NCBI GenBank assembly: GCA_045657165.1
Contig: JAZOSP010000067.1
Span: 3,268 to 67,267, forward strand
Reading direction: 5' to 3'
Length of the DNA stretch: 64,000 nt
DNA from: Eubacteriales bacterium
Lineage (GTDB): Bacteria > Bacillota > Clostridia > Oscillospirales > CAG-272
Below the pieces are notes generated by a model. It saw only the letters and a program-made list of their open reading frames with translations. It made no database searches and was not told the DNA's origin. Below, one piece after another: positions 1-64,000 of this stretch; positions within the stretch are counted from its first letter, which is position 1, and each line of letters opens with the position of its first letter. The translations under genes and the position numbers were made by a program.

Positions 1-770
1 GCTTTTGAGATGGAAGTTTTGATAGATTCACTATCACTGCCATTTTCAAAGTAATGAACAATAGCAGAAAATGCCTCAGAATCAGCTTTTAATATAAAAT
101 CGTCCGAGTTATTAATGTGATGCTTAGAAAACTCAAGAAGACTCTTTTTGTGTTTTTTCAATGCTTCAACTAATTTGATAGGATTTTTTGTAGCCTTATA
201 TATCACGTTCAATTCAGCATAATGCTTCTCATCCCAAAGGTACTGTAGTACGGACTCTTTACTTTTGATTATACTAAGCACCCCGTCAAAAACAAATTCA
301 GATTCCAAAAGACACAGCGATGTCTCTTTTACAGGAATACTATAGTTTTTAACGATTGTAACATCTTCTTCGGTTAAATAAAACCGATGAACGTCAGATT
401 TCAACATGCTAACGTTTTCCATTACAAAAGCTTTCGGACTAAGCTCTAATATAGCACGGATATATTGTCTAACAAGCATGTTGTTCTGACTAATTGCTGT
501 ATTCTTTTGTCTATTCGCATTTGAAAAACCTTGACAAGGCGGACCACCAATAACCACGTCTATGCTTCCGTACTTACTTTTTATTGCAGAATAGTCCGCA
601 TCGCAAACATTACCCAGAACTTCAACATTGTGATGATTTTTCTTGTAAGTGTCTTGCATATCTGGATTGTTTTCAAAAGCAACTTTTATTTCATATTTTC
701 CTGTTTGCATAAATCCAAGGCTTAAACCGCCCGCACCCGCAAACAAATCAATTACAGAGTATTTGCTCAT
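1..770 (-). CDS. DNA (cytosine-5)-methyltransferase, N-terminal ~256 aa; the 3' end lies beyond the left window edge
   Basis: My own minus-strand translation from ATG 770-768 gives MSKYSVIDLFAGAGGLSLGF...VVIGGPPCQGFSNANRQ...AFVMENV. These are C5-MTase motif I (DLFAGxGG), motif IV (GPPCQGFS) and motif VI (ENV). AGGAGA RBS at 777-782. It is absent from the ORF track because it is open at the window edge. Confidence 0.9.
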   Translation of the reverse strand, partial: MSKYSVIDLFAGAGGLSLGFMQTGKYEIKVAFENNPDMQDTYKKNHHNVEVLGNVCDADYSAIKSKYGSIDVVIGGPPCQGFSNANRQKNTAISQNNMLVRQYIRAILELSPKAFVMENVSMLKSDVHRFYLTEEDVTIVKNYSIPVKETSLCLLESEFVFDGVLSIIKSKESVLQYLWDEKHYAELNVIYKATKNPIKLVEALKKHKKSLLEFSKHHINNSDDFILKADSEAFSAIVHYFENGSDSESIKTSISK

Positions 771-782
771 TCGCCCTCTCCT

Positions 783-2864
783 TTATTCTTTGAAACCATT
801 TGCTTTTGCTTCCTCTAAAAGAGCGAGCAACTGTAAACTTTGATATGCACTTGGAAATTGTGTAGGAATCTTCATAGCGTATGTCATAGCTTTAAGCTGA
901 TCCGGACCTATGCGAACTTTTTTTGACATTACAAACTCATTAACCTTTTTCCAAAAATCAGCACCTAACTCCAAGACTTTTGCTTGCGCTTCAACATCCG
1001 AATATAGTTTCTGTTCTTTTTTCGCTTCTTTTTCAACAGACTTTGAATCTTCTTTGCTAATTAAAACCTTTTCAAATTCTGAAGAAAGTTTTAAGGAACA
1101 TTTTTTAACCTCTTCCCAACAAGCTTCGCGCTTACACCACTGAGTAACGTTAATCGTACCTCTGTGAGGATCAGTAATTGTTTCAAATACAAATTTTGTA
1201 ATTCTAACTAATTCGTTTGTTACAACATCTGGAACTTGCTGCCTGTTCCAAATAAGTTGCAAATCCAAATCCATATTTTTAAACTGCGAAACAATGATTC
1301 GATGAAGCAATGCTATGGAATATGTAACAATGTTTGCTCTATAGCCCTGTTCAAACCACGGCTGATGCGAAACCACCCACTCTGTGTGTTTGAACAGTAT
1401 CGCTAAGGCGATAGAGTCCTTAAAATACTTATCGTTATATCGTGTATCCGACTTATTCCACCCATCATCAATTATTTCTGCAAATTTCATAAAGTTGGTT
1501 TGTGCACCCTTACTTACAACATGAGGCAAACCAGCCCACGAATCTCTGTATTTCGCCAGATCAGTCTTTGTTATAACCTGTTTCTTCGGATTTTGCGCAG
1601 TGAACTTATCCTTCTGAGATTTAGTCATATGCATCTGCGCCTGCAAATACTGTCCACGCGCTCTTTCATAAAACCATTTCGTCTCATACTGAGCGCCTCC
1701 AGACGCAGGGGCAAATATTCTCCTGGAAATTTGCTCCATACGAATGTGGAACGGATGTGTTGCGAAGAAATCTGCATCGCTAACCTTGTTTTGACTGTTA
1801 GACGATCGAGAAATGTTGCGGATGAGCTCGCTTGATTTATCGGCATTAGAATCCACTTCCGTAAGCTTCATCTGAACATAAATCTGTCCCAAATCAGCAC
1901 CGTCTTTATATCGCGCATTAGATAACGAGGCGGTAGTTTGTCCGCCGTTTATAATCTGAAAATCTTTTGCATACGTGATAAAACGTCCATCTGGGGTGGA
2001 TTCAATGTGAAGATCCATTGCTGTTGCAGATACTCCATTATTGTAAGCGAAGAAATTCTGAGGAATGCGAAGTATGGTCTCTCTTATTTTTTTGTTAACC
2101 GCAACTTTTGTAGATAAGAACGATCTAACATTTCCTTCGAGTAATTGGCTTCCGTAAGCATCATAGACGTCTGCCAATGTCTTGCCCGGGATAATGCACA
2201 GATAGCTTTTATAATCCTCGCTATTCGCGCTACTCGCTTCCAGACAAGGTATTCCTTTTCCATCTGTATATGCCTTAAAATCAATTTCTATATCCTGTCT
2301 ACCTAAATCCGAAAAACATACGCGATAAATTCTATCTATATCCCATATCTGGCACTCCACAGGTATTCCATTGTAAGCTTTGGCATCTATTTCGCTTATT
2401 CTATTGCTCATGAAGCCATCGGTAAGTAATAGCAATCTGAATTTACGAATGCGATCTTTATGAAGAACAAGGGATTCGATCAAATCGGCTGCAGGAGTGC
2501 TTGGTTCGATCTCTCTCCGTAGCTTCCCCTCATAAACTTCTTCAACAAAATATAATACTCGGTCAAAAAGTGTTTGAGCATACGTTTTGGTTATTGTTTC
2601 TCGATCTTCGTCGCCAGTGTAATCTGCTATAATCAGATTGAATGTTAGGTCAAATTCATCCAGTACGTAACCATCCACACGTATTTTCCTGCTGTTCTTA
2701 CCAGTCCCTATATAGAATGCCGGTGTGAAATCTGACAACACTTCGGCATTAATTAAATAGCTTGTTGCAATATTTACAAAAGCGGCATTTGAACCAGAGC
2801 CTTCTGTTGCTGCTGTTGCTTTTATTTCTTCCAAAAAATCTTTGTGAAAATCACGTACGTCCAT
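783..2864 (-). CDS. AIPR (abortive-infection phage-resistance) family protein, 693 aa
   Basis: ORF track. The central block FFAYNNGVSATA...QIINGGQTTASL is typical of the AIPR family. An AAGGAG RBS upstream of the ATG overlaps the end of the upstream gene. Only 12 nt separate its stop from the methyltransferase start. Confidence 0.85.
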   Translation of the reverse strand: MDVRDFHKDFLEEIKATAATEGSGSNAAFVNIATSYLINAEVLSDFTPAFYIGTGKNSRKIRVDGYVLDEFDLTFNLIIADYTGDEDRETITKTYAQTLFDRVLYFVEEVYEGKLRREIEPSTPAADLIESLVLHKDRIRKFRLLLLTDGFMSNRISEIDAKAYNGIPVECQIWDIDRIYRVCFSDLGRQDIEIDFKAYTDGKGIPCLEASSANSEDYKSYLCIIPGKTLADVYDAYGSQLLEGNVRSFLSTKVAVNKKIRETILRIPQNFFAYNNGVSATAMDLHIESTPDGRFITYAKDFQIINGGQTTASLSNARYKDGADLGQIYVQMKLTEVDSNADKSSELIRNISRSSNSQNKVSDADFFATHPFHIRMEQISRRIFAPASGGAQYETKWFYERARGQYLQAQMHMTKSQKDKFTAQNPKKQVITKTDLAKYRDSWAGLPHVVSKGAQTNFMKFAEIIDDGWNKSDTRYNDKYFKDSIALAILFKHTEWVVSHQPWFEQGYRANIVTYSIALLHRIIVSQFKNMDLDLQLIWNRQQVPDVVTNELVRITKFVFETITDPHRGTINVTQWCKREACWEEVKKCSLKLSSEFEKVLISKEDSKSVEKEAKKEQKLYSDVEAQAKVLELGADFWKKVNEFVMSKKVRIGPDQLKAMTYAMKIPTQFPSAYQSLQLLALLEEAKANGFKE

Positions 2865-2873
2865 TTTATCTCC

Positions 2874-3800
2874 TTAAATTTTAAAACGGTCAATCGTTAA
2901 AAGATCTAATTCGTATTTTGCGTTATGTACTTCGGGAGGAACATTACCTCTGGTCAACTTAGGGAATCCATCCTTTACACTGTACACTCTTTTTTCCGAA
3001 ATCCTGTATCTCATTTCTTTATAGCGTTCACTATCCTTTAAATAGTATCCACACATGGCTAATTTACAAAGGAATAAATCTGTTGCACCAATGGGTAACA
3101 GTTTTTTTACGTCGTCAACAACTTCCGGAAGAGATAGTGTTTGTACTCCATTTGAAGTAGTCTTGTCCATAAAATAGACAACAAGATGACCGTTATCATT
3201 TCTGTCGAGTTGTTGTAACGAAGAAATTACAACAGTAGTTGAAGCTATTGTTGTCGCCTTAATTTCATTCCAGCTATTTTCGCAGATAAAATCCTGATCG
3301 CTACCCTCGGGGCCAACCCACGAATTTAAAGCCTTTATAGAACCTTCAGAAACCATCAATTCTTTAAGAAATAATAATTCTCCAATAAGTCCTTTTTGTG
3401 CCGAAGGTGAAAGCAATCCCTCACCTCTTTTTTGAAGCAAACGCATCCAACTATTAAAGCGTGACAATATTGTTGCAATCGGATCCAGATTGTTTTGAGA
3501 ACAATCTATTAAATCCCAACATAGCTTGACAAAAAGTTCATTTAATGAAGGATAGTTTAACAAAAAACGAAGCGCGTATTTGCCGTTATCCATCTCCACG
3601 CAACTGGAATTTATTGCTTTAGAAGAAGCAGTTTTTTCCACCTTTCCGGTATCCAAAACCATGAAACACATTTGCTCGCCATAATATCCAATGTGAAAAG
3701 ACAATGGATGATCTCCTGAAACTAGTAAGAATCCTCCGGTATTTGGCGATATACTATCCCATTTTCTCTGCAGTTCATTTATTGTCATATTCGTCATCAT
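2874..3800 (-). CDS. PD-(D/E)XK-motif nuclease-fold protein, ~305 aa
   Basis: ORF track. GPEGSDQDF...WNEIKAT gives a D...(D/E)xK core pattern. Its size and position match the PD-(D/E)XK member that accompanies Z1/AIPR operons. The start is ambiguous (ATG at 3800, 3797 or 3788). It overlaps the Z1 stop by up to 26 nt. Confidence 0.7.
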   Translation of the reverse strand: MMTNMTINELQRKWDSISPNTGGFLLVSGDHPLSFHIGYYGEQMCFMVLDTGKVEKTASSKAINSSCVEMDNGKYALRFLLNYPSLNELFVKLCWDLIDCSQNNLDPIATILSRFNSWMRLLQKRGEGLLSPSAQKGLIGELLFLKELMVSEGSIKALNSWVGPEGSDQDFICENSWNEIKATTIASTTVVISSLQQLDRNDNGHLVVYFMDKTTSNGVQTLSLPEVVDDVKKLLPIGATDLFLCKLAMCGYYLKDSERYKEMRYRISEKRVYSVKDGFPKLTRGNVPPEVHNAKYELDLLTIDRFKI

Positions 3801-6588
3801 CCTCGTCTGTGATGTCTACCCAGTTCTTTAATTCATTGACATTAACCATATAATTTGCTTTTCTTTCAAGTCCGTCTTTCGGGAATCCCAGACCAAGCGC
3901 AAACAAGATATCGGGGTCCTCCGGCGTACGCGTACCTGTCGTATTCTTAAGGATATGTATAAGTGCCAGTGGTCGACGATCTTTAATCAAGTACGTCCGA
4001 TCGTTAATTTTTTCATTGTTTGCTTTGCTTTTTGCACGCAAATCATCGATTGTATCTTTAGACAATCCAATTTTTGAGCAACCACCCGTACCAACTCGAA
4101 CGTGATGTCCGTTGACTCGTATAAGATTTGTAATCGGCTTGTCCCACTCCAACTGTCTGCCTTCCGGTTTTATAGACAAAACACGATCTATTAAATCAAC
4201 ATCTACTTCCGATTCCTCTGAGCCCTGTGGTATAGCGACATCCCAAAAATCAAGGACCTTTTCGTCTTCAGAAATATAATCCGCTAACGCAATTGGTTGG
4301 AAATTCAAGTTCCATGGATGCGTTGAGAATCCACGAACTAAATCTATAATTGCTTTTTTAGGTACACCTTTCCAAATATGAGCCTTTGTATTAACATCAT
4401 ACTCGTAATGTATGCCCTCATATGCCGAAAGACCTTGAATAAATGAACGACACAAATCTTCGTTCTGCTTCAACGTTTGCTTATCACCTCTAAGACGAGG
4501 TGTTTCAAGCATACGTCCTGAAACAGTTATAGGTCGGGAAACGGAAGTTGCTGTACGCATCTTGTTTCTTGCAGTTATAAGAAGCGCACCGGGTGCCTGA
4601 CGTACTTTTAATCCAAATTCCTCGGGTGTTTGGTTTTGACGTTTCATTTTGCGCAATTCGTCTTTCAATTCGTTTACTGCATCGGTTATATATCCATACC
4701 AGTCAATTGCTTCCTCGCCCATCCAAACCTTGAACAAATCATCATAATTAGGACGATATCCAAACCATCTGCCCATCTGCAAAAGAGTATCATACATCAT
4801 CGTATTACGATAAAAATAGCTAACGCACAACCCTTCTAGAGTCAGACCTCTAGACAAACTATTTCCACCAACTGCAATAACACGCATACCAATGTTTTTA
4901 TACTCGTAATAATTGAGAGAAGATGCTCCGTGTTGCTGGTTAACTGAACGTACTTCTATACGCTTCGCTGCCTTGTACAAGTATTCTTCAAGAAGAACGT
5001 GCCATTCAACCCCTGCGAGATCTTCAAGTTCATATTTTTCCCAAACTTCATGAAGCATAGAAATACTTGTGATTTTCATTGCTTTTTCTAAAGGCAATGA
5101 AGAATAGTTTTCCAAATCTGCTTTTATTTGATCTAAAAATTCATCTATCAAATCAGCTGTTCTATTTTGAACTAATGTAAACCTGCTAACGTTTACCAGC
5201 ATAGATCTATGCTCGGTCGTATCTTTTCTATAATCGCAAATAGCTGTCGTAATCACAAAATAGCGAATCGCTTCTTTCATGCTATATGGAATATCATATA
5301 ATTCGTCGGCTAAATCTTTTTTATGTTTGAATACAAAGAAATCGTCCTGTTCGTCATTATAAATCGGTATTATCGCTTTGCCATAAACACCTTCGCATCG
5401 TGTGACGGCGTTTCCATTCTCCCAGTTATCGGCGTCGCCATTACCAAAGATTTTATCTGCGCCAATGTATAACTCTGGTGTAGGCAATACCGTCAAAAAG
5501 TCTTTAGGAAACAGATTTTTGGTTGCTTCATCAGTTTCCGATTCCGGATTAATAAAAATATTAGCAAAAGGCGTTGCTGTAATACCTAAATATGAAGCCT
5601 GCCTAAAGCAATTCAATATATCCCTAATTGCTTTATTAATAGCTGTGGGATCTCTTTCTTCGGAATTGGTATTCACAGAAGCATTATCAGCCTCATCATC
5701 TATGAGCAGAAGAGGCAGATCTATTAGACCGTTTTCATAATCTGCGTTATTTTCCATTAACCATTTGTAGAGATTATTAAGAACACTTTTGTTCTTTTTT
5801 ACAACGAACAAAGCCGTTCCATTTAACGTCCTCAAACTAAGCCCCAACGCACGAAGCGTAGTCTTGTTGAAATCAGTTGCAACAGATGTAAAACACGCAA
5901 TTCGTTTATCGGGATTGCTTGGAGGTATTTTGCCAACACCTACAGGTTTATTCTTTATCTCGTGATCCGCTTTCTTGTCGAGAGTATATTTACTCTCTAC
6001 TCCCACAAACTCCGCATCCAGACGTTCTTGAGTCTGAACTCGAAGGTTTTCCATCATACCTGCAAGAACAATAATAACACGATATCCCGCATCCGAAGCT
6101 TTGTTACAAATAGCAGTATATGTTGCAGTTTTTCCCGACTGAACATCTCCAAGAAGCAAACCTCTTCGTTGGAACGGACGTTTGTGATCTTTGGGATTTC
6201 CCAAATCATCCATTACATCGCTCGATGTTTTATTCAAACGATTAACAACATCAACGCCCCAATGTTTTACAACCTTAAGGTAGGTTTTGTATCTTTCCCA
6301 ATAAAAACCATCATTCTCTTGAACGTGATACCAAGACTGATGCTCAGCATCTCTGCCACGCAACGTAACAGCAAAACCAATAGTATGCAAAATGTTTGTG
6401 GCTAACGTTTTCTTAATCTGTACAAAATCATCATCGCTGACGGGATACAATACATTGAAAGCTTTGCGCATAACCTCGGCTTCTTCATTAATTTGCTCCA
6501 ACGTAGGTAAAGAATCCCCATATTTTCTATTAATTGTTGCAGTTACCGTATCAACAATATAATGCATATTTTCAGTCATTGAATTCAC
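3775..6588 (-). CDS. Z1-domain protein (SF2-helicase-like NTPase), 937 aa
   Basis: ORF track. Walker A GDVQSGKTATY and a DEAD-like Walker B LLLIDDEADNASVN sit in the N-terminal half, followed by a long C-terminal region as in Z1-domain proteins. It overlaps the upstream ATPase gene by 17 nt. Confidence 0.85.
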   Translation of the reverse strand: MNSMTENMHYIVDTVTATINRKYGDSLPTLEQINEEAEVMRKAFNVLYPVSDDDFVQIKKTLATNILHTIGFAVTLRGRDAEHQSWYHVQENDGFYWERYKTYLKVVKHWGVDVVNRLNKTSSDVMDDLGNPKDHKRPFQRRGLLLGDVQSGKTATYTAICNKASDAGYRVIIVLAGMMENLRVQTQERLDAEFVGVESKYTLDKKADHEIKNKPVGVGKIPPSNPDKRIACFTSVATDFNKTTLRALGLSLRTLNGTALFVVKKNKSVLNNLYKWLMENNADYENGLIDLPLLLIDDEADNASVNTNSEERDPTAINKAIRDILNCFRQASYLGITATPFANIFINPESETDEATKNLFPKDFLTVLPTPELYIGADKIFGNGDADNWENGNAVTRCEGVYGKAIIPIYNDEQDDFFVFKHKKDLADELYDIPYSMKEAIRYFVITTAICDYRKDTTEHRSMLVNVSRFTLVQNRTADLIDEFLDQIKADLENYSSLPLEKAMKITSISMLHEVWEKYELEDLAGVEWHVLLEEYLYKAAKRIEVRSVNQQHGASSLNYYEYKNIGMRVIAVGGNSLSRGLTLEGLCVSYFYRNTMMYDTLLQMGRWFGYRPNYDDLFKVWMGEEAIDWYGYITDAVNELKDELRKMKRQNQTPEEFGLKVRQAPGALLITARNKMRTATSVSRPITVSGRMLETPRLRGDKQTLKQNEDLCRSFIQGLSAYEGIHYEYDVNTKAHIWKGVPKKAIIDLVRGFSTHPWNLNFQPIALADYISEDEKVLDFWDVAIPQGSEESEVDVDLIDRVLSIKPEGRQLEWDKPITNLIRVNGHHVRVGTGGCSKIGLSKDTIDDLRAKSKANNEKINDRTYLIKDRRPLALIHILKNTTGTRTPEDPDILFALGLGFPKDGLERKANYMVNVNELKNWVDITDEDDDEYDNK

Positions 6589-8038
6589 CTTTTTCTTTCG
6601 CGTGGTCTATTTCTTCACTATACGCACAGAATGGCTCAGCTAGTTTTAGCGCTTCTATAGTAGAGTAGCGCTCTTCAATGCTCGCCTGTTGCATCACTAT
6701 AGTTTTTACAAGTTCAATTATTTCTTTTGAAGCCATATCACTATCATTTGCTAGTTTTTCGTCATTAGTTAAATCAATATAAAGAGAGTTCAAAGGCAAA
6801 GACATGCTTATCTGCTTCAAGAGAACATCCAGTTTCGAACGTATACCTGGATATTCTTGAACAATATCTTCTATCATAGGATAATCCGGATTGATTTCAT
6901 AAAAAATACCACCGTCACGAGAAACCATTCTGTTCCACATATGAATAACGTCATCTCTCGTTTCTTTTTTTCCGCGGTATGTCCAAGTCCGTTTGCTACC
7001 TTCAGAAATTTTTTCAATGATTACACCTAGATTTTGCTTTACATCCTCTGGAGGTGTTGCTGTTGATTTTTTAATATCTAGCGTCCATAAATCATCAAGC
7101 GAGTTAGGTATATCAACTTGCACTCGAGCTAATTTCGACAAATCTCCCTGGCGCATCAAACGAAACCATGTGCCCCAAACCAGAAGTCGCTTATTTCTAT
7201 ACACATAAAACCCTTGTTGCTTCCTTAATCCTTCTTTTCCACCCAGATCCTTAAGTTCTTTTTGAGTCAACTTAGAAACATGTGGCAAAATATAAGGCTT
7301 AACTTTTACTTTTGCACCTCTAACAACAATTGTTTCTTCATCCATAAGTTGCGTGCTTTTTTTAATCAAAAACGGATCTTGTGGAACGATGCTCATATCA
7401 TTCATACGAATATCCAACTTTTTTAACCCAGTTTCACCGCTTAAATAACGATGAAACACCAAGGAAAGATGTTCTCGTATCAAAGACATTTTCCTTGTGA
7501 AAGCTTCAGCTATATCATTTTCTCCAACCGCGAATTTATCCAACTCTTGCCAAATAACCAACGTTCCATTTTCTAAAGACGTTAATTTGGAATAACTAGG
7601 GTAACTATTGAAATCCGAATTTTCAAGAATGATAAGAGACCACGACTCTGCATGCTTCACGTGATCCAGATTCCATTGAGCACCCGAAACTCGACCGTTT
7701 TGCTTCGTAATCACGGTTAAAACTCTACATTGAGACAAAGATGCAGTCTTCATTCCAAGTCCGTATCTACCCAAATCATCTTCATCTCTTTCATCCAATG
7801 GATCTCTGCTACCATACTGCATGGCGGTTATAAGTTTTTCTTCAGTCATGCCATGTCCATCGTCAAGTATCGATATATAAGACTCGCCTATCGGAAAGAA
7901 ATCAATATCTACTCGTCCCGCTTTTGCAGCTACACTATTATCAACAATATCAGCAATCGCAGCTTCTATGGAGTAGCCAATAGCACGAGTGGATTCCATA
8001 AGAGTCGGCGCATACGGGGGCATATCTTGGCATCTCAT
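6572..8038 (-). CDS. GHKL-superfamily ATPase (MORC/MutL-like, HATPase_c_3-type), 488 aa
   Basis: ORF track. Bergerat-fold N-box AIADIVDNSVAA and G1 box ILDDGHGMT lie near the N-terminus. An AAGGAGA RBS is 7 nt upstream of ATG 8038. Confidence 0.8.
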   Translation of the reverse strand: MRCQDMPPYAPTLMESTRAIGYSIEAAIADIVDNSVAAKAGRVDIDFFPIGESYISILDDGHGMTEEKLITAMQYGSRDPLDERDEDDLGRYGLGMKTASLSQCRVLTVITKQNGRVSGAQWNLDHVKHAESWSLIILENSDFNSYPSYSKLTSLENGTLVIWQELDKFAVGENDIAEAFTRKMSLIREHLSLVFHRYLSGETGLKKLDIRMNDMSIVPQDPFLIKKSTQLMDEETIVVRGAKVKVKPYILPHVSKLTQKELKDLGGKEGLRKQQGFYVYRNKRLLVWGTWFRLMRQGDLSKLARVQVDIPNSLDDLWTLDIKKSTATPPEDVKQNLGVIIEKISEGSKRTWTYRGKKETRDDVIHMWNRMVSRDGGIFYEINPDYPMIEDIVQEYPGIRSKLDVLLKQISMSLPLNSLYIDLTNDEKLANDSDMASKEIIELVKTIVMQQASIEERYSTIEALKLAEPFCAYSEEIDHAKEKGEFND

Positions 8039-8060
8039 ATATTTTCTCCTTAGCTATAAA

Positions 8061-8273
8061 TCAGTATTTGTTAGGAACAATCTCTACAATGTCATCCATC
8101 GTACATTCAAGTGCAGTGCATATTTTCACGAGCACATCACTCGATATAGTCGCACCATCTTTCTTCATCTTAGCGATGGTCGCAGGACTAACACCTGCCT
8201 TGGCAGCAAGTTCCTTGCTCTTCATTTCACGATCAATGAGTAATTTAAAAAGTTTCTTATAGCTGGCAGCCAT
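8061..8273 (-). CDS. XRE-family helix-turn-helix transcriptional regulator, 70 aa (controller-like, first gene of the operon)
   Basis: ORF track. MKSKELAAKAGVSPATIAKMKKDG is a classic HTH_3 segment, and the C-terminus LECTMDDIVEIV is typical of small Cro/C1-type regulators. GAGGTGA RBS. Confidence 0.85.
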   Translation of the reverse strand: MAASYKKLFKLLIDREMKSKELAAKAGVSPATIAKMKKDGATISSDVLVKICTALECTMDDIVEIVPNKY

Positions 8274-8312
8274 ATTTCACCTCATAAAAATAAAAGTTTT
8301 TATACATATACT

Positions 8313-8341
8313 ATTTTACTACTTTAATCGACAAATTGCAA
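8313..8341 (-). promoter_or_regulatory. Candidate sigma-A promoter for the HTH-led defence operon
   Basis: Minus strand reads TTGCAA (8341-8336), a 17-nt spacer, then TAAAAT (8318-8313), about 40 nt upstream of the HTH start codon. Confidence 0.4.
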
Positions 8342-8699
8342 GAGTTTTTGCAGAACAAATTACACGATCGCTAAATTTCTTATACTTGCGTAAATTGTGG
8401 CGTTCCTATCAATGATATAGGAACTAATATATCCGTTCCGATGGAAATGATTGAAGCAAAAACCTCTCTTCTTTGTTTAGTGCTGATCAAATTTTTCTCC
8501 ATTAGGCAGGGGCGTTGCTTTTGTATTTCGAGACTGATATTTGTGTTATGTGTAATGGCAGTATCGGCTTCATTTTAAATTGGTAATTTATATGTTCCTT
8601 TTTCTACTTTCATTTGTTATTGATAACCTAAATTAACATAAGTGTATTTTAAATGTCGAAATTTGTTTGAAAAGTGTATCATTTTTATAATAATAATTA

Positions 8700-8728
8700 T
8701 TGAAAAGTGTAAAAATATGTGTTATAAT
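8700..8728 (+). promoter_or_regulatory. Candidate sigma-A promoter of the AAA+/DUF4143 gene
   Basis: TTGAAA (8700-8705), a 17-nt spacer, then TATAAT (8723-8728). GGAGGAG RBS at 8750-8756 and ATG at 8763. Confidence 0.55.
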
Positions 8729-8762
8729 ATTATTGAAAACTGTATTATTGGAGGAGAAATCT

Positions 8763-10115
8763 ATGCTTTTTAGAAAAATCGAAAGGTTCATCAGAGAATA
8801 TTTGACTTCAGACAGCAACAAAATCTTAGTGATTGACGGTGCACGTCAGATTGGTAAATCATATATCATCCGCGAAGTTGGAAAAGATCTTTACAAAGAA
8901 AACTACATTGAAATAAACTTCGTCGAAGATAAGCAGGGGCCTCAGCTTTTTAAAAACATAAACACTATTGAAGATTTTTACTTCACGCTTAGCACTATCG
9001 CTGGCGAAAAAATGAAAGGCAAAGAAAACACCTTAGTATTTATCGATGAGATTCAAGTATATCCTCAGTTTATCACTCTGCTGAAATTTTTAAAACAAGA
9101 TAATAAATATACGTATATTGCATCTGGTTCTCTCTTGGGAGTTACTCTCTCCAACATAGGATCTATTCCTATTGGATCAATGGAAATCAAGAGAATGTAT
9201 CAGCTTGATTTCGAAGAGTTTTTGATTGCCAACGGATTTTCAAAAGAAGCAATCAAAATTCTTGAAAACAAATTTTTAGCAAGAGAAACTCTTGACGAAG
9301 CAATGCACGACAAGTTGCTGGATTTGTTTAAGAAATATTTAATTGTCGGCGGACTTCCTGATGCCGTAAATGAATTTTTAAAAACAAGAAACGTTGTTGC
9401 TATACGCAAAATCCAAGAAGACATAAAAACATTTTATGGAGAGGATGCGTCTCAATACGATATTGAGAACAAATTAAAAATCAAGCGTATATACGATTAT
9501 ATTCCATCGGTTATGCAGAACACCAAAAAACGCATCGTGGCAAAAGATATAGAAGGCATCGTCGGAAAACGCTTTGCAAACTATGTTAATGAATTTGACT
9601 ACTTGATTTCTTCCGGAATAGCACTCGAGGTTAAAGCTATTTCCAATCCCGTTTTTCCTTTAATTCAATCAGCAGATAAAAACCTTCTCAAACTTTATAT
9701 GAACGACGTAGGTTTGCTCTCCGGTATTTTGTATAACAATAACGCAAAACCGATTCTTGAAGACGTGCGATCAGTTAACCTTGGTGCTCTTTACGAAACA
9801 GCAGTGGCAGGCCAACTTAAAGCTCTCGGCCATAAACTCTTTTATTACGATAACAGAAATAATGGTGAAGTTGATTTTATGATTGACGATTACGATAATC
9901 TTGCGGTTCTTCCTGTAGAAGTAAAAAGCGGAAGAGATTACACCACTCACAGTGCGCTGAATCATTTTATCACCAATGATAACTATCCCGTTAAAGCCGG
10001 ATATGTTTTATCAAATGAAAGAGAAATTAAAACCGTAGGCAAAATCACGTACTTCCCTATATATTTCGTAATGTTTCTTAAACCAATATCAAGCGCTGAT
10101 GAGGTCTTGATATAA
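8763..10115 (+). CDS. AAA+ ATPase with DUF4143-type C-terminal domain, ~450 aa
   Basis: ORF track frame 8700..10115. I moved the start to ATG 8763 (MLFRKIERFIREY...) because of the strong RBS. Walker A VIDGARQIGKSYI and Walker B LVFIDEIQ. The overall layout is typical of the COG1373-type ATPase. Confidence 0.8.
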   Translation: MLFRKIERFIREYLTSDSNKILVIDGARQIGKSYIIREVGKDLYKENYIEINFVEDKQGPQLFKNINTIEDFYFTLSTIAGEKMKGKENTLVFIDEIQVYPQFITLLKFLKQDNKYTYIASGSLLGVTLSNIGSIPIGSMEIKRMYQLDFEEFLIANGFSKEAIKILENKFLARETLDEAMHDKLLDLFKKYLIVGGLPDAVNEFLKTRNVVAIRKIQEDIKTFYGEDASQYDIENKLKIKRIYDYIPSVMQNTKKRIVAKDIEGIVGKRFANYVNEFDYLISSGIALEVKAISNPVFPLIQSADKNLLKLYMNDVGLLSGILYNNNAKPILEDVRSVNLGALYETAVAGQLKALGHKLFYYDNRNNGEVDFMIDDYDNLAVLPVEVKSGRDYTTHSALNHFITNDNYPVKAGYVLSNEREIKTVGKITYFPIYFVMFLKPISSADEVLI

Positions 10116-10142
10116 AATCATATTTTATGCCTTGAAACAAAG

Positions 10143-10190
10143 AAAAGCCGATGAAGATTGTATGGTTCTTCATCGGCTTTTCTTTGTTTT
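10143..10190 (+). terminator. Rho-independent terminator
   Basis: A perfect 14-bp stem, AAAAGCCGATGAAG (10143-10156) with CTTCATCGGCTTTT (10168-10181), has an 11-nt loop and is followed by a T-rich tract. Confidence 0.8.
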
Positions 10191-10537
10191 GTGCTGACCA
10201 TTTTTCGAGTAGCAGACGCTTTTTAAACTATAGCTTTTCTTCTTTCAAAGGCTATATGTTTTTTGAAAGAAAGCAGAAAAACACCTTTGCAAAACCGCTC
10301 TAAATGTTTACATAACGGAGCGCATCTTTTGTCTGTAATAACGCTGTTTCTTACTAAAACAACTAATCTACATTTTTCCTTTATACCTCTAATTTTGACA
10401 CCAACGAATTCTGTAATATACGGAAATAACGGAAAATTTACTACAAAACAACACATTTTACTAGAAAATATGGAAAATTTGCAACGCAAAGTTTACAAAA
10501 TACGCTTATCGGTCCGTTGGGGTGGTAGAGGCCGCAA

Positions 10538-10561
10538 GTTCAAGTCTTGTCACTCAGACCA
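10538..10561 (+). repeat. Left 24-bp direct repeat (attL-like core), tRNA-3'-end-like
   Basis: GTTCAAGTCTTGTCACTCAGACCA is repeated exactly at 16133-16156. With the preceding GCAA it reads as a T-arm (GCAAG/TTCAAGT/CTTGT), a 7-nt acceptor strand, a discriminator and CCA. The matching 5' acceptor strand CTGAGTG is not present upstream. Confidence 0.75.
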
Positions 10562-10670
10562 AAAATCCGCGAGAGCGGAACACAATAGGTTGATTAAATC
10601 AATCGTATTATCACTATATTTAGTGGTTTTATGGTTATTTAGTCAACCTTTTTTGTTTTCTCTTTCGGGG

Positions 10671-10694
10671 CGAGTTGCAAAAAAAGTTGCAAAA
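10671..10694 (+). repeat. Tandem GTTGCAAA motif, left-arm copy (candidate recombinase arm-type site)
   Basis: CGAGTTGCAAAAAAAGTTGCAAAA lies 110 nt inside the left core. A near-identical copy (1-nt indel) at 16008-16029 lies 104 nt before the right core, in the same orientation. Confidence 0.5.
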
Positions 10695-11062
10695 CCCTAC
10701 ATCGAAGGAATAATGACAAACTTTTTTGCAGATTTTGCCCAAAATCCTAACGCATTTTCAAAAAGCGCGGTTCTAAAAAAGAAAAATAGTCTCCTTGTCT
10801 TGATTGATTTTTGAAACATTCCTTAAAGGTTTTCGGTAAACACCGCAAAGGGGGGAGTTGTCGGTTACGGTACTATAAGGGGAAACCGCAACGGTGAGTA
10901 CATTATATAGTACGGTGAACGGTCAAGTCTATACAGACGGAAACGGGTTGCGGTGTTTGCTACTCTTACTGAGGGTACACCCACGCACACCGACAAACCA
11001 CGCTATAAAAGCGGAAACCACAAAAATCACATTCCCCCATACGGAAAGAAAGGACACAGAAA

Positions 11063-12217
11063 ATGAACACTACGAAAAGCAAAGCACACACGGGACGAGA
11101 ACGCATAGAACGAAACATAGCAAGAGACAGAAAAACGGGGCATTATCTTGTCACGAAATATTGCGGTTACAATGACAAGGGTATTCAAAGAACAACCGTC
11201 ACTTGTCAAACCCTCAAAGAGGCGCGATACATAAGAGAAACACACGAAATCGAACGCAAAAAGTACGGAATGACAAGTTCTAATACACAAATTACCGTAG
11301 CAGAATGTATAGAACAGTATATCGCAGAAAAAAACCTTGCAGAAACAACCAAAGACAATTATAATACGCGCCTAAAGAGAATAGTCAAACACCCTCTCGG
11401 CAAGAAAAAACTTGTTTCCGTAAAAAAGATTGACATAACGCGCTATATGGGCGAAATAGAACGAGAGGGACTTTTGAACAATAGAAGCATAAACGGGGAT
11501 AGGCGCTTATTACAAACGATTTTTAATTACGCAATAGATTGCGGTTACGTTTCACAAAATGTTGTTAACACCGTTCCCAAAATGCAAGAGGAAACATTTG
11601 AAGGTACGGCATTAACCAAGGAAGAAGTACAAACCCTAATGCAAGCAATAGACGATTGCCAAGACAAACGCCTAAAAGTTATTGTTTGTCTCGGTGCTCT
11701 ACAAGGTATGCGCAGAGGTGAAATTTTAGGGTTGAAATGGGAAGATATAACTACGGGGGCAGACGGTTCAAGAATATCTATACAACGGGAGAGAGTACCC
11801 GTAATAGGAGCAACAATCATTGAAAAAAGTCCTAAAACAAAAAACAGTCGCAGAACAATTCCCTTGCAATCTCAAACACAACGAGCGTTGGAAGAATACC
11901 GCTCAACACAAGCAGAATTAGGAATTACGGGAGAATACATAGTATTGTCAAACAAAGGATTGCCTATAAGTCCTACACGAATAAACAATATGTTCAATCA
12001 ATTTCTCAAACAAGCAGGATTGCAACACATACGGCTGCACGACCTACGACACACTTGTTGCACGCTACTGATTGAACACAATGCGGGTTTTCCCGTAGTA
12101 TCTAAATATTTAGGTCACTCATCATCACGCACTACGGAAAGAGTTTATACACATTTGCGCGATAGTGTGACAGATAACACCGTAAGCATATTTACGGATA
12201 TTTTCGGGGATATGTAA
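11063..12217 (+). CDS. Tyrosine-type site-specific integrase, 384 aa
   Basis: ORF track. GMRRGEILGLKWEDI (box I Arg), HDLRHTCCTLL (H-x-x-R) and LGHSSSRTTERVYTHL (catalytic Tyr). The N-terminal SAM-like domain carries ...TVAECIEQYIAEK. Confidence 0.9.
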   Translation: MNTTKSKAHTGRERIERNIARDRKTGHYLVTKYCGYNDKGIQRTTVTCQTLKEARYIRETHEIERKKYGMTSSNTQITVAECIEQYIAEKNLAETTKDNYNTRLKRIVKHPLGKKKLVSVKKIDITRYMGEIEREGLLNNRSINGDRRLLQTIFNYAIDCGYVSQNVVNTVPKMQEETFEGTALTKEEVQTLMQAIDDCQDKRLKVIVCLGALQGMRRGEILGLKWEDITTGADGSRISIQRERVPVIGATIIEKSPKTKNSRRTIPLQSQTQRALEEYRSTQAELGITGEYIVLSNKGLPISPTRINNMFNQFLKQAGLQHIRLHDLRHTCCTLLIEHNAGFPVVSKYLGHSSSRTTERVYTHLRDSVTDNTVSIFTDIFGDM

Positions 12218-12446
12218 CGCCCACTTCCCGACAGAACCGCCAAACGTGCAATCTCAAAACCATTGACTATAAGGAAACTTTGCAAGGGGCAAATAAAACC
12301 GTTTGGTAAAATAGGCGTATATAGACACCGCTACCCGTCCCCACATTCCCACCACTACAAGGAAACTATAAGCAAAACACGGGTTGGCGGTGATACGAAA
12401 AAAGGGATTTTCCCGAAAAAGGCACAACAGAAAGGAGAGCGCAAAA

Positions 12447-13562
12447 ATGACACACACCGCAGAGTTACACATAGCAATCACCCCCGAAGAACACCGCGCA
12501 CTAATCGAGCGAAAAGACAAACGGTGGGAGCGCGACAGTGACGGCAATCTGCATTGTCATATCCGCACGTTAGAACCCTACGGAATAACCGATATCAAAC
12601 CAAAGAAAGCAAAAACACGGAACGGTTTTCCCTATTATTTTTGTATTGTTATAATCAATTTACAACGCATTGTAAACAACGGAAAGCGCACAATAGAAAC
12701 ATATCATAACGAGAGGGATTTTGAACCCTTATCAATAAACTTTGCTAAATTTATTTCATCGGTTCTCCCTCTCCGCACTGACTTAAACGAGTGGAGTTTA
12801 CAAAGAATAGATTATAATATTGACTTGAAGCTAACACCCCGTGAGGTTGAGCAATATATAACCCTCTTACAACGTGGGGGCAAAAATCATAGTTGGCACG
12901 TTCACGAATTTGCAGACGAGGAAAAGAACCGCAAGGAAAGCAAACACGGACACCGAAAGAAAACACACCCTACGGGGAGCGTACTATTCGACAATAAACA
13001 ATACTCTGTAAATATCTATAACAAGCACTTGGAGCGGTTAAAGGTTCAAGAGGAACGAGGGAAAACCGACACCGCAGAATTAAAGGCAAGCGAGGGGGTG
13101 CTACGGATAGAAATTCAAGTCAAAAAGAATAAGTTAAACGCCATAAAAAGAAATATCAAAAGCGACTTTGATTTTGACGGAAAACCCATTGAATATTTTG
13201 CACGTTATGATGTGGCAGTCCCTATTGTTATGAGGGCATTGGAAGATATAACGGGTAGAGCCGATTATAGCACCTTTGAGACCGCCAAAAAACGCGTTTT
13301 GAGCGGTGTAAAGACCAAGAGAACACAAACGGCTATCGTTGATTTTCTGCGCCTTGTAACGCACACAAAGAGCCTTTGGAGAGCCAAGGAATTGTTTGAG
13401 GGTGATATAAAGGCAGAAACGATTTTAGAGCATTTGAAGCGGTTAAACATTAACCCCGTAACAATACCCGTATCATTCAACCGTGATATTATGGATAATC
13501 TTTTTGATATTGTCGCAGTGCAATTTGCAGAGGAACGAGAACGCGCCACAGTAACAGTATAG
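12447..13562 (+). CDS. Rolling-circle replication-initiator-like protein (Rep_trans / phage gene II-X-like), ~371 aa
   Basis: ORF track frame 12384..13562. I moved the start to ATG 12447 (MTHTAELH...), preceded by an AAAGGAGAG RBS. The pattern WSLQRIDYNIDL ... VNIYNKHLE ... GVLRIEIQVKK resembles the R.D..D / iY.K..E / lR.E block order of RCR initiators. This call rests on memory of the family pattern only. Confidence 0.45.
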   Translation: MTHTAELHIAITPEEHRALIERKDKRWERDSDGNLHCHIRTLEPYGITDIKPKKAKTRNGFPYYFCIVIINLQRIVNNGKRTIETYHNERDFEPLSINFAKFISSVLPLRTDLNEWSLQRIDYNIDLKLTPREVEQYITLLQRGGKNHSWHVHEFADEEKNRKESKHGHRKKTHPTGSVLFDNKQYSVNIYNKHLERLKVQEERGKTDTAELKASEGVLRIEIQVKKNKLNAIKRNIKSDFDFDGKPIEYFARYDVAVPIVMRALEDITGRADYSTFETAKKRVLSGVKTKRTQTAIVDFLRLVTHTKSLWRAKELFEGDIKAETILEHLKRLNINPVTIPVSFNRDIMDNLFDIVAVQFAEERERATVTV

Positions 13563-13803
13563 AACCCTACAAGTTCTAAAATATAAATAGAGATACGAAA
13601 AACGGGCATTTTAGGAGCAAAAAAACATTGAAAGTTCCCACTATAAGGGGTGTTTCTTGAAATCGTTTTAGAGATTAAAAAATTCTCTTGTGAAATTAAG
13701 AAAATCGCTTCTTTTTCCTCTGTTTTTGCCAAAAATCCGAAAGGAACGCTAAATAACAAGCAAAATATTAAGAAAATCACCACTACAAGGGGAGTTTTCG
13801 AGA

Positions 13804-14232
13804 ATGTATAGAGAAAGGGAAAATCTTATGAAAAAATCGGCTTTAATGGTACAATGTGAAGCAAGTAACAAATACAATCCGTACATATTATCGCGCTATC
13901 TAACGAGAGAGACAGACGGAACGGTTATTGTTGACCGCACAAAAGCCACACAAAACAAGGACGATGAGCGTTTATTTTTGGTGGTTCTTAATCGTGAATA
14001 TTTATGGAGATATAGGGACTTTGAACACGTTACAATGTATTTTGAAATAGACGGCAAAACGGTTGTCGGTGGAGTATATAACACTCGTACAAAAGAACGT
14101 GAAACACAGTGCGTTATTGCTACGGAGATTGGCGAAGGTAAAGCATACGATTGGCTTTGTTATTCATACAATGCCGACACCTTGAACAAAATTATAGGGG
14201 CAATACAGAACGCGCCACAGAGGGCAAAATAA
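13804..14232 (+). CDS. Hypothetical protein, 142 aa
   Basis: ORF track. An AAGGGGAG RBS lies 8 nt upstream, and an alternative start exists at MKKSALM. I recognise no family. Confidence 0.5.
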   Translation: MYRERENLMKKSALMVQCEASNKYNPYILSRYLTRETDGTVIVDRTKATQNKDDERLFLVVLNREYLWRYRDFEHVTMYFEIDGKTVVGGVYNTRTKERETQCVIATEIGEGKAYDWLCYSYNADTLNKIIGAIQNAPQRAK

Positions 14233-14305
14233 AGCCGTTAGAGCGCGTTTGAGGATTTATCGAGGCACAGAGCAAGACAATAAGAACGCCTTTTGTGAGG
14301 CATTT

Positions 14306-14333
14306 GAGAGGGCATTTCAGCCCTCTCTTTTTT
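14306..14333 (+). terminator. Rho-independent terminator between convergent genes
   Basis: GAGAGGGC (14306-14313) pairs with GCCCTCTC (14320-14327) around a 6-nt loop and is followed by TTTTTT. The hairpin overlaps the last codons of the convergent recombinase gene. Confidence 0.55.
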
Positions 14334-15006
14334 CGTCCTTTAACTCTGCCTTGTATTTATAAAAACTGTTACGGGATATTCCTGCGAGCTTGATACATTC
14401 CGCATCGGATAGTGTACCGCCAAAATCTTTGGAATGTGTACGGATAATCTCTTTTGCTGACACGCTTTTTTTAGTGGTGAGTTTTACCCCCGTTTTGCCA
14501 CCGATTTGTTTACCGTTCAAACGAGCCGTAACAATTCCCTCTCGGGTTCTTTGGTGTAAATCCTCAACCTCCTTCTCTGCTTGTTCAAATGCAAGGCGTA
14601 TTTGCTCTTTTGCGAGTTCTAACAAATACTTATTGATACCCTCTAAAATGTAGTCAACCGCTGTTCCCGTCATTGGTACGGAATTCTGTATTGCCCTTTT
14701 ATATGTTTGAGTGTTTATTTGCGGTTCTTTAAGAAATACAAGGTCTATATTACGATTGTATAACATTTCATATACCGCAAAACCCTCATCGGCATTTCTT
14801 GACATACGGGAAACGGAGTCAAAAATAATGGTGTCTCCCTCTTTTACATTTTTCATCAATCTATCCCAAGAGGGGCGCGTGAGTGTTGTTCCCGTGTATT
14901 CGTCTTGTAGAATAACCGCAGAGGGATATTCACTTTTAATATTACGGATTTGTCTTTCAATATTCTGTTTCTTTGTTGATACTCTTGCATAACCATATTG
15001 TTTCAT
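14317..15006 (-). CDS. Serine recombinase (resolvase/invertase family), 229 aa
   Basis: ORF track. The N-terminus MKQYGYARVSTKKQNIERQ carries the catalytic Ser. DSVSRMSRN is also present, with a C-terminal HTH (LAGISRNSFYKYK). AGGGAGAA RBS. Confidence 0.9.
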   Translation of the reverse strand: MKQYGYARVSTKKQNIERQIRNIKSEYPSAVILQDEYTGTTLTRPSWDRLMKNVKEGDTIIFDSVSRMSRNADEGFAVYEMLYNRNIDLVFLKEPQINTQTYKRAIQNSVPMTGTAVDYILEGINKYLLELAKEQIRLAFEQAEKEVEDLHQRTREGIVTARLNGKQIGGKTGVKLTTKKSVSAKEIIRTHSKDFGGTLSDAECIKLAGISRNSFYKYKAELKDEKREG

Positions 15007-15039
15007 TTTTCGTTCTCCCTTGTCTTAAATCGAACCTTC

Positions 15040-15129
15040 GTTCGTTTTGGTACTGTAATTATAGCACAACGAAAACGGTTTGTCAATAGGTTTTGGTACA
15101 TTTTTTCAAAAGGTTCGTTTTGGTACTGT
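15040..15129 (+). repeat. Direct repeats containing TTTTGGTAC, upstream of the serine-recombinase gene
   Basis: GTTCGTTTTGGTACTGT occurs at 15040-15056 and again exactly at 15113-15129. A shorter copy, GGTTTTGGTACA, lies at 15089-15100. A fourth TTTTGGTA sits at 15307-15314. Confidence 0.6.
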
Positions 15130-15226
15130 CGAGGGGGGTATTTTACAATCTCAAAAATAACCGCAAACAACAATCGCACCGTGTCACTCTCTTTCACTCT
15201 CACGGGGAGAAATCCCGAAATCCATA

Positions 15227-15255
15227 TTGACATTTACGGGGTTTTGATGTATAAT
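15227..15255 (+). promoter_or_regulatory. Perfect-consensus sigma-A promoter
   Basis: TTGACA (15227-15232), a 17-nt spacer, then TATAAT (15250-15255). It lies ~180 nt upstream of the zinc-ribbon gene. Confidence 0.65.
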
Positions 15256-15261
15256 ATGAGC

Positions 15262-15415
15262 ACCACACATTTTTGAATATATGCCCATTTCAAGGGGGAA
15301 TACTGCCTTTTGGTAAAAACGTATTCTCTCACCCTTTGACGTGGGCAAAAATGTGTGGTAACATTGAGAGGTATGTTTTTCGGTGTGTCTCTCAATGGGG
15401 CACACTTTTTTATTT
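15262..15415 (+). promoter_or_regulatory. Structured 5' leader or small RNA: long hairpin plus alternative antiterminator/terminator
   Basis: A 14-bp perfect helix pairs ACCACACATTTTTG (15262-15275) with CAAAAATGTGTGGT (15346-15359) and encloses nested helices. CATTGAGAG (15362-15370) then pairs with CTCTCAATG (15389-15397). That pairing competes with the terminator stem 15383-15391/15397-15405, which is followed by TTTTTT (15406-15411). Confidence 0.45.
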
Positions 15416-15434
15416 GATAAATAGGGGGTAAACT

Positions 15435-15953
15435 ATGAATAATAACGAAAAAGATAATTTGCCTAAATGCTCAAAATGCGGAAACACAGTATTTTCCAAC
15501 ACTTGCCCATACTGCCATACGCAAGTAATTGAGGACAAAAGAAGCACACAAAAGAAGAAAGAACACCCACTCAAAACTATTCTTTTAATTGCGTGGGTAA
15601 TCATTCTTATAACGGGTATTGTTCTATTTATACCTATGCTTATTTCTCCCTCGCTTGTCCTTGCTGGAATAGAGATATTCTGCATTATATTTGGTTTTAT
15701 TCCCCTGATTTTTATGTGTCTCAAATCGGCTACACCGCAGGATTGGGAAAACTTGAAAAAAGGTGCTCAAACACCGCCAAAAATCCAACCGCTTACAAAA
15801 GACGGAACGGAAATTCATTGTCCGACTTGTGGTTCTACGGATATCGAAAGAGTATCACTTACTACAAAAGCCGTAAACATTTGGGCGTTTGGTTTGCTCG
15901 GCAATAAACGCAACAAACAGTTCAAGTGCAAAAACTGTAAATATATGTGGTAA
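15435..15953 (+). CDS. Zinc-ribbon membrane protein, 172 aa
   Basis: ORF track. N-terminal CSKCGN...CPYCH and C-terminal CPTCGS...CKNC Cys4 pairs flank two hydrophobic helices. RBS AGGGGG. Confidence 0.65.
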   Translation: MNNNEKDNLPKCSKCGNTVFSNTCPYCHTQVIEDKRSTQKKKEHPLKTILLIAWVIILITGIVLFIPMLISPSLVLAGIEIFCIIFGFIPLIFMCLKSATPQDWENLKKGAQTPPKIQPLTKDGTEIHCPTCGSTDIERVSLTTKAVNIWAFGLLGNKRNKQFKCKNCKYMW

Positions 15954-15971
15954 CATCTATTACTTATGGGA

Positions 15972-16000
15972 TTGACAATATCGAAATCACGTGATATAAT
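15972..16000 (+). promoter_or_regulatory. Perfect-consensus sigma-A promoter pointing out of the element's right end
   Basis: TTGACA (15972-15977), a 17-nt spacer, then TATAAT (15995-16000). There is no ORF between it and the right repeat. A second promoter-like TTGCAA-17-TATAAG lies at 16023-16051. Confidence 0.6.
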
Positions 16001-16007
16001 AATAACG

Positions 16008-16029
16008 CGAGTTGCAAAAAAGTTGCAAA
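16008..16029 (+). repeat. Tandem GTTGCAAA motif, right-arm copy
   Basis: CGAGTTGCAAAAAAGTTGCAAA is the partner of 10671-10694. Confidence 0.5.
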
Positions 16030-16132
16030 CGCACATCTCCCCCACTATAAGGAAACTATCTTAATCAACCTTTTTGAGTGTAAAAATCAAAACATTCCAC
16101 TATATGGAGACTATATAAACACAGTGATTTGT

Positions 16133-16156
16133 GTTCAAGTCTTGTCACTCAGACCA
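16133..16156 (+). repeat. Right 24-bp direct repeat (attR-like core)
   Basis: Exact copy of 10538-10561. The sequence upstream of this copy does not complete a T-stem. Confidence 0.75.
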
Positions 16157-16244
16157 TATCGAGTGTTCATAATCCACTTGAGTTGTTGGCTCCCTTTATT
16201 TTTTGGAGTCAAGGTTTTATAGCTTAAAAGCTCAGTTTTTAAGC

Positions 16245-16287
16245 CGTATAAAAAGAGTAGCGGCGAGATTTCTCTCGCCGCTACTCT
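16245..16287 (-). terminator. Rho-independent terminator of the isomerase gene
   Basis: A perfect 15-bp stem (16254-16268 with 16273-16287) has a 4-nt loop. A TTTTT run follows on the minus strand. Confidence 0.8.
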
Positions 16288-16301
16288 TACTTCGTATAGC
16301 C

Positions 16302-17198
16302 TTATACCTCACCGTAAATGCGTTTCATATTGGCGAAGGATACACGAGTACCGTACTCGCACTCCTCCATACCCTCATACTCAAGATAAATATCTCCGTC
16401 GAAGGTAGACGTCTTTATCGTGCGCATAATATCCCAAATGTCGATATCGCCCTGGGCAAGTATTGAGCCGCGCAGGAAGCTGCCGTTTACCGAGCGGAAC
16501 CACGAATCCTCGCAGTTGAACTCCTCTGCTCCGCCGGGATCGCGGTGCGCTGGGCGAAGATAAAAGTCCTTCATATGTATTGTTTTAGCGAACTGTATCA
16601 TTTTCTTTGCGGCGATTTCTGGAATATCGTCAACGCAGGCGTAATTGCCCACGTCCAGCTGGTGACCGAAATTGTCGCGCTTGACACTTGTCAAAATCTG
16701 ACGGACCCTTTCCGAACCGTTTGCATGGAAGCCGTGATTTTCAAGAAGTACCGTCACGCCAAGCGGCTTTGCGTAATCGCAGATAGCCTCGTAGGTGCTG
16801 ACAATAAGCGGCATTTCCTCTTGGAATTTTTCCATAGTATTCTCAGACATGGGCCTCGCGAACGCGGCTGAGTCGACACGGATAGTAGGAATCTCCATAT
16901 CCGAAACTACGTCGATATGCTTTTTTACGCGTATCATAGCATTCTTATATGCCTCGTCGTCAAGCATAAGGAAGTTAGCATTGAGCGAATAGTTGCCGAT
17001 CGGAACGCCGCGCATTTTGCTCGCTTCTTTGAAATCCTTTTTCAGCTCCGGCGTTTCGGCAAGGTTAAAGCCGAACGGAACGAGCTCAACAACCTCAGCG
17101 CCCATATCGCATATCTTATCAAACGCAGCCATAGGAGAAAGCTCTCCCGTTCGAATTTTTCTTGATACGCCGTAAATTGATATACCAAATCTTCTCAT
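16302..17198 (-). CDS. Sugar-phosphate isomerase/epimerase (xylose-isomerase-like TIM barrel), 298 aa
   Basis: ORF track frame 16302..17216. I moved the start to ATG 17198 (MRRFGISIYG), which follows a GAAGGAGA RBS. VVELVPFGF...VTVLLENHGFHANG...HMKDF is typical of the AP-endonuclease-2/xylose-isomerase-like TIM family. Confidence 0.8.
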   Translation of the reverse strand: MRRFGISIYGVSRKIRTGELSPMAAFDKICDMGAEVVELVPFGFNLAETPELKKDFKEASKMRGVPIGNYSLNANFLMLDDEAYKNAMIRVKKHIDVVSDMEIPTIRVDSAAFARPMSENTMEKFQEEMPLIVSTYEAICDYAKPLGVTVLLENHGFHANGSERVRQILTSVKRDNFGHQLDVGNYACVDDIPEIAAKKMIQFAKTIHMKDFYLRPAHRDPGGAEEFNCEDSWFRSVNGSFLRGSILAQGDIDIWDIMRTIKTSTFDGDIYLEYEGMEECEYGTRVSFANMKRIYGEV

Positions 17199-17262
17199 TT
17201 TATTTCTCCTTCTCAAAAACCGCTATTTTGCAAATAATTATTTGCTTTTTAGCCCATTTTTA

Positions 17263-17300
17263 AAAGGCTGAATCAAGTTTTACAAATTGATTCAGCCTTT
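17263..17300 (-). terminator. Strong hairpin at the end of the long minus-strand gene string (possibly bidirectional terminator)
   Basis: A perfect 14-bp stem pairs AAAGGCTGAATCAA (17263-17276) with TTGATTCAGCCTTT (17287-17300). The T-run is good on the plus side (GTTTTTG) and only short on the minus side. Confidence 0.5.
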
Positions 17301-17311
17301 GTTTTTGTCAA

Positions 17312-20300
17312 TTACTCTGCGGAATCATTCGACGCCGCCTCTTCGATAGCCGTCTCAGCAAGCCCTACATAATAATCGTAAGCATCGCCGAAATCGCCAT
17401 CAAAGACGGTCGCATCGTTGCCTGTAAGATTTACAGCCTTGAGTTCTGCGAGACATTGCTCGACATCGGCAAGAGCTTCCTCGCCAATATTTTCATAGAG
17501 AATAAGCGCCATCTCAAGTGCTATCAGCTTGTTAGCCGCATCTGCCACTGTCGCGGAGTAGTCCTCGTCAAGGAATTCCGCAAGAGCCTGATAGTAAAGC
17601 CCCATCTCACCCTCGAAGTAATATAAGAAGATGAACTGAGCGTCTGCACTGAGCCCACGGAAGTGATTGAGCACGTCAAGCACCTTGTCCTTGTCGTAAA
17701 CGTCGACATCGGCATCAGTAGACCACATAAGTGCCCAAAGAAGGTCGTAATTCTTAAGAAGGAACTCATCGAGAGTCGATTCAAAGTAATAATCGTAAGC
17801 GCTCTGACCTGAGAGTATCGTGTTTAGTGCGCTCACGTAAACCGTACGGTAGTTGGATACCATATAGTCGTAGGTCCAATAAACGGTAGTGGAGGGATCG
17901 TCGTCAACCCAATCGGGATTGGTCCACTTGTCAAGCTCCTTGTTCGAGTAAAGCTCCTCGTAGAAGTAGATTTTCTTTATATTATCCGGAGCTTCCATGA
18001 TTTGGTTTACTACCATCTCAAGCTTCTCATATGCGCTGAAGAAGAGACTGTAGAAGTTATATCCACTCTGAATGAGCGTGTAGGAAAGGTCAAGTGCTAC
18101 AACCGCCTCTCTCATTTCCTCAAACTCATCTGCCCACTCTCCAAGGTCAACATCCGGCTCCTCGGGAATCTCGGGCCTGTCGGCATAGGGTGCGCCCAGC
18201 TCTACGTACTTATCGTATATGTAGCCGAGATACAGGTCGAACGCGTCCTTATCATCCTGACTCATCGCGTTGCCGCTACAAAGAGTCTCTATAAGCCCCA
18301 TCTTTTCGGTGAAGGTGGTGTACCAATCAACGTTTGTGAAGCGCTGTGCATACGCCTCGGTTGCAACCATAAGAGCGACGTAAAGTGCCTTTGCCTCCTC
18401 GCCCTCAAATTTGCTCTCGTAATACTCCTTGAGTATATCAGCGAACAAGGACGAGAAGCCCTCGTATTCACCCGAAGCATCGAAGGAATAAGGAGGAATG
18501 CTCATAGCATAATAAACGTTGATAGCGCCAAGGAAGTTGAACTGCTGAGTCGGGCTAAGGCTTATATAAAGCGCAAGCATTGCCTCAACGTCTTCGGAGT
18601 ATGCGGCGGAATTCTTATATGAATCGTCCTCATCATTATAGCGCTTATCGATTATCTCCATATACTTATCCATAAGAGCGTGATAAGTATCGTTTCCGAG
18701 CAGTCCGCCCGAGAAGTGGTAATAACCGCCCTCGGCAGTGCGAATGTACTCAAGTATTTTATCAAAGGTATAGAGCTCACCTTCGGTGCTTAGTCCGAGC
18801 ATTCCGTTAAGAGGAATACCGTAGAAGAGCGTCTTTATCATCTCGTTGCCGTTTTTAACTACATCGTCGGCAAGCTGACACGCCTTATAATAGCAGTAGA
18901 AGAACTGAGAGGTATCTGCAACCGCGTATTGGCTTATCATGTTAATCTGATCCATAGCCATTGCTACGTAGGTGAACAGCTCGTCAAGCTCGGCAGGAAG
19001 GCGTATGTTTGCAAGACTAATCAAGGACGCGGCGTCCTCTATACCGAAGTAATACTCGTAGAGGAAGTCAAAGGCATCATCCTCTGCTCTCCACATAGAA
19101 ACGTAATAGAAGAGCTCGGTGTAAACGTAATTATAATAATCGCTGTTTACGATACAGTCAAAGATGTCTGCCACCTCATCAGCGTAGGTATTAATACCCT
19201 CGGTCGCCCAGTCCTCGGGAACGAGATCCATAAGAGCATCGAGTTCGAGCATATACTCAAAGATATCGATAATCTCCGCGTAGAGCTCAGGGTCGAGAAT
19301 CGGCTGATCGCCAAACAGAACGTCGGGAATAATCTCCTCAGTCGCAAACGCCTCTGTAAGAGCAATCAAAATATCCGAGTATTCATAAACAGGTCTGTCA
19401 TACACCTTAAGACCGTCAATTGCCGCTTCAAGAGCCGCCTCGCTCTCACAGACAAAAGCGAACGAGCCGTACTCGTCAATTCTGAAGGCTGCGTCAAACT
19501 CAGCGAAATCCACATACCAAAGGTCGTATGCATAAACCATAGCCGCACGGGCAGTATTCATCGTGTCCGTACGTGAGATGAGCGCCTTCTCGGCAGGCGA
19601 CATATCAAGATATAGCTCCATCATATAAATTGCCGTGTCGCCCTGCGCCTTTGTTATGTCGGGAGTCTCCTCACCGGTAAAGTCGAGATTCTTAAAAAGA
19701 GAAGCGTTCTTTTTGAAGAGAGATATATCGGTGTAGGTTATTTCTATCTCATAGGAGTCACTTACACCGTCTCTGTACTCTACGTAAATTGTTTGCTCAA
19801 GAGGGGTGGTTCTATGCGCCTCCGTTGCTGCCGTAAGATCAAAGCCCTCGGTCATATCTGCGGTAATCTCAACCACCTTTTCAAGCTTGCCGCCATTACC
19901 CTTAAGGGTAAACTTGCCGCCCGCAACGTTAATTTCGGTGTCGTGGCTGTTGTACGCAACCTTGTTCGGGCTCGTGAAGTCGACGCTCTCTATTTCATGA
20001 ACGTTTACGTCAAAGCTTGCGCTGTAATTATCACTGCCGTTAACATAGGTGGCGGTAAGGGTCTTTTTTCCTGTCGTATCGGAATTAAAGCCTGTAATAG
20101 AAACCTTATCGCTGCCAAAAATCACAGTGTAGTTGCTACCGTCATCTCTGGTTATCTTGACACGGCCGACGCTAAGATCAAGCGAGTCGCCCTCAAGATA
20201 ATCGGTCGCGTAATCAATCACCTGCATTCTGGGAACGACGGTGACGGTAAGCTCGACGGTCTTTCCCCCGTATGTAAGAGTTACCTGCTGCTCTCCCGCC

Positions 20301-20545
20301 TTATCCTTATCATAGCCGGAAACGCTGACTCCTTCGTCATCCATCTCGAGCTCTCTTACTCCGTCGCCCTCTTTTACAAGAAGCACACCGCCCGAGAGAT
20401 CAAGCTCTTGACCGAGCACATATACCTGCTGAGGCATAGTGTCCTCTTTGAGAGAAAGCTCAATTTCGGGACCGCACGAAGCTAATCCAAGAGCCAAAGC
20501 GGCTGACAGGAGCATCAAAAACAAAAAGCTGCTTAATTTTTTCAT
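17312..20545 (-). CDS. Large lipoprotein, 1077 aa: N-terminal Ig-like repeats plus an unassigned acidic/aromatic helical region
   Basis: ORF track. The signal peptide and lipobox read MKKLSSFLFLMLLSAALALGLASC. About three Ig-like modules end in ...VTLTYGGKTVELTVTVV-type strands. I recognise no family for the remaining ~750 aa, which is rich in D, E, Y, A and L. Confidence 0.8.
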   Translation of the reverse strand: MKKLSSFLFLMLLSAALALGLASCGPEIELSLKEDTMPQQVYVLGQELDLSGGVLLVKEGDGVRELEMDDEGVSVSGYDKDKAGEQQVTLTYGGKTVELTVTVVPRMQVIDYATDYLEGDSLDLSVGRVKITRDDGSNYTVIFGSDKVSITGFNSDTTGKKTLTATYVNGSDNYSASFDVNVHEIESVDFTSPNKVAYNSHDTEINVAGGKFTLKGNGGKLEKVVEITADMTEGFDLTAATEAHRTTPLEQTIYVEYRDGVSDSYEIEITYTDISLFKKNASLFKNLDFTGEETPDITKAQGDTAIYMMELYLDMSPAEKALISRTDTMNTARAAMVYAYDLWYVDFAEFDAAFRIDEYGSFAFVCESEAALEAAIDGLKVYDRPVYEYSDILIALTEAFATEEIIPDVLFGDQPILDPELYAEIIDIFEYMLELDALMDLVPEDWATEGINTYADEVADIFDCIVNSDYYNYVYTELFYYVSMWRAEDDAFDFLYEYYFGIEDAASLISLANIRLPAELDELFTYVAMAMDQINMISQYAVADTSQFFYCYYKACQLADDVVKNGNEMIKTLFYGIPLNGMLGLSTEGELYTFDKILEYIRTAEGGYYHFSGGLLGNDTYHALMDKYMEIIDKRYNDEDDSYKNSAAYSEDVEAMLALYISLSPTQQFNFLGAINVYYAMSIPPYSFDASGEYEGFSSLFADILKEYYESKFEGEEAKALYVALMVATEAYAQRFTNVDWYTTFTEKMGLIETLCSGNAMSQDDKDAFDLYLGYIYDKYVELGAPYADRPEIPEEPDVDLGEWADEFEEMREAVVALDLSYTLIQSGYNFYSLFFSAYEKLEMVVNQIMEAPDNIKKIYFYEELYSNKELDKWTNPDWVDDDPSTTVYWTYDYMVSNYRTVYVSALNTILSGQSAYDYYFESTLDEFLLKNYDLLWALMWSTDADVDVYDKDKVLDVLNHFRGLSADAQFIFLYYFEGEMGLYYQALAEFLDEDYSATVADAANKLIALEMALILYENIGEEALADVEQCLAELKAVNLTGNDATVFDGDFGDAYDYYVGLAETAIEEAASNDSAE

Positions 20546-20569
20546 TTTTTTAATTCTCCAATCATTAAT

Positions 20570-23326
20570 TTATTCCTCGGTCCAAATGGCGTAAAGCTTT
20601 CTGCCATCCTCAGCCTCGGAAAGATTTTCAGACGTGTAAAGCGCCGTTGTGGTGGTTGAGTTAGAGCCCCAACCATCAAATGTGTATCCCTCTCTTATCG
20701 GATCGGAAAGAGAGTTCGACGAATTAAGATTTTTTATATCTGCTTTCTCTATGTAAAGCACATAATCGTTATCCTCGGAAAGCGTGCAGCCGAATACCAC
20801 GGGGCGATAGGAGGAGTTCCAATACTTATCCCATCCCTCGGGCGCCGCATCAAGGTCAGTATAGACCGTAAGAGACGAGCAGCCGTAAAAGGCATGCTTC
20901 TCGATAATTTCTATCTCGCTTCCCAAAACCACAGAGGTAAGCCCCTTGCAGTTTCTGAATGCCTGCTTGCCTATAGATGACACAGAGGCAGGAATAATGA
21001 GAGTGTCAAGCTCCATGCAGCCGTAGAAGGCGTAGCTACCGACGCTCTCAACGCTTGCACCGATTTTAAGCGACGAGAGAGCCTCGCACTTGTAAAAGGC
21101 GTGATTCCCTATAGTCTTGGTGCTGTCGGGAATGACCACCGATACAAGCTTTTCACATTTGTAAAACGCCTTGTCGCCTATAGTCTCGACAGAAGAACCG
21201 ATTACGAGCTCGACAAGACCGGAGCACTTATAAAATGCCTTCTCGCCTATCGTTTCAACACCGTCGCCTATGTCGACGCGTACGAGAGACGCAAAGCCGT
21301 AAAACGCATTGCTTCCGATTGATTTTACGTTGTCGCCAATAATTAATGAATCAACACCGTGAATCACGGTTTCCAGCTCAACCTTTTCCTGATAGCCGCA
21401 ACCGTAGAAGGCAAAATCTCCGATTGACTCAACACTCGCGGGAATTGTGAATACGTCGCTTGCCGTATCGTCTTCCGCAGAAACGGCGTTGGTTGCGCAC
21501 TTATAAAATGCCGAGCGCCCTATGCTACGAAGCGCAGGGGGGAGAGCAAAAAGCTTAAGGCTCGAGCAACGGTAGAAGGTATAGTCCTCAATAACCTCAA
21601 GTGTGTCGGGAAGCGCTATCCGCTTAAGCCCCGAGCAATCGTAGAATGCCGCACGTCCTATGATTTTTACCGACGATGGAAGCTCTATACTCTCTAAGGT
21701 CGCGCAATTATAAAATGCATAGTTTGCTACGCCAACCGTGCCCTCGGCTATCTCGATTTCGGTATTCAGCGTTTCGAGATATCCTACTACCCAATTACCT
21801 GCGTAAACTACTCCGTCCTCGGAGGAATTGCCAAGCCCCGAGTCCTTGAACGCATAGGAGCCTACCGTCTTTACCGATTCGGGAATCTCAATGCTCTCAA
21901 GCATTGCACACTCTTGGAAGGCATTGTTGCCTATAGTCTTAAGACTGCTGAATTCAATCTTTGCGTCGACCGAATCAAACGAGCCGAGAATAACTACGGA
22001 AAGGTCAGTGCAAGCGATAAACGCCTGCTCGCCTATTTTCTCAACACCGCTTCCGATAACGATGTTGTTTATTTTCGATTTTGCAAAGGCTGCGTCTCCG
22101 ATAATTTTAACACTGTCAGGGAGTCTTACGGAAAACAGCTTGCTGTTATTAACAAGCGCAAAGCTTGCTATTCCTATCGTATCGGCTCTCAGCACAAGCT
22201 CCGTGGCAGTGCTGTCCTTGAGTCCGACAAACCATTTGCCAACGTAAACCTCGTTTTCGGTGGGGTTAAGCTCCCAAATTCCGGTGCTATGGAATGCACC
22301 CATACCGATAGCCTCAATTCCCGAGCCCAGGGTTATGTCAACGAGAGCCTCGCACTCATAAAACGCGCCCTCTCCGACCGTCTTAACACTGTCGGGAATG
22401 ACAATCTCGGTTATTTCGGGATTCGCTGAAAAGGCGTAATCGCCGATAACCTCAATGCCGTTTGAAAATACGACCTCGGCAAGCTTTTCGCATTTTGCGA
22501 AGGCGTACTGATCAATGGATAAAAGGCTCGCGGGAAGCTCAAGTGAGGTGAGCGACTTGCAGTCGGTAAACGCCATGCTTCCGATAGACTCAAGGCGGCT
22601 TCCAAAGCTAACCGACGAGAGCTCTCCGCAATATGCGAATGCATTTGCGGGTATCTCGGTCAGCCCCTCGGGGAAGACAACCTCACCCGAGAGCAGACGG
22701 CAGCTTGCAAATGCGTTAACGCCAAGCGAAGTGAGCCCCGAGGGAAGTGTAACCTCCGTAAGATAAGAGCAGTTCGCGAAAGCGTATTGACCGATATTTT
22801 TAACGTTCTTGCCAAAGGTTATGCCGGTAACGTCGCTTTTGTTAAAGAAGGCCTTGTTGCCGATAGAGGTAACGGGAAGTCCTCGATAGGTGTCGGGGAT
22901 GACTATGCTTCCCGTAGCAATTCCCTTGCCTGTTACCTCATACGCGGTTCCGCCATCGATAAGAGTAAATACCATGCCGGGCTCGCGCTCTCTTATGAAG
23001 GTTATTTCCTCAGACCATGCGGAATCGTTACTTACGTCAGTCTTTCCGTTTGCCTTGACCTTTATTTTGTAAGTGCCCTCGGCAAGATGGGAAAGAGAAT
23101 ATGTGTTTTTACTTGCTATGTATTCCTCGGCTTCATCGCCGTCCATCTGAATACTGATTGTGTAAAGACGTGCGTCCTTGACCTCATTCCATTTGAGGGT
23201 GAGAGTCGTCATCTCGACGGTGGGCTTGCCCGTGTTTGTAAGGTCGGGAAAACTCTCGCACGAGGTTATCATAAGCAAGCAACAAATTATAAAACTTAAA
23301 ACGATGAAGAAACGAGTTTTTTTCAT
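20570..23326 (-). CDS. BspA-type leucine-rich-repeat lipoprotein, 918 aa
   Basis: ORF track. Lipobox LMITSC, an N-terminal Fn3-like module, and many ~23-aa repeats of the form VxIPxSVxxIGxxAFxxCxxL (LRR_5/BspA type). The C-terminal Listeria/Bacteroides repeat reads GYTFDGWGSN...LYAIW. Confidence 0.85.
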   Translation of the reverse strand: MKKTRFFIVLSFIICCLLMITSCESFPDLTNTGKPTVEMTTLTLKWNEVKDARLYTISIQMDGDEAEEYIASKNTYSLSHLAEGTYKIKVKANGKTDVSNDSAWSEEITFIREREPGMVFTLIDGGTAYEVTGKGIATGSIVIPDTYRGLPVTSIGNKAFFNKSDVTGITFGKNVKNIGQYAFANCSYLTEVTLPSGLTSLGVNAFASCRLLSGEVVFPEGLTEIPANAFAYCGELSSVSFGSRLESIGSMAFTDCKSLTSLELPASLLSIDQYAFAKCEKLAEVVFSNGIEVIGDYAFSANPEITEIVIPDSVKTVGEGAFYECEALVDITLGSGIEAIGMGAFHSTGIWELNPTENEVYVGKWFVGLKDSTATELVLRADTIGIASFALVNNSKLFSVRLPDSVKIIGDAAFAKSKINNIVIGSGVEKIGEQAFIACTDLSVVILGSFDSVDAKIEFSSLKTIGNNAFQECAMLESIEIPESVKTVGSYAFKDSGLGNSSEDGVVYAGNWVVGYLETLNTEIEIAEGTVGVANYAFYNCATLESIELPSSVKIIGRAAFYDCSGLKRIALPDTLEVIEDYTFYRCSSLKLFALPPALRSIGRSAFYKCATNAVSAEDDTASDVFTIPASVESIGDFAFYGCGYQEKVELETVIHGVDSLIIGDNVKSIGSNAFYGFASLVRVDIGDGVETIGEKAFYKCSGLVELVIGSSVETIGDKAFYKCEKLVSVVIPDSTKTIGNHAFYKCEALSSLKIGASVESVGSYAFYGCMELDTLIIPASVSSIGKQAFRNCKGLTSVVLGSEIEIIEKHAFYGCSSLTVYTDLDAAPEGWDKYWNSSYRPVVFGCTLSEDNDYVLYIEKADIKNLNSSNSLSDPIREGYTFDGWGSNSTTTTALYTSENLSEAEDGRKLYAIWTEE

Positions 23327-23363
23327 CTGCCGCTCCTTTCAGGTTGCTTCAAAATACGATTCA

Positions 23364-26081
23364 TTATTTTTGAGATTCTCTCTCCGCTTTTCTTTGCTTG
23401 TATTCCCTTACCAGCTCGTGAGGCCACTTGAATTTGAACTTACGAACCGCAATATCGAGAAGAACGAATATTATCGCGAGAATCAAGAAGACTATGCGCG
23501 GATCAACTTCCTTCTTGAGGGTTTTTGAAAAGCTCTCAAAAACGGTAGCGGGATCCTCTACCTCCATTCCCTTGCCGTCAAGCGCGAGAATCGACAAAAG
23601 CTCCGCGCCAAGCGGTATTCTTTCGGGGAAATAATTATACTCCTCGGAATAGGAGAACGTTTTATAAAGCACCTGCTCTGATAAAAGAGCGCCCGCGGCG
23701 TCAAGCTTTTTGATTTTGATTTCGTAAAGGCCGGGGTCCTTTATCACAAAGGTATAGCGCCTTTTAGGCTCTGCAACCTTAACCGCAACTCCGTCCTCAA
23801 GAACCGATATCAGCGATTCCGATAAGGGCGTTACCTCAACTACGACGTTCTCGTTTTCGAGGGCGCCGTGAATACTCAGCTGAGTCGTATAGTTGTCGGT
23901 CTTGATAACGTATTCAAGATCGTTAACTCTGACGTCTTCCATCGGGAAAATGCAGTTAATAATATTCGAGATGATGGTCTGACCTACCGAATCACTCATA
24001 AACTTATCCGACCATATTCCGCTAAGGTCGCACATAAAGCTTCCGACGTTACCCTTGCCGTATTGCCACTGTGCGTATATCGGAACGTACTTGCCCATAA
24101 GCGGAACAGCCGCACCGTTTTTGGCAACGGTTCCGTAATAACCTGTGAGCGGTGGAATGTCAGCCTGCTCAATTCCCGCAAGAACACTCGTGCGGTCATT
24201 GATTGTAGGAATAAATTCCTCGCCGTAGGCTATCTCGGCAATCGCCTCAAGTGCAAGGTCGGTCTGCATATACTCGGGAATCTTCTGGAATTCGCCGTCG
24301 GGGATATTGTAGAACTTTCCGCCGCCCTCGGTTGCCGTATTGTTCATCTTCTCCTTGAGAGATGCGTCAATGCTTCCAACCGTGATAATGGACATTGTGA
24401 TACCGTCCTTGACGTTATCCTGAATGTATGGCAGATAGGTTTCGTAGGAATCTCCGGGGTTACCGTCGGTTACCATAATAATGTGCTTGCGTTCAACGTT
24501 TTCTATGACAGAAAGCGCTCTGCCCGCGCGCATTATCGCGTCGGAGAAGATAGTACCGCCGCTTGCCGTGGTGTCACTTTCGATATCCTTTATCGTCTGG
24601 CGTATCGTATCCCTCTGAGAAACGGGAAGAATCGAAAGCTCCTCGCTCGCTCTCGTCTGGAAGGTCATAACACCGCAGAAATCGCGGTCGTTTAGCGAGT
24701 CAAGACAAGCCTCAGCACCCTGTACGGCTGCCGGCAGCTTACCCATGCTCATAGACGCTGACGTGTCCACAACTATCATTACGGCAATCGGGGGCGTGTA
24801 ATCTATCGCATTGATAGGCAGCATCTGCTTAAAGTAGGTTGAATTCGCTATATCATTTCTGTTATATGCGTGAGGAACGAGAGTACCGCCAACGGTGTCG
24901 TTCGGGCCACCGACGGTGAAAAGACCGCCGCCGAGATTATAAACGTACTCGTTTAGCGCTTCCTCAAAGCCCGCAGGCATATCGCTGTACGCCACGTTAA
25001 CGAGAATAACCTGCTCAAAGTCAACCAGCTCCTCGACGGATTTGGGAATTGCGGCAAGGTCCTCGTCAAGGCTGAGCGAGGTTACGTTATAGGTTACGTC
25101 AAGAAGCTCGGCAAGCCTCTTGCCCTCGTCCTCTTTTCTTTCAATAAGAAGAATATTCTCAAACGCCTCAAGGTTTATGAAGGTACGATATGAATTGTTC
25201 TGCAAAACGGTATCGTTTGGGGTCGAAATCTCGAAGGAAAACTCGTGCATTCCCCTCTCCTCGATAACAAGCCCCAAGGAAAGCGTTTCCTCCTCCTTGT
25301 TAACCATCGTGACCGTCTCGCCGATAAGCTCGCCGTTATCGTATGCCCTGATAACCACAGCCTGCTGCTCGGTGCCGAGATTGCTCTTGATGGTCATCTC
25401 GGTTATGAATTCCTCGCCGAGAATAATGCCCTGCTCAGGAGTTTTTACGTTAACTATCTGCATTTCGCCGTGGCTTTCATTGGGGAAATGCACCGTGTCA
25501 ACCTTAATTCCCTCAGCCGCAACGGCTTTGATTACCGAAACCGCGGCATTGTCGGTTTCGATTCCGTCGGAAAGTATAACTATCTTCGCCGTTTGCTTGT
25601 TTGTAAACAGCGTGCTCGCATACTTGATAGCCGACGCAATATCCGTTGCCGTCGTATCCGGGTCGTCAGACTCCATATACTGCTCAAACGCTCCCGACGT
25701 GTTATGCGAGAGCTCAACGACGTACTTCTGGTCGTATCCGAATTTAACGATTCCAAGCTTGTAGTCGTTATCGCATATGTTGATGACAGAGCCGACGAAT
25801 TCTTCCTTGCTTTGATCCTCGCCCGTGCCGCTGTCGGTCGAGTCAACGAGAAGTATCACCTCGTTTTCAAGATTCGGCAGCTCGTAGGAGAAGGTTATTC
25901 CCGCAAGAAGATTTATCGCAAGCACCATCGCAATCATATGGAACGCCATTGACAGAATTCTGTTCCTCGTGCGGCGGTACTTCTTAGCCGCTCTGAAATA
26001 GGGTAAAAGCGTCAGTAAAGCCGCCGGTATCAACAGCAGCAAAAGCCACGGATGGCTGAAATTTATTCTGAAATTAGTCAT
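23364..26081 (-). CDS. Membrane-anchored VWA-domain protein (Bat-like), 905 aa
   Basis: ORF track. The N-terminal BatA-type anchor reads FSHPWLLLLLIPAALLTLLPYF. The VWA domain has the MIDAS motif VVDTSASMS. There is a C-terminal TM helix. Confidence 0.8.
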   Translation of the reverse strand: MTNFRINFSHPWLLLLLIPAALLTLLPYFRAAKKYRRTRNRILSMAFHMIAMVLAINLLAGITFSYELPNLENEVILLVDSTDSGTGEDQSKEEFVGSVINICDNDYKLGIVKFGYDQKYVVELSHNTSGAFEQYMESDDPDTTATDIASAIKYASTLFTNKQTAKIVILSDGIETDNAAVSVIKAVAAEGIKVDTVHFPNESHGEMQIVNVKTPEQGIILGEEFITEMTIKSNLGTEQQAVVIRAYDNGELIGETVTMVNKEEETLSLGLVIEERGMHEFSFEISTPNDTVLQNNSYRTFINLEAFENILLIERKEDEGKRLAELLDVTYNVTSLSLDEDLAAIPKSVEELVDFEQVILVNVAYSDMPAGFEEALNEYVYNLGGGLFTVGGPNDTVGGTLVPHAYNRNDIANSTYFKQMLPINAIDYTPPIAVMIVVDTSASMSMGKLPAAVQGAEACLDSLNDRDFCGVMTFQTRASEELSILPVSQRDTIRQTIKDIESDTTASGGTIFSDAIMRAGRALSVIENVERKHIIMVTDGNPGDSYETYLPYIQDNVKDGITMSIITVGSIDASLKEKMNNTATEGGGKFYNIPDGEFQKIPEYMQTDLALEAIAEIAYGEEFIPTINDRTSVLAGIEQADIPPLTGYYGTVAKNGAAVPLMGKYVPIYAQWQYGKGNVGSFMCDLSGIWSDKFMSDSVGQTIISNIINCIFPMEDVRVNDLEYVIKTDNYTTQLSIHGALENENVVVEVTPLSESLISVLEDGVAVKVAEPKRRYTFVIKDPGLYEIKIKKLDAAGALLSEQVLYKTFSYSEEYNYFPERIPLGAELLSILALDGKGMEVEDPATVFESFSKTLKKEVDPRIVFLILAIIFVLLDIAVRKFKFKWPHELVREYKQRKAERESQK

Positions 26082-26096
26082 CTTGCCATGCTCCTG

Positions 26097-28007
26097 TTAA
26101 TAATTCTTTTTGGATTGAAGAATCCATTCAATAAACATCAGCGACACGAGCGCGATAGCAAAGTAGAAGAGCAGATCCAGATATTCAATCTCGGTTACCG
26201 CCTCTACGCTGGCAATCGGCAGCTGATCAATCTGCTTCGTTATATTGCTCTCCTCGTTAGGTATGCTAACGAAGAAGTTCTCTATAACAATGCTCTCTCC
26301 ATCCATAAGCTTTTGCGTAACGGTATACGTGCCGGGCTGGCTTGCCACCATCTCACCGGTCTTATTCTCAAAAACCGTCTCCTCGCCGTTGCCCGACACC
26401 TTAAGCTCCGTGCCTCTTGCAGTAAGCTCGACCGTATCGCCTATCTCAAAGGCGTTCGAGTCAAGGGTCGTCGGAATGTAGTAGTTGAACATATTGTACA
26501 TAAGGAAGGAGAAATCAGGCATTGCTATAAGGTTGGAGTAGTTGAGGTCGAACGCCCAAACAACAACCTTTGCCGTGTCCTCGTTCTTCGCGAGTATCAT
26601 CGGTCTGCCGTTATAATACGCAAGCTCCTCGTAGCCGTCGCTGGATACGATGTCGGTGTATTTTGCAATAGTAATTCTCGACGAATTTACGTAATTTGTA
26701 AGCTCGTGAGGCGTTCCCGACGCAAGCGTCGAGTTACTGTTTACCTGGTAGCTTCCGCCGAGCATTATTCCGGAGCCCTCAGGAGCCTTCTGCGGGTCAA
26801 CGAGCAGCACCAGACCGTCAGTAGGAATAACGTCGGGCATGCGGTGCTCGAAAATGTAGAAGTCAAAGCCCTCGGTCTCTGCCTTCTCGTCTGCCTTGAG
26901 CTCCTTGAACTCGATAGTCCAATCGTCCCTCATAGACTGGCGGATAGTACGTATTACGCCGCCAAAATAGTTGTTGGGCACCGAGCTCGCGTACTGAACT
27001 CTAATAGTCTGCTTCTGTCCGCCGTACAGGAAGAACGAGTTGTCATCGCTGAACGAATCCGAGACAGAAACGTAAACTTCAATATAATCAAAGGAATAAA
27101 GAGGCGCGCCGCCGAAATCGTCGGTGGTAAAGGTAATGGTCTTCTCCTCATCAGAGGGATCGAAGAACTCGGTCTTTTCAAAGGTTGAGGCAAATGCCGT
27201 AGCACTCGCTCCGTTTCCGTTTGCGCCGTGAACCTTACAGTAAACAGTCAGCTGCTCGGTTCTGCCGTAGCAGCCAAGGTTGATAGATATCTCGTAATGG
27301 TTGCTGTTATTATATTCTGCCTCACAGCCGAGAACCGCAGCGTTCCACTCGGTCTCGTCGGCAACGTTCTCGACGAAAATACCGTTATCCTCGATGTATT
27401 CGGTCGCGGTGTAGAAGTATATCTGTGCCTCGTAATTGTAGCGAAGCACCTCCTCTGCGAGGGCAACTGCGCCCTCTACGTCGGCAGAGCCGTAGGTGCA
27501 AGCACCGCCGTCTGCGAGAAGGGAGTCAAACGCCGCGTACACGTCATCGGAGCTGTCCGCTCCAAGACGCTGAACCATAAACTCGGGAGTATCGCTCGCA
27601 AGAATGAGCGATACGTTACCGCCGTTCTCGAGCGTATCCTCCGCGAGAAGCCTCGCCTCGCCAACCGCACGCTCAAAGCGAGTGCTCTGTGCATTCGAGA
27701 CAAGCATGCTTGCCGAGGCGTCTATAATTATTATTCTCTCGCCCTCGTCGCCGGTTTTCTCCTCAGCGATAACGGGCTGCGCAAGCAAAAGCGCGCAGAT
27801 GGTGAGTATCAAAAGCTGACACAAAAACACCAGCACGTTATTCAGCTTGTTTATCGGTATGCGCCGCTTTTTATATTTTAAGCTTAATTTCCAGATATAG
27901 GTACTGGAAATCATTTTCTGTTGGTAATTAGGCTTGATTATGTAAATAATTATTAGCACAATCACGCTAATTAAGCCTAAAAACCCTAAAGGTGCAAGCC
28001 AACTCAT
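26097..28007 (-). CDS. BatA-like VWA-domain membrane protein, 636 aa
   Basis: ORF track. The N-terminal aerotolerance-regulator-type segment reads WLAPLGFLGLISVIVLIIIY. MIDAS motif IIIDASASM and a C-terminal TM helix. Its ATGA start/stop overlaps the DUF58 gene. Confidence 0.8.
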   Translation of the reverse strand: MSWLAPLGFLGLISVIVLIIIYIIKPNYQQKMISSTYIWKLSLKYKKRRIPINKLNNVLVFLCQLLILTICALLLAQPVIAEEKTGDEGERIIIIDASASMLVSNAQSTRFERAVGEARLLAEDTLENGGNVSLILASDTPEFMVQRLGADSSDDVYAAFDSLLADGGACTYGSADVEGAVALAEEVLRYNYEAQIYFYTATEYIEDNGIFVENVADETEWNAAVLGCEAEYNNSNHYEISINLGCYGRTEQLTVYCKVHGANGNGASATAFASTFEKTEFFDPSDEEKTITFTTDDFGGAPLYSFDYIEVYVSVSDSFSDDNSFFLYGGQKQTIRVQYASSVPNNYFGGVIRTIRQSMRDDWTIEFKELKADEKAETEGFDFYIFEHRMPDVIPTDGLVLLVDPQKAPEGSGIMLGGSYQVNSNSTLASGTPHELTNYVNSSRITIAKYTDIVSSDGYEELAYYNGRPMILAKNEDTAKVVVWAFDLNYSNLIAMPDFSFLMYNMFNYYIPTTLDSNAFEIGDTVELTARGTELKVSGNGEETVFENKTGEMVASQPGTYTVTQKLMDGESIVIENFFVSIPNEESNITKQIDQLPIASVEAVTEIEYLDLLFYFAIALVSLMFIEWILQSKKNY

Positions 28008-28903
28008 TCTATGATACCAACCTTAAGCAATTCTTTGAAGAGCACCTTCTCGATAGGCTGATCGGTGCTGACCGTAACGAATGCGGCGCCGCGAGAATTG
28101 GAAAACTGTCTCAGATCCTCAACCAATGCGTGCATTGCCATCTCGTACGCTCTTTGCGATGCGCGGTCAATCTTCATTTTCATATTCCTCATGTCGGCAA
28201 CGTCGACCGACTCAGAGTCTATGAGGTTGACTCGTCCGGTATACAAGGGGTCGCGCTCCTCGGGCGTCATAATCTGCACGAGAAGGACCTGTCTTTTCTT
28301 ATAGCAAAGATAATCTACCGCCTTTTTCCATTCACTGTCGGTGAAGAAATCGGAAATAATGACGGTAAGTCCGTCGTTGTTGCCGGGGTTCGGAGAATTT
28401 ATTATCGACGCGCGAAGATCGCTGTCTCCGTCAAATTCAAGGCCCTCAAGAGTGCTTATAGCGTCAAAAAACGCCCTCTTTCCAACTATAGTGCCGAACG
28501 GATCCTCCGCCTTATCTTCTTTTATGAGCTTATAAGATACCTTGTCCATATTATGTACGCACAGATAGCCGAGGGCTGCCGCGATACCTACCGTATAAGC
28601 CGCCTTCGCAGGGTTATTCTTACCCATAGAAGCCGAGCAGTCGATGAATATCTGCGTATGCATCTGTCTCTCGTCGGTGAAAAGCTTTAGGAAGAACTTT
28701 TCAAATCGGCTATAGAGATTCCAGTCGATACGGCGGATGTCATCGCCAAGCATATATTCGCGGTAATCGGCAAACTCGACCGTCTGTCCGTAGGTTTTAA
28801 CAAGATGCTTACCGCCGAAAAAGCCCGCGAGATCTGCGCGAAGCTCCAGCGACAGCGTTTCTAAACGACTGAAAAACTCATCGTTTAAGTAAGAACCCTT
28901 CAT
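28004..28903 (-). CDS. DUF58 domain protein, 299 aa
   Basis: ORF track. The DUF58 signature is FADYREYMLGDDIRRIDWNLYSR. Its TAATG start/stop overlaps the MoxR gene. Confidence 0.85.
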   Translation of the reverse strand: MKGSYLNDEFFSRLETLSLELRADLAGFFGGKHLVKTYGQTVEFADYREYMLGDDIRRIDWNLYSRFEKFFLKLFTDERQMHTQIFIDCSASMGKNNPAKAAYTVGIAAALGYLCVHNMDKVSYKLIKEDKAEDPFGTIVGKRAFFDAISTLEGLEFDGDSDLRASIINSPNPGNNDGLTVIISDFFTDSEWKKAVDYLCYKKRQVLLVQIMTPEERDPLYTGRVNLIDSESVDVADMRNMKMKIDRASQRAYEMAMHALVEDLRQFSNSRGAAFVTVSTDQPIEKVLFKELLKVGIIE

Positions 28904-29997
28904 TATTTTCTCCCAAATAATTTACGCTTCTTTTCGGTAGTTTCCTCGTTTGCCGTGACGCTCTCGACCTGCTCTGCCGCGTCCTTCGCCTTCGGCTTCT
29001 CGTCTGCGAGCTTGCCCTTGCCCATAAGCTCGTCAATAATCATCTTAACTATCTCGTCTGCGGAAATGCGTTCTGCAACAGCCTCGAAGGTAAGCTTCAT
29101 TCTGTGTCTGAGGACGGGGTATGCAAGCTCGTTTACGTCACTGTAGGAAACGTTGTATCTGCCGTTCATGAGAGCCTTTACCTTTGCCGCGGAGATAAGC
29201 GCCTGACCTGCACGGGGCGACGCTCCGAGACGGACGTACTTCTTTGCAGCCTCGCTTGCACACTCGCTGTCGGGGTGAGTCGCGGAGCAAAGACGCATAG
29301 CGTATCTCATAACCTCCTCGGCTACGGGAATCTGATTTGCGGTAGCGCGCATTTCAAGAAGGTCGCTTCCGTTACAAGCAGCGTCTGCAACCTCTGCCAT
29401 CGTCTTCTGAGTCATATTAACTATGTCCATAAGCTCGTCAAGAGAGGGGTTCTTAACGATAATCTTGAACATAAAGCGGTCCATCTGCGCCTCGGGAAGA
29501 GGATAAGTACCGTCCTGCTCGACGGGGTTCTGAGTTGCAAGCACGAAGAAGGGCTCCTCAAGCTTTCTTGACACGCCCATTACCGTAACCGTGTGCTCCT
29601 GCATTGCCTCGAGAAGCGCCGACTGAGTCTTGGGGGTAGCACGGTTAATCTCGTCGGCGAGAATGATGTTAGAGAAGATGGGACCTGGCTGGAACTGGAA
29701 GGTGGAGTTGCCGTTGTCGTCCTTAACGATGATGTTAGTACCCGTTACGTCGGCGGGCATAAGGTCGGGGGTGAACTGTATTCTCGAGAAGGGGAGGTCG
29801 AATACTCGGCCGAGAGAGCGCACAAGGCGGGTCTTGCCAACTCCGGGCACACCCTCAAGAAGCACGTTACCGCCAGCAATCATCGCGATAACCGCGCCCT
29901 CGATAACCTCCTTCTGACCTATGACGTCTCTGCCAATCTGCTCAAAAATGTTTTTGCACTGCTCGCTGAATTTCTTGATGTTCTGTTCTGTTACCAT
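28903..29997 (-). CDS. MoxR-family AAA+ ATPase, 364 aa
   Basis: ORF track. VIGQKEVIEGAVIAMIAGGNVLLEGVPGVGKT (Walker A), ILADEINR (Walker B) and the conserved MoxR block FVLATQNPVEQDGTYPLPEAQMDRF. Confidence 0.9.
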   Translation of the reverse strand: MVTEQNIKKFSEQCKNIFEQIGRDVIGQKEVIEGAVIAMIAGGNVLLEGVPGVGKTRLVRSLGRVFDLPFSRIQFTPDLMPADVTGTNIIVKDDNGNSTFQFQPGPIFSNIILADEINRATPKTQSALLEAMQEHTVTVMGVSRKLEEPFFVLATQNPVEQDGTYPLPEAQMDRFMFKIIVKNPSLDELMDIVNMTQKTMAEVADAACNGSDLLEMRATANQIPVAEEVMRYAMRLCSATHPDSECASEAAKKYVRLGASPRAGQALISAAKVKALMNGRYNVSYSDVNELAYPVLRHRMKLTFEAVAERISADEIVKMIIDELMGKGKLADEKPKAKDAAEQVESVTANEETTEKKRKLFGRK

Positions 29998-30027
29998 TAT
30001 CTTTCTACCTTTATATTAATTAATTTT

Positions 30028-31164
30028 TTATATACTGTTATAATAAGTCTCGAAGAATTCGCGAAGCTCGGGAGGTATCTCTCCGTTTTGCTCGAAAATC
30101 TCAAGTGCCATCTGATAATACATATCAAGGTAATCTCTGTAATAGGTTTTTCCGTCGATAAATTGGTTTGAGTCCTCCCATTTACCGCCCGCGCCGACGC
30201 CTTGGCCGTCGCCCTTACCTTCGCCCTCGTCCTCGGTAGAGCCTTGACCGCCGTCGCTGTCGCCGTCGGAGCCCGAGCCGTCGCCCTTGTCGCCCGCGTC
30301 ACCGTTTTGCTCGCTGTCAGCGGCTGCCTCTCCGCCTGCGGGAAGGTCGTCTGCCTTGTCGCCCTCTTCGCCGCCTTGAGGTCCGCCCTCGGCGTCCTCG
30401 CCGTCCTCACCGTCTCCGTCTATAATTTCTTCAAATATAGCGAAAATCACGCGCTCCTCGGTTATGTTTCTATCGATTCGCTCGGTGGTTTCAAGACCGT
30501 CGTCCCAGCCGATGAACATCCAGCCGTCCTCCGCTACCGCAACGACGGGCGTCGCGTCCTCACCGGGCGCTACGAGCTGGTCTGTTTCGCCCTCGATTTC
30601 ACCGCCCTCGTCACCCTCAACAAGATAGGTAACGGGAATGTAATTAAGAAGCGGGTCGTCAGGCAAAATAACCTCGGGTCCGGGAGGAATTATATCATTC
30701 TCTGCAAGTCCCACGACGGTAGTCATCGTCGAGCCCAAAACCGCTGCAGCAACGGTCATGGCAACGACAAGCCTGCCAATCCTTATTCTTATCCGTCTGT
30801 TCTCTACCGACTTAAGGTGCTCTCTTGCATTCTCTCGCTGGAGATTTGCTATGTATGAGTCCTCCCTCTCGAGCTCGAGCATAGTAATCATACGCTCCTC
30901 AAGTCCGAGGCGGTCGACTCTCGCGGCAACCTCACGCTCCGTGGGCTTGAATTTAAGGAAATAGAGCAACATCGTGCTGATAACGGCAACTCCTATTCCG
31001 ACTCCTATCGCAAACCAAACTCCACCGAAGTCGAAGAGCCACGCGAATGCGGCAGCGAGGAAGTTAGCCCCAAATCCGATAGCAAGACCGACAAGACCTG
31101 CTTTTATAAGCCCCTCGAGAACGAGTCTATGATAATGCTTTTTGAATAATCTTTTTCCGTTCAT
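30028..31164 (-). CDS. Membrane protein with an extremely acidic Gly/Asp/Glu-rich segment, ~378 aa
   Basis: ORF track frame 30028..31308. I prefer ATG 31164 (MNGKRLFKKHY...) as the start. Two N-terminal TM helices and a third TM are followed by a B-repeat-like WMFIGWDDG segment. A ~90-aa stretch then reads DGDGEDGEDAEGG...GSGSDGDSDGG. I assign no family. Confidence 0.6.
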   Translation of the reverse strand: MNGKRLFKKHYHRLVLEGLIKAGLVGLAIGFGANFLAAAFAWLFDFGGVWFAIGVGIGVAVISTMLLYFLKFKPTEREVAARVDRLGLEERMITMLELEREDSYIANLQRENAREHLKSVENRRIRIRIGRLVVAMTVAAAVLGSTMTTVVGLAENDIIPPGPEVILPDDPLLNYIPVTYLVEGDEGGEIEGETDQLVAPGEDATPVVAVAEDGWMFIGWDDGLETTERIDRNITEERVIFAIFEEIIDGDGEDGEDAEGGPQGGEEGDKADDLPAGGEAAADSEQNGDAGDKGDGSGSDGDSDGGQGSTEDEGEGKGDGQGVGAGGKWEDSNQFIDGKTYYRDYLDMYYQMALEIFEQNGEIPPELREFFETYYNSI

Positions 31165-31383
31165 ATTTCTCTGTCTTTCATTCTTATTTTCACACAGCAT
31201 TTCGTGCAAAATCGAACGCAATATACTTAGGCACGAGCATATTGCGCTCTGTCTTGAACGAAATCTCTCTTTGGGCAGCGGGGCGCGCAAGGCGCCCCCG
31301 CCGAGCAAGCCGTAGCCGATTTTCAGGCTGCGGCTTGCCGCCCTTTTGGGTATTCGTGTTTCTTAATAAAGGATGATTAAAAA

Positions 31384-34300
31384 TCAGCTAACCTTGGTAA
31401 GAGTAACTTCAATAGTTCCGGTTTGATAGGAACTCCAATAACCTACACCAATGTAATAGGTTCCTGCTTCGGTGAAGGTGTAATTATAATTCTCCTCGTA
31501 ACCGCCGCCATCATATTTATTCTTAATCACGTTCTGATCTTCATCATAAATCCAAATAGCGTGGTCGCGGCTTGGACCTTCGATATGCTTAGTCGTAATG
31601 TTCCAAACCTCACCGGCATCAACGGTTACAACCAAGTAAACCTGACCGCCTTCGGTTTCCACAACACCAACGTACTGTCCGCCGGAAACACCCTCAAAGG
31701 CGAAGTCCATCGACTTACCTCTCATCTGCTCCTCAATCCACTCTGCTTCGGTGAGCCACTTAGCATAAAGAGTGGTCTTGGTAGCGCTGTAATAGCTGCC
31801 GGAAAGTGCCGCGCCCTCGAACTCAGCGTTGTCGTACCAGCCTACGAAGTACATATCGGTTCTCTCGGGAGTGGGAAGAGTGATGGTCATAGAGGTTGTA
31901 ATATCATCGTATACAGTACCGCCGTTGGACTCGAAGACGTAGGTATGCTCCTCACCGTCCCAGCCGAGGATGAATGCACAGTCACAATTCCAGCCGCTCG
32001 ACCAGGAAACGGTAGCGCTCTCAACGAGAATGGTAAGATTCTCACAGTCCTCAAATACGTCGTCGCCCATATAGACCTCGCCGACACCTGCGGGGATAAT
32101 TACGTTCTCAAGAGTCGTATTACCCGCAAATGCAGAGTCATAGAAGCCGTCAACGCCCTCGGGGATGGTGATTGCCGTATCGTCACCGATATAAGCAAGA
32201 AGATAGGTATCACCCTCATAATCGAAGAGAACGAAGTCGCCATCGGTAGTCAGTATGGTAGCGCCCTCGGTGGGTGTATACAGGTTAAGAGCGTAGGAAA
32301 CAACGTAACCGTAATCACCGTAATCGTCAAGCGTTATGGAAAGAGACGACTCGTTATATACCTCAACGAGCTTATAGCAACCGTAGAAGGCGTCGTAGCC
32401 GATTTCCTTAAGGTCTCTCGGGAGATTTACCGTATGGAGCTGATAGCAGTACATAAATGCGTACTCGCCGATATAGGTGAGTCTGTTAGGAAGAACTACC
32501 TCGTAGAGATTATCGCACCCACGGAACGCCTCATCCTCGATTACGAGAGGATCGGTGTCGCCTGCCTCAAAGATAACCTTGCGAAGGTAATCGTTACCGC
32601 TGAACAGACCCTCGGGTATAACGGTTATTTCCTTGGGGATAGTGATAACGCTGTCGGTCTTATTCGCGGGGTAAAGAACGAAGCCTGTCATATCCGCGGT
32701 GTAAAGAACGCCGTCAACTGCCGCGAAGTGCGAGCTGCCGCGCTCAACCTCGAAGGCGGATACACAGCCGTCGAAGCAGTTCGAGCCAATGGTCGAAACG
32801 GTTGCGGGAATAGTTACGGTCTCAAGCGCGTAGCAATATGCGAACATATAGCCGGGGAGCTCGGTTGCTCTCGTGTTGAGCACAACGGTAGCAAGCGACG
32901 AGCAGCTACGGAATGCCTCGAAGCCGAGCTGTGTCGTAGCAGCAGGGATAAGTATGCTGCTGAGCGACGTGCACTCCTCAAATGCAGACTCACCGATAGT
33001 GATTACCGACGAGGGAATCACGAAGTCGTCAAGAGCCGTGCACTGATAGAAGGTGAAGTTACCGATCTTTGTGCAAGCGGTACCGTCCTCAAAGATAACC
33101 GTAGTCAGCGACTCACAGCACTTGAATGCGCCGAAGCTGTAGCTATCTTCAAGATCCTTATCAGCAAGTTCCTTAACGCTTGCGGGAATGGTAATGGTCT
33201 CAATTCCCGTATAAGCGAAGGTGCCCTCGGGAATAGCCTCGAGCCTTGAGCCGGGAGCAAAGGTAACTATCTTAAGGTTAGCACATCCGCTGCCATCTCT
33301 GTTAGAGTTATTGCTGAAGGTGTTTTTACCAATGGTCCTGAGGCTTGCGGGGAAATGAACCTCAACAAGCGAGTCACAGTCGGTAAACGTCTTGTCGCCG
33401 AGAGAGAGGAGTCCCTCGCCGAAGGTCACGCTCTCAAGAGAGTAGCAGCCGTAGAATGCGGCACTGCCTATGCTGACTATGCCGTCGGGAAGAGTTACGC
33501 TGACAAGATCGGTGCTATAGAATGCCATCTCACCAATAGCAGCGAGGTTAATATTCTCGGCGAATTCAATCTCTGCAAGAGCCGAATTGTAGAACGCCTG
33601 CTCACCGATCTCGGCAAGTCTTGCGGGAAGCTCTATGCCCGTGAGAGCAGAGTTGTTATAGAATACCTTGTTTCCTATAACCAGCGCATTATCGCTGTCG
33701 TCAAGAGTCACGGTGCTAAGTCTCGAGCAGCCGCTGAACGCCTCGTTATCGATAAGGATAACGCTGCCGGGAACGTTAACGCTCTCAAGATAGGTACAGC
33801 CCTGGAAGGCAGCCTTGCCAATCTCAAGGAGTCCCTCGGGAAGGGTTACGCTGACAAGCTCGGTGTTACCCTTGAATGCACCGTCTGCAATGTACTTAAC
33901 GCCGTCGGGTACAGTGTAGGAGGTGGCGTCAAGAGTTGCGGGATAGTAAATAAGCTTTGTACCGTCGGCGCTGAACATTACGCCACCAACGAGTATGAAG
34001 CCTGCGTCAGTACCCGAGCCAATATTAATGGTCGAGAGATTGGGGCAGTTATTAACTACCGAGCTGTCAAAGCCGACAAGCCCAGCAGGAAGGCTGAGAA
34101 TTGCAAGCTCGGAGCAGCCGCTGAATACGTTTTTACCAAGAGTCTTTAAGTTGTTGGGAAGAGTCATTTCTATGATGGTATCACACTCAGCGAACGCCTC
34201 GTCTCCGATAGTCATATCATTCTCACCGCCAACGAAGGTAACAGCCTCGAGAGCTGCACAGCCATAGAAGGCTCTATCGTGAATTTTGGTTACTGTTGCG

Positions 34301-37300
34301 GGAACGCTGACCGTGCCCTCCATAGCCGAGGGGCAGAGTACGAGCTCGGTCATATCGGCGGTGTAAAGCACGCCGCCAACGCTCGCATAGTATCCGTCAG
34401 TACCGCTTACGGTAACAGACTTAAGCGCGTCGGTTTCGTTGAATACGCCGCTTGCAAGAGGAGGAATAACCTCACCCGTGTAGCTGGTGTAAGGAGCAAG
34501 CCTTGCGGGAAGCTCGATGGTCTCAAGAAGTCGGCAGGTATCAAATGCACCCTCACCTATCGTGAGCTCGCCCGTGCCGCCATCCTCAAAGATAACGGTG
34601 GTAAGAGAGTCGTAGAGGAAGTAGAATGCATACTTACCGATACCGAGACGGTCGTAGGTAATACCGGTGTCGGGGTCAAGTACGGGGTCAAGGTTGCGAA
34701 CCGACTTCGGGATGGTGATGGATACGAGATTTGCGTACTGGAACGCATAATCGCCTATCGTCGCAAGGCGGCTGTTCGTACCGAAGGATACGGTAAGATT
34801 GCCGGACCAAAGGCTTGAACCTGCATTATAGAAGGAGTACTCGCCTATCTCTACAAGACGCTCGGGAAGCGTCACGGTCTCAAGGTATCTGCACTGATAG
34901 AACACGTGACCGCGGTCGGTCTGCGTGATGGGAACGTCGTTCTGAAGGTAGGTATAGGTGAAGTTAGAGCCGAGAACGAGGTCGTCTGTGCCGCCCTCCT
35001 CAAAGGTAACGGTTTCAAGATATCCGCAGTTAGCGAATGCGTATGCGCCTATCTTGCTTACAGTCTTGGGAATGGTTATCGCCTCAAGATACGAGCAATA
35101 GTAGAAGGCATAGTTACCTATCGTCTCAAGAGTGCTCTCGGGAGCAAAGGCAAATCCACCGTAATAGCTGGGATAATAGCCGAGATAATCGCACTCGAAG
35201 AACGCGTAATCGTCAATAACCTTAACCGACGCGGGAACGGTGAAGGAATAGAGACCGTTGCCCGAGAAGGCATACTTACCGATGTACTCGAGAACAGAGC
35301 CCTCGGCATCTATCTCTACGTCTACGTAGGCGTAGTTATCTTCGCCCTCAGCGAAGCAGTAGTCACCGATGGTCTTAACGGTTGCGGGAATAACGACAGG
35401 ATCCGCGCTCCAAGAGCCGAATTCCGCATCGTAGAACGCATAAGCACCGAGAGTTTCTATACCGCTGTTAAGAACGATACCGTAATAGAACTCGGAGCGT
35501 GCAAACGCATATTCACCGATAGTCTTGGTGTGCTGAGGAAGCTCAATCTCGTAAAATTCAGCGCCCTCAAACGCACTCTTGCCTATGGTAAGAGAATCTG
35601 CGAAGGTCTCGCCAACGAAGTATATATCGTCGATGCTCGTATCTCTAAATGCATCGTCGCCGATAACCTCGATGGTGTTGGGGATATTAATAGTGCTAAG
35701 AGAGGAGTTGCCTCTGAAGACACCGTTCGCAATAACCTTTACGGTTGCGGGAACAGTGTATTCTCCGGTCTTTCCGCCGGGGAAGAAGAGAAGCTCGGTC
35801 TTATCCTTGTTGAAGAGAACGCCATCCTCAGCGGTGAAGTACTCGCTGGCGGGGTCAACAACAACCTCAGTAAGAGAGGTACAGCCGTTGAAGATACCGG
35901 GTATCTCAGAAACGTTTGCAGGGAGCTCTACTCTCGTAAGAGCGGTACAGTTGTTGAACACGTTCTCGCCGAAGGTAAGAGCCTTGTTGCTTGCGTTAAT
36001 GGTTATGGAAGCGAGAGTCGAGCAGCCGCTGAATGCGGAAGCTCCGACGTGGGTTACCGTTGCGGGAAGCTCGAAGCTCGTAAGAGCCGCACAGCCTGCA
36101 AACGCGTTATCCGAAAGGGTAACGAGACGGCTGTTCTTGATTCCTACCTCGGAAAGAGCCGTGCACGCGCTGAATGCGTACTTGCCGATAGTGAGGTCGG
36201 TGAGAGCGCCGCTTGCAAAGCTTACCGACTCGAGGTTTTCAAGGCCGTAGAAGGCAGCCTCGCCAACGAGGGTTACGGTGTTTGGTATAGACACCTCGGT
36301 AAGAGTCTCGCAGGCTGCGAAGGCACCGGGAGCTATCGTCTGAGTTCCTGCGGGAACTGCGAAGCTGCCGTCCTCGGCAGCAATAGCTGCGGGAACGTAA
36401 ACGAGAGTTCTGCCGTCAGCGCTGTAAAGAACACCGTTAACCGACTTGTATGCCGCGTTGCCGGTTGCAACCGTTATAGAAGAGAGAGCGGTGCAGCCTG
36501 CAAATGCGTCCTCAGCGGTATCAAGCTTAACTGCGCCATCTACGATAGCGTACTTCTGAAGCTTAATGCCGGTAAGTCTTGCGGGGAGAGTTATCTTCTC
36601 AAGAGAGGTACAGCCAACGAAGGCTCTGTCGCCAATCGCGAGAGGCTGCTCGCCGCTTGCAGTGCTAAATACAACGGAAAGAAGATTTTGTGCGTTTGCA
36701 AATGCTTCCCTGCCGATTCTGGTTACGCTCGCGGGGATAACGACCTTGGTTATCGAGGAGCCTGCAAATGCATTTTCGGGAATTTCAGTAATTCCCTCGG
36801 GAATGTTATAGGTGCCCGTCTTTGCCGTGGGCATGAAGAAGAGCCGCGGCTGTGCCGTCTGTGCGGTGCCGTTATCGAAGAGCACGCCGTCCTGTGACCA
36901 GAAGCGAGCGCTCACGCCGTCAACCGCGTATACGTTGATTGCCTCAAGAGCCGTGCAACCGGCGAAGGGAGAAATCTGAGAGATCTGCTCAATAGTAGCG
37001 GGAAGGTTGATAGTCTTAAGGTTCGTGCAGTTATAGAATGCATTACCTGCTATCATAGCTACGGGAAGGCCCTTGTAGGTTGCGGGAATATTTACCTCTG
37101 TTACGAGAGATATTCTGTCACCTGCGGAAACCATATAAGCGTCCTTGCCGTTTACCTTGGTCAAGGTGAACGAAAGCGAGGGATCTGCCCAGAAGGCGTA
37201 CATTTTTCCGCCGCCGATGGTGTCCCAAGGAGCAAGGCTGTTACCGTCCTGGTCGGTGTACTGAATACCCATACCGTAGGGTGCGCTGAACCAACCGCCG

Positions 37301-39450
37301 AAGGCTATCGTTGCGTCGTTTGCGGTGGGAACCTCAAGCTGGTAGTGTCCGTTATAGGGAACCTTACCGACAAGAGCCGTGCCCGTGCCGCCGTTGCCGT
37401 ACTCGTAGGTTATCTCATACTCGTTTGCTATGTAGCTTGCGTAGAGAACCATCGAGCCCGAGCCGGTGAAGAACTCATCGGTGTAAGCCTTACCGTTGCT
37501 CTCTGCGCCGCCGGGTACGTTGTACCAATCAACGAAGGTGTAGCCGGGCTTTACAGCGGTGGGAAGGTCCATCCTGTCGCCTACAGCCTTATACACAACG
37601 ATTATCTCGCTGCCGCCCAGAGTATCGAAGGTTACTGCGTGAGCATATACCTCGCAGGATACCCACTCGGAGCGAATCTTGCCGTCAGCAAAGCGAACCT
37701 TAACGGTGTTGAGACCCGCCTTGGTAAGAGCAACTCTTGCCGAGTTAACGTTGCCTGCAACGGTGATGATATCGCCGTCGTTTACCTGAATCTCGAAGTT
37801 AGCTACGCCGATAACGGGAGCCCACGTGAGAGTACTCTCGGAGTAGTTCACAAGGTTGCCCATAGCGTAGTAGCGCGCGCTTACGGTATCAGTCCAAGCA
37901 GAGGAGTTGCTGCCGTCGACCGCGCGAACGGTGATACGGTACTCGGTGCCCTCAACGTAGTTAAGGAGAGAAGCCATATCGAAGCTATCGGTCATAACCT
38001 CGTAGGTTTCATTATTAATCTTAATTTCGTACTTATCAGCCGCTTCAACCTCGCCCCAGCTGATAACCGTTCCGTTAACAGTGAGTCCTGTGGGAGTCTG
38101 AAGTGCCGTCTTTTCGTAAGCGAATTCGCTGGCTGCGGGAGAAATATATCCGTCGGTTACGGGATATACCTTTACAACAATACCGCCTGCGAGAGGAGCA
38201 CACTCCTTGAGGCTTACGAAGTTTGCGGTTCCGTTATTAACGAAGCCGTGGTTGTGGCTCTCGTCGCCGCACTTAACGGATACCATATAACGCTCTGCGT
38301 TTGCTACCTCATTCCAGATTACGGACTGAGTTGCCTCGTCAAAGCGAAGTCCCTCGACCGCGCTAAGCTCTCTCTTATAGACAAACTCGTCAGAGGTAGA
38401 GGAAGCGAAGCCGGTAGCGGTAGCCGTTACGGTGACCTTAATACCGTCAGCGGTCATCGGACAGTTGCTTATGTTGAAGAATCTGTTCGAGCCGTTATCG
38501 AAGCTCGTGTGGTTGTGGTCGGGGTTACCGCAGACAACGGTAACGTAGTACTTCTCTGCATTTTCAACGGTGTTGAAGATGAGCATAGTACCGCCGTCAA
38601 CCTTGAAGCCGTCTACCTTCGCAAGAGCATTGTGATTGTAGGTGACCTCAACCGAGGAGTTATCCTGCTCGCCGGAATTGGCTACTGCAGTTACTCTTAC
38701 GGTGTAGATTGCAGCCTCAAGCTGCTCAAAGGAAATCTCGTGCAGGTTAGCGCTCGTGCTCTGCTCGTAAACTACCTCTCCGTCGGGAGCTATGATAGAA
38801 ACTACGTAGGACCTTGCGCCTGCTATTGAATTCCAACTGACGAGAGTAGAGGTTACCTCTACTACGGGGTCGGGAAGCTGGGTATCAACAGCAATCTTTT
38901 CCCACTTTGCATACGCAGTTACGTTAGCGGAAATGGGAGCGCTGAAATTGAATACCTCGCTGTACTGTGCATCGGCATACCAACCGATGAAGTCGTAGCC
39001 CGTACGCGTGGGAGCTGTGGGCTCCGTAGCGAGCTTACCGTTAACAACGGTCTGGTTGTCAACTGCGCTGCCGCCGTTTTCCTCAAAGGAAACGGTGTAG
39101 TTGATTTTCTTGAGCAAGCGCATATTTGCGCCGTCATACTCAAGGGTAATGACAGTGTCGGCGTACGTAGCCGAGACGTTTTCCTTACCCTCGGCGTTGA
39201 AATCAAGAACAAGTAAGCCGTCTGTCAACGTGTAGGAGCCGGATTCGGTGCTGTTACCGTCAACAACGGTAAACGTATTTCCCGTGCTGAGTATAAGCGA
39301 GAACTCATCGTCCCCATCAGCATAGGAATAAACACCTATTTCCGGGAACTCCGGAGCGGGACCGGGATCATTACAGCTGACTGCCATGATGCTAAAGAGA
39401 GCAAGCACCATTATCAGCAGAGCTGAAATGATTTTTCTTTTCGTGTTCAT
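31384..39450 (-). CDS. Giant BspA-type LRR surface lipoprotein, 2688 aa
   Basis: ORF track. Lipobox IMAVSC with an AAGGAGG RBS. The N-terminus carries Listeria/Bacteroides repeats (GYDFIGWYAD) and several Fn3/Ig-like modules. About 1500 aa of LRR_5 repeats follow. The C-terminus has a further B-repeat and a PPC-like beta domain. Confidence 0.9.
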   Translation of the reverse strand: MNTKRKIISALLIMVLALFSIMAVSCNDPGPAPEFPEIGVYSYADGDDEFSLILSTGNTFTVVDGNSTESGSYTLTDGLLVLDFNAEGKENVSATYADTVITLEYDGANMRLLKKINYTVSFEENGGSAVDNQTVVNGKLATEPTAPTRTGYDFIGWYADAQYSEVFNFSAPISANVTAYAKWEKIAVDTQLPDPVVEVTSTLVSWNSIAGARSYVVSIIAPDGEVVYEQSTSANLHEISFEQLEAAIYTVRVTAVANSGEQDNSSVEVTYNHNALAKVDGFKVDGGTMLIFNTVENAEKYYVTVVCGNPDHNHTSFDNGSNRFFNISNCPMTADGIKVTVTATATGFASSTSDEFVYKRELSAVEGLRFDEATQSVIWNEVANAERYMVSVKCGDESHNHGFVNNGTANFVSLKECAPLAGGIVVKVYPVTDGYISPAASEFAYEKTALQTPTGLTVNGTVISWGEVEAADKYEIKINNETYEVMTDSFDMASLLNYVEGTEYRITVRAVDGSNSSAWTDTVSARYYAMGNLVNYSESTLTWAPVIGVANFEIQVNDGDIITVAGNVNSARVALTKAGLNTVKVRFADGKIRSEWVSCEVYAHAVTFDTLGGSEIIVVYKAVGDRMDLPTAVKPGYTFVDWYNVPGGAESNGKAYTDEFFTGSGSMVLYASYIANEYEITYEYGNGGTGTALVGKVPYNGHYQLEVPTANDATIAFGGWFSAPYGMGIQYTDQDGNSLAPWDTIGGGKMYAFWADPSLSFTLTKVNGKDAYMVSAGDRISLVTEVNIPATYKGLPVAMIAGNAFYNCTNLKTINLPATIEQISQISPFAGCTALEAINVYAVDGVSARFWSQDGVLFDNGTAQTAQPRLFFMPTAKTGTYNIPEGITEIPENAFAGSSITKVVIPASVTRIGREAFANAQNLLSVVFSTASGEQPLAIGDRAFVGCTSLEKITLPARLTGIKLQKYAIVDGAVKLDTAEDAFAGCTALSSITVATGNAAYKSVNGVLYSADGRTLVYVPAAIAAEDGSFAVPAGTQTIAPGAFAACETLTEVSIPNTVTLVGEAAFYGLENLESVSFASGALTDLTIGKYAFSACTALSEVGIKNSRLVTLSDNAFAGCAALTSFELPATVTHVGASAFSGCSTLASITINASNKALTFGENVFNNCTALTRVELPANVSEIPGIFNGCTSLTEVVVDPASEYFTAEDGVLFNKDKTELLFFPGGKTGEYTVPATVKVIANGVFRGNSSLSTINIPNTIEVIGDDAFRDTSIDDIYFVGETFADSLTIGKSAFEGAEFYEIELPQHTKTIGEYAFARSEFYYGIVLNSGIETLGAYAFYDAEFGSWSADPVVIPATVKTIGDYCFAEGEDNYAYVDVEIDAEGSVLEYIGKYAFSGNGLYSFTVPASVKVIDDYAFFECDYLGYYPSYYGGFAFAPESTLETIGNYAFYYCSYLEAITIPKTVSKIGAYAFANCGYLETVTFEEGGTDDLVLGSNFTYTYLQNDVPITQTDRGHVFYQCRYLETVTLPERLVEIGEYSFYNAGSSLWSGNLTVSFGTNSRLATIGDYAFQYANLVSITIPKSVRNLDPVLDPDTGITYDRLGIGKYAFYFLYDSLTTVIFEDGGTGELTIGEGAFDTCRLLETIELPARLAPYTSYTGEVIPPLASGVFNETDALKSVTVSGTDGYYASVGGVLYTADMTELVLCPSAMEGTVSVPATVTKIHDRAFYGCAALEAVTFVGGENDMTIGDEAFAECDTIIEMTLPNNLKTLGKNVFSGCSELAILSLPAGLVGFDSSVVNNCPNLSTINIGSGTDAGFILVGGVMFSADGTKLIYYPATLDATSYTVPDGVKYIADGAFKGNTELVSVTLPEGLLEIGKAAFQGCTYLESVNVPGSVILIDNEAFSGCSRLSTVTLDDSDNALVIGNKVFYNNSALTGIELPARLAEIGEQAFYNSALAEIEFAENINLAAIGEMAFYSTDLVSVTLPDGIVSIGSAAFYGCYSLESVTFGEGLLSLGDKTFTDCDSLVEVHFPASLRTIGKNTFSNNSNRDGSGCANLKIVTFAPGSRLEAIPEGTFAYTGIETITIPASVKELADKDLEDSYSFGAFKCCESLTTVIFEDGTACTKIGNFTFYQCTALDDFVIPSSVITIGESAFEECTSLSSILIPAATTQLGFEAFRSCSSLATVVLNTRATELPGYMFAYCYALETVTIPATVSTIGSNCFDGCVSAFEVERGSSHFAAVDGVLYTADMTGFVLYPANKTDSVITIPKEITVIPEGLFSGNDYLRKVIFEAGDTDPLVIEDEAFRGCDNLYEVVLPNRLTYIGEYAFMYCYQLHTVNLPRDLKEIGYDAFYGCYKLVEVYNESSLSITLDDYGDYGYVVSYALNLYTPTEGATILTTDGDFVLFDYEGDTYLLAYIGDDTAITIPEGVDGFYDSAFAGNTTLENVIIPAGVGEVYMGDDVFEDCENLTILVESATVSWSSGWNCDCAFILGWDGEEHTYVFESNGGTVYDDITTSMTITLPTPERTDMYFVGWYDNAEFEGAALSGSYYSATKTTLYAKWLTEAEWIEEQMRGKSMDFAFEGVSGGQYVGVVETEGGQVYLVVTVDAGEVWNITTKHIEGPSRDHAIWIYDEDQNVIKNKYDGGGYEENYNYTFTEAGTYYIGVGYWSSYQTGTIEVTLTKVS

Positions 39451-39505
39451 GCTGAACCTCCTTATTTATTGTCTTTTTCAAGACGAATTAACTAAAAATG
39501 TCTTG

Positions 39506-39552
39506 GCGTAACGCTATGTGTTACGCTGTGCCGAGGGCATATCTGCCTCGGC
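39506..39552 (-). promoter_or_regulatory. Two adjacent stem-loops between the Opp-unit end and the giant LRR gene (weak terminator or attenuator)
   Basis: GCGTAAC...GTTACGC (39506-39526) and GCCGAGG...CCTCGGC (39530-39552) form two stems. On the minus strand a TTTTT run follows only after an 8-nt gap. Confidence 0.3.
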
Positions 39553-39566
39553 GGGGTCTTTGCTTA

Positions 39567-39857
39567 TCAGATAAGAAGAAGATACATCAGCAAAGCGGCA
39601 ATGCCGAACGCGCCGACAACCATGAGAAGCATAGGACCGTACACGCAAAACGCCGCTTTTATCATAGCCGCGCGCTCCTTGCCCGTAATAGCGGGCATGC
39701 TTCTTCTTTTTTTGTCGAGCTCCTCTTTTTCCTCGGGTGTTTTACCCTCAAGGGCTGCCATTGAATATACGGTCTCGCCCCTGTCCTCAAGATAAACTGT
39801 CTTTGGTTTCTTCTTTTTCTTCACGCCATGCTCCTTCCGCACACATATGGCAGGCAA
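39567..39857 (-). CDS. Small hypothetical membrane protein; start uncertain
   Basis: ORF track. The C-terminal TM helix reads VYGPMLLMVVGAFGIAALLMYLLLI. ATG 39857 lies inside the upstream ATPase gene, and the internal ATG 39761 (MAALEGK...) is an alternative start. Confidence 0.35.
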   Translation of the reverse strand: MPAICVRKEHGVKKKKKPKTVYLEDRGETVYSMAALEGKTPEEKEELDKKRRSMPAITGKERAAMIKAAFCVYGPMLLMVVGAFGIAALLMYLLLI

Positions 39858-40863
39858 CGAAATGTCCGTCGCTTACCTCCGTCATTGGCGGAGCCTCGTC
39901 ACGGCATTTGTCCGTGCAGTACTTACATCTGGTATGGAACTTACAGCCCTTAGGCGGATTTGCGGGGCTTGGAAGCTCGCCCTCGAGAGCGACAGGCTCT
40001 GACTTTTTGTGAGGATTTGCAACCGGAACTGCGGAGAAGAGCGCCTGTGTGTAAGGGTGCTTTGCACTCTTGCATATATCTGCGGTAGAGCCCATCTCAA
40101 CTATGTTTCCAAGATACATAACCGCGATATTATCGGAAATGTACTTTACGACCGACAGGTCGTGCGAGATGAAGAGATAAGACATTCCCTCCTCGCGCTG
40201 AAGCTTCTTAAGCAGATTTATTATCTGTGCCTGAATGGATACGTCAAGCGCAGATACGGGCTCGTCGCACACAACGAGCTTCGGCTTTACTGCGAGCGCT
40301 CGCGCGATACATATTCTCTGGCGCTGACCGCCCGAGAATTCGTGAGGATAGCGGTCGTAGTAGTGCTCCTGCAAACCGCACCTCTTCATTACTGTACGAA
40401 CGTAATCCCTAACCTCGCCTGACGGAACTATGTTATGTACTCTGACCGCTTCGCTGATTATCTCGCCGACGGTCATTCTCGGCGGCAGCGAGGAATAGGG
40501 GTCTTGGAATATGAGCTGAAGCTCAGTGCGAAGGTCGCGAAGCTCTCTTTTCGAGATTTTCGCAAGGTCGCGGCTCGTGCGATTTCCCTCTCCGTTATCC
40601 GACGTGTAGACGGCTTTGCCGTCGGTAAAATCGTAAAGACGGAGTATGGTTCTTCCGAGTGTGGTCTTTCCGCAGCCCGACTCGCCTACTATACCGAGCG
40701 TTTTTCCGCGCTCAAGCTTAAAGGATACGCCGTCAACCGCGCGAAGATACGCGAGCGCCTTTCCCATAAAGTTTTTCTTCACGGGGAAGTACTGCTTGAG
40801 TCCGTCAACCTCGAGTATGTAATCCTTTTCTTGCTTATTCGGGGTGATATTATTCTCTTTCAT
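39787..40863 (-). CDS. Oligopeptide/dipeptide ABC transporter ATP-binding protein (OppF-like), 358 aa
   Basis: ORF track. Walker [10 protein letters not shown], signature FSGGQRQR, Walker [13 protein letters not shown], and the C-terminal oligopeptide-type Cys-rich extension. Confidence 0.9.
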
Positions 40864-42041
40864 TACGAATCTCCCCTCTCCTCGTCATACAGGTGACAGA
40901 ACACGCTGTGCGTCTCGGTGATTTTTATCTCCTTCGGGTAGGTGCCTGCGCATTTACCGCATTTTCTGTCACACCTGCCCTTGAAAAGACATTCATCGGG
41001 AATGTTTATCGGGTTAGGAACGTTACCGGGTATGCTGTAAAGCTCCTCCGTAGCGTCCGAGGCAAGCGAAGGCTTTGCCTTCTGTATGCCTATAGTGTAG
41101 GGATGCATGGGATTGTCGAAAATTTCGTACACCGTTCCCTTTTCGACTATCTTGCCCGCATACATTACGACCACGTAATCCGCCATCTCCGCAACGACAC
41201 CGAGGTCGTGGGTGATAAGCATTACCGAGGCTCCGCACTCCTTTTGCACCTTACCGAGTAGCTTGAGTATCTGGCTCTGTATGGTTACATCGAGCGCCGT
41301 GGTGGGCTCGTCGGCAATGATGAGCTTGGGATTGCCCGTAAGAGCAATAGCTATCATTACTCTCTGTCTCATACCGCCCGAGAGCTGGTGAGGATAGTAA
41401 TTTACAATAGTTTCAGGCATAGGAATGCCAACCATAGTTAGCATATCGATGGCTTTTTTATGTGCTTCCTCTTTAGTAGCTTCGGGATTGTGGAGATAGA
41501 AAACCTCCTCAATCTGATAGCCTACGGTAAAGACGGGGTTAAGGCTCGTCATAGGCTCTTGGAATATCATAGATATGTCCTTACCTCTTATGCGGCACAT
41601 ATCAAGGGTCGGCATTTTCGTAATGTCGTAGCAAAGCTTTTCGCCCTTGTCATTTGTGCCGAGCTCGTCGGAATTGAAGCGTATCTCGCCTCCAACAACC
41701 TGACCCTGAGGAGCCTGGACGAGCTGCATTATGGAAAGGCTTGTTACGCTCTTACCGCAGCCCGACTCGCCAACGAGTCCTATGACCGAATCCTTCGGTA
41801 CGTCGAAGGATATTTTATTTACAGAACGGACGACTCCGTTATCGGTGAAGAAGCAGGTCTCGAGATTCTCTATCTCAAGGATATTGTCGGGAGACTTCAT
41901 AACCGTCGTAAACTGCTCGACGGTCAGCTTCTCGCGCTTCTTCTTCTCAAGCCGCTTCATCTCGCGCAAATTGCTCTTGATTATCTCGCGGCTTTCCTTT
42001 AATGTCATTATGTTCGGATTCTTGGGGTGCTTACTCATCAT
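40863..42041 (-). CDS. Oligopeptide/dipeptide ABC transporter ATP-binding protein (OppD-like), ~392 aa
   Basis: ORF track frame 40863..42047 starts on GTG. I prefer ATG 42041, which follows a GAGGAGG RBS. Walker A GESGCGKSV, signature LSGGMRQR, Walker B IIADEPTTALD. Confidence 0.9.
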   Translation of the reverse strand: MMSKHPKNPNIMTLKESREIIKSNLREMKRLEKKKREKLTVEQFTTVMKSPDNILEIENLETCFFTDNGVVRSVNKISFDVPKDSVIGLVGESGCGKSVTSLSIMQLVQAPQGQVVGGEIRFNSDELGTNDKGEKLCYDITKMPTLDMCRIRGKDISMIFQEPMTSLNPVFTVGYQIEEVFYLHNPEATKEEAHKKAIDMLTMVGIPMPETIVNYYPHQLSGGMRQRVMIAIALTGNPKLIIADEPTTALDVTIQSQILKLLGKVQKECGASVMLITHDLGVVAEMADYVVVMYAGKIVEKGTVYEIFDNPMHPYTIGIQKAKPSLASDATEELYSIPGNVPNPINIPDECLFKGRCDRKCGKCAGTYPKEIKITETHSVFCHLYDEERGDS

Positions 42042-42043
42042 TC

Positions 42044-43105
42044 TCACCTCCTCGATTTGGGGTCCATAGCGTCGCGCAGACCGTCGCCTATGAAGTTAAA
42101 GGCGAGAACCGCAATAACGATAAGGATACCTGCAGGCACCCAAAGCGTGGGATAGGATGCCATTGTTACGGGATCTGTTGACGAGGATATCATAGTTCCC
42201 CAAGCGGCGTACGGAAGCGGAATACCGAGTCCGAGATAGCTGAGCGTTGACTCGTAAAGAATTATGCTTCCGAGACCGAGTGTCATCGATACGATAAGCT
42301 GAGGCATGATATTCGGAACGAGGTGCTTGAAAATTCTTCTCCATACGGGAATACCCATAACCTCGCAGGCAACGATGAATTCCTGCTCTCTGAGGTAGAG
42401 TATCTGTCCTCTTACCATACGGGCAGTGCCGCTCCAGCCGAATATCGTGAGTATCGCCATCAGATAATATATTCGCATTCCCGCCTCTATTTCCCACGAG
42501 TCAATGACGACCGAGGCGATAAGGAGAATCGGGAGTGTGGGAATACAGTTGAGTATATCGACTATTCTCATTATGAGCTGGTCAACCTTTCCGCCGAAAT
42601 AGCCGGATATGCCGCCCATAATAATTCCTATAAGTGTTTCAAGAATAACGACTACAAAGCCGAGCGTAAGAGAAACTCTTCCGCCGTACATAAGTCTTAC
42701 GAGAACGTCCATTCCCTTCTCATCGGTTCCGAGAGGGTGAGAGGGAGACATGGGAGCGTAGGAATTTACTCCAACCTGCTCCTCGACGAACTGAATTATC
42801 TCGTAAACGTTGCCCGAGGCGTCGGTCGTGGTTATGCCCTCAAGCGTTATTGTGGCACGCTTGACTGTCGGGGTGTGGTCGGTTTCGGTTTCCTCCCACT
42901 GGTAGCCAAACATATGCATAACGGGAGGACCGGCGAAGGCAAACACGAAGAGTGCCAGGAGCATTACAACACCGACGAGCGAAAGGTGGGAACGGAAGAA
43001 TCTTCTCGCAACCATCATCGCCGGCGACAGCTCCTTATAGTGAACCTCCTCTACCTCTTCGGATACAGTAGCGGGGGTTATTTTATTGTCCATTGTTTCG
43101 TCCAT
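42044..43105 (-). CDS. ABC peptide transporter permease (OppC-like), ~353 aa
   Basis: ORF track frame 42044..43117 starts on TTG. I prefer ATG 43105, which follows a GGAGA RBS. It has multiple TM helices and a binding-protein-dependent permease core. Confidence 0.85.
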   Translation of the reverse strand: MDETMDNKITPATVSEEVEEVHYKELSPAMMVARRFFRSHLSLVGVVMLLALFVFAFAGPPVMHMFGYQWEETETDHTPTVKRATITLEGITTTDASGNVYEIIQFVEEQVGVNSYAPMSPSHPLGTDEKGMDVLVRLMYGGRVSLTLGFVVVILETLIGIIMGGISGYFGGKVDQLIMRIVDILNCIPTLPILLIASVVIDSWEIEAGMRIYYLMAILTIFGWSGTARMVRGQILYLREQEFIVACEVMGIPVWRRIFKHLVPNIMPQLIVSMTLGLGSIILYESTLSYLGLGIPLPYAAWGTMISSSTDPVTMASYPTLWVPAGILIVIAVLAFNFIGDGLRDAMDPKSRR

Positions 43106-43131
43106 AAAAATCTCCAATCGCTAAGATCCGC

Positions 43132-44451
43132 TTACTTAGACAGCTTGACTCTCGGGTCAACAACTGCATACATAAGGTCTGATAAAAGAGTGCCTATTAC
43201 CGTCAGAACGGCAAGGAACATATTGTAGCCCATAATAAACGGTATATCTCCCTGTTGGAGCGCCTTGTAAGCAAGACGTCCGATACCGTCGATGGCGAAC
43301 ACCTCCTCGGTAATCATCGCGCCGCCAAACAGCGACGGGAGAATACCCGCAAGAAGCGTCATAAGAGGTATCATCGTGTTACGGAACGCATGCACGTAAA
43401 TAACCTTCTTCTCAGAAAGTCCCTTAGAGCGTGCGGTACGGATATAGTCGGAGTTGAGAACCTCGAGCATATTCGTTCTGGTGTAACGCATAAGTCCGCC
43501 TATGGAAAGCACGACGAGCACTATCATAGGAAGAACGAGGTGATGAAGCATATCAAGCAGGTACGCAATTCCCGTGCTCGACGAGCCACCCGTTACAAGT
43601 CCGAACGCGGGGAACCAACCAAGCCAGCTCGAGAATACTTTTATAAGCAGTGCCGCAAAGAAGAACGACGGCAGCGATATACCTATCATCGTTATGATGG
43701 TTACCGCGTAGTCGGCAACCGAATACTGATGTGTCGCGCTGGTTATTCCGAGAGGAATGGATATCGCGAACTGGAACACGAGAGCAACGAGTGAGATAGC
43801 AAAGGATATCCACATGTGCTCTGCTATAACGGTTCCGACGGGCTGCTGATACAGGAACGAGTCGCCAAGATCTCCTCTCAGCATATTGCCGAGCCATGCG
43901 AAGTATCCCGTAAGAACCGCAACGAACTTGTCCCAAACCGTTGCAACGCGGTAGCTTGCCGCGGCACTGTATTCTGAGGACACCTCCTGAAAGGCAATTC
44001 CGTTTGCATCGGCGGTGTAACGGCCCGACGCCTTAGTCACGGGGACCTCCGCGCTCTTATCAAGAACGCGGAAGCTGCCGTCATCATTCATTTCAAGATA
44101 AAGATTATCCCTGTTTGCCGTGTACGTGCCGGCGTAAAATTCAGCGTACGTAATATAATTTTGCTGCAAATCAGTGTATTTTTCTTGCTTTGCGTCCTTG
44201 CTGAAGATTATATCCGCGTATTCGCCCTCGCCCATTTCAATGCTGAGATAGGCGTCCGGCATATAAAGACCGTATCTCTTTTTGAATTCATCAAGCTGCT
44301 CGTGCGTTATCGTTCCCTGCTGTATCTGAGATGAAAACTTCGTTTCAAGGTAATCGGTCGGCATAAGCCTTACAAGGAAATAGATGATAACCGACACACC
44401 GAGCAGGATAACTACGGAAAGAGCAAGTCTTTTCAGTATATATTTGAACAT
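43132..44451 (-). CDS. ABC peptide transporter permease (OppB-like) with a ~110-aa extracytoplasmic insertion, 439 aa
   Basis: ORF track. The N-terminus MFKYILKRLALSVVILLGVSVIIYFL is typical of OppB/DppB. A hydrophilic insert follows TM1 before the conserved permease core. Confidence 0.85.
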   Translation of the reverse strand: MFKYILKRLALSVVILLGVSVIIYFLVRLMPTDYLETKFSSQIQQGTITHEQLDEFKKRYGLYMPDAYLSIEMGEGEYADIIFSKDAKQEKYTDLQQNYITYAEFYAGTYTANRDNLYLEMNDDGSFRVLDKSAEVPVTKASGRYTADANGIAFQEVSSEYSAAASYRVATVWDKFVAVLTGYFAWLGNMLRGDLGDSFLYQQPVGTVIAEHMWISFAISLVALVFQFAISIPLGITSATHQYSVADYAVTIITMIGISLPSFFFAALLIKVFSSWLGWFPAFGLVTGGSSSTGIAYLLDMLHHLVLPMIVLVVLSIGGLMRYTRTNMLEVLNSDYIRTARSKGLSEKKVIYVHAFRNTMIPLMTLLAGILPSLFGGAMITEEVFAIDGIGRLAYKALQQGDIPFIMGYNMFLAVLTVIGTLLSDLMYAVVDPRVKLSK

Positions 44452-44474
44452 TTATATTTCCCTCGGCAAAAAGA

Positions 44475-46997
44475 TTAGTTACCGGTTTCGTTAAGGCTTA
44501 CTTCCCAGATTCTGCTAAGAGGACCGTTGTAGGGAGTAAGCTCACTCGCGGGTGTAAGCGAATTCGGATCAATGATGTTGGTATTATAAGCGAACAGGTC
44601 GCTTCTCTGATAGGTGGGAAGCTCAACGGCAAGCTCCATTACGAGGTCAAGAGCCTGTGCATAATACTGTTCTCTCTTATCCGTATCAAGGGTTTCTCTT
44701 GCAAGATCTATAATCTCCGAGAGCTCCTTTACGAGTCTAAGCTCCTCATCGTACTTTCCACCTGCATTGGTACGAATTGCACGGTAGCCCCAGTTTGCAG
44801 TAGAGCCTGCGGTCGAGTCGATATGATATACCTGATACATATCGGGGTCAACGCCTGCGCCCCAAGCTGCCGCCCATACGGTAAGGTCGCCGTTGTTGAG
44901 CTTCTTAAGAGCGTTGATGTCGGTCTTGACCTCAATGTCAAAGCCGTGAGCGTTGAGTATTTCAGCTGCTCTCTTGAGCGACTGATATGCGGGGTGGTCG
45001 GTGGTGTCACCTGCAATGGTGAATACGTACTTGCAAACGTCATTTCCCTTCTGGTAAACTCCCTTGGAGTTCTTAGTGTATCCGGCTTCCTTAACGAGCT
45101 CCTCGCAGTAATCGCCGGTCTCGTCGAACTCATAGAACTGACCATTCTCGTCAGCCTCGTGGGGATATGCCCACGACGCCTTGGTCATAGGACGGGTTAT
45201 GCTGTCGGAATAGCCGAAGTAGTAATCAACAGCGTAGTCTGTGTTGATTGCGTGCATTATAGCTCTTCTTACGTAAATGTTCGGAACCTTCTCTGCGTTG
45301 ATACCGATATAACCGTAGCCGTTAGTCATAACGGCAGTGCTTGCAAAGCCTTCGCCTCTCTTAGCGTCAACGCTGTCTATATTCTCCTGCTTACAAGCGG
45401 GCTCAACGAAGTGAACGTCGCCCGAATAAAGAGCCTCAAGCATAAGGTTGGTGGATACGACCTGGTAGTTTACGTACTTAATATTTACGTCGAACATAAA
45501 GTAATCGTTGCGCTCGAAGTAAACGACGTTGTCTGCCTTAAAGGTGCCTGCCTTAACGTTCGAGGAATCACCGCTACGGGTGGTTGCCTTGTAAGGACCT
45601 GCGCCTACGGGCACGCCTATCTTATCGGGATTCTTGATTACGTTATCCATGAACTCAATGCTACCAAACTCAACGCCGAAGTTGGTTTCATAGTTGAACT
45701 TTTCTATCTGAGCTTCGTTCGAGTAGTAGTACATAGGAGCTACGGTGAACGCGAAGTTCCATATTGCCTTGGGGTCAACCTTGTCGATGGTTATCTCAAG
45801 AACCTCGTGGGTGTCGTTGGTTACAGCACCGTTTTCATCAAGTGTGGGAACTGCGTACTCCTTATTGTTAACGGTTACGCTCTCAGTGCGGTTCGCATAG
45901 CGGATACCCGAAATACTCGTAACCTTGTTTTCAACTCCCTCGAAGTATTTATGCTGCTCAAGGAAGGAGAAATAAGTAAGAAGCTCGTTAGCAGTGTTCC
46001 ATGCGGTTATAACGACGTCAACCTTATTGGGGAAATACTCGTTATATATAGCGTCGATAGCCTGCTGCTCGGTCCAGTTCTTGCTTCCCTCGCCAAGAGC
46101 GTAATCAAACGCATACTCGTCCTCGTCCCAGGTGATATAGCCCTCGTTGAAGAAGAATGCCTCGGTGTCGGTGGTAAGGTGAACCTTATTGCCGCTTTTA
46201 TCGGTGTATACAATGTCCTCCGCAGTGCCGCGGCTGTTATTATAGTCGGTCTTGAGCTCCTCGCGGAAATACTTGTCTGCAAGCGCATAGTCGTCAACGA
46301 TAGTTGCGTACTTCTCGTCTATCTCCTTGCGCTCGTTCATCATATTCGTAAGCTCGGTAAGCATCTTGTCGGATGAAAGGCTACCACTGTTTTTGTTAGC
46401 ATCCTTAATATCGACAAGGCACTCGTAGAGTCTGAGCACACGGTCTGATGCAAGAGCGTTAAAGGTCTCTGCAAAGGCGTCCTGCTCATTCTCGTCCATG
46501 GTCTGAGTACGGTACTCCTTAAGACCGAGGATTTCAGTGGAATATATGGTTGAGCTGCCGTAATACGCGGGGTCAAGATATACGTAAAGGTTGAACAGAA
46601 CGTCTCTCATCGTAAGAGGCGTGCCGTTGCTGAATTTAAGGTCGTTCTTAAGAACGAAGAGGTAGGTGGTGCTTACAGGCTGATCGTTATCGTCATACTC
46701 GGTTTTTGCCTGGTAGTCGAGAACGACGCACGCCTCGTTTTCACCGTAGGCAACCTTGCCGTCCTTGTCGGAGGAAAGCATGCCTATCTGAGTCATGCCT
46801 ACTATAGATCCGTCGGATGCAGAGGATGAATAGAATGGGTTGAACACGCCGTCAAGCTCGGATGTTGAAAGAACGAGACGCGTGCTTTCGTTGTCTATCG
46901 TTTCGCCGCCGCAGCCAACGAGCACCGTCAGCGAGCCGAGCAGCATTGCTACGGTTAGCAGAAGCGAAATGATTCTACTTGCTTTTTTCATTTCCAA
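44475..46997 (-). CDS. Family-5 (peptide/nickel) ABC substrate-binding lipoprotein, unusually large at ~840 aa
   Basis: ORF track. Lipobox TVLVGCGG. The SBP_bac_5-like core includes ...FKFSNGTPLTMRDVLFNL... The start is TTG 46997 (better RBS spacing) or ATG 46991. Confidence 0.8.
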   Translation of the reverse strand: MEMKKASRIISLLLTVAMLLGSLTVLVGCGGETIDNESTRLVLSTSELDGVFNPFYSSSASDGSIVGMTQIGMLSSDKDGKVAYGENEACVVLDYQAKTEYDDNDQPVSTTYLFVLKNDLKFSNGTPLTMRDVLFNLYVYLDPAYYGSSTIYSTEILGLKEYRTQTMDENEQDAFAETFNALASDRVLRLYECLVDIKDANKNSGSLSSDKMLTELTNMMNERKEIDEKYATIVDDYALADKYFREELKTDYNNSRGTAEDIVYTDKSGNKVHLTTDTEAFFFNEGYITWDEDEYAFDYALGEGSKNWTEQQAIDAIYNEYFPNKVDVVITAWNTANELLTYFSFLEQHKYFEGVENKVTSISGIRYANRTESVTVNNKEYAVPTLDENGAVTNDTHEVLEITIDKVDPKAIWNFAFTVAPMYYYSNEAQIEKFNYETNFGVEFGSIEFMDNVIKNPDKIGVPVGAGPYKATTRSGDSSNVKAGTFKADNVVYFERNDYFMFDVNIKYVNYQVVSTNLMLEALYSGDVHFVEPACKQENIDSVDAKRGEGFASTAVMTNGYGYIGINAEKVPNIYVRRAIMHAINTDYAVDYYFGYSDSITRPMTKASWAYPHEADENGQFYEFDETGDYCEELVKEAGYTKNSKGVYQKGNDVCKYVFTIAGDTTDHPAYQSLKRAAEILNAHGFDIEVKTDINALKKLNNGDLTVWAAAWGAGVDPDMYQVYHIDSTAGSTANWGYRAIRTNAGGKYDEELRLVKELSEIIDLARETLDTDKREQYYAQALDLVMELAVELPTYQRSDLFAYNTNIIDPNSLTPASELTPYNGPLSRIWEVSLNETGN

Positions 46998-47014
46998 AGA
47001 TTTCTCCTTTATAT

Positions 47015-48121
47015 TTACGATTGTTTATTTACAGTAATATCTGCGGTGAAGTTCGTTTCTCCGACAAGAGGCGTCCTTTCACCCTCTCTTTGATAGCGAA
47101 CCTCATTGACACAAGGAAGCTCACCGTTATAATTTGTTGAAAGAGTTCCGGAAACCGCAACGTTTGAAACCACAGCACCGTCGTGAGCGTCGACCGCAAG
47201 CGCCGCAACCTTTGCCTCAAGGCTTGACACCTGGGCGTTAACGTTAAACGTAAACGATACGTCCTCGAACGAAACGTTTCTTATCTCGGCGTTCTCGCCA
47301 AGGCTCGCGAATATTGCACACGAGGGCTTGAAGGTCGTTCCTTTCTGATTTACAGTAAAGTTCGTAATTTTATATCCGTTACCCTCGAATATCTTATCGA
47401 AGGTATCAGAAACGTAGAATTCCTCTCCGCCGCAATCAATATTGGCAGTCAGATATACGTTGCCGCTTTTGACGGCGCTCTTCAGCTTTTCGTAGCTGTC
47501 AACGAGCTTCCACTCGCCGACTATATACTCAACGTACACGGGGATATCCAGGTCGGAGTCACCGCCCGGGTGGGTTGTTTCGAAATCCCACGGCACAGAG
47601 CACTCGGGGTCGCTGAAATAGCCCATGACCGTGTGGCCGTCGCGCTTGTTCGCATGCTTGAGCCAATCCTCAAACTCATCTCCCGCGGACACCTTGTAGC
47701 TACCGAGGGTGACCTTATCGTCTCCGTCCATATAGTTAACCGAGAAGGAATATTTTATCTGCACCTCCCAGCCTGCATACAGAGTGAGAGTCTCGGCGTT
47801 AAAGGGTGTCGAAAAATCCCACTTGCTCGATGGGGTGCATTCCTCGTCGGTATACCAGCCCGTAAAGTCGTATCCGCTGCGAGATATCGAATAGTTCGGG
47901 AAGGTGGTAGGGTCCTTTATGTAGGTGCCGGGATAATAAGCAAAATTAATCTTGCCGTCCGTGCTGGAGGTGCCGTAATTCAGCCTTCCGCCGTTTATCT
48001 CGAAGGTAACGATATTCTTTCCATCAAGATCGTTCGCGCCGCCCGCGCACCCTGACAAAAGTAACGTCAGGGTGACGGCGAGGGCTGTCAATATCATATA
48101 GATTAGATGCTTTCTTTTCAT
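47015..48121 (-). CDS. Lipoprotein with Listeria/Bacteroides (InlB B-type) repeats, ~368 aa
   Basis: ORF track frame 47015..48157. I moved the start to ATG 48121 (MKRKHLIYMIL...LLSGCAGG lipobox). It is preceded by an AAGGAAG RBS and lies 1 nt after the stop of the giant protease gene. GYDFTGWYTDEEC repeats. Confidence 0.75.
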   Translation of the reverse strand: MKRKHLIYMILTALAVTLTLLLSGCAGGANDLDGKNIVTFEINGGRLNYGTSSTDGKINFAYYPGTYIKDPTTFPNYSISRSGYDFTGWYTDEECTPSSKWDFSTPFNAETLTLYAGWEVQIKYSFSVNYMDGDDKVTLGSYKVSAGDEFEDWLKHANKRDGHTVMGYFSDPECSVPWDFETTHPGGDSDLDIPVYVEYIVGEWKLVDSYEKLKSAVKSGNVYLTANIDCGGEEFYVSDTFDKIFEGNGYKITNFTVNQKGTTFKPSCAIFASLGENAEIRNVSFEDVSFTFNVNAQVSSLEAKVAALAVDAHDGAVVSNVAVSGTLSTNYNGELPCVNEVRYQREGERTPLVGETNFTADITVNKQS

Positions 48122-48122
48122 T

Positions 48123-51100
48123 TTAATCTTCCTTTTCGCCCGTATCAGAGTCTTCATCTGAGCTTTCCACCTCAGATACCGTATCGATACTGTAAGCGGT
48201 AACTCTCAGAGCTCTTCTTTTCTTAAGGAATATTACAACTCCAACGCAAACGGCAGCTGCGACGATAACCGAAGCCGACACGATAATAACCACGAGCCAT
48301 ACGTCGCCGCCATCCTCGGGCGGATTTTCTACCGGAGGCTCCTCGGGGAAGTGCTCGGCATAGGTCTTCGAGAAGTCAAGCTCCTTACCCATAGCAGTGG
48401 AGAGCTCGCCTGTCTTGGTCTCAAGCCTTGTCGCATTTTCAACGTCCGCGCGCTCTGCCTCGGTGAGCGCAAGGTATGCACCTCTTGCGTCCTTAACGAG
48501 ATTGAAGGAGTACTCGGAGTTATCCATATCAAAGAGATGTGCAATCATATTCTCTACAACGCTGACGTTGTACTCGCTGCGAGCCGTCTTGAATTTCTCA
48601 ACGTACGAGCTGTCGACAAACGCCATCTCGTCAGTCTTTCCGTCAAGTGCGTTGTAAGCGTTTATTGCCGCGTTGATAAGAGCCTCGTCAAAGCGGTCGA
48701 GAGTCTGGGGCAGCTTTTTTACCGCCTCGATGAATGCAAGTGCATAAGGTCCTGTTACAGTGCCGGAATTCTCGCTCTCGGAGGCAAGGAAGTATGCTTT
48801 GTAAATCTTGGAATCGTAGCCGCTGTTGTTGACGGGAAGAACGTAGGTCAGATCCATTGCGCCCTCAGAGGTCACGAGATCCTTGAAGTTGCTGTAGCAG
48901 TAGGGAGTAGCTACGGCATCGTGCATTCTGTAATAATAGTCGTACTTATAGAGCTTATCAAATCCGGGATATTTTTCAACCGTATCGGGGGTTATTCCCT
49001 CCTCGTCAACTCCTGTCATCGTTCCCTCAAGAACGGGAGCGTAGTAGGATTTGAAGACTACGGTCTTAAGATTTTCGCACATATAGAACGCATGGTTGCC
49101 TATATACTTGAGCGACTCGGGAAGAATAACCTTTTCAAGGTTCTTGTTGCCGAGAACCGCGCAGTATCCGATTCTCGCCGTGCCATCGGCAACGGTGAAT
49201 TCCTCGTCAGCCTTTGCGGTAGGATAGGAAACGAGAATATATCCTACGGGAGCTACCGTGTAAAGCACGCCGTCGTCTATCATAACGTTAGCGTACTCCT
49301 TGTCGGTAACCTCCTCGCTTCCAACGGTTGTGAAGAACTCGGTAAACTTCTCACAGCCCTCGAATATGCTGACACCAACGGTCTCGAGCGATTCGAAGAT
49401 TTCAAATCTCTCTATTGCGGTGTAAGCAAAGGCATAATCGCAAATCTCAACGAGCTTCGGAGCGTAGAAGCTTGCAAGCTTCTCACAGCCCGCAAATGCC
49501 TGCTCGCCAACGTATGTAAGCTCGGGAGCGTATACAGACTCAATATAATTGTCGAAATAATCCGTGCTCTCAACGAATGCCTGCTCGCCAACGTACTCTG
49601 CGCTTGTCAAAATGAGCTCAGCGGGAAGCGGTACGCCCAAAAGCGCCTGAGAACCGAAGCGAACTATGCCCGAAAGGTCAAGGTCCGCAAGTGAAACGCA
49701 GCCCTGGAATGCGAAATCGGGAAGCACCTCAAGCCCCTCGGAGAGCGTTGCGGTTTCAAGAGCCGTGCAATTCATAAAGGCTCCGACACCAATCTCCGTC
49801 ACGCCGGACAGATCAATGGCTTCGAGCTTAACGCAGCAGTAGAACGCGCCCTCTCCAACCTTGGTAAGCTTGGGAGCGTATATCGTCTTGATAGCCGCGC
49901 CCTGCTCAGCACCCTCGGTATAGGGAGAGAAGGCGTAGTCGCCGATTATCTCAAGATTTGCCGCGCTGAAGGAATCAAGCGCATAGCAATCCGCGAAGCA
50001 GGCGTTGCCGAGCTCGGTGACACCGGGAGCATTAACCGACCTAAGCGCCGTGCAGCCGTAGAAGGCAAAATCGCCGAGCTTGCCGACCACGTCAGCAAAA
50101 TCAAACGTTACAAGGCCGGTGCAGCCTAAGAACGCGCCCTCACCGACGGTCACGTTGCCGCCGCGCAGTTCTACCTCTGTGACGGGTGTCAGTGAGAATG
50201 CATACTCGCCTACCGTCGCCTTAGCACCGATTACAACCGTCTCAAGATAAGGAGCCTCGTAGAATGCGCCTTCACCGATAATAACGCCCTCGAGCGCAAG
50301 ATTTACAGAGGTTATTCCGCTGCTCTCGAACGCAAATTCGCCAACTTTCTTTACCTTATTAAGATTAATAGAGTCGAGCGAGGCAGTGCTTGAAAAGGCG
50401 TATGCACCGATAGTTATTTCTCTGTCGGGCAGGGTTACACTCTCAAGATTCGTGCAGTACGCGAAGGCACCGGTGCCTATGCTCTCAAGAAGAGAGCCGT
50501 TCTCAAAGTTAACCGAAAGAAGCTTGGTATTTGAGGAGAATGCTCCGGCAGCAATTTCCTTAACTCCTGCGGGAACGGTGAAGCTCGTCGCATTCGAGCC
50601 GGGGAGAAGGAGCATAAGACGGCTTCCGTCCTTGCTGTAAATAGCGTCGCCTACAAGCTTATAATTGCTCGATTCGGAAACGTCAACGGTAAGGCTGTCT
50701 GCGCTGTCTAAAATGCCTATACCGCCCTCAGAGATAATCGTATTGCCACCGAACTCAAGGCTCGAGATACCGGAGCCGGCAAATGCGCCGTCACCGATAA
50801 CCACCTCACAGTCGGGAAGCTTGAAGTCGGTGAGCGACTCGCACTCGTAGAACGCGAAGCTCGCAATCTTCTCACACTCGCCGTGGAAGGTGACGTCCGT
50901 AAGTCTTATACAGCCCGAGAATGCCTCGGCACCAAGGTAGGTAAGGTCGTTTTTGAATTCTACCGACTCAAGCTTTGTACAGTTCTTAAATGCCGAATCG
51001 GATACTATATCACTGTAGATTACTATTTCCTCTATCGGAGTGCTCTCGAACATCTTCTCGGAGACTCTCGTTCTCTTGCCAAGCTCGACCGCTTTAAGCT

Positions 51101-54100
51101 TCGAGCAGCCGGAAAACGCGCCCGTGCCGGTAAGGCTGAGCGTCGTGAGCTGAAGGCTGCTGAATCTCGCACCGGAGAATGCGTACGAGCCTATTGCGTA
51201 AACGCCCGAAAGGTTTGCTCCGCCAGGAAGCTCCGCGCAGGAAAGGCTCTCGCACATATAGAAGGCGTAGTCGGAAATAATGTTTACGTTGTCAAAGTTA
51301 ACGTTTTCAAGCACGTCGCACTTAGCGAAGGCGTATTCACCGATCGTTTTACAGCTTTCGGGAAGCGTAACGTCACCGAGAAGCTTACAGTTGTAGAACG
51401 CATACTTTTCAATCGTTTCAACGTCCTCCGGTATGACGACCGAGGTAACCGTGTTGTTGCCGAGGGGCTCCTTCTTAAGATCGATATCGTAGTATCCGTT
51501 CTCGTCCTTTTCAACCTCCTTCTCGTTATCGAGGTTGTAATGGCAGAACGCGAACGCACCTATCGTCATAATGCCCTCGTCTTTGGGTATAACGACGTCG
51601 CCGCCCTTACCCTTATAGGCTATGAGAGTGCGGTTTTCAACGATAAATTCACTCTTTACCGTAACCGAGCAGCGCGCCGCGAGAAGCGAGGTCTTGCCGT
51701 CTACCTTTATTTGAAGAGAAATTCTTGCAATACCTTCAGCCTCGGCGGTTACGACACCGTTTTCGTCAACCGTCGCAACCTTCGGGTTGCTCGAGGTCCA
51801 TATAAGCTCATAGCGGCTGGACGGGAGATTCCATGGCTCAAGGTCGTAGTTGAGCTTTACTTTTTCCGACGGGTAGAAGGAAATACTGTAATTTCCGCCG
51901 AAATAATTTACCGTATCTGTAAGACCGATTTCTGAGTAATCAATATCGCTGTTGAAGGCAAACAGCGTGTCGTACGAGACAAATTGAAGTGATTCAACGC
52001 CAATTTCTTTTGACGAATCGGGATTTTTTATCTCGGTGTCGCTGACGTTAATTTCAACCTCTAACGCTTTACCCCAGGTGCTTCCCACAACGCTTACCGT
52101 TGCAGAGCCGCTCTTAAGCGCTTCAATCTTTCCGTCACAGATAGCTATGACGGACTCGTCGGACGAGGTCCACGTGAGCGCCTTGAGGTAGCCGGTCTCT
52201 ACGGGTGTTGCCGTATCCTTGTGAACGAGGTATTCCGTAAGGTCGAGAGTCTCGTTGATATCAAGATCAAGTCCGTCCGCAAGCTCCTCGACGAACTCAA
52301 GGTCTTCGCCCTCGGTTTCGGGGAAGGGAATGTAGGAAACGCCCGAGTTCATAGCGTAGTCGTCGATGTAAACGGTAAGACCCTCGGGTCTTGCAGAATC
52401 GGCGATGATATCAAGGTAATCGGTAATTTCGATGGTAACCTTAGTGGTTTCGCCGCGGTTTTCCTGATATATCGGTATGGGATTTTCAATCAGCGAGGAG
52501 TAGGTGTTCTTCTTCTCGCCCTTCTCGTCGGTGTATTCGTAGGTGATTATGGGACGTATCGACATTGCGTAATGGTTATCGTAAACCATAACGTCGACAT
52601 AGTATCTGTTCTCTTCCCTGCTCTTATCGTACTCGGTTCTGAAGATTGCATCAACAACCGAGGGAGCCTCGTAGTCGATATAGAAGGAGAAGGTGTATGT
52701 ATCTGAGGAATTGCGGTTCTCGCTCTCCCAGTCAAGCTTTGCCGACATGGTTACCTCATATCGGGTGTTGTTGCTGCCGAAGACCTCGTTGGTCTTGAAA
52801 TCAGCCATGGGCAGCTGGAAGTTTGAAACGTGGGGGTAAGGACCGCCGCCGTTATAGTGAGCCTTATAGCAGTTGTACTGCGTTTCGTCCCATACTACCT
52901 TGCCCGTCGAGGTATCGACTATGGAGATGTACATCTCCTTTGCACCTCTGAGAAGTCCCGCAAATACGCCGTAGATACCGCTTATTGCGTCGGCATAGTA
53001 GGATATTGCGGAGTGCTCCTGCGTTGCGGGGATGGGATTGTAAAGCGACTCATCCATGTTGTAAACGTACGATCCGAGGGGAAGAATATAGTCGTAATAG
53101 TAGGTTCCCGTAGGAGTCGTGGGATAGTAGTCCGCCTTAATTTTATCGTCCTCGTCGATGGCGTTGTTGTGCGCCTCGGTCTCAACCTCGTAATAGTCAA
53201 GGTCGAAGATGGGAGCCTCGCCCCAATCGCCGTAGAAAGCAAGGAAGGGAGCGTTAAGGTCAATGCCGTTTTCATCGGTGCTGTCGAAGGTAAGGAAGCC
53301 CTCAACGTACATTCCGTTCTTAAAGTTACGGTTGATGTAAGACTTATCCTCAGCCGAAAGCGTAATAGTTGCGGTTACGGTTGCGGTCTCGCCTGCCTCT
53401 ACCGTAACGACACCGTTTGCATAGCTGCCGTTTGAAACGGTATACTCGGCGGTGTTCGAGAGCAGATAAGCTATCTCCGCAACGTACTCGGGCTCGGAGG
53501 TGGAAACGCTCTCGGTCATCGTGATATTACCTATGCGGTAGCTGACGCTCGCGTCGGAAACATTCTTAAGATAAACGGTCATCGTGTAAACGCCCGTGCG
53601 GCTCGGGTCGTCGCCGAGCTCAATCTTGGTCTTACCCGTGCCGTCTTGGAGAACGTAGAGGTAAGCGGGAGTTGTGGTAGACTTCGCGATATCGGCAATG
53701 CCCGCGCCCTGCTTTCTCGGGGAATAAGGGTTGCCGTTCTTGTCAAGCGCTATGGTCGCGGTAGACATGCAAAGCTGGTTAACGAGGTCGCGCACCTCGG
53801 GCGAATCAAGCTCGGGATACTTTTCCTTGACGTACTGGCGGATAAGAACGACGATACCGGTCATGTTAGGAGCCGCCATACTCGTTCCGCTCATTTCCTC
53901 GTATTCGCCGCCAACGATAGCGGAGAGGATGTTGCCGCCGTGCGCCGTAATCTCGGGCTTGAGCGTAAGGTCGGGATTGGGACCCCAGCTCGAGAAGTCA
54001 CTCATGAAGGGACCTGCCTCGTTGGTGTAATCGAACTTAACCTTTCCGGTTTCAAATTCCGCAAGCCTGTCACCGTCGTCCTTGCCGATTGAAATAACCG

Positions 54101-55766
54101 GTATTTTAAGGTCGTTACCAACCGTCATCGATATCTCACCGAAGACGTTGTTGTAGATTATAATTGCCGCAGCGCCCGCCTCGTAGGCGAACTGCACCTT
54201 TTCCTCGAAGGTTATATCGCCTCGCTTGACGAGGGCTATCTTTCCTTCCATTTCAAGGCCGGAATAGTTGATAGCGTATCCATAGCCGGGAATAGTCACG
54301 TAGTCAAACTCAGCACGGGGATTTTCTTCGGTAACGCCGAGCATTTCAAAGAAATCGTAAGGCTTTGCGCTCTGGTTTACGGCTTCATTGAAGAACACAA
54401 TGTGGTCGCCGTTTGCAAGAAGGTAGTTCTCCTTGTTTCCGTTAATAGACGCGACGGAAAAGGCTGCGTCATAGGTCGAGGGCGAGCCGACCGTTGCCGA
54501 GTCGGGGTTGTCGGTCTTATTGGTGTTTCCCTGCTCAGAGCCAAATCCGCTGCTGTAGTCGTTCGACGCGGCTACGACAAGGGAAATGCCTGCCGCCTGA
54601 ATGCTGTCGTATATGCTGTTTTTATAATCGTCGTCAACCTCGCGGGAGAAGCCGCAGGACGAGCCAAGGCTCATGTTTATAGCGTCAACGCCGAGGGTGA
54701 TAGAGTCCTCAAGGCCGGCAAGAATATCGCCGTCCTCAGCGCCCTGCTCGTAATCGCTGAACACCTTCATTATCGCAAGCTGGGTGTCGATGGCAACGCC
54801 CGTGATAGTGTCGTCCTTACCGCCGATGATACCCGCAACGTGAGTACCGTGGCTGTTCGAGAAGGGCATAATATCGGTGTCCTTATCAGCATAGTCGTAG
54901 CCATAGGCTATCTTGCCGCCCGTGATATTTCCGTAATAAAGCTCTCTTACTTCAATCGATTCGTCGTACGAATATGCGACGAGCTCGGGCAAAAGCTTTT
55001 CAATTTTGTCACGGGAATAAAGGGGAGATACAACCTCGTGAGTGGTGAACGCGGAGTGAGTATAATCACATCCCGTATCAAGTATTGCCACGATAGTACC
55101 CTTGCCCGTGTAGCTCACGCTGCCGCTGTTGAAGATACCGGTTTCGTAAACGTCAACCGGGTTTTCAACCGCTGACGCGGGAAGATATGTATTCGAAATT
55201 ATTACTCTTTCAACGCCGCTGTGATTGCAAATTGCCTCGATATTTTCATACGAGGTGCGTACGTAAGCGCCGTCCATTATGTTGTAATAATTGTACTTGA
55301 CCTCGTCGATAAGCCCCTCGTTCTCAAGAGACGAAAGTACGCTCGACTGATTTTTGGCAAGCCTATCTCTTTGAGCCCCGGCTTTATCGGAGACAAGGTA
55401 CTCCTTGTAGGTCATTTTCTTCGAATCGGAGGATCCTGTAAAGGAGCCGATAAGAGACTCGTCGGAGAAGGAGATGATAACGCCAACCTCTCCCGAGAGC
55501 TCGTAATCCTCTATTTTTTTGATGAGATCCTTATTGATTGATTTCAAAAAGTCCTTTTTAAGCTGCGCTATCGTCGCGTCGCTCTCGAACCTTTCTATGC
55601 CACTTCCGCCAGCCGAGCCGCCAAAACGCAGCGGTGAGCTGTCTATTAATGCAGAGCAGCAAACCGAGAATATCTGCGCGAGCAACGTCACGAGCAGAAT
55701 CCAGGCAGTCAGCCTCTTGGAGAGCCCTTTGGTTCTTTTTTCTGTTTTCGTGTTAGAATTTTGCAT
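48123..55766 (-). CDS. Giant cell-envelope S8 subtilisin-like peptidase fused to PA, Big_2 and BspA-LRR domains, membrane-anchored, ~2547 aa
   Basis: ORF track frame 48123..55796 starts on TTG. I prefer ATG 55766, which follows a GAGGAAA RBS. The catalytic triad motifs are VAILDTGCDYTH (Asp), SHGTHVAGIIGG (His) and SGTSMAAPNMTG (Ser). The PA insert reads GKIALVKRGDITFEEKV. Two Big_2 modules (WTSSDESVIA and WTSSNPKVATV) are followed by ~900 aa of LRR_5 repeats. The C-terminal TM helix reads VWLVVIIVSASVIVAAAVCVGVVIFL. Confidence 0.9.
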   Translation of the reverse strand: MQNSNTKTEKRTKGLSKRLTAWILLVTLLAQIFSVCCSALIDSSPLRFGGSAGGSGIERFESDATIAQLKKDFLKSINKDLIKKIEDYELSGEVGVIISFSDESLIGSFTGSSDSKKMTYKEYLVSDKAGAQRDRLAKNQSSVLSSLENEGLIDEVKYNYYNIMDGAYVRTSYENIEAICNHSGVERVIISNTYLPASAVENPVDVYETGIFNSGSVSYTGKGTIVAILDTGCDYTHSAFTTHEVVSPLYSRDKIEKLLPELVAYSYDESIEVRELYYGNITGGKIAYGYDYADKDTDIMPFSNSHGTHVAGIIGGKDDTITGVAIDTQLAIMKVFSDYEQGAEDGDILAGLEDSITLGVDAINMSLGSSCGFSREVDDDYKNSIYDSIQAAGISLVVAASNDYSSGFGSEQGNTNKTDNPDSATVGSPSTYDAAFSVASINGNKENYLLANGDHIVFFNEAVNQSAKPYDFFEMLGVTEENPRAEFDYVTIPGYGYAINYSGLEMEGKIALVKRGDITFEEKVQFAYEAGAAAIIIYNNVFGEISMTVGNDLKIPVISIGKDDGDRLAEFETGKVKFDYTNEAGPFMSDFSSWGPNPDLTLKPEITAHGGNILSAIVGGEYEEMSGTSMAAPNMTGIVVLIRQYVKEKYPELDSPEVRDLVNQLCMSTATIALDKNGNPYSPRKQGAGIADIAKSTTTPAYLYVLQDGTGKTKIELGDDPSRTGVYTMTVYLKNVSDASVSYRIGNITMTESVSTSEPEYVAEIAYLLSNTAEYTVSNGSYANGVVTVEAGETATVTATITLSAEDKSYINRNFKNGMYVEGFLTFDSTDENGIDLNAPFLAFYGDWGEAPIFDLDYYEVETEAHNNAIDEDDKIKADYYPTTPTGTYYYDYILPLGSYVYNMDESLYNPIPATQEHSAISYYADAISGIYGVFAGLLRGAKEMYISIVDTSTGKVVWDETQYNCYKAHYNGGGPYPHVSNFQLPMADFKTNEVFGSNNTRYEVTMSAKLDWESENRNSSDTYTFSFYIDYEAPSVVDAIFRTEYDKSREENRYYVDVMVYDNHYAMSIRPIITYEYTDEKGEKKNTYSSLIENPIPIYQENRGETTKVTIEITDYLDIIADSARPEGLTVYIDDYAMNSGVSYIPFPETEGEDLEFVEELADGLDLDINETLDLTEYLVHKDTATPVETGYLKALTWTSSDESVIAICDGKIEALKSGSATVSVVGSTWGKALEVEINVSDTEIKNPDSSKEIGVESLQFVSYDTLFAFNSDIDYSEIGLTDTVNYFGGNYSISFYPSEKVKLNYDLEPWNLPSSRYELIWTSSNPKVATVDENGVVTAEAEGIARISLQIKVDGKTSLLAARCSVTVKSEFIVENRTLIAYKGKGGDVVIPKDEGIMTIGAFAFCHYNLDNEKEVEKDENGYYDIDLKKEPLGNNTVTSVVIPEDVETIEKYAFYNCKLLGDVTLPESCKTIGEYAFAKCDVLENVNFDNVNIISDYAFYMCESLSCAELPGGANLSGVYAIGSYAFSGARFSSLQLTTLSLTGTGAFSGCSKLKAVELGKRTRVSEKMFESTPIEEIVIYSDIVSDSAFKNCTKLESVEFKNDLTYLGAEAFSGCIRLTDVTFHGECEKIASFAFYECESLTDFKLPDCEVVIGDGAFAGSGISSLEFGGNTIISEGGIGILDSADSLTVDVSESSNYKLVGDAIYSKDGSRLMLLLPGSNATSFTVPAGVKEIAAGAFSSNTKLLSVNFENGSLLESIGTGAFAYCTNLESVTLPDREITIGAYAFSSTASLDSINLNKVKKVGEFAFESSGITSVNLALEGVIIGEGAFYEAPYLETVVIGAKATVGEYAFSLTPVTEVELRGGNVTVGEGAFLGCTGLVTFDFADVVGKLGDFAFYGCTALRSVNAPGVTELGNACFADCYALDSFSAANLEIIGDYAFSPYTEGAEQGAAIKTIYAPKLTKVGEGAFYCCVKLEAIDLSGVTEIGVGAFMNCTALETATLSEGLEVLPDFAFQGCVSLADLDLSGIVRFGSQALLGVPLPAELILTSAEYVGEQAFVESTDYFDNYIESVYAPELTYVGEQAFAGCEKLASFYAPKLVEICDYAFAYTAIERFEIFESLETVGVSIFEGCEKFTEFFTTVGSEEVTDKEYANVMIDDGVLYTVAPVGYILVSYPTAKADEEFTVADGTARIGYCAVLGNKNLEKVILPESLKYIGNHAFYMCENLKTVVFKSYYAPVLEGTMTGVDEEGITPDTVEKYPGFDKLYKYDYYYRMHDAVATPYCYSNFKDLVTSEGAMDLTYVLPVNNSGYDSKIYKAYFLASESENSGTVTGPYALAFIEAVKKLPQTLDRFDEALINAAINAYNALDGKTDEMAFVDSSYVEKFKTARSEYNVSVVENMIAHLFDMDNSEYSFNLVKDARGAYLALTEAERADVENATRLETKTGELSTAMGKELDFSKTYAEHFPEEPPVENPPEDGGDVWLVVIIVSASVIVAAAVCVGVVIFLKKRRALRVTAYSIDTVSEVESSDEDSDTGEKED

Positions 55767-55823
55767 TTGGGTTTCCTCGAATTTTTTTCCTATCAAAATT
55801 TTTATTTTTTAGTCACGCACGTT

Positions 55824-55852
55824 ATTATAGCATTTTATCAAACGAAAGTCAA
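55824..55852 (-). promoter_or_regulatory. Strong sigma-A promoter for the protease/Opp unit
   Basis: Minus strand reads TTGACT (55852-55847), a 17-nt spacer, then TATAAT (55829-55824), about 55 nt upstream of ATG 55766. Confidence 0.6.
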
Positions 55853-56154
55853 TCTTTTTTGAGAAATTTATTCAACTAAGAGCAATAATTCATAGTGAAT
55901 TCAATATGAATTAACTAAAATTTAACAATCTGCGCGTTTCTGCGCCGAAACACTGCATAATTATTCGTTTATGCATGCATAATCACTGCTTCCGACGTCG
56001 TTTTTGCCCACCTTGACACACGTTGCCGTCAAAAGCAGCACCTTGTTATCAAAGAGGTTGATTTTGTGGTTCACACTTCGTTTTTTCGCTCTTACAGCCC
56101 CTTTTCGGTTGCCAATGCAAGCCTCAATCTGATATCATTAGGTGATTTTTGTCA

Positions 56155-56194
56155 CAACAAAAACAAAAATCGGCAACAAAAAATTTTGCCGATT
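56155..56194 (-). terminator. Rho-independent terminator downstream of the SDR gene
   Basis: AATCGGCAA (56168-56176) pairs with TTGCCGATT (56186-56194). On the minus strand a T-rich tract (TTTTGTTTTTG) follows. Confidence 0.65.
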
Positions 56195-56260
56195 CCTGTA
56201 AAATATTGGACTTTTTGTAAACAATTGTTATGATTTTTGCCAAAAGCATCCCAAAAATCT

Positions 56261-57055
56261 CTACTTCAAAATTTTCTTTATTATCCACAGCTGCAACCGC
56301 TTTGGCAGCATGTTAAGCAGGAGAAGAAGCGGATTTCGGTTTATTGAATAGGCGAAGGCGGGCGAGCGAGAAATGAGTATGCGCTCGGCCTTTTTTGCTA
56401 TTTTGTCTGGAGAAATACGGCGCGCCTCGACCTTTTCAACAATTCCCTTGAAGCGGTCGGCGGAGAGTGTGTATAGCTCTGTCCTCTCGCAAAACGCGTC
56501 GAGTGCTTCGGTCGATACACCGAGCATGCCCGTATCAACCGCCCCCGCGCGAAGCACCGATACCGATATACCGAGAAGCATAAGCTCCATGCAAAGCGAA
56601 TAGGCATACTTATCGAGAGCAGCCTTCGCCACCGCGTAAATACCTGTAAACGGCAACGGGTCAAGCGGCGCAAGCTCGCTTGTGGTTATAAGAATCCTGC
56701 CGCCCGTCTTAACAAGGGGCAAAAAGGTTTTGTTAACCAAAAAAGCGCCATGAAGGTTAACCTTAAAAATACGCGAAAAATTCTCCTCCGTCATCTCAAC
56801 GAGAGAATCAAGCATATATATCCCTGCAAAATGCACTATGGCAAAAAGCGTATCGGTATCGGCACTCACCCTATCAAATGCTGCCGCAAGGCTCTCGCCG
56901 TCGGTTATATCGGCAGCTATTGGTATTACGTTTTCGTGTGCGCTCTCCTTTACCCTTTTATCAAGCGCATACACGCGATAGCCGCGCTCAGCCAATCGGT
57001 ACGTAAGAGCGCATCCCATTCCGCCGTATGCACCGGTTATAAGTACGGATTTCAT
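56261..57055 (-). CDS. Short-chain dehydrogenase/reductase (SDR) family oxidoreductase, 264 aa
   Basis: ORF track. Cofactor motif ITGAYGGMGCA (TGxxxGxG) and catalytic YAVAKAAL (YxxxK). Confidence 0.85.
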   Translation of the reverse strand: MKSVLITGAYGGMGCALTYRLAERGYRVYALDKRVKESAHENVIPIAADITDGESLAAAFDRVSADTDTLFAIVHFAGIYMLDSLVEMTEENFSRIFKVNLHGAFLVNKTFLPLVKTGGRILITTSELAPLDPLPFTGIYAVAKAALDKYAYSLCMELMLLGISVSVLRAGAVDTGMLGVSTEALDAFCERTELYTLSADRFKGIVEKVEARRISPDKIAKKAERILISRSPAFAYSINRNPLLLLLNMLPKRLQLWIIKKILK

Positions 57056-57085
57056 TTACTCTCCCATTCTTTCGCAAGGTTTTGA

Positions 57086-58666
57086 TTAAAGAAGCGGCGC
57101 AAACAGCTTTATGCCCATACGGAAAATCCATTCGGTAAAGCTAAGACGCGACTTTCTCGCGTCAATGCGCTCAGAGGTCGATAGCGTGCGGAGAAATTCA
57201 TCCTTTGCCGTCGCGGCAATCGGAGTATTGTAGGTCCACACCGCGTCCTCAAAATGATGTACAAGGCTTCGGTAATCTAAATTAATAGTCCCGACGACAG
57301 CGTACACGTCGTCAGAAACGAGGGTTTTCTCGTGGATAAATCCTGGGGTGTATTCGTAAATTTTGACTCCCGAGTCCATAAGGTGAGGATAAGAGCTTTT
57401 GGTCATAATCTTGACTATTTTCTTATCAGCAGTGCCGGGTGTCACGATACGCACGTCAACTCCGCGCAGGGCAGCGTTACAAAGCGCCTCGGTTAAATCG
57501 TAATCGACGATAAGATAAGGCGTCGTTATATACAGATATTTTTCTGCCTGATTGATAAGATTCATGAAGGTGCTCTTGCCCACGGGTCGCTTATAGATAG
57601 GCGCGGGTCCCGAGCCGAACGGAATGTAGTATCCGCCGTCAGGCTGCACCGCACTCTCAGAGCACGAAAGTATATCCTCGTAATCGCTGACCGTACGGGT
57701 CGTGAAATCCCACGAGGACAAAAACAGCTTTGTAAGCCCCCTCACGGCGTCGCCCTCAAGCCTTATTCCGCCATCCTTCCAGTGCCCGAAGCGGAGCTTG
57801 CGGTTTACGTACTCATCGGCGATGTTCACGCCACCCGTGTAGCCGATTTTGCCGTCAATCACGCATATTTTGCGGTGGTCGCGGTTGTTGTGGACCGCCG
57901 AAACGCGCGGCGAAACTCTTGCGAAGCGATAAGCCTTTATTCCCTCAAGCCGCAGCCCAAGCTCGTAATGAGCAGGCAGGGTCTTCATACAGCCTATGTC
58001 GTCGTAAAGAAGTCTTACGTCAACGCCCGCCGCCGCCTTCTCGCGAAGCAGCTCGTGTACCGAGTCCCAGAGCTCGCCCGGCTCAATTATAAAATACTCA
58101 AGAAATATATACTTTTTCGCCGCAGAGAGGTCTACGCGAAGCGACTCAAAGTAGCTCTCGCCCGTCGGGAAGAAGTCTGACGAGGTATTCACATACACCT
58201 CAGAGAGCGCATCCTCGCGCAGTATCTCGCGCGCCTTGCCTGCGGCGAGCGCGTTCTCCTCCATAAGCTTTGCGAACGCCTCGTCGCCGAGCCTGTAATT
58301 GTTCATTTCGGCGAAGCTGCCGCGCAAAAGCGCGCTCTCCGCCCTTGTCATTCGCCTGTCATAGAAGAGCAGGTATACCACAGGGCCGAAAATCGGCATA
58401 AGCAGAATTATCGCAATCCACGTGACCTTATACTCGGGATTCGCATCTCTGTTTATAAGCATGACGAGGGTCACTATCCCCATGATATACGCAAGTGCGA
58501 CGGCAACGTAAAAATATGTGGTGGCGCTTACCAAAAGATAGGTCATTACGATAACCTCGGCGACGATTATCAACGCCGAGATTGCGTATCTCGAAAAGAA
58601 CACTCTGCACAGCTTGCGCAGCGCGGAAACGCTCCTTGACGTTTTTTTGTAAGCTCTTTTCTTCAT
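57086..58666 (-). CDS. cls: Cardiolipin synthase (PLD superfamily), 526 aa
   Basis: ORF track. N-terminal TM helices and two HKD motifs, HRKICVIDGKIGYTGGVNIADEY and HEKTLVSDDVYAVVGTINLDYRS. Confidence 0.9.
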   Translation of the reverse strand: MKKRAYKKTSRSVSALRKLCRVFFSRYAISALIIVAEVIVMTYLLVSATTYFYVAVALAYIMGIVTLVMLINRDANPEYKVTWIAIILLMPIFGPVVYLLFYDRRMTRAESALLRGSFAEMNNYRLGDEAFAKLMEENALAAGKAREILREDALSEVYVNTSSDFFPTGESYFESLRVDLSAAKKYIFLEYFIIEPGELWDSVHELLREKAAAGVDVRLLYDDIGCMKTLPAHYELGLRLEGIKAYRFARVSPRVSAVHNNRDHRKICVIDGKIGYTGGVNIADEYVNRKLRFGHWKDGGIRLEGDAVRGLTKLFLSSWDFTTRTVSDYEDILSCSESAVQPDGGYYIPFGSGPAPIYKRPVGKSTFMNLINQAEKYLYITTPYLIVDYDLTEALCNAALRGVDVRIVTPGTADKKIVKIMTKSSYPHLMDSGVKIYEYTPGFIHEKTLVSDDVYAVVGTINLDYRSLVHHFEDAVWTYNTPIAATAKDEFLRTLSTSERIDARKSRLSFTEWIFRMGIKLFAPLL

Positions 58667-59415
58667 TATCTTCCGTTCTCTTCCCCGTCAACGTAGTCGT
58701 CAAAGCGCCCGATTCCCACAAGGTCGTCAACCGGCAGTGAAAGCAGGACGGCGCCGCCCTCGGTCTTAAGACCCGCGGCGTCTCTGACTGCCTCCATAAT
58801 TTTGGTTCTGTATTCAAGCGTTGTGAGGAAGAACACGCTGTCGGTCTCCTGGCTTATCGTCGTTCCTATTGCCTGCTCTGCCTTGGAATTGTTAATGCTC
58901 CTTGTATGGAAAACCGTAGCGCCTGTAGCACCCGCGCTGCGAGCTGCCTCAATGGCTGTGTCGGTGTATTTTCTATCCACGACGGCGATTACAAGCTCGT
59001 GCATTCTGTTTTTCTCCTTTTTCTTGGAAATCGGCGCTCTTTGCGCCACGGGTCTGTCGGTCCTTTCCTGCCCTGAAAGTACTGCGTCGTTAATTATGTT
59101 TGAGATACACGAGAGCGGAACGGTGAAGGCTATTCCTCGCCCGACGAGGTAAAGCTTTAGACCGTGACCGACGGCGCTCAGCACCGCGTGCTCTGCCGAG
59201 TCGGGAATAAGTGACATCGTAATTCTCTTGTCTATCTCGTTGAAGCCGAAATAATTCATATAGCTCGAGTGTGCGGTGCCGTGACCGACTCCCGAAAAAT
59301 GTACTGCCGTCGCGCACTCGTTGACGATATCGGTAAATTTGAGCTCGTCTTCCTTGTTTATGATTCCAACAAGGAGCTTAACGCGTCGCGAGGTCTGCTC
59401 TCCACGTCTTGCCAT
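58666..59415 (-). CDS. Tandem P-II-like (nitrogen-regulator-fold) protein, 249 aa
   Basis: ORF track. There are two ~100-aa halves, KLLVGIINKED...HFSGVGHGTA and ELVIAVVDRKY...ATGATVFHTRS. Both resemble P-II-fold proteins of the kind usually found beside DUF1538 genes. Its start/stop overlaps both neighbouring genes. Confidence 0.6.
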   Translation of the reverse strand: MARRGEQTSRRVKLLVGIINKEDELKFTDIVNECATAVHFSGVGHGTAHSSYMNYFGFNEIDKRITMSLIPDSAEHAVLSAVGHGLKLYLVGRGIAFTVPLSCISNIINDAVLSGQERTDRPVAQRAPISKKKEKNRMHELVIAVVDRKYTDTAIEAARSAGATGATVFHTRSINNSKAEQAIGTTISQETDSVFFLTTLEYRTKIMEAVRDAAGLKTEGGAVLLSLPVDDLVGIGRFDDYVDGEENGR

Positions 59416-60983
59416 CAGTCGTCACCTCCCTTTCCCGTTACACGGGTCGCCCTTATGACCTTTGCGGACAAGCGCCTGTCGGTATAGCCGTAATCAATAA
59501 AGCTCTCGCTCGCGGAAACGAATCTCCGAGCTCTTCCTACGGTCTTTATGCGGTAAACAAGACCGCAGATTTGTATGGATATTATAGGCGCCATGGCGAC
59601 GAGCGCCACGCAGCCGAAGGCGTTTGTCATAACGTCATTTCCGAGCGTCTCGCATGCACCCGTGCAAAGCGGCAGCACGAAGGCGCTCATCATAGTACCG
59701 CTTGCAACTCCGCCCGAGTCGAAGGAAATACCGACGAATATCTTCGGAACGAAGAAGCTGAGGGTGAGTGCTATAACGTAGCCGGGTATGAGAATCCAAA
59801 TAAGCGGCAGTTCGGTTATAATGCGAAGCGCCGCAAGCCCAAGAGCCGACGCCACGCCGACCGAGAGTCCAAGCCCCGTCGTTTTGCCCGATATCGCGCC
59901 CGCGCTCATATTTTCAACGAGCTTATTGAGCACGTAAACCGAGGGCTCTGCCTTGACTATGAAATAGCCGAGCAGCATACTGATAAGCACAAGAGGTATG
60001 CCGTACCACATTCCCGCAAGCTGCATGCCTATTGCCGTGCCCGTAGGAACAAATCCGACGTTAGCACCCGTGAGGAACACCGCAAGACCTACGAGAATAT
60101 AAGCCGCGCCCACTCCCATTCTGATAAACTGCACCTTGGTAAACGCACGGGTCACAAGCTGGAAAAGAACCGCAAAGGCGACTATCGGAGCAAGTGCCGC
60201 AAGCACCTCAGGAGCGTAGTGTAAAAATCCAGTAGCGTACTCTGCCAAGCCGTCACGCGTGCTTTCTATAGTTGGGGTTGTGACGGGGGTGTAGCTGCCT
60301 CCCTCAATGCCGAGCGCAACTCCAAGCACAAGCACAGAGATTATAGGTCCTATACTGCAAAGTCCGGTGATACCGAAGGAGTCGTCGCGGTTGTCAGCCG
60401 AGAGCTTCGCTGCCGAAACACCCGCGCCTATCGACATAATGAAGGGTACTGTCATCGGTCCCGTCGTAACTCCGCCCGAGTCAAACGCCAAGGTTTTGAA
60501 GCCGTCGGGCAGGAAAAACGATAGTGTAAGTGCCACCGCGTAGAACGCGATAAGTATAACCCTAAGGCTCCAGCCGAAAACGATTCTCATTACCGCAATC
60601 ATAAGGAACACTCCGACCCCCACCGACACGGTAAGTATAAGAACCATATTTTCGATTCCGCTTACCTGATTTGCCAGAATCTGCAAATCAGGCTCGGATA
60701 CCGTAACTATTATACCGATTATAAAGCTGACGAAGGCAATAAGCCATACCTTGCCGCTTCCCGCTATCGTGCTGCCTATTTTCGTGCCGAGGGGCTGCAT
60801 TGACATTTCAGCGCCCGCGGTGAAAAGGCTCATACCAAACACAAGACACACCACGCCTATCAGAAAGAGGAGCATATCCCCCGTAGGCATAGGGACTATC
60901 GTGACGCTGAGAAGGAGCACTATAAACGCTATCGGCAGCACCGAGCGCAGCGATTCAAAAATTTTATCCTTAATAAGATTCAC
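59415..60983 (-). CDS. DUF1538-family integral membrane protein (duplicated domain), 522 aa
   Basis: ORF track (GTG start, GAGGTAA RBS). The N-terminus NLIKDKIFESLRSVLPIAFIVLLL...TVSEPDLQILA matches the DUF1538 pattern as I remember it. The protein is polytopic and internally duplicated. Confidence 0.75.
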   Translation of the reverse strand: MNLIKDKIFESLRSVLPIAFIVLLLSVTIVPMPTGDMLLFLIGVVCLVFGMSLFTAGAEMSMQPLGTKIGSTIAGSGKVWLIAFVSFIIGIIVTVSEPDLQILANQVSGIENMVLILTVSVGVGVFLMIAVMRIVFGWSLRVILIAFYAVALTLSFFLPDGFKTLAFDSGGVTTGPMTVPFIMSIGAGVSAAKLSADNRDDSFGITGLCSIGPIISVLVLGVALGIEGGSYTPVTTPTIESTRDGLAEYATGFLHYAPEVLAALAPIVAFAVLFQLVTRAFTKVQFIRMGVGAAYILVGLAVFLTGANVGFVPTGTAIGMQLAGMWYGIPLVLISMLLGYFIVKAEPSVYVLNKLVENMSAGAISGKTTGLGLSVGVASALGLAALRIITELPLIWILIPGYVIALTLSFFVPKIFVGISFDSGGVASGTMMSAFVLPLCTGACETLGNDVMTNAFGCVALVAMAPIISIQICGLVYRIKTVGRARRFVSASESFIDYGYTDRRLSAKVIRATRVTGKGGDD

Positions 60984-61073
60984 GGTTTACCTCACAAAAA
61001 TTCATAATCGGTTAAAATGCCAACGGATATATTCTACATTATTTTTGTGCGCATTTCAAGGTCGGGAAAAAAT

Positions 61074-63656
61074 TTACATCTTGGACTGAGCCTCAATAGT
61101 CTCGCGTATCTGTCTTCTCGTTTCGACTATCTCGCCGTAAAACTCCCGTGCACTAACGCGCAAGCCGCCGCTGCCGAGTATAACGAGCTGCTCCTCAAGG
61201 TCTGAGGTCACAACCCTCACGGTATGCTCAGCCACCCTGTCGTGAGTCGCCTTTTCAATGTACGAGTCGGCAGTCTCCGACTCGCGAGTGTATACCACGG
61301 TAACGGCACCGCACTCCTCTATTGCACCCTCTCCGCCCTGACGCTTATAGGCGTCGAATACGACTATGGCAAGACATCTGTGATAGGCTGTGTAGTCGCA
61401 CATCATGCGCACGACGGTGTCTCTCGCATGCGAGAGGTCGCGCTCTGCGACGCGCGACAGCTCATCATTTGCAAAAATGAAGTTATATCCATCAACTATA
61501 ACGTAATCCTTGCCGCGCACGCGCGGCTTTTTCGGCTTCTCCCGCCCCACTGACGGCGCTTTATTCTCTACCTTCTCGGGCGCACGCCGCGGCTTTATCT
61601 TGCCGTAGGTCGCCTCGAAAATCCGCATAAGCTCCTTGTCCTCGTCTACCGTGCCGCGATAATCCTGCTTTGCGGGAATTTTTAACACGGGGTCGGCGGT
61701 TTGCTCATTCTTGCCGCCCACTCCTATATCAATATGCATAAGGGCGTCGGCTTCATTCCAAGGAACGGTATATCCCGAGCCCGCCTTACAGAACACCGAG
61801 CTTGCCGTATGGCGCACGTCAAGCGTGGGGTCGTAGCCGCGCGCGGCTATTACCTCGTCTGTGTTGTGACAGGGGAGATAGGTCGTGCTCGTAAGATAGA
61901 GTCTGCCCTCGCCGCGCGTGTAGGCACGCAGCTCGCTTTGATAGGAGCGTACCGTTGCAACCGGGCATAGCCCCTCAAGCACGGCAGTGTCCCCAAAAAA
62001 TTCGGGCGCCTCTGCCACACCGTGCATAGAGGTCACGTCGGTCATAAGTCTGCCGAGATACTCTTTTGGCAGCTCGGCTCTGAAACGGAAGCAGGGCTCA
62101 AGCAGCACCGACTCCGCCTTCATAAGTCCTTGTCTTATCGCGCGGTAGGTTGCCTCGCGGAAATCTCCGCCCTCGGTGTGCTTTAAGTGCGCTCTGCCCG
62201 CGACGAGAGTTATTCTCACGTCGGTGAGAGGTGAGCCTGTGAGCACACCCCTGTGGGCGCGCTCCTCTATATGAGTCATAACAAGCCTCTGCCAATTAAG
62301 CGAAAGCGAGTCTCTGTCGCACTCGGTATCCGCGATAACGCCCGAGCCCTCGGGCAAGGGGTCGATACGCAAATGCACCTCTGCATAATGGCGCAGCGGC
62401 TCAAAATGTCCGCTGCCGAAAACGCTGTCGGCAATAGTTTCCTTATAAAGTATCGCCCCCTCGTCAAAGCCGACCTCTATGCCGTACCTGTCAAGGATAA
62501 GCCGCCGCAGAACTTCAATCTGTATCTCGCCCATAAGCCTGACTCGTATCACGTGAAGACGCGGGTCGTAGGAGAGGGCAAGCGACGGGTCCTCCTCAGA
62601 AAGCTCAAGCAGTCGCATATAGGTTTCATAGGGGCTCACCCCGTCAGGTAGCGTCATTTTATAGTCGAGCACCGGGGCGAGCGTCATCTCAGCGGAAGGC
62701 TCGAAGCCAAGTCCGCAGCCGGCATACACCGAGCCGAGACCGAGCACGGCACACACCGTACCGGCGCTCACCTCCTTCGGCGAGGAATACTTGTCGCCCG
62801 AATAAACTCTTATCTCCTCGACCTTTTCGGATACGGCACTCCCGTTTTCCGCAGTAAAGGTGATAAGGTCCTTGTTTTTTAACACGCCCCCCGTAATTTT
62901 CATATAAGCGAGGCGCTTGCCTGCCCTGTCACGGGCTATCTTGAAGACTCGCGCACCGAAAACCGTGCCGGAATAAGGGCGCTCAAGAGAGTACTTATCA
63001 ATACCCGAAAGCAGCTCCTTCACGCCCTCGAGCTTCAGCGCAGAGCCAAAATAGCAGGGAAAAATCTTTCTTTTCTTCACCGCCCGAGCAAGCGAGTCTA
63101 CCGAGAGGCTCTCCCTCTCGAAATACTCTGCCATAAGCTCCTCATCAGAGGCGGCAGCCGCCTCGTAAAAGGCGGGAGAGGTGTCACAGGTAAAATCTGT
63201 GCAGCCGCCCGACAGTACGGTACGCAGCTCCGAGAGAATTGCCTCGCGGCGGCGCTCGGATATGTCGGTTTTATTTATAAAAATAAAGGTGGGGATTTTC
63301 CGCGCGGCAAGCAGGTGCCAGAGCGTTTTGGTATGTGCCGTCACGCCGTCAGGTGCGCTTATTATCAGCACGGCATAATCCTGCACGGAAACAGCCCTCT
63401 CCGCCTCGCAGGAGAAATCAATATGCCCGGGTGTGTCTATCAGCGTGACTGACATATCCCCGTAGGAAAGCTCCGCCTGCTTTGAAAATATAGTAATTCC
63501 GCGCTCTCGCTCAAGAGCGTGCGTATCAAGGTATGCGTCGCGCTTATCCACCCTGCCAAGGCGGTCGGTAGCGCCCGAGCTATAAAGAAACGCCTCGGAA
63601 AGAGTGGTTTTGCCCGCGTCAACGTGTGCAACTATTCCTAAAACTATTTTCTTCAC
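61074..63656 (-). CDS. EF-G/TetM-like translational GTPase fused to a C-terminal Rae1/YacP-type NYN ribonuclease domain, 860 aa
   Basis: ORF track (GTG start). G1 AHVDAGKTT, G3 DTPGH and G4 NKTD, with strong overall resemblance to TetM/EF-G through ~aa 640. A basic linker follows. Residues ~716-860 (nt 61077-61511) read VIVDGYNFIF...AIVVFDAY...ESETADSYIEK...VVTSDLEEQ, which is the YacP/Rae1 NYN pattern. Confidence 0.85.
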   Translation of the reverse strand: MKKIVLGIVAHVDAGKTTLSEAFLYSSGATDRLGRVDKRDAYLDTHALERERGITIFSKQAELSYGDMSVTLIDTPGHIDFSCEAERAVSVQDYAVLIISAPDGVTAHTKTLWHLLAARKIPTFIFINKTDISERRREAILSELRTVLSGGCTDFTCDTSPAFYEAAAASDEELMAEYFERESLSVDSLARAVKKRKIFPCYFGSALKLEGVKELLSGIDKYSLERPYSGTVFGARVFKIARDRAGKRLAYMKITGGVLKNKDLITFTAENGSAVSEKVEEIRVYSGDKYSSPKEVSAGTVCAVLGLGSVYAGCGLGFEPSAEMTLAPVLDYKMTLPDGVSPYETYMRLLELSEEDPSLALSYDPRLHVIRVRLMGEIQIEVLRRLILDRYGIEVGFDEGAILYKETIADSVFGSGHFEPLRHYAEVHLRIDPLPEGSGVIADTECDRDSLSLNWQRLVMTHIEERAHRGVLTGSPLTDVRITLVAGRAHLKHTEGGDFREATYRAIRQGLMKAESVLLEPCFRFRAELPKEYLGRLMTDVTSMHGVAEAPEFFGDTAVLEGLCPVATVRSYQSELRAYTRGEGRLYLTSTTYLPCHNTDEVIAARGYDPTLDVRHTASSVFCKAGSGYTVPWNEADALMHIDIGVGGKNEQTADPVLKIPAKQDYRGTVDEDKELMRIFEATYGKIKPRRAPEKVENKAPSVGREKPKKPRVRGKDYVIVDGYNFIFANDELSRVAERDLSHARDTVVRMMCDYTAYHRCLAIVVFDAYKRQGGEGAIEECGAVTVVYTRESETADSYIEKATHDRVAEHTVRVVTSDLEEQLVILGSGGLRVSAREFYGEIVETRRQIRETIEAQSKM

Positions 63657-63694
63657 ACGGGTACCCCCTTTCCGTGAAATTATCTCACTCTTGA

Positions 63695-64000
63695 CTATTT
63701 CTGTCCGTTATCCTTTTCATTTGAGAGCCCGAGGGCAAGCCGCACGCAAAAGTCGTCACAAGACTCCTCATAGCTAAACTCATCAGCAACGTATTCGGCA
63801 AGCCGCGAGCAGGTTTTAAGCCCTATGCCGTTGCTCTCGACAGCGACATTGCCCCGTCCTATTTTGTTTCTGAACTCCAAGCGCAAATGCTTGTCGTCGT
63901 TTGAGATTGAAATCACAATTTTCTCGTCCTTATCTGCGTATTTATACAGATTCGAGAAAATATTGTCGATTATCCTCATAAGATACTGCGCGTCGGTATA
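63695..64000 (-). CDS. Sensor histidine kinase, C-terminal ATP-binding domain only; the 5' part lies beyond the right window edge
   Basis: ORF track 63695..63979, and the frame stays open to the window end. N-box-like IIDNIFSNLYKYA and G-box SNGIGLKTC. Confidence 0.6.
   Translation of the reverse strand, partial: YTDAQYLMRIIDNIFSNLYKYADKDEKIVISISNDDKHLRLEFRNKIGRGNVAVESNGIGLKTCSRLAEYVADEFSYEESCDDFCVRLALGLSNEKDNGQK

Follow-up and report, generated by a model that had tools for sequence, protein, structure and literature searches.

A conserved gene cassette joins a Bat-type MoxR/DUF58/VWA module to giant BspA-type LRR lipoproteins in uncultured gut and rumen Clostridia

Operons of the MRP type, in which genes for a MoxR ATPase and a DUF58 protein accompany those for BatA and BatB, occur widely among bacteria, with reported links to aerotolerance, envelope integrity and virulence. 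To our knowledge, their substrates and mechanism have stayed enigmatic since the Bat operon was described in 1999. The A1 domain of VWF binds an LRR protein, GPIb-alpha, and in the integrin I domain the metal ion of the MIDAS binds an acidic residue of the partner. For the BatA-like protein BB0173, the VWA domain has been shown experimentally to be exposed to the periplasm (PMC5700661). An exported protein is the client of an MRP-type MoxR in the mycobacterial MoxR1-RipA precedent (PMC12067865), and in the bifidobacterial PFNA cluster (pkb2, fn3, aaa-atp, which encodes a MoxR of the MRP type, duf58 and tgm) MoxR has been proposed to help fold the FN3 surface protein (PMC8430577). The locus described here joins a Bat-type core to a fixed set of large envelope proteins, and this arrangement has been kept through deep divergence and duplication.

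The cassette consists of eight co-oriented minus-strand open reading frames that span about 22 kb (17312-39450) of the window, that is, of the whole 64,000-nucleotide stretch of DNA analysed; by the open reading frame list and Pfam, the coordinates, spacing and domain content all agree with the eight-gene string proposed in a preliminary description of this DNA. The sole long intergenic gap, of 219 nt (31165-31383), separates the first gene, for a giant LRR lipoprotein, from the gene for an acidic membrane protein that we call FlgMem. From there the genes follow closely: 30 nt from FlgMem to moxR, a 1-nt overlap between moxR and the DUF58 gene, a 4-nt overlap between the DUF58 and BatA-VWA genes, 15 nt to the gene for a 905-aa VWA protein, 37 nt to that for a second LRR lipoprotein (LRR918), and 24 nt to that for a lipoprotein of 1077 aa. 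A terminator-like hairpin with a 14-bp stem and a U-rich 3' side (17263..17300, minus strand; dG -19.6 kcal/mol, z -5.1) lies 12 nt past the last stop codon and is the probable 3' end of the transcription unit; the cassette has such a hairpin only there, 3' of its last gene. Consensus promoter and terminator scans gave no signal above shuffle level.

Within the long gap lies a long imperfect RNA hairpin (31199..31264, minus strand), with no U tract after it, that ends about 35 nt before the FlgMem start codon and has a minimum free energy of -34.6 kcal/mol (z -5.1, single-sequence fold). Hairpins of differing sequence occupy the same position in the related loci L001, L006, L010, L085 (z -8.7), L087 and L052; in L002 and L084 the minimum-free-energy fold keeps the inner stem only, and the outer arms look complementary by eye. 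The hairpin is absent from distant clades, and the gap itself is conserved across relatives at about 90-300 nt. At gathering thresholds, Rfam had no match anywhere in the window, the long gap included.

The giant LRR lipoprotein (2688 aa; 31384..39450, minus strand) carries a lipobox, Flg_new and fn3-like modules, about 14 LRR_5 (BspA-type) blocks and a C-terminus of Flg_new and a beta-sandwich; Pfam matched LRR_5 (PF13306) at E 3e-252 in 14 stretches, together with Flg_new. LRR918 (918 aa; 20570..23326, minus strand) matches LRR_5 at E 6e-169 in seven stretches and has an N-terminal fn3-like module and a C-terminal Flg_new. Both thus have the tandem LRR_5 blocks in an exported protein that define the BspA type; the NCBIfam adhesin_HupY and Gli349 models scored 222 and 104 bits against cut-offs of 1250 and 1750, with the repeats alone matching. 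Complete LRR918-type orthologues share 33-59% identity across 93-100% of the length and measure 845-1006 aa (nearly all 901-1006), and full-length giant LRR proteins in relatives have 2558-2832 aa; going by these predicted lengths, the two are unusually constant for repeat adhesins. Lipoboxes (…AVSC, …ITSC and …LASC) are visible at the N-termini of the cassette's three lipoproteins, and the signal peptides of the LRR lipoproteins are of the ordinary Sec/lipoprotein type, without twin arginine.

The third lipoprotein, the product of the last and variable gene of the cassette (1077 aa; 17312..20545, minus strand), had been called an orphan. It is indeed a lipoprotein, but its orphan status is not complete, as three Ig-like (Big_3) domains at the N-terminus precede an all-alpha domain of some 800 aa (AF2 model, pLDDT 89) that is acidic, rich in aromatic residues and without a solved structural relative. 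This protein is the least conserved member of the cassette: its gene follows the LRR gene in 48 of 67 listed loci and is replaced (11 loci) or absent (8 loci) in the other 19, the replacements being unrelated lipoproteins of more than 1000 aa. Lipoproteins of at least 1400 aa that take its place in a distant clade were considered as homologues and rejected, as hhalign aligned the signal peptide only; Pfam found nothing but Flg_new in them.

The core of the cassette is of the MRP type, with AAA_3, lid and Walker A/B in MoxR, an adjoining DUF58 gene, and VWA genes. MoxR (364 aa; 28903..29997, minus strand) is a cytoplasmic AAA+ ATPase (PF07726 AAA_3, E 5e-62; PF17863 AAA_lid_2, E 1.5e-18) that is 71-94% identical across relatives, and its Walker A (GVPGVGKT) and Walker B (DEINR) motifs are at least 90% conserved across 55 orthologues. 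The VWA-like DUF58 protein (299 aa; 28004..28903, minus strand; PF01882, E 5e-31) is 64-88% identical across complete relatives, and its DxSxS motif reads D-C-S-A-S and is conserved. Neither protein has a signal peptide or TM segment, which places DUF58 too in the cytoplasm.

Both membrane-anchored VWA proteins matched VWA families in Pfam (VWA_2, VWA and VWA_3). BatA-VWA (636 aa; 26097..28007, minus strand) has an N-terminal double-TM BatA domain (PF07584, 36.6 bits against a cut-off of 25.9, residues 1-78), a VWA domain (VWA_2 at 92-200), a further 400 aa or so of ectodomain and a TM anchor at the C-terminus. The 905-aa protein (23364..26081, minus strand) has an N-terminal TM hairpin, two VWA domains, a GATase1-like region (a weak Pfam match to GATase1_like) and a C-terminal TM segment with a basic tail; tried as a BatB, it reached 16-22 bits with NCBIfam BatA/PRK13685, whose cut-offs are 380-432. 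Its second VWA domain has a conserved DxSxS…T…D MIDAS, so that conserved DxSxS motifs occur in DUF58, in BatA-VWA and in this domain. The positive-inside rule and the precedent of BB0173 predict that the VWA ectodomains lie outside the cytoplasm and so share a compartment with the lipoproteins.

FlgMem (378 aa; 30028..31164, minus strand; Flg_new_2 in Pfam) starts at an ATG that is backed by orthologue alignment, contains 20% D+E and is present in 56 of 57 informative listed loci. From its N-terminus it comprises a TM hairpin, a conserved cytoplasmic helical segment (R82-D84-G87-L88-E90-R91-T94…Q109-R110) and a third TM segment, beyond which a Flg_new_2 beta domain on the extracytoplasmic side leads through a disordered acidic linker to a conserved two-helix motif at the C-terminus; the AF2 model has pLDDT 70, with low confidence at 250-330. 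Foldseek against the PDB returned nothing below E 0.8, and a search of 1.84 billion cluster representatives returned only relatives of the same architecture and Flg_new repeat proteins. The N-terminus of DUF4175 was matched by 12 of 63 orthologues, all below threshold (best E 9e-4), and other TM-hairpin families were similarly frequent.

The analysis of relatives, which dealt with gene order, conservation, domain content, motif conservation and predicted topology, drew on the 80 of 166 matches that were listed, all of them species-level genomes of uncultured Clostridia from gut and rumen. The preliminary description made its proposal depend on the linkage extending beyond this strain, and this is borne out in all 80, with BatA-VWA 36-71% identical to that of the window. 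In all 70 informative listed loci the gene next after that for the 905-aa VWA protein is an LRR_5 gene, and in 54 of 55 an LRR gene stands directly upstream of the FlgMem gene; with the same order in so many related loci, the arrangement is far beyond chance. The two VWA genes adjoin each other in 77 of 80 listed loci, and the MoxR-DUF58 pair is conserved in 46 of 57 informative listed cassettes. Gene lengths are tightly conserved, and the envelope proteins have diverged to 25-40% identity. Identity falls in parallel over essentially the full length, from 59% to 33% for LRR918 and from 71% to 36% for BatA-VWA; the distance-matrix correlation between these two is 0.91, equal to the VWA–VWA value (with MoxR it is 0.55), figures that are inflated by shared phylogeny and similar rates. 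The flanks vary by clade around an intact cassette, with AraC, Peptidase_M28, ribosomal or other genes in other clades.

In paralogous form, the cassette also occurs two or more times within single genomes, with the order kept. Such deep conservation of the linkage, with variable flanks and among within-genome paralogues too, supports well a functional coupling of the LRR proteins to the module, and as far as sequence can tell the LRR surface proteins are very probably its working partners and not chance neighbours. Ten of the 57 informative listed cassettes are without MoxR and DUF58 and keep all six envelope genes; no remnants of the two genes were seen in them, and in the type B loci examined the spacing between FlgMem and BatA-VWA is 10-170 nt (the longest, in L091, being 169 nt). 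For five of the ten, which form one monophyletic clade, the genome also has a full cassette; for the other half, a full cassette was not among the 80 of 166 matches listed. The MoxR/DUF58 pair is thus apparently shareable in trans, and these cassettes are a natural experiment on the sharing of one ATPase pair among several cassettes. They also indicate that what the LRR lipoproteins are obligately linked to is the pair of VWA membrane proteins and not MoxR. Of the earlier proposal that the giant LRR proteins are clients or partners of the MoxR-VWA system, the coupling therefore stands, by conserved linkage, and the bond with MoxR itself gives way to one with the VWA proteins; client and structural partner are two roles that sequence analysis cannot separate.

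We lean, with some reserve, towards reading the eight genes as one cassette whose products would assemble, anchored in the cytoplasmic membrane, at its outer surface; we infer that these proteins form a physical complex and dock through MIDAS sites, and likewise where MoxR/DUF58 act and that the end function is binding. The platform would be formed by the two BatA/BatB-like proteins, each with an N-terminal TM hairpin and a C-terminal TM segment, which would show VWA (MIDAS) and GATase1-like domains outside the cell. Onto it would dock the two LRR-solenoid lipoproteins, the Ig/alpha-solenoid lipoprotein and FlgMem, probably via metal-ion-dependent contacts of the MIDAS to acidic residues, since these partners are acid-rich. 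In the cytoplasm, MoxR and its VWA-like adaptor DUF58 would power assembly or activation with ATP, acting on the short loops and tails that the VWA proteins expose to the cytoplasm, on the conserved helix at the cytoplasmic side of FlgMem or on precursors not yet exported, and one pair could be shared in trans by several paralogous cassettes. Once assembled, the complex would offer its LRR surfaces to ligands on the host, on food particles or on partner cells.

Several lines of evidence count for such an assembly: the co-orientation, the gaps of 15-37 nt or overlaps and the single terminator-like hairpin at the end; the conserved order, co-divergence, varying flanks, paralogues and constant LRR lengths; the conserved MIDAS and Walker motifs and the compartment shared by VWA domains and lipoproteins; and the precedents of MoxR1-RipA and of the FN3 cluster PFNA. 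Against it count the cytoplasmic location of MoxR and DUF58, when the proposed partners are all outside; the cassettes without the pair, in which the ATPase is not needed in cis; and the conserved, hairpin-bearing gap of about 200 nt downstream of the giant LRR gene, which could uncouple expression of that gene from the rest. Elsewhere Bat genes can be transcribed independently, and in Francisella the inactivation of moxR left Bat protein levels unchanged (both reported in PMC3557215), which counts against it as well. A bolder version, possible and offered tentatively, is a clade-wide envelope machine in which integrin-like, doubly anchored VWA proteins and giant LRR lipoproteins are under inside-out control by MoxR/DUF58. 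If this is true, the cassette would make a surface complex of fixed geometry, the MoxR/DUF58 engine would govern its assembly or state of binding from within the cell, and the LRR lipoproteins would be the first physical partners identified for a Bat-type MoxR module, an operon family that would thereby gain a concrete client.

It is unlikely, in our judgement, that co-expression is all that unites these genes, that is, that a Bat-like module for envelope maintenance or stress and independent LRR adhesins share an operon because the same conditions call for both, with no contact between them. Bat-type operons are tied to aerotolerance and envelope phenotypes without known protein clients, and the gap behind the giant LRR gene, with its hairpin, points to partly separate expression; yet co-regulation rarely keeps the strict order, adjacency and length of seven genes down to 36% identity, this order also survives repeated cassette duplications, the duplicates copy the VWA pair with the LRR genes and not LRR genes alone, and the usual BatC/D/E partners are absent. 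Somewhat less likely again is a strict chaperone-client relationship, in which cytoplasmic MoxR/DUF58 would hold or unfold the LRR precursors before export and the VWA proteins would be adaptors at the export site, not permanent partners. MoxR1-RipA is a precedent for this, the lack of a signal peptide or TM segment in MoxR and DUF58 fits it, and clients of 2688 aa would be unusually long; the absence of the pair in cis from 10 of 57 listed cassettes speaks against it, as do the ordinary Sec/lipoprotein signal peptides with no twin arginine and the VWA domains, the usual MoxR-binding adaptors, which are predicted to lie outside the cell and not at its cytoplasmic face.

The surroundings of the cassette raise the thought of a foraging locus, in which LRR lipoproteins capture a substrate, an S8 subtilase-LRR protein degrades it and Opp imports the peptides, with MoxR-VWA as an accessory. 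An Opp operon does lie directly upstream on the same strand in the window and in near relatives, the window also has an S8 subtilase-LRR gene close by, and five loci of another clade have, directly downstream of the cassette, a gene that matches it best (judged on the first 206-276 residues). These neighbours are not kept in other clades, however, and two hairpins and a U-rich stretch lie between the Opp operon and the giant LRR gene, so that we regard this explanation as improbable. Synteny inherited without a functional link, in a young clade with rare rearrangement, would suit the finding that the listed carriers all come from one group of uncultured Clostridia; it is already disfavoured, and very improbable, given envelope proteins only 25-40% identical, flanks rearranged around an intact cassette, within-genome paralogues that keep the order, and junctions that are tight or overlapping.

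The retained set of genes gives the Bat-type module named candidate partners: the two LRR lipoproteins, the Flg_new membrane protein and the Ig/alpha-solenoid lipoprotein. The question of the module's targets becomes directly testable. The cassette further suggests that in abundant, uncultured Clostridia of gut and rumen some giant BspA-type LRR proteins are parts of a multi-protein assembly and not free-standing adhesins. In the searchable literature we found no paper that combines BspA and MoxR, and likewise no description of this partner set; a preprint that apparently named DUF58 matched only through the prefix of DUF5819. The earlier view of a MoxR-linked BspA-type surface system as undescribed holds to that extent, but the concept has precedents in PFNA and MoxR1-RipA. 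The novelty lies in BspA-type LRR lipoproteins as the class of partner and in a conserved cassette of seven to eight genes.

Among known systems, the MoxR-vWA-beta-propeller ternary conflict system (Kaur et al. 2020) was considered and set aside, with bpMoxR at 40.5 bits against 208 for AAA_3, and so was anti-phage defence: PADLOC gave weak single-protein AAA matches and no system, and Pfam no beta-propeller or effector. VWF A1 and the integrins offer an analogy by which a pairing of VWA with LRR would be workable; they are eukaryotic and have no AAA+ partner, and no kinship is implied. Like the cassette, the PFNA cluster comes from gut bacteria and keeps a conserved MoxR(MRP)-DUF58 pair beside a large protein of the surface or of adhesion, but it belongs to Actinomycetota, its surface protein has FN3 domains in place of LRR lipoproteins, and it encodes a Ser/Thr kinase together with a membrane protein that resembles transglutaminases, with no VWA protein of the BatA/B type; Pfam found no Pkb2 kinase or Tgm transglutaminase domains in the cassette or its immediate neighbours. 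The mycobacterial moxR1 operon shares an MRP MoxR, DUF58 and a VWA membrane protein, conserved beside genes for exported envelope proteins (ripAB). There, however, the client is a Tat-exported NlpC/P60 peptidoglycan hydrolase, the client genes are in a separate operon, the VWA protein is single, and LRR and Flg_new proteins are lacking.

A close likeness is to the Bat (Bacteroides aerotolerance) operon and its spirochaete homologues (moxR, the DUF58 gene and batA-batE; BB0170-BB0176 in Borrelia), which have the same AAA_3/MRP MoxR, DUF58 and two membrane VWA proteins. The first VWA protein of the cassette has the N-terminal double-TM domain of BatA, with an extracytoplasmic VWA domain as in BB0173 (PMC5700661). 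In contrast to the Bat operon, the VWA proteins of the cassette, with 636 and 905 aa, are far longer and are also anchored by a C-terminal TM segment, and the host is from a Clostridia lineage of the Bacillota, whereas Bacteroides and the spirochaetes are classical diderms. The TPR proteins BatC and BatE and also BatD had no Pfam match in the eight cassette proteins at E <= 0.01, and the corresponding positions are held by LRR_5, Flg_new_2 and Big_3 proteins. The core of the cassette is thus an operon of the MoxR/DUF58/BatA-BatB (Bat-type) kind, in which a set of LRR, Flg_new and Ig/alpha-solenoid proteins replaces BatC-E.

The string of eight consecutive minus-strand genes in the preliminary description (17312-39450; here called the cassette) is borne out, sizes included, by the open reading frames (ORFs) of the window, with junctions, in gene order, consisting of gaps of 219 and 30 nt, overlaps of 1 and 4 nt, and gaps of 15, 37 and 24 nt. 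Pfam searches found BspA-type LRR_5 repeats (E 3e-252, 14 stretches) plus Flg_new in the giant LRR protein (2688 aa); Flg_new_2 in the acidic membrane protein FlgMem (378 aa, 20% Asp+Glu); AAA_3 and AAA_lid_2 in MoxR; the DUF58 domain in the protein so named; a BatA N-terminal domain and VWA_2 in BatA-VWA (636 aa); two VWA domains and a weak GATase1_like match in the 905-aa VWA protein; and LRR_5 (E 6e-169) in LRR918 (918 aa). The last protein (1077 aa), previously called an orphan lipoprotein, is a lipoprotein but not wholly an orphan, as it bears Big_3 Ig-like domains at its N-terminus. Lipoprotein signal peptides ending in AVSC, ITSC and LASC are found at the N-termini of the 2688-, 918- and 1077-aa proteins. 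The FlgMem start, an ATG at 31164, is supported because 63 orthologues align from the same methionine.

The final stop of the cassette is followed, 12 nt on, by a hairpin (17263-17300; dG -19.6 kcal/mol, z -5.1) with a 14-bp stem and a U-rich 3' side, and no such terminator occurs within the gene string; the downstream gene (16302-17216), encoding a xylose-isomerase-like TIM barrel, has a terminator of its own. Inside the gap at 31165-31383 is a long imperfect hairpin (31199-31264, minus strand; MFE -34.6 kcal/mol, z -5.1), which ends about 35 nt ahead of the FlgMem start codon, is followed by no U tract and has no Rfam match. Hairpins of differing sequence, with compensatory changes by eye, stand at the equivalent position in related loci from other genomes (L001, L006, L010, L085, L087 and L052); only the inner stem is retained in the folds computed for L002 and L084, and in distant clades no hairpin was seen ahead of FlgMem. 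The element may serve in RNA processing or stabilisation, setting the ratio of the giant LRR to the downstream genes.

Upstream of the giant LRR gene, and set off from it by a structured region, come a small ORF and, before that, an Opp ABC transporter operon. The small ORF (39567-39857, minus strand; 96 aa, hydrophobic C-terminus, no Pfam match) has OppF on one side and the giant LRR gene on the other; an 84-85-aa ORF occupies the equivalent position in L085-L088, and OppF with the small ORF also precedes the cassette in the near relatives L085 and L087. The same-strand region directly upstream (39787-55796, minus strand) encodes the Opp-type transporter with its OppA lipoprotein (840 aa), a Flg_new lipoprotein of 380 aa, and S8-LRR, a protein of 2557 aa in which S8 subtilase, PA and Fn3-like domains are joined to LRR_5 repeats; a gene best matching S8-LRR, as compared over its first 206-276 residues, stands on the downstream side of the cassette in L020, L022, L023, L026 and L030. 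Elsewhere in the window, a single 860-aa ORF (61074-63656, minus strand) encodes an unusual fusion: an EF-G-like GTPase, complete with its GTP_EFTU and EFG_III/IV/C domains, to which a YacP-like NYN nuclease domain is joined at the C-terminus.

BatA-VWA, to which 1353 proteins of the collection are related, served as the anchor for a survey of gene-order conservation; the two neighbourhoods first inspected, at 68-70% identity, share an identical nine-gene order. One genome per species was then scanned, and the best 80 loci of 166 relatives (36-71% identity to BatA-VWA) were mapped by phmmer with the window proteins as queries, each count being limited to loci with sufficient flanking DNA. The sources are uncultured gut or rumen Clostridia, labelled by NCBI as Eubacteriales, Oscillospiraceae, Christensenellaceae, Ca. 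Gallimonas and Ca. Scatosoma. A complete cassette also lies on a contig labelled Akkermansia muciniphila (L073, CAVDSZ010000007.1), which is probably mis-binned, since every other carrier belongs to the Clostridia. Among these best 80 of 166 loci, an LRR_5 gene lies immediately 3' of the 905-aa VWA gene in 70/70 and an LRR gene immediately 5' of FlgMem in 54/55, so the linkage of the MoxR-VWA module to LRR genes, proposed from one strain, extends well beyond it; FlgMem is found in 56 of 57, the 905-aa VWA gene adjoins BatA-VWA in 77 of 80, and MoxR and DUF58 are both present in 46 of 57. Judged by alignment, the positional counterparts of LRR918 are true orthologues: complete genes of the LRR918 type align over 93-100% of their length, with identity that starts at 59% and declines to 33% as that of BatA-VWA declines, and measure 845-1006 aa (nearly all 901-1006), while complete giant LRR genes measure 2558-2832 aa. 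In conservation, MoxR (71-94% identity) and DUF58 (64-88% for complete genes) stand far above the envelope proteins. In near relatives the cassette is flanked by OppF on its upstream and the TIM-barrel gene on its downstream side, in other clades by AraC, Peptidase_M28, ribosomal or S8-LRR genes; the cassette, not the wider region, is therefore the conserved unit.

The last position is variable: among the same best 80 of 166 loci, the gene after LRR918 encodes the Big_3/alpha protein in 48/67, an unrelated lipoprotein of more than 1000 aa in 11/67 and is absent in 8/67. The replacement, found in one distant clade (L056, L057, L062, L065, L069, L071, L073, L076 and L080-L082), begins with Flg_new domains, is at least ~1200-1460 aa long (every copy is cut by the locus end), and resembles the 1077-aa protein detectably at the signal peptide only. 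The latter gives a confident model (pLDDT 89) with three Ig-like domains and an all-alpha domain of ~800 aa without a meaningful relative among solved structures.

Several genomes carry at least two cassettes among the best 80 of 166 loci, and loss of the ATPase pair from duplicated cassettes is the most informative result of this analysis. In a neighbour-joining tree of BatA-VWA, cassettes without MoxR and DUF58 (type B) form one large monophyletic clade; those examined have 10-170 nt between FlgMem and BatA-VWA and no trace there of remnant genes. Both genes were lost independently three more times (L035, L062 and L071), and partial pairs occur in L047 (DUF58 only) and L020 (apparently MoxR only). 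Five of the ten cassettes lacking both, all from the monophyletic clade, have a full cassette in the same genome among the best 80 of 166 loci. All type B cassettes keep the giant LRR, FlgMem, both VWA proteins and LRR918, and all except L062 and L071 keep the Ig/alpha protein. At duplication, then, the LRR genes were copied along with their own VWA pair, and the MoxR ATPase and DUF58 adaptor became dispensable in cis, so that the hard-wired link is the one joining LRR lipoproteins to VWA membrane proteins. Pairwise distances point the same way, although phylogeny in common and alike rates of evolution inflate such correlations: LRR918 and BatA-VWA correlate at r = 0.91, as do the two VWA proteins, and each correlates with MoxR at only 0.55-0.57.

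Both VWA proteins have an N-terminal TM hairpin with a Lys/Arg-rich connecting loop, a large domain block, and a C-terminal TM segment with basic residues, and by the positive-inside rule their VWA and GATase1-like domains are predicted to face outward. As the VWA domain of the Borrelia BatA-like protein BB0173 is periplasm-exposed by experiment (PMC5700661), the VWA domains would share the compartment of the lipoproteins. DUF58 and BatA-VWA share a conserved DxSxS MIDAS motif with the 905-aa protein, where it lies in the second VWA domain and is accompanied by the downstream Thr and Asp; the Walker A and B motifs of MoxR are invariant, and neither the MoxR nor the DUF58 sequences contain a signal peptide or TM segment. 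An AF2 model of FlgMem (pLDDT 70), consistent with its conservation profile, runs from a TM hairpin through a cytoplasmic helical segment containing the most conserved motif of the family (R82, D84, G87, L88, E90, R91, T94, Q109, R110), a third TM, an outward Flg_new_2 beta domain and a disordered, very acidic linker to a conserved two-helix C-terminus. Sub-threshold matches to the DUF4175 N-terminal TM region occur in 12/63 FlgMem orthologues (best E 9e-4), other TM-hairpin families matching about equally often, and one orthologue is annotated by NCBI as a phage holin family protein.

We hypothesize, with somewhat better than even confidence, that the products of the cassette form an extracytoplasmic assembly anchored in the membrane: the two VWA proteins, each doubly anchored, would be the platform, with the LRR solenoids, FlgMem and the Ig/alpha protein docking onto it, plausibly by contacts between MIDAS and acidic residues, while MoxR and DUF58, acting in the cytoplasm, would power its assembly or activation and could be shared among cassettes, the finished complex presumably serving in binding. 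Binding of an LRR solenoid by an extracellular VWA-fold domain is a well-known mode (VWF A1 with GPIb-alpha), offered here as an analogy only. Comparative genomics strongly supports a functional coupling of LRR lipoproteins, as candidate clients or partners, to the module, which bears out the first proposal in part; the coupling ties them above all to the VWA membrane proteins.

Among rival explanations, independent systems merely co-expressed from one gene string seem unlikely, and a strict pre-export chaperone-client relation between MoxR and the LRR proteins, in the style of MoxR1 and RipA, is a little more doubtful again, the LRR genes persisting where MoxR is gone. A protein-foraging locus is suggested by the neighbouring Opp and S8-LRR genes; these are not conserved across clades, which weakens that reading to an improbable one. 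Least credible is inherited synteny alone, in view of the changing flanks around a constant cassette.

The cassette is not a MoxR-vWA-beta-propeller conflict system, by Pfam domain content, nor a known defence system, by PADLOC. Its four-gene core falls among the MRP-type MoxR/DUF58/VWA operons and is similar to the Bat operon known from Bacteroides and spirochaetes; the cassette is, however, not a full Bat operon, because BatC, BatD and BatE are absent from its eight proteins by Pfam. Full-text literature searches found no paper joining MoxR with BspA-type LRR proteins or describing the cassette. The general concept of an MRP MoxR-DUF58 pair beside surface or exported proteins already has precedents: the bifidobacterial PFNA cluster places such a pair beside an FN3 adhesin (PMC8430577), and the mycobacterial moxR1 operon adjoins ripAB, with MoxR1 reported as aiding RipA export (PMC12067865). 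Though its carriers are so far uncultured, the cassette supplies concrete, testable candidate partners for a family of operons that has for decades lacked a clear mechanism.

What the first reader, a model, noticed from the sequence alone, without database searches (positions are those of the whole stretch)
61074..63656. Fusion of an EF-G/TetM-like ribosomal GTPase to a Rae1/YacP-type NYN endoribonuclease domain
The first ~640 aa are a full five-domain translational GTPase with intact G1, G3 and G4 motifs and close resemblance to ribosomal-protection/EF-G proteins, which dock at the ribosomal factor-binding site next to the A site. After a Lys/Arg/Pro-rich linker, the last ~145 aa (nt 61077-61511) match the YacP/Rae1 NYN domain and retain the acidic residues expected for catalysis (VDGYN, VVFDA, ETADSYIE, TSD). 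B. subtilis Rae1 is known as a ribosome-dependent endoribonuclease that cleaves mRNA in the A site. Fusing that nuclease to a GTPase that docks beside the same site suggests a GTP-gated, ribosome-delivered mRNA-cleavage or ribosome-rescue factor, or a translation-targeting toxin or defence effector. I know of no characterised protein with this architecture.
Basis: partly seen in the sequence, partly recalled or inferred. Interest (0 to 1): 0.75.

Follow-up and report, generated by a model that had tools for sequence, protein, structure and literature searches.

The report
Ribosome GTPase fused to Rae1-type nuclease
This gene really does encode an EF-G/TetM-like ribosome-binding GTPase joined by a long flexible tether to a Rae1-type RNA-cutting domain; the design is common in gut Clostridia and was noted in print in 2015 and 2017, but nobody has tested what it does, and it most likely cuts mRNA on stalled ribosomes.

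Summary
One uninterrupted 860-aa ORF (61074-63656, minus strand) encodes a complete five-domain translational GTPase, a roughly 70-residue disordered basic tether, and a YacP/Rae1 NYN domain. All G motifs and all four NYN acidic residues are invariant across 94 relatives that go down to 38% identity.

It is not an assembly artefact and it is not rare. All 120 best database hits, 80 GTDB species loci and about 140 of the top 150 clusters at 50% identity are full-length fusions, and they sit in chromosomal contexts in Clostridia.

It is not a bona fide tetracycline-protection protein. It scores half the NCBIfam cut-off, and the TetM YSPVS tip is replaced by a family-invariant AHxKHTEGG motif. 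There is no defence-system match and no conserved partner gene.

The architecture was already described by Atkinson (2015) and Matelska et al. (2017). I found no functional study.

My best reading, which is inferred, is a GTP-gated, ribosome-docked Rae1 that cleaves mRNA outside the A site to trigger rescue. It possibly replaces stand-alone Rae1 in these lineages.

The parts
61074..63656 (-). Complete CDS of the 860-aa trGTPase-NYN fusion protein (stop codon 61074-61076; GTG start 63654-63656)
63664..63707 (-). Likely own expression signals: promoter-like CGGACA-17-(TG)GATAAT (63707-63679) and ribosome-binding site AAGGGGG (63670-63664), 7 nt before the GTG
   Evidence: These are consensus matches only, not shown to be functional.
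62991..63647 (-). G domain with short Tet-like G' insert (aa 4-222). G1 A10-T17, G2 T55, G3 D74-H78 (catalytic His78), G4 N128-D131, G5 G204-A206
   Evidence: Pfam GTP_EFTU 4.8e-47. Motif residues are invariant or at least 90% conserved in 94 sequences. Colinear with TetO/TetM.
62718..62954 (-). Domain II beta-barrel (aa 235-313)
   Evidence: Pfam EF-G_D2. AF2 strands 234-317 with pLDDT above 90.
62469..62669 (-). Domain III (aa ~330-396)
   Evidence: Pfam EFG_III 5e-05, 23.7 bits, slightly under the gathering score. Confident alpha/beta fold in AF2. Matched by EF-G structures.
62112..62453 (-). Domain IV (aa 402-515), the A-site-probing domain of EF-G-type factors
   Evidence: Pfam EFG_IV 2.8e-18. 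Alignments to EF-G, TetO and TetM.
62127..62198 (-). Domain-IV tip signature G-R-A-H-L-K-H-T-E-G-G-D-F-R-E-A-T-Y-R-A-I-R-Q-G (aa 487-510). It occupies the position of TetM loop III (GLYYSPVSTPADFR) and EF-G GSYHEVDSSEMAFK
   Evidence: H490, K492, H493, T494, D498 and F499 are at least 90% conserved. Residue alignments.
61863..62108 (-). Domain V (aa 517-598)
   Evidence: Pfam EFG_C 2.6e-15.
61722..61862 (-). Family-specific C-terminal mini-module of the GTPase body (aa 599-645): helix, beta-hairpin, short helix. Motif GYDP..D..H..SSVFC..G.GY.VPW....MH
   Evidence: Y608, D613, S620, F622, G626, V631, W633 and H641 are at least 90% conserved. AF2 pLDDT above 90. Also present in the NYN-less L. 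salivarius homologue. No counterpart aligned in TetO/TetM.
61509..61721 (-). Flexible basic tether (aa 646-716). Two disordered stretches (648-670, 688-711) flank one conserved helix (aa 670-684, ELMRIFEATYG; nt 61605-61649)
   Evidence: AF2 pLDDT below 50 for 648-670 and 688-711. Low conservation except the helix. For the slightly offset span aa 642-716 measured, the tether is 59-110 aa (median 76) across 94 members, with 19 K+R of 75 residues in the query.
61077..61508 (-). YacP/Rae1-type NYN endoribonuclease domain (aa 717-860). Acidic active-site residues D722, D768, D797, D819. Lacks the ~28-aa C-terminal tail of stand-alone Rae1
   Evidence: Pfam NYN_YacP 1.5e-41. 5MQ8/5MQ9 E = 4e-20. 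The four Asp are invariant in 94 sequences. Alignment with B. subtilis and C. difficile Rae1. D7N/D81N is the published catalytic mutant (PMC10351889).

Best explanation
The gene encodes a housekeeping translation-quality-control factor of Clostridia. It is a Rae1-type NYN endoribonuclease permanently tethered to its own ribosome-docking module.

Proposed mechanism:
1. The GTP-bound EF-G/Tet-like body binds the factor-binding site (sarcin-ricin loop / GTPase-associated centre) of a ribosome that is not being served by EF-Tu or EF-G, that is, a stalled or collided ribosome.
2. The invariant His/Lys-rich domain-IV tip probes the decoding centre.
3. The NYN domain swings on a basic, disordered tether of about 60-110 residues. 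It cleaves mRNA outside the A site, at the entry-channel side of the bound ribosome. In a collision this is the stretch just behind the leading ribosome, where stand-alone Rae1 cuts.
4. GTP hydrolysis, using the conserved His78, releases the factor.
5. The truncated mRNA channels the ribosomes into tmRNA rescue.

What is shown: the architecture, conservation of both catalytic centres, the flexible tether, the breadth of the family, its chromosomal context, and the lack of Tet-defining features. What is inferred: ribosome binding, the substrate being mRNA, the cleavage position, the stall or collision specificity, and the link to trans-translation.
For: - Both halves are under strong purifying selection. 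The GTPase residues K16, T55, D74-H78, K129 and D131 and the NYN residues D722, D768, D797 and D819 are invariant in 94 sequences at 38-78% identity.
- The body is a complete EF-G-type five-domain fold (AF2 mean pLDDT 89.8; Foldseek E 1e-44 to 1e-52 to ribosome-bound EF-G, EF-G2 and TetM).
- The NYN domain is a close relative of B. subtilis Rae1 (E = 4e-20 to 5MQ8). Rae1 is a ribosome-dependent mRNA endonuclease that acts at stalled or collided ribosomes and feeds tmRNA (PMC12407103; PMC13622287). D7 and D81, the residues changed in the published catalytic mutant (PMC10351889), are conserved.
- A disordered basic tether of 59-110 aa is universal.
- The family is large and chromosomal, with identity falling off roughly with taxonomy. 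It has no conserved operon partner. This fits a self-contained housekeeping factor.
- In Monoglobus pectinilyticus the only NYN_YacP hit among its deposited records is the fusion, and the canonical slot after rlmB is empty. In Bacilli and C. difficile, stand-alone yacP always follows rlmB. This is consistent with the fusion taking over the Rae1 role.
Against: - There is no experimental data on any family member. Ribosome binding, the substrate and the trigger are all inferred from homology.
- TetM-type factors prefer non-rotated ribosomes with an empty A site, whereas collided trailing ribosomes are rotated, so which ribosome is bound is open.
- I could not obtain model coordinates to dock on 70S structures.
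- The replacement of stand-alone Rae1 rests on incomplete genome views: one species, in records filed as plasmids.
- NYN-less homologues exist (L. salivarius; P0253, P0259, P0268), so the GTPase body has a function of its own that I cannot name.
- About 40 of 94 members retain a Rae1-like C-terminal tail and the rest do not. This is unexplained.
Confidence: 0.45

Rival explanations
1. A-site cleavage. The GTPase docks, and the NYN domain enters the A site and cuts the A-site codon in the manner of RelE or Cue2.
For: The original Rae1 model (2017), recalled in PMC12407103, docked Rae1 into the A site. The factor-binding site is adjacent to the A site.
Against: [quoted passage not shown] In EF-G-type and Tet-type factors, domain IV itself fills the 30S A site (established structural knowledge; TetM Pro509 overlaps the tetracycline site, PMC7456112). 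A 16-kDa NYN domain could therefore not be there at the same time. A conserved tether of 59-110 aa is far longer than needed for an adjacent site.
Confidence: 0.1
2. The target is stable RNA rather than mRNA. The factor delivers the NYN nuclease to 16S or 23S rRNA or to tRNA for ribosome maturation, inactivation or turnover, for example during stationary phase or sporulation.
For: Atkinson 2015 suggested rRNA RNase activity for these proteins. Stand-alone yacP is embedded in an rRNA and tRNA-processing operon, cysS-mrnC-rlmB-yacP. A factor docked at the GTPase centre is close to the sarcin-ricin loop, h44 and H69.
Against: All experimentally defined Rae1 substrates are mRNAs cleaved in a translation-dependent way. 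An unregulated rRNA-cutting enzyme carried by a constitutive chromosomal gene with no inhibitor partner would be hazardous. The long tether is not needed to reach rRNA next to the docking site.
Confidence: 0.2
3. It is a tetracycline (or other A-site antibiotic) ribosomal-protection protein, as NCBI annotation says. The NYN domain is an accessory that clears mRNAs from drug-stalled ribosomes.
For: The best full-length sequence matches are TetO and TetM (5e-73 and 1e-68) and NCBIfam tet_protect. It is colinear with Tet proteins, including the short G' and an equal loop-III length ending in the shared DFR motif. TetM tolerates the S508A/P509A/V510A substitutions (PMC4750697), so the tip sequence is not an absolute criterion. 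NCBI names relatives as TetM/W/O/S family.
Against: It scores 392.8 bits against the curated cut-off of 775. The Tet tip YYSPVS is replaced by the family-invariant AHLKHT(EGG). Domains IV-V alone are closer to EF-G than to Tet (3.7e-19 against 7e-15). The extra C-terminal module replaces the Tet C-terminal helix region. The gene is chromosomal and roughly vertically inherited across Clostridia rather than carried on mobile elements.
Confidence: 0.12
4. It is a translation-targeting toxin or anti-phage abortive-infection effector.
For: Nuclease fusions to sensing NTPases are common in defence systems. The window carries a defence island (AIPR, Z1, DUF4420, HATPase_c_3) at 1-16 kb. One full-length copy lies on a scaffold labelled as bacteriophage.
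Against: There are no PADLOC matches. There is no conserved neighbour, antitoxin or immunity gene in 80 loci. The defence island is 45 kb away and has a different GC content (38% against 50-54%). Housekeeping neighbours appear in cultured genomes. The phage scaffold is UNVERIFIED, and there the gene sits next to NAD(P)H-hydrate dehydratase.
Confidence: 0.05

Closest known systems
Rae1/YacP of Bacillus subtilis (ribosome-associated endoribonuclease 1; PDB 5MQ8/5MQ9)
   Same: It has the same NYN_YacP fold family (E = 4e-20, about 36-40% identity) and all four active-site Asp, including D7 and D81. The expected shared activity is ribosome-dependent mRNA cleavage.
   Different: Rae1 is a free 170-aa protein encoded after rlmB. 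Here the domain is the C-terminus of an 860-aa GTPase encoded elsewhere, it lacks the ~28-aa Rae1 tail, and it is preceded by a ~70-aa tether.
TetM/TetO ribosomal-protection proteins
   Same: These are the best full-length sequence relatives. They are colinear over residues 1-595, share the short G' and have intact G motifs.
   Different: The score is below the curated family cut-off. The loop-III tip sequence is different and family-invariant. The protein has an extra C-terminal mini-module plus NYN. It is chromosomal, not carried on a transposon or plasmid.
EF-G / EF-G2
   Same: It has the same five-domain fold. Domains IV-V are closest to EF-G, and the tip His of EF-G (GSYH) aligns with the invariant H490.
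   Different: Loop I of domain IV is 4 residues shorter. G' is short. The protein is not the housekeeping translocase: NCBIfam EF-G models score far below their cut-offs.
Tet-like-NYN_YacP fusions noted by Atkinson 2015 (BMC Genomics) and Matelska et al. 2017 (NAR)
   Same: This is the same architecture and the same clade (Clostridia). The present protein is a member.
   Different: Those papers listed about ten species and left the function open. The present survey shows more than 140 clusters at 50% identity and at least 80 GTDB species, and shows that the Tet-defining features are absent.
Functional analogues: SmrB (E. coli), Cue2/NONU-1 (eukaryotes), and trGTPase-linked decay adaptors Hbs1-Dom34 and Ski7
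   Same: All couple recognition of a stalled or collided ribosome to mRNA cleavage or decay. Hbs1 and Ski7 use a translational-GTPase fold to do so. This comparison rests on established knowledge and on the discussion in PMC13622287.
   Different: These proteins have unrelated nuclease folds (SMR) or no nuclease at all. None is a covalent EF-G-type GTPase-nuclease fusion. The analogy is inferred, not tested.

Membership tests
Translational GTPase, EF-G/EF2 family | G1-G5 nucleotide-binding motifs, including the catalytic His of DxxGH | tested here: met
   AHVDAGKT, RGITI, DTPGH, NKTD and GSA are present. K16, T55, D74-H78, K129 and D131 are invariant in 94 sequences.
Translational GTPase, EF-G/EF2 family | Five-domain architecture (G, II, III, IV, V) | tested here: met
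   Pfam GTP_EFTU, EF-G_D2, EFG_IV and EFG_C are above their cut-offs, and EFG_III is just below. The AF2 model is confident. Foldseek gives E 1e-44 to 1e-52 to EF-G and TetM.
Translational GTPase, EF-G/EF2 family | Ribosome-stimulated GTP hydrolysis | not testable with these tools
   This needs biochemistry.
Tetracycline ribosomal-protection proteins (TetM/O/W/S...) | Score above the curated NCBIfam family threshold | tested here: not met
   tet_protect NF012153 scores 392.8 bits against 775. tet_protect_M_W scores 272 against 1100.
Tetracycline ribosomal-protection proteins (TetM/O/W/S...) | Domain-IV loop III tip (TetM Y506-Y507-S508-P509-V510) that overlaps the tetracycline site | tested here: not met
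   The tip aligns as GRAHLKHTEGGDFR against GLYYSPVSTPADFR. The replacement is family-invariant. Caveat: loop length is equal, and TetM tolerates S508A/P509A/V510A (PMC4750697).
Tetracycline ribosomal-protection proteins (TetM/O/W/S...) | Confers tetracycline resistance | not testable with these tools
   This needs an MIC assay.
Tetracycline ribosomal-protection proteins (TetM/O/W/S...) | Typically carried on conjugative transposons or plasmids | tested here: not met
   80 loci show no conserved mobile context. The A. rectalis and Monoglobus copies sit among housekeeping genes in non-mobilizable records.
Rae1/YacP NYN endoribonucleases | NYN_YacP profile match above the gathering score | tested here: met
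   142.6 bits against 24.6, E = 1.5e-41. E = 4e-20 to the 5MQ8 sequence.
Rae1/YacP NYN endoribonucleases | Catalytic aspartates (Rae1 D7 and D81, plus D53 and D104) | tested here: met
   D722, D797, D768 and D819 are invariant in 94 sequences. The D7N D81N catalytic mutant is described in PMC10351889.
Rae1/YacP NYN endoribonucleases | Stand-alone ~170-aa protein encoded directly downstream of rlmB (yacO) | tested here: not met
   Here the domain is the C-terminal part of an 860-aa protein whose neighbours are a histidine kinase and DUF1538. The canonical arrangement is seen in C. difficile, B. subtilis and Listeria.
Rae1/YacP NYN endoribonucleases | Translation-dependent mRNA cleavage at stalled ribosomes | not testable with these tools
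   This needs in vivo or in vitro cleavage assays.
Anti-phage defence / toxin-antitoxin effectors | Match to known defence-system models, or a conserved partner (antitoxin or sensor) gene | tested here: not met
   PADLOC gives 0 hits. The most frequent neighbour occurs in only 23 of 80 loci and is a two-component regulator.

The most novel reading that the evidence does not exclude
In much of the Clostridia, this fusion is the Rae1 of the cell. It would be a GTP-gated sensor of stalled or collided ribosomes that delivers its own mRNA endonuclease, making it the first bacterial translational GTPase to carry a nuclease. It would be a covalent analogue of eukaryotic Hbs1-Dom34 and Cue2-type no-go decay. 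Because it can be locked on the ribosome with GDPNP or a His78 mutant, it could reveal how Rae1-type nucleases engage ribosomes. No structure of ribosome-bound Rae1 exists, because that interaction is transient (PMC13622287).
Probability: 0.35. Interest if true: 0.75.

Novelty: new member of a known kind. Interest (0 to 1): 0.5.

Why it matters
Rae1 has just been recognised (2025-26) as the nuclease that starts rescue of collided ribosomes in Gram-positive bacteria, but how it recognises ribosomes is unknown, because the complex is too transient to capture.

A natural protein in which the same nuclease is welded to an EF-G/Tet-like docking module offers two things. It gives a strong hint that the factor-binding side of the ribosome is where such nucleases are recruited. 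It also gives a practical handle for trapping the complex, using a non-hydrolysable GTP analogue or a His78 mutant.

The family is abundant in human-gut and rumen Clostridia such as Agathobacter rectalis, Monoglobus, Faecalibacterium and Ruminococcus. Its role would therefore bear on translation quality control in dominant gut commensals.

There is a practical consequence as well. These genes are widely auto-annotated as "TetM/TetW/TetO/TetS family tetracycline resistance" proteins. That annotation is not supported by the defining features and may inflate resistome counts in gut metagenomes.

Tried and rejected
1. **Conserved gene neighbourhood.** I clustered ORFs from 80 loci. Nothing is family-wide. 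The most frequent neighbours are an OmpR-type regulator (23/80), a histidine kinase (22/80), a GNAT-like protein (20/80) and DUF1538 (15/80). No translation-related partner was found.

2. **Canonical yacP slot via the rpmG-secE-nusG-rplK cluster.** In A. rectalis and Monoglobus the synteny is broken at that point, so the view was uninformative. Locating rlmB instead did work for Monoglobus and Vescimonas. Whole genomes could not be inspected, so absence of a stand-alone Rae1 is only suggestive.

3. **Relocated tail helix.** I considered whether the conserved tether helix (ELMRIFEATYG) is the relocated C-terminal tail helix of stand-alone Rae1, that is, a permutation. I dropped the idea. About 40 of 94 fusions keep a C-terminal tail as well, and P0160 matches NYN_YacP profile positions 1-161.

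4. **GTPase body as a general delivery platform for different effectors.** Odd-length representatives are still NYN fusions with insertions. The single Aminotran_4 case (P0254) is probably a gene-call read-through. P0216 has an unassigned C-terminus that I did not follow.

5. **Phage or plasmid carriage.** Plasmid hits for the fusion are chromosomal pieces filed as plasmids. The one phage hit is an UNVERIFIED virome scaffold with a housekeeping neighbour.

6. **Second copy in the window.** There is no second NYN or trGTPase gene in the window.

7. **Docking on 70S structures.** This was not possible, because model coordinates are not exposed to scripts.

8. **Literature.** The 2017 EMBO J Rae1 paper is not in the held library. 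A functional study in a subscription journal could have been missed.


Full report
**Observation.**
The window contains an uninterrupted 860-codon ORF at 61074-63656 on the minus strand. It has a GTG start preceded by an AAGGGGG ribosome-binding site and a TG-extended promoter-like site.

Pfam finds GTP_EFTU (aa 4-222, 4.8e-47), EF-G_D2, EFG_III (just below threshold), EFG_IV, EFG_C (to aa 598) and NYN_YacP (aa 719-858, 1.5e-41; 142.6 bits against a cut-off of 24.6).

The C-terminal 145 residues align to the crystal-structure sequence of B. subtilis YacP/Rae1 (5MQ8/5MQ9) at E = 4e-20. Rae1 D7, D53, D81 and D104 correspond to D722, D768, D797 and D819. D7N/D81N is the published catalytic mutant (PMC10351889).

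**Is the fusion real, and how common is it?**
- All 120 best hits in a 5.8-billion-protein collection (66-100% identity, 840-873 aa) carry the same domain set.
- A scan of GTDB species representatives confirmed 237 relatives. Of the best 80, all but one contig-truncated locus match the query end to end, at 44-78% identity. They come from Oscillospiraceae, Ruminococcus, Faecalibacterium, Monoglobus, Acutalibacteraceae, Lachnospiraceae and Blautia, mostly from gut and rumen genomes.
- In an exhaustive HMMER search of 1.84 billion representatives clustered at 50% identity, about 140 of the top 150 (E <= 3e-177, list truncated) are full-length fusions of 830-1000 aa.
- Cultured carriers include Agathobacter rectalis (933 aa) and Monoglobus pectinilyticus (862 aa). 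In both, the gene lies among housekeeping genes in non-mobilizable records.

A frameshift or assembly artefact is excluded.

**Anatomy.**
An alignment of 94 members (38-78% identity) shows these residues as invariant: A10, V12, D13, G15, K16, T55, D74-H78, K129, D131, H417, D722, Y724, N725, D768, T790, D797 and D819. Both catalytic centres are therefore maintained.

AlphaFold2 gives a confident model (mean pLDDT 89.8, pTM 0.69) with four parts:
1. An EF-G-like body, aa 1-598.
2. An extra, well-ordered and conserved mini-module, aa 599-645: helix, beta-hairpin, short helix, with the motif GYDP..SSVFC..G.GY.VPW..MH.
3. A tether in which two disordered stretches (648-670 and 688-711) flank one conserved helix (670-684, ELMRIFEATYG).
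4. A confident NYN domain, aa 717-860.

Across the family the tether is always present. It is 59-110 residues long (median 76) and rich in Lys and Arg. Foldseek matches ribosome-bound EF-G, EF-G2, mitochondrial EF-G and TetM at E 1e-44 to 1e-52.

**Is the GTPase a Tet protein?**
Over the full length, the best sequence relatives are TetO and TetM (5e-73 and 1e-68) and NCBIfam tet_protect. The latter scores only 392.8 bits against a curated cut-off of 775.

Residue alignment puts GRAHLKHTEGGDFR where TetO and TetM have GLYYSPVSTPADFR and where EF-G has GSYHEVDSSEMAFK. TetM Pro509 in this loop overlaps the tetracycline site (PMC7456112). Here the tip is replaced by a nearly invariant H-x-K-H-T-E-G-G signature.

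Domains IV-V alone are closer to EF-G (3.7e-19) than to TetO (7e-15). The Tet C-terminal region is not aligned and is replaced by the mini-module.

The body is therefore a distinct Tet/EF-G-like subfamily, not a bona fide protection protein. There is a caveat. Loop length is preserved, and TetM tolerates S508A/P509A/V510A (PMC4750697), so some drug displacement cannot be excluded by sequence alone.

The same body, including the mini-module and most of the tip, exists without the NYN domain on Ligilactobacillus salivarius megaplasmids. That 644-aa protein is 44.5% identical and sits next to an S14 paralogue. A few metagenomic representatives also lack NYN.

**Context.**
No neighbour is conserved across the family. 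The commonest are an OmpR-type regulator, a histidine kinase, a GNAT-like protein and DUF1538, each present in a quarter or less of the 80 loci.
- PADLOC gives no match.
- The window has no second NYN or trGTPase gene.
- The AIPR/Z1/DUF4420 defence island at 1-16 kb is 45 kb away and has a different GC content.

These points argue against a toxin or defence role and for a self-contained housekeeping factor.

**Relation to stand-alone Rae1.**
In B. subtilis, Listeria, Staphylococcus, C. difficile and others, the stand-alone NYN gene lies immediately after rlmB.

In Monoglobus pectinilyticus, at least four records numbered "plasmid" 12 to 16 are held in the collection. The only NYN hit among them is the fusion, and rlmB is followed by unrelated genes. 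The A. rectalis record likewise holds only the fusion.

This suggests, but does not prove, that the fusion replaces stand-alone Rae1 in such genomes.

**What is known.**
The architecture is in print.
- Matelska et al. (2017) noted TetM-like-NYN_YacP fusions in some Clostridia and left the role open (PMC5499597).

Six full-text searches found no functional study. The library does not hold most papers from subscription journals.

Knowledge of Rae1 itself has moved. [quoted passage not shown] Rae1 generates tmRNA substrates on collided ribosomes (PMC13622287). That preprint also states that no ribosome-bound Rae1 structure exists, because binding is transient.

**Mechanism (inferred).**
1. The GTP form of the body docks at the factor-binding site of a ribosome that is idle in elongation.
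2. The conserved basic tip samples the decoding centre.
3. The tethered NYN domain reaches mRNA outside the A site, since domain IV fills the A site itself. The likely target is the entry side of the bound ribosome. In a collision, that is the segment just behind the leading ribosome, which is the place where Rae1 cuts.
4. His78-dependent GTP hydrolysis releases the factor.
5. Truncated mRNA leads to tmRNA rescue.

I put this at 0.45. The rivals are:
- rRNA- or tRNA-directed cleavage: 0.2.
- Tet-like drug protection with an accessory nuclease: 0.12.
- True A-site cleavage: 0.1.
- Toxin or defence effector: 0.05.

**Verdict.**
- The protein is a new member of an architecture that has been described but not characterised.
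- Interest is moderate (0.5). The design is not new to the literature. Its abundance in gut Clostridia, its likely mis-annotation as a tetracycline-resistance gene, and its potential as a trap for the elusive Rae1-ribosome complex make it a worthwhile experimental target.

Noticed in passing
window 1-16000: A low-GC (35-41% against 50-54% for most of the rest of the window) mobile island. It encodes AIPR (abortive infection), DUF4420 (PD-(D/E)XK), a Z1-domain protein and HATPase_c_3 in one minus-strand block (783-8038). These are followed by AAA_14/DUF4143, a tyrosine integrase (11063-12217) and a serine resolvase (14317-15006). It is probably a horizontally acquired defence island, unrelated to the finding.
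   Followed up: partly
L081 5986-7920 (Ligilactobacillus salivarius megaplasmid NZ_CP117984): A 644-aa NYN-less homologue of the same GTPase body (44.5% identity), including the post-domain-V mini-module. It is flanked by transposases and lies divergent from an rpsN (S14) paralogue and a 'metal homeostasis' peptide gene. The GTPase body therefore has a function independent of the nuclease. NCBI also labels it as TetM/W/O/S family.
   Followed up: partly
L090 5397-8024 (MT835563.1, 'UNVERIFIED: Bacteriophage sp.' from a human faecal virome): A full 875-aa GTPase-NYN fusion on a scaffold filed as phage. Its neighbour is NAD(P)H-hydrate dehydratase, and no phage hallmark was seen among the ORFs checked. 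It is most likely bacterial DNA in a virome preparation.
   Followed up: partly
window 48123-55796 (-): A very large ORF (2557 aa) sits next to a 380-aa protein with Listeria-Bacteroides repeats (Flg_new) and an 840-aa SBP_bac_5 protein. It is presumably a giant surface protein. It was not analysed.
   Followed up: no
window 58666-60983 (-): Immediately downstream of the fusion gene lie a DUF1538 membrane protein (522 aa) and a 249-aa protein with no Pfam match whose start overlaps the DUF1538 stop. This pair recurs downstream of the fusion in 13-15 of 80 loci, all close relatives.
   Followed up: partly
P0254 (873 aa) and P0216 (914 aa), representatives: P0254 joins the same GTPase body to a class-IV aminotransferase domain, which is probably a gene-call read-through. 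P0216 has a ~260-aa C-terminal region with no Pfam match in place of NYN.
   Followed up: no
Family alignment A1 (94 sequences), C-termini: About 40 of 94 fusion proteins keep a stand-alone-Rae1-like C-terminal tail (30-60 residues after the SARE motif). 51 of 94, including this one, end 8-24 residues after it. The reason for this split is unexplained.
   Followed up: partly
Public annotation of relatives (e.g. MBO7196447.1, WP_306784676.1): NCBI names many family members 'TetM/TetW/TetO/TetS family tetracycline resistance ribosomal protection protein', although they score about half the curated tet_protect threshold and lack the Tet loop-III tip. This could inflate resistome counts in gut metagenomes.
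   Followed up: partly
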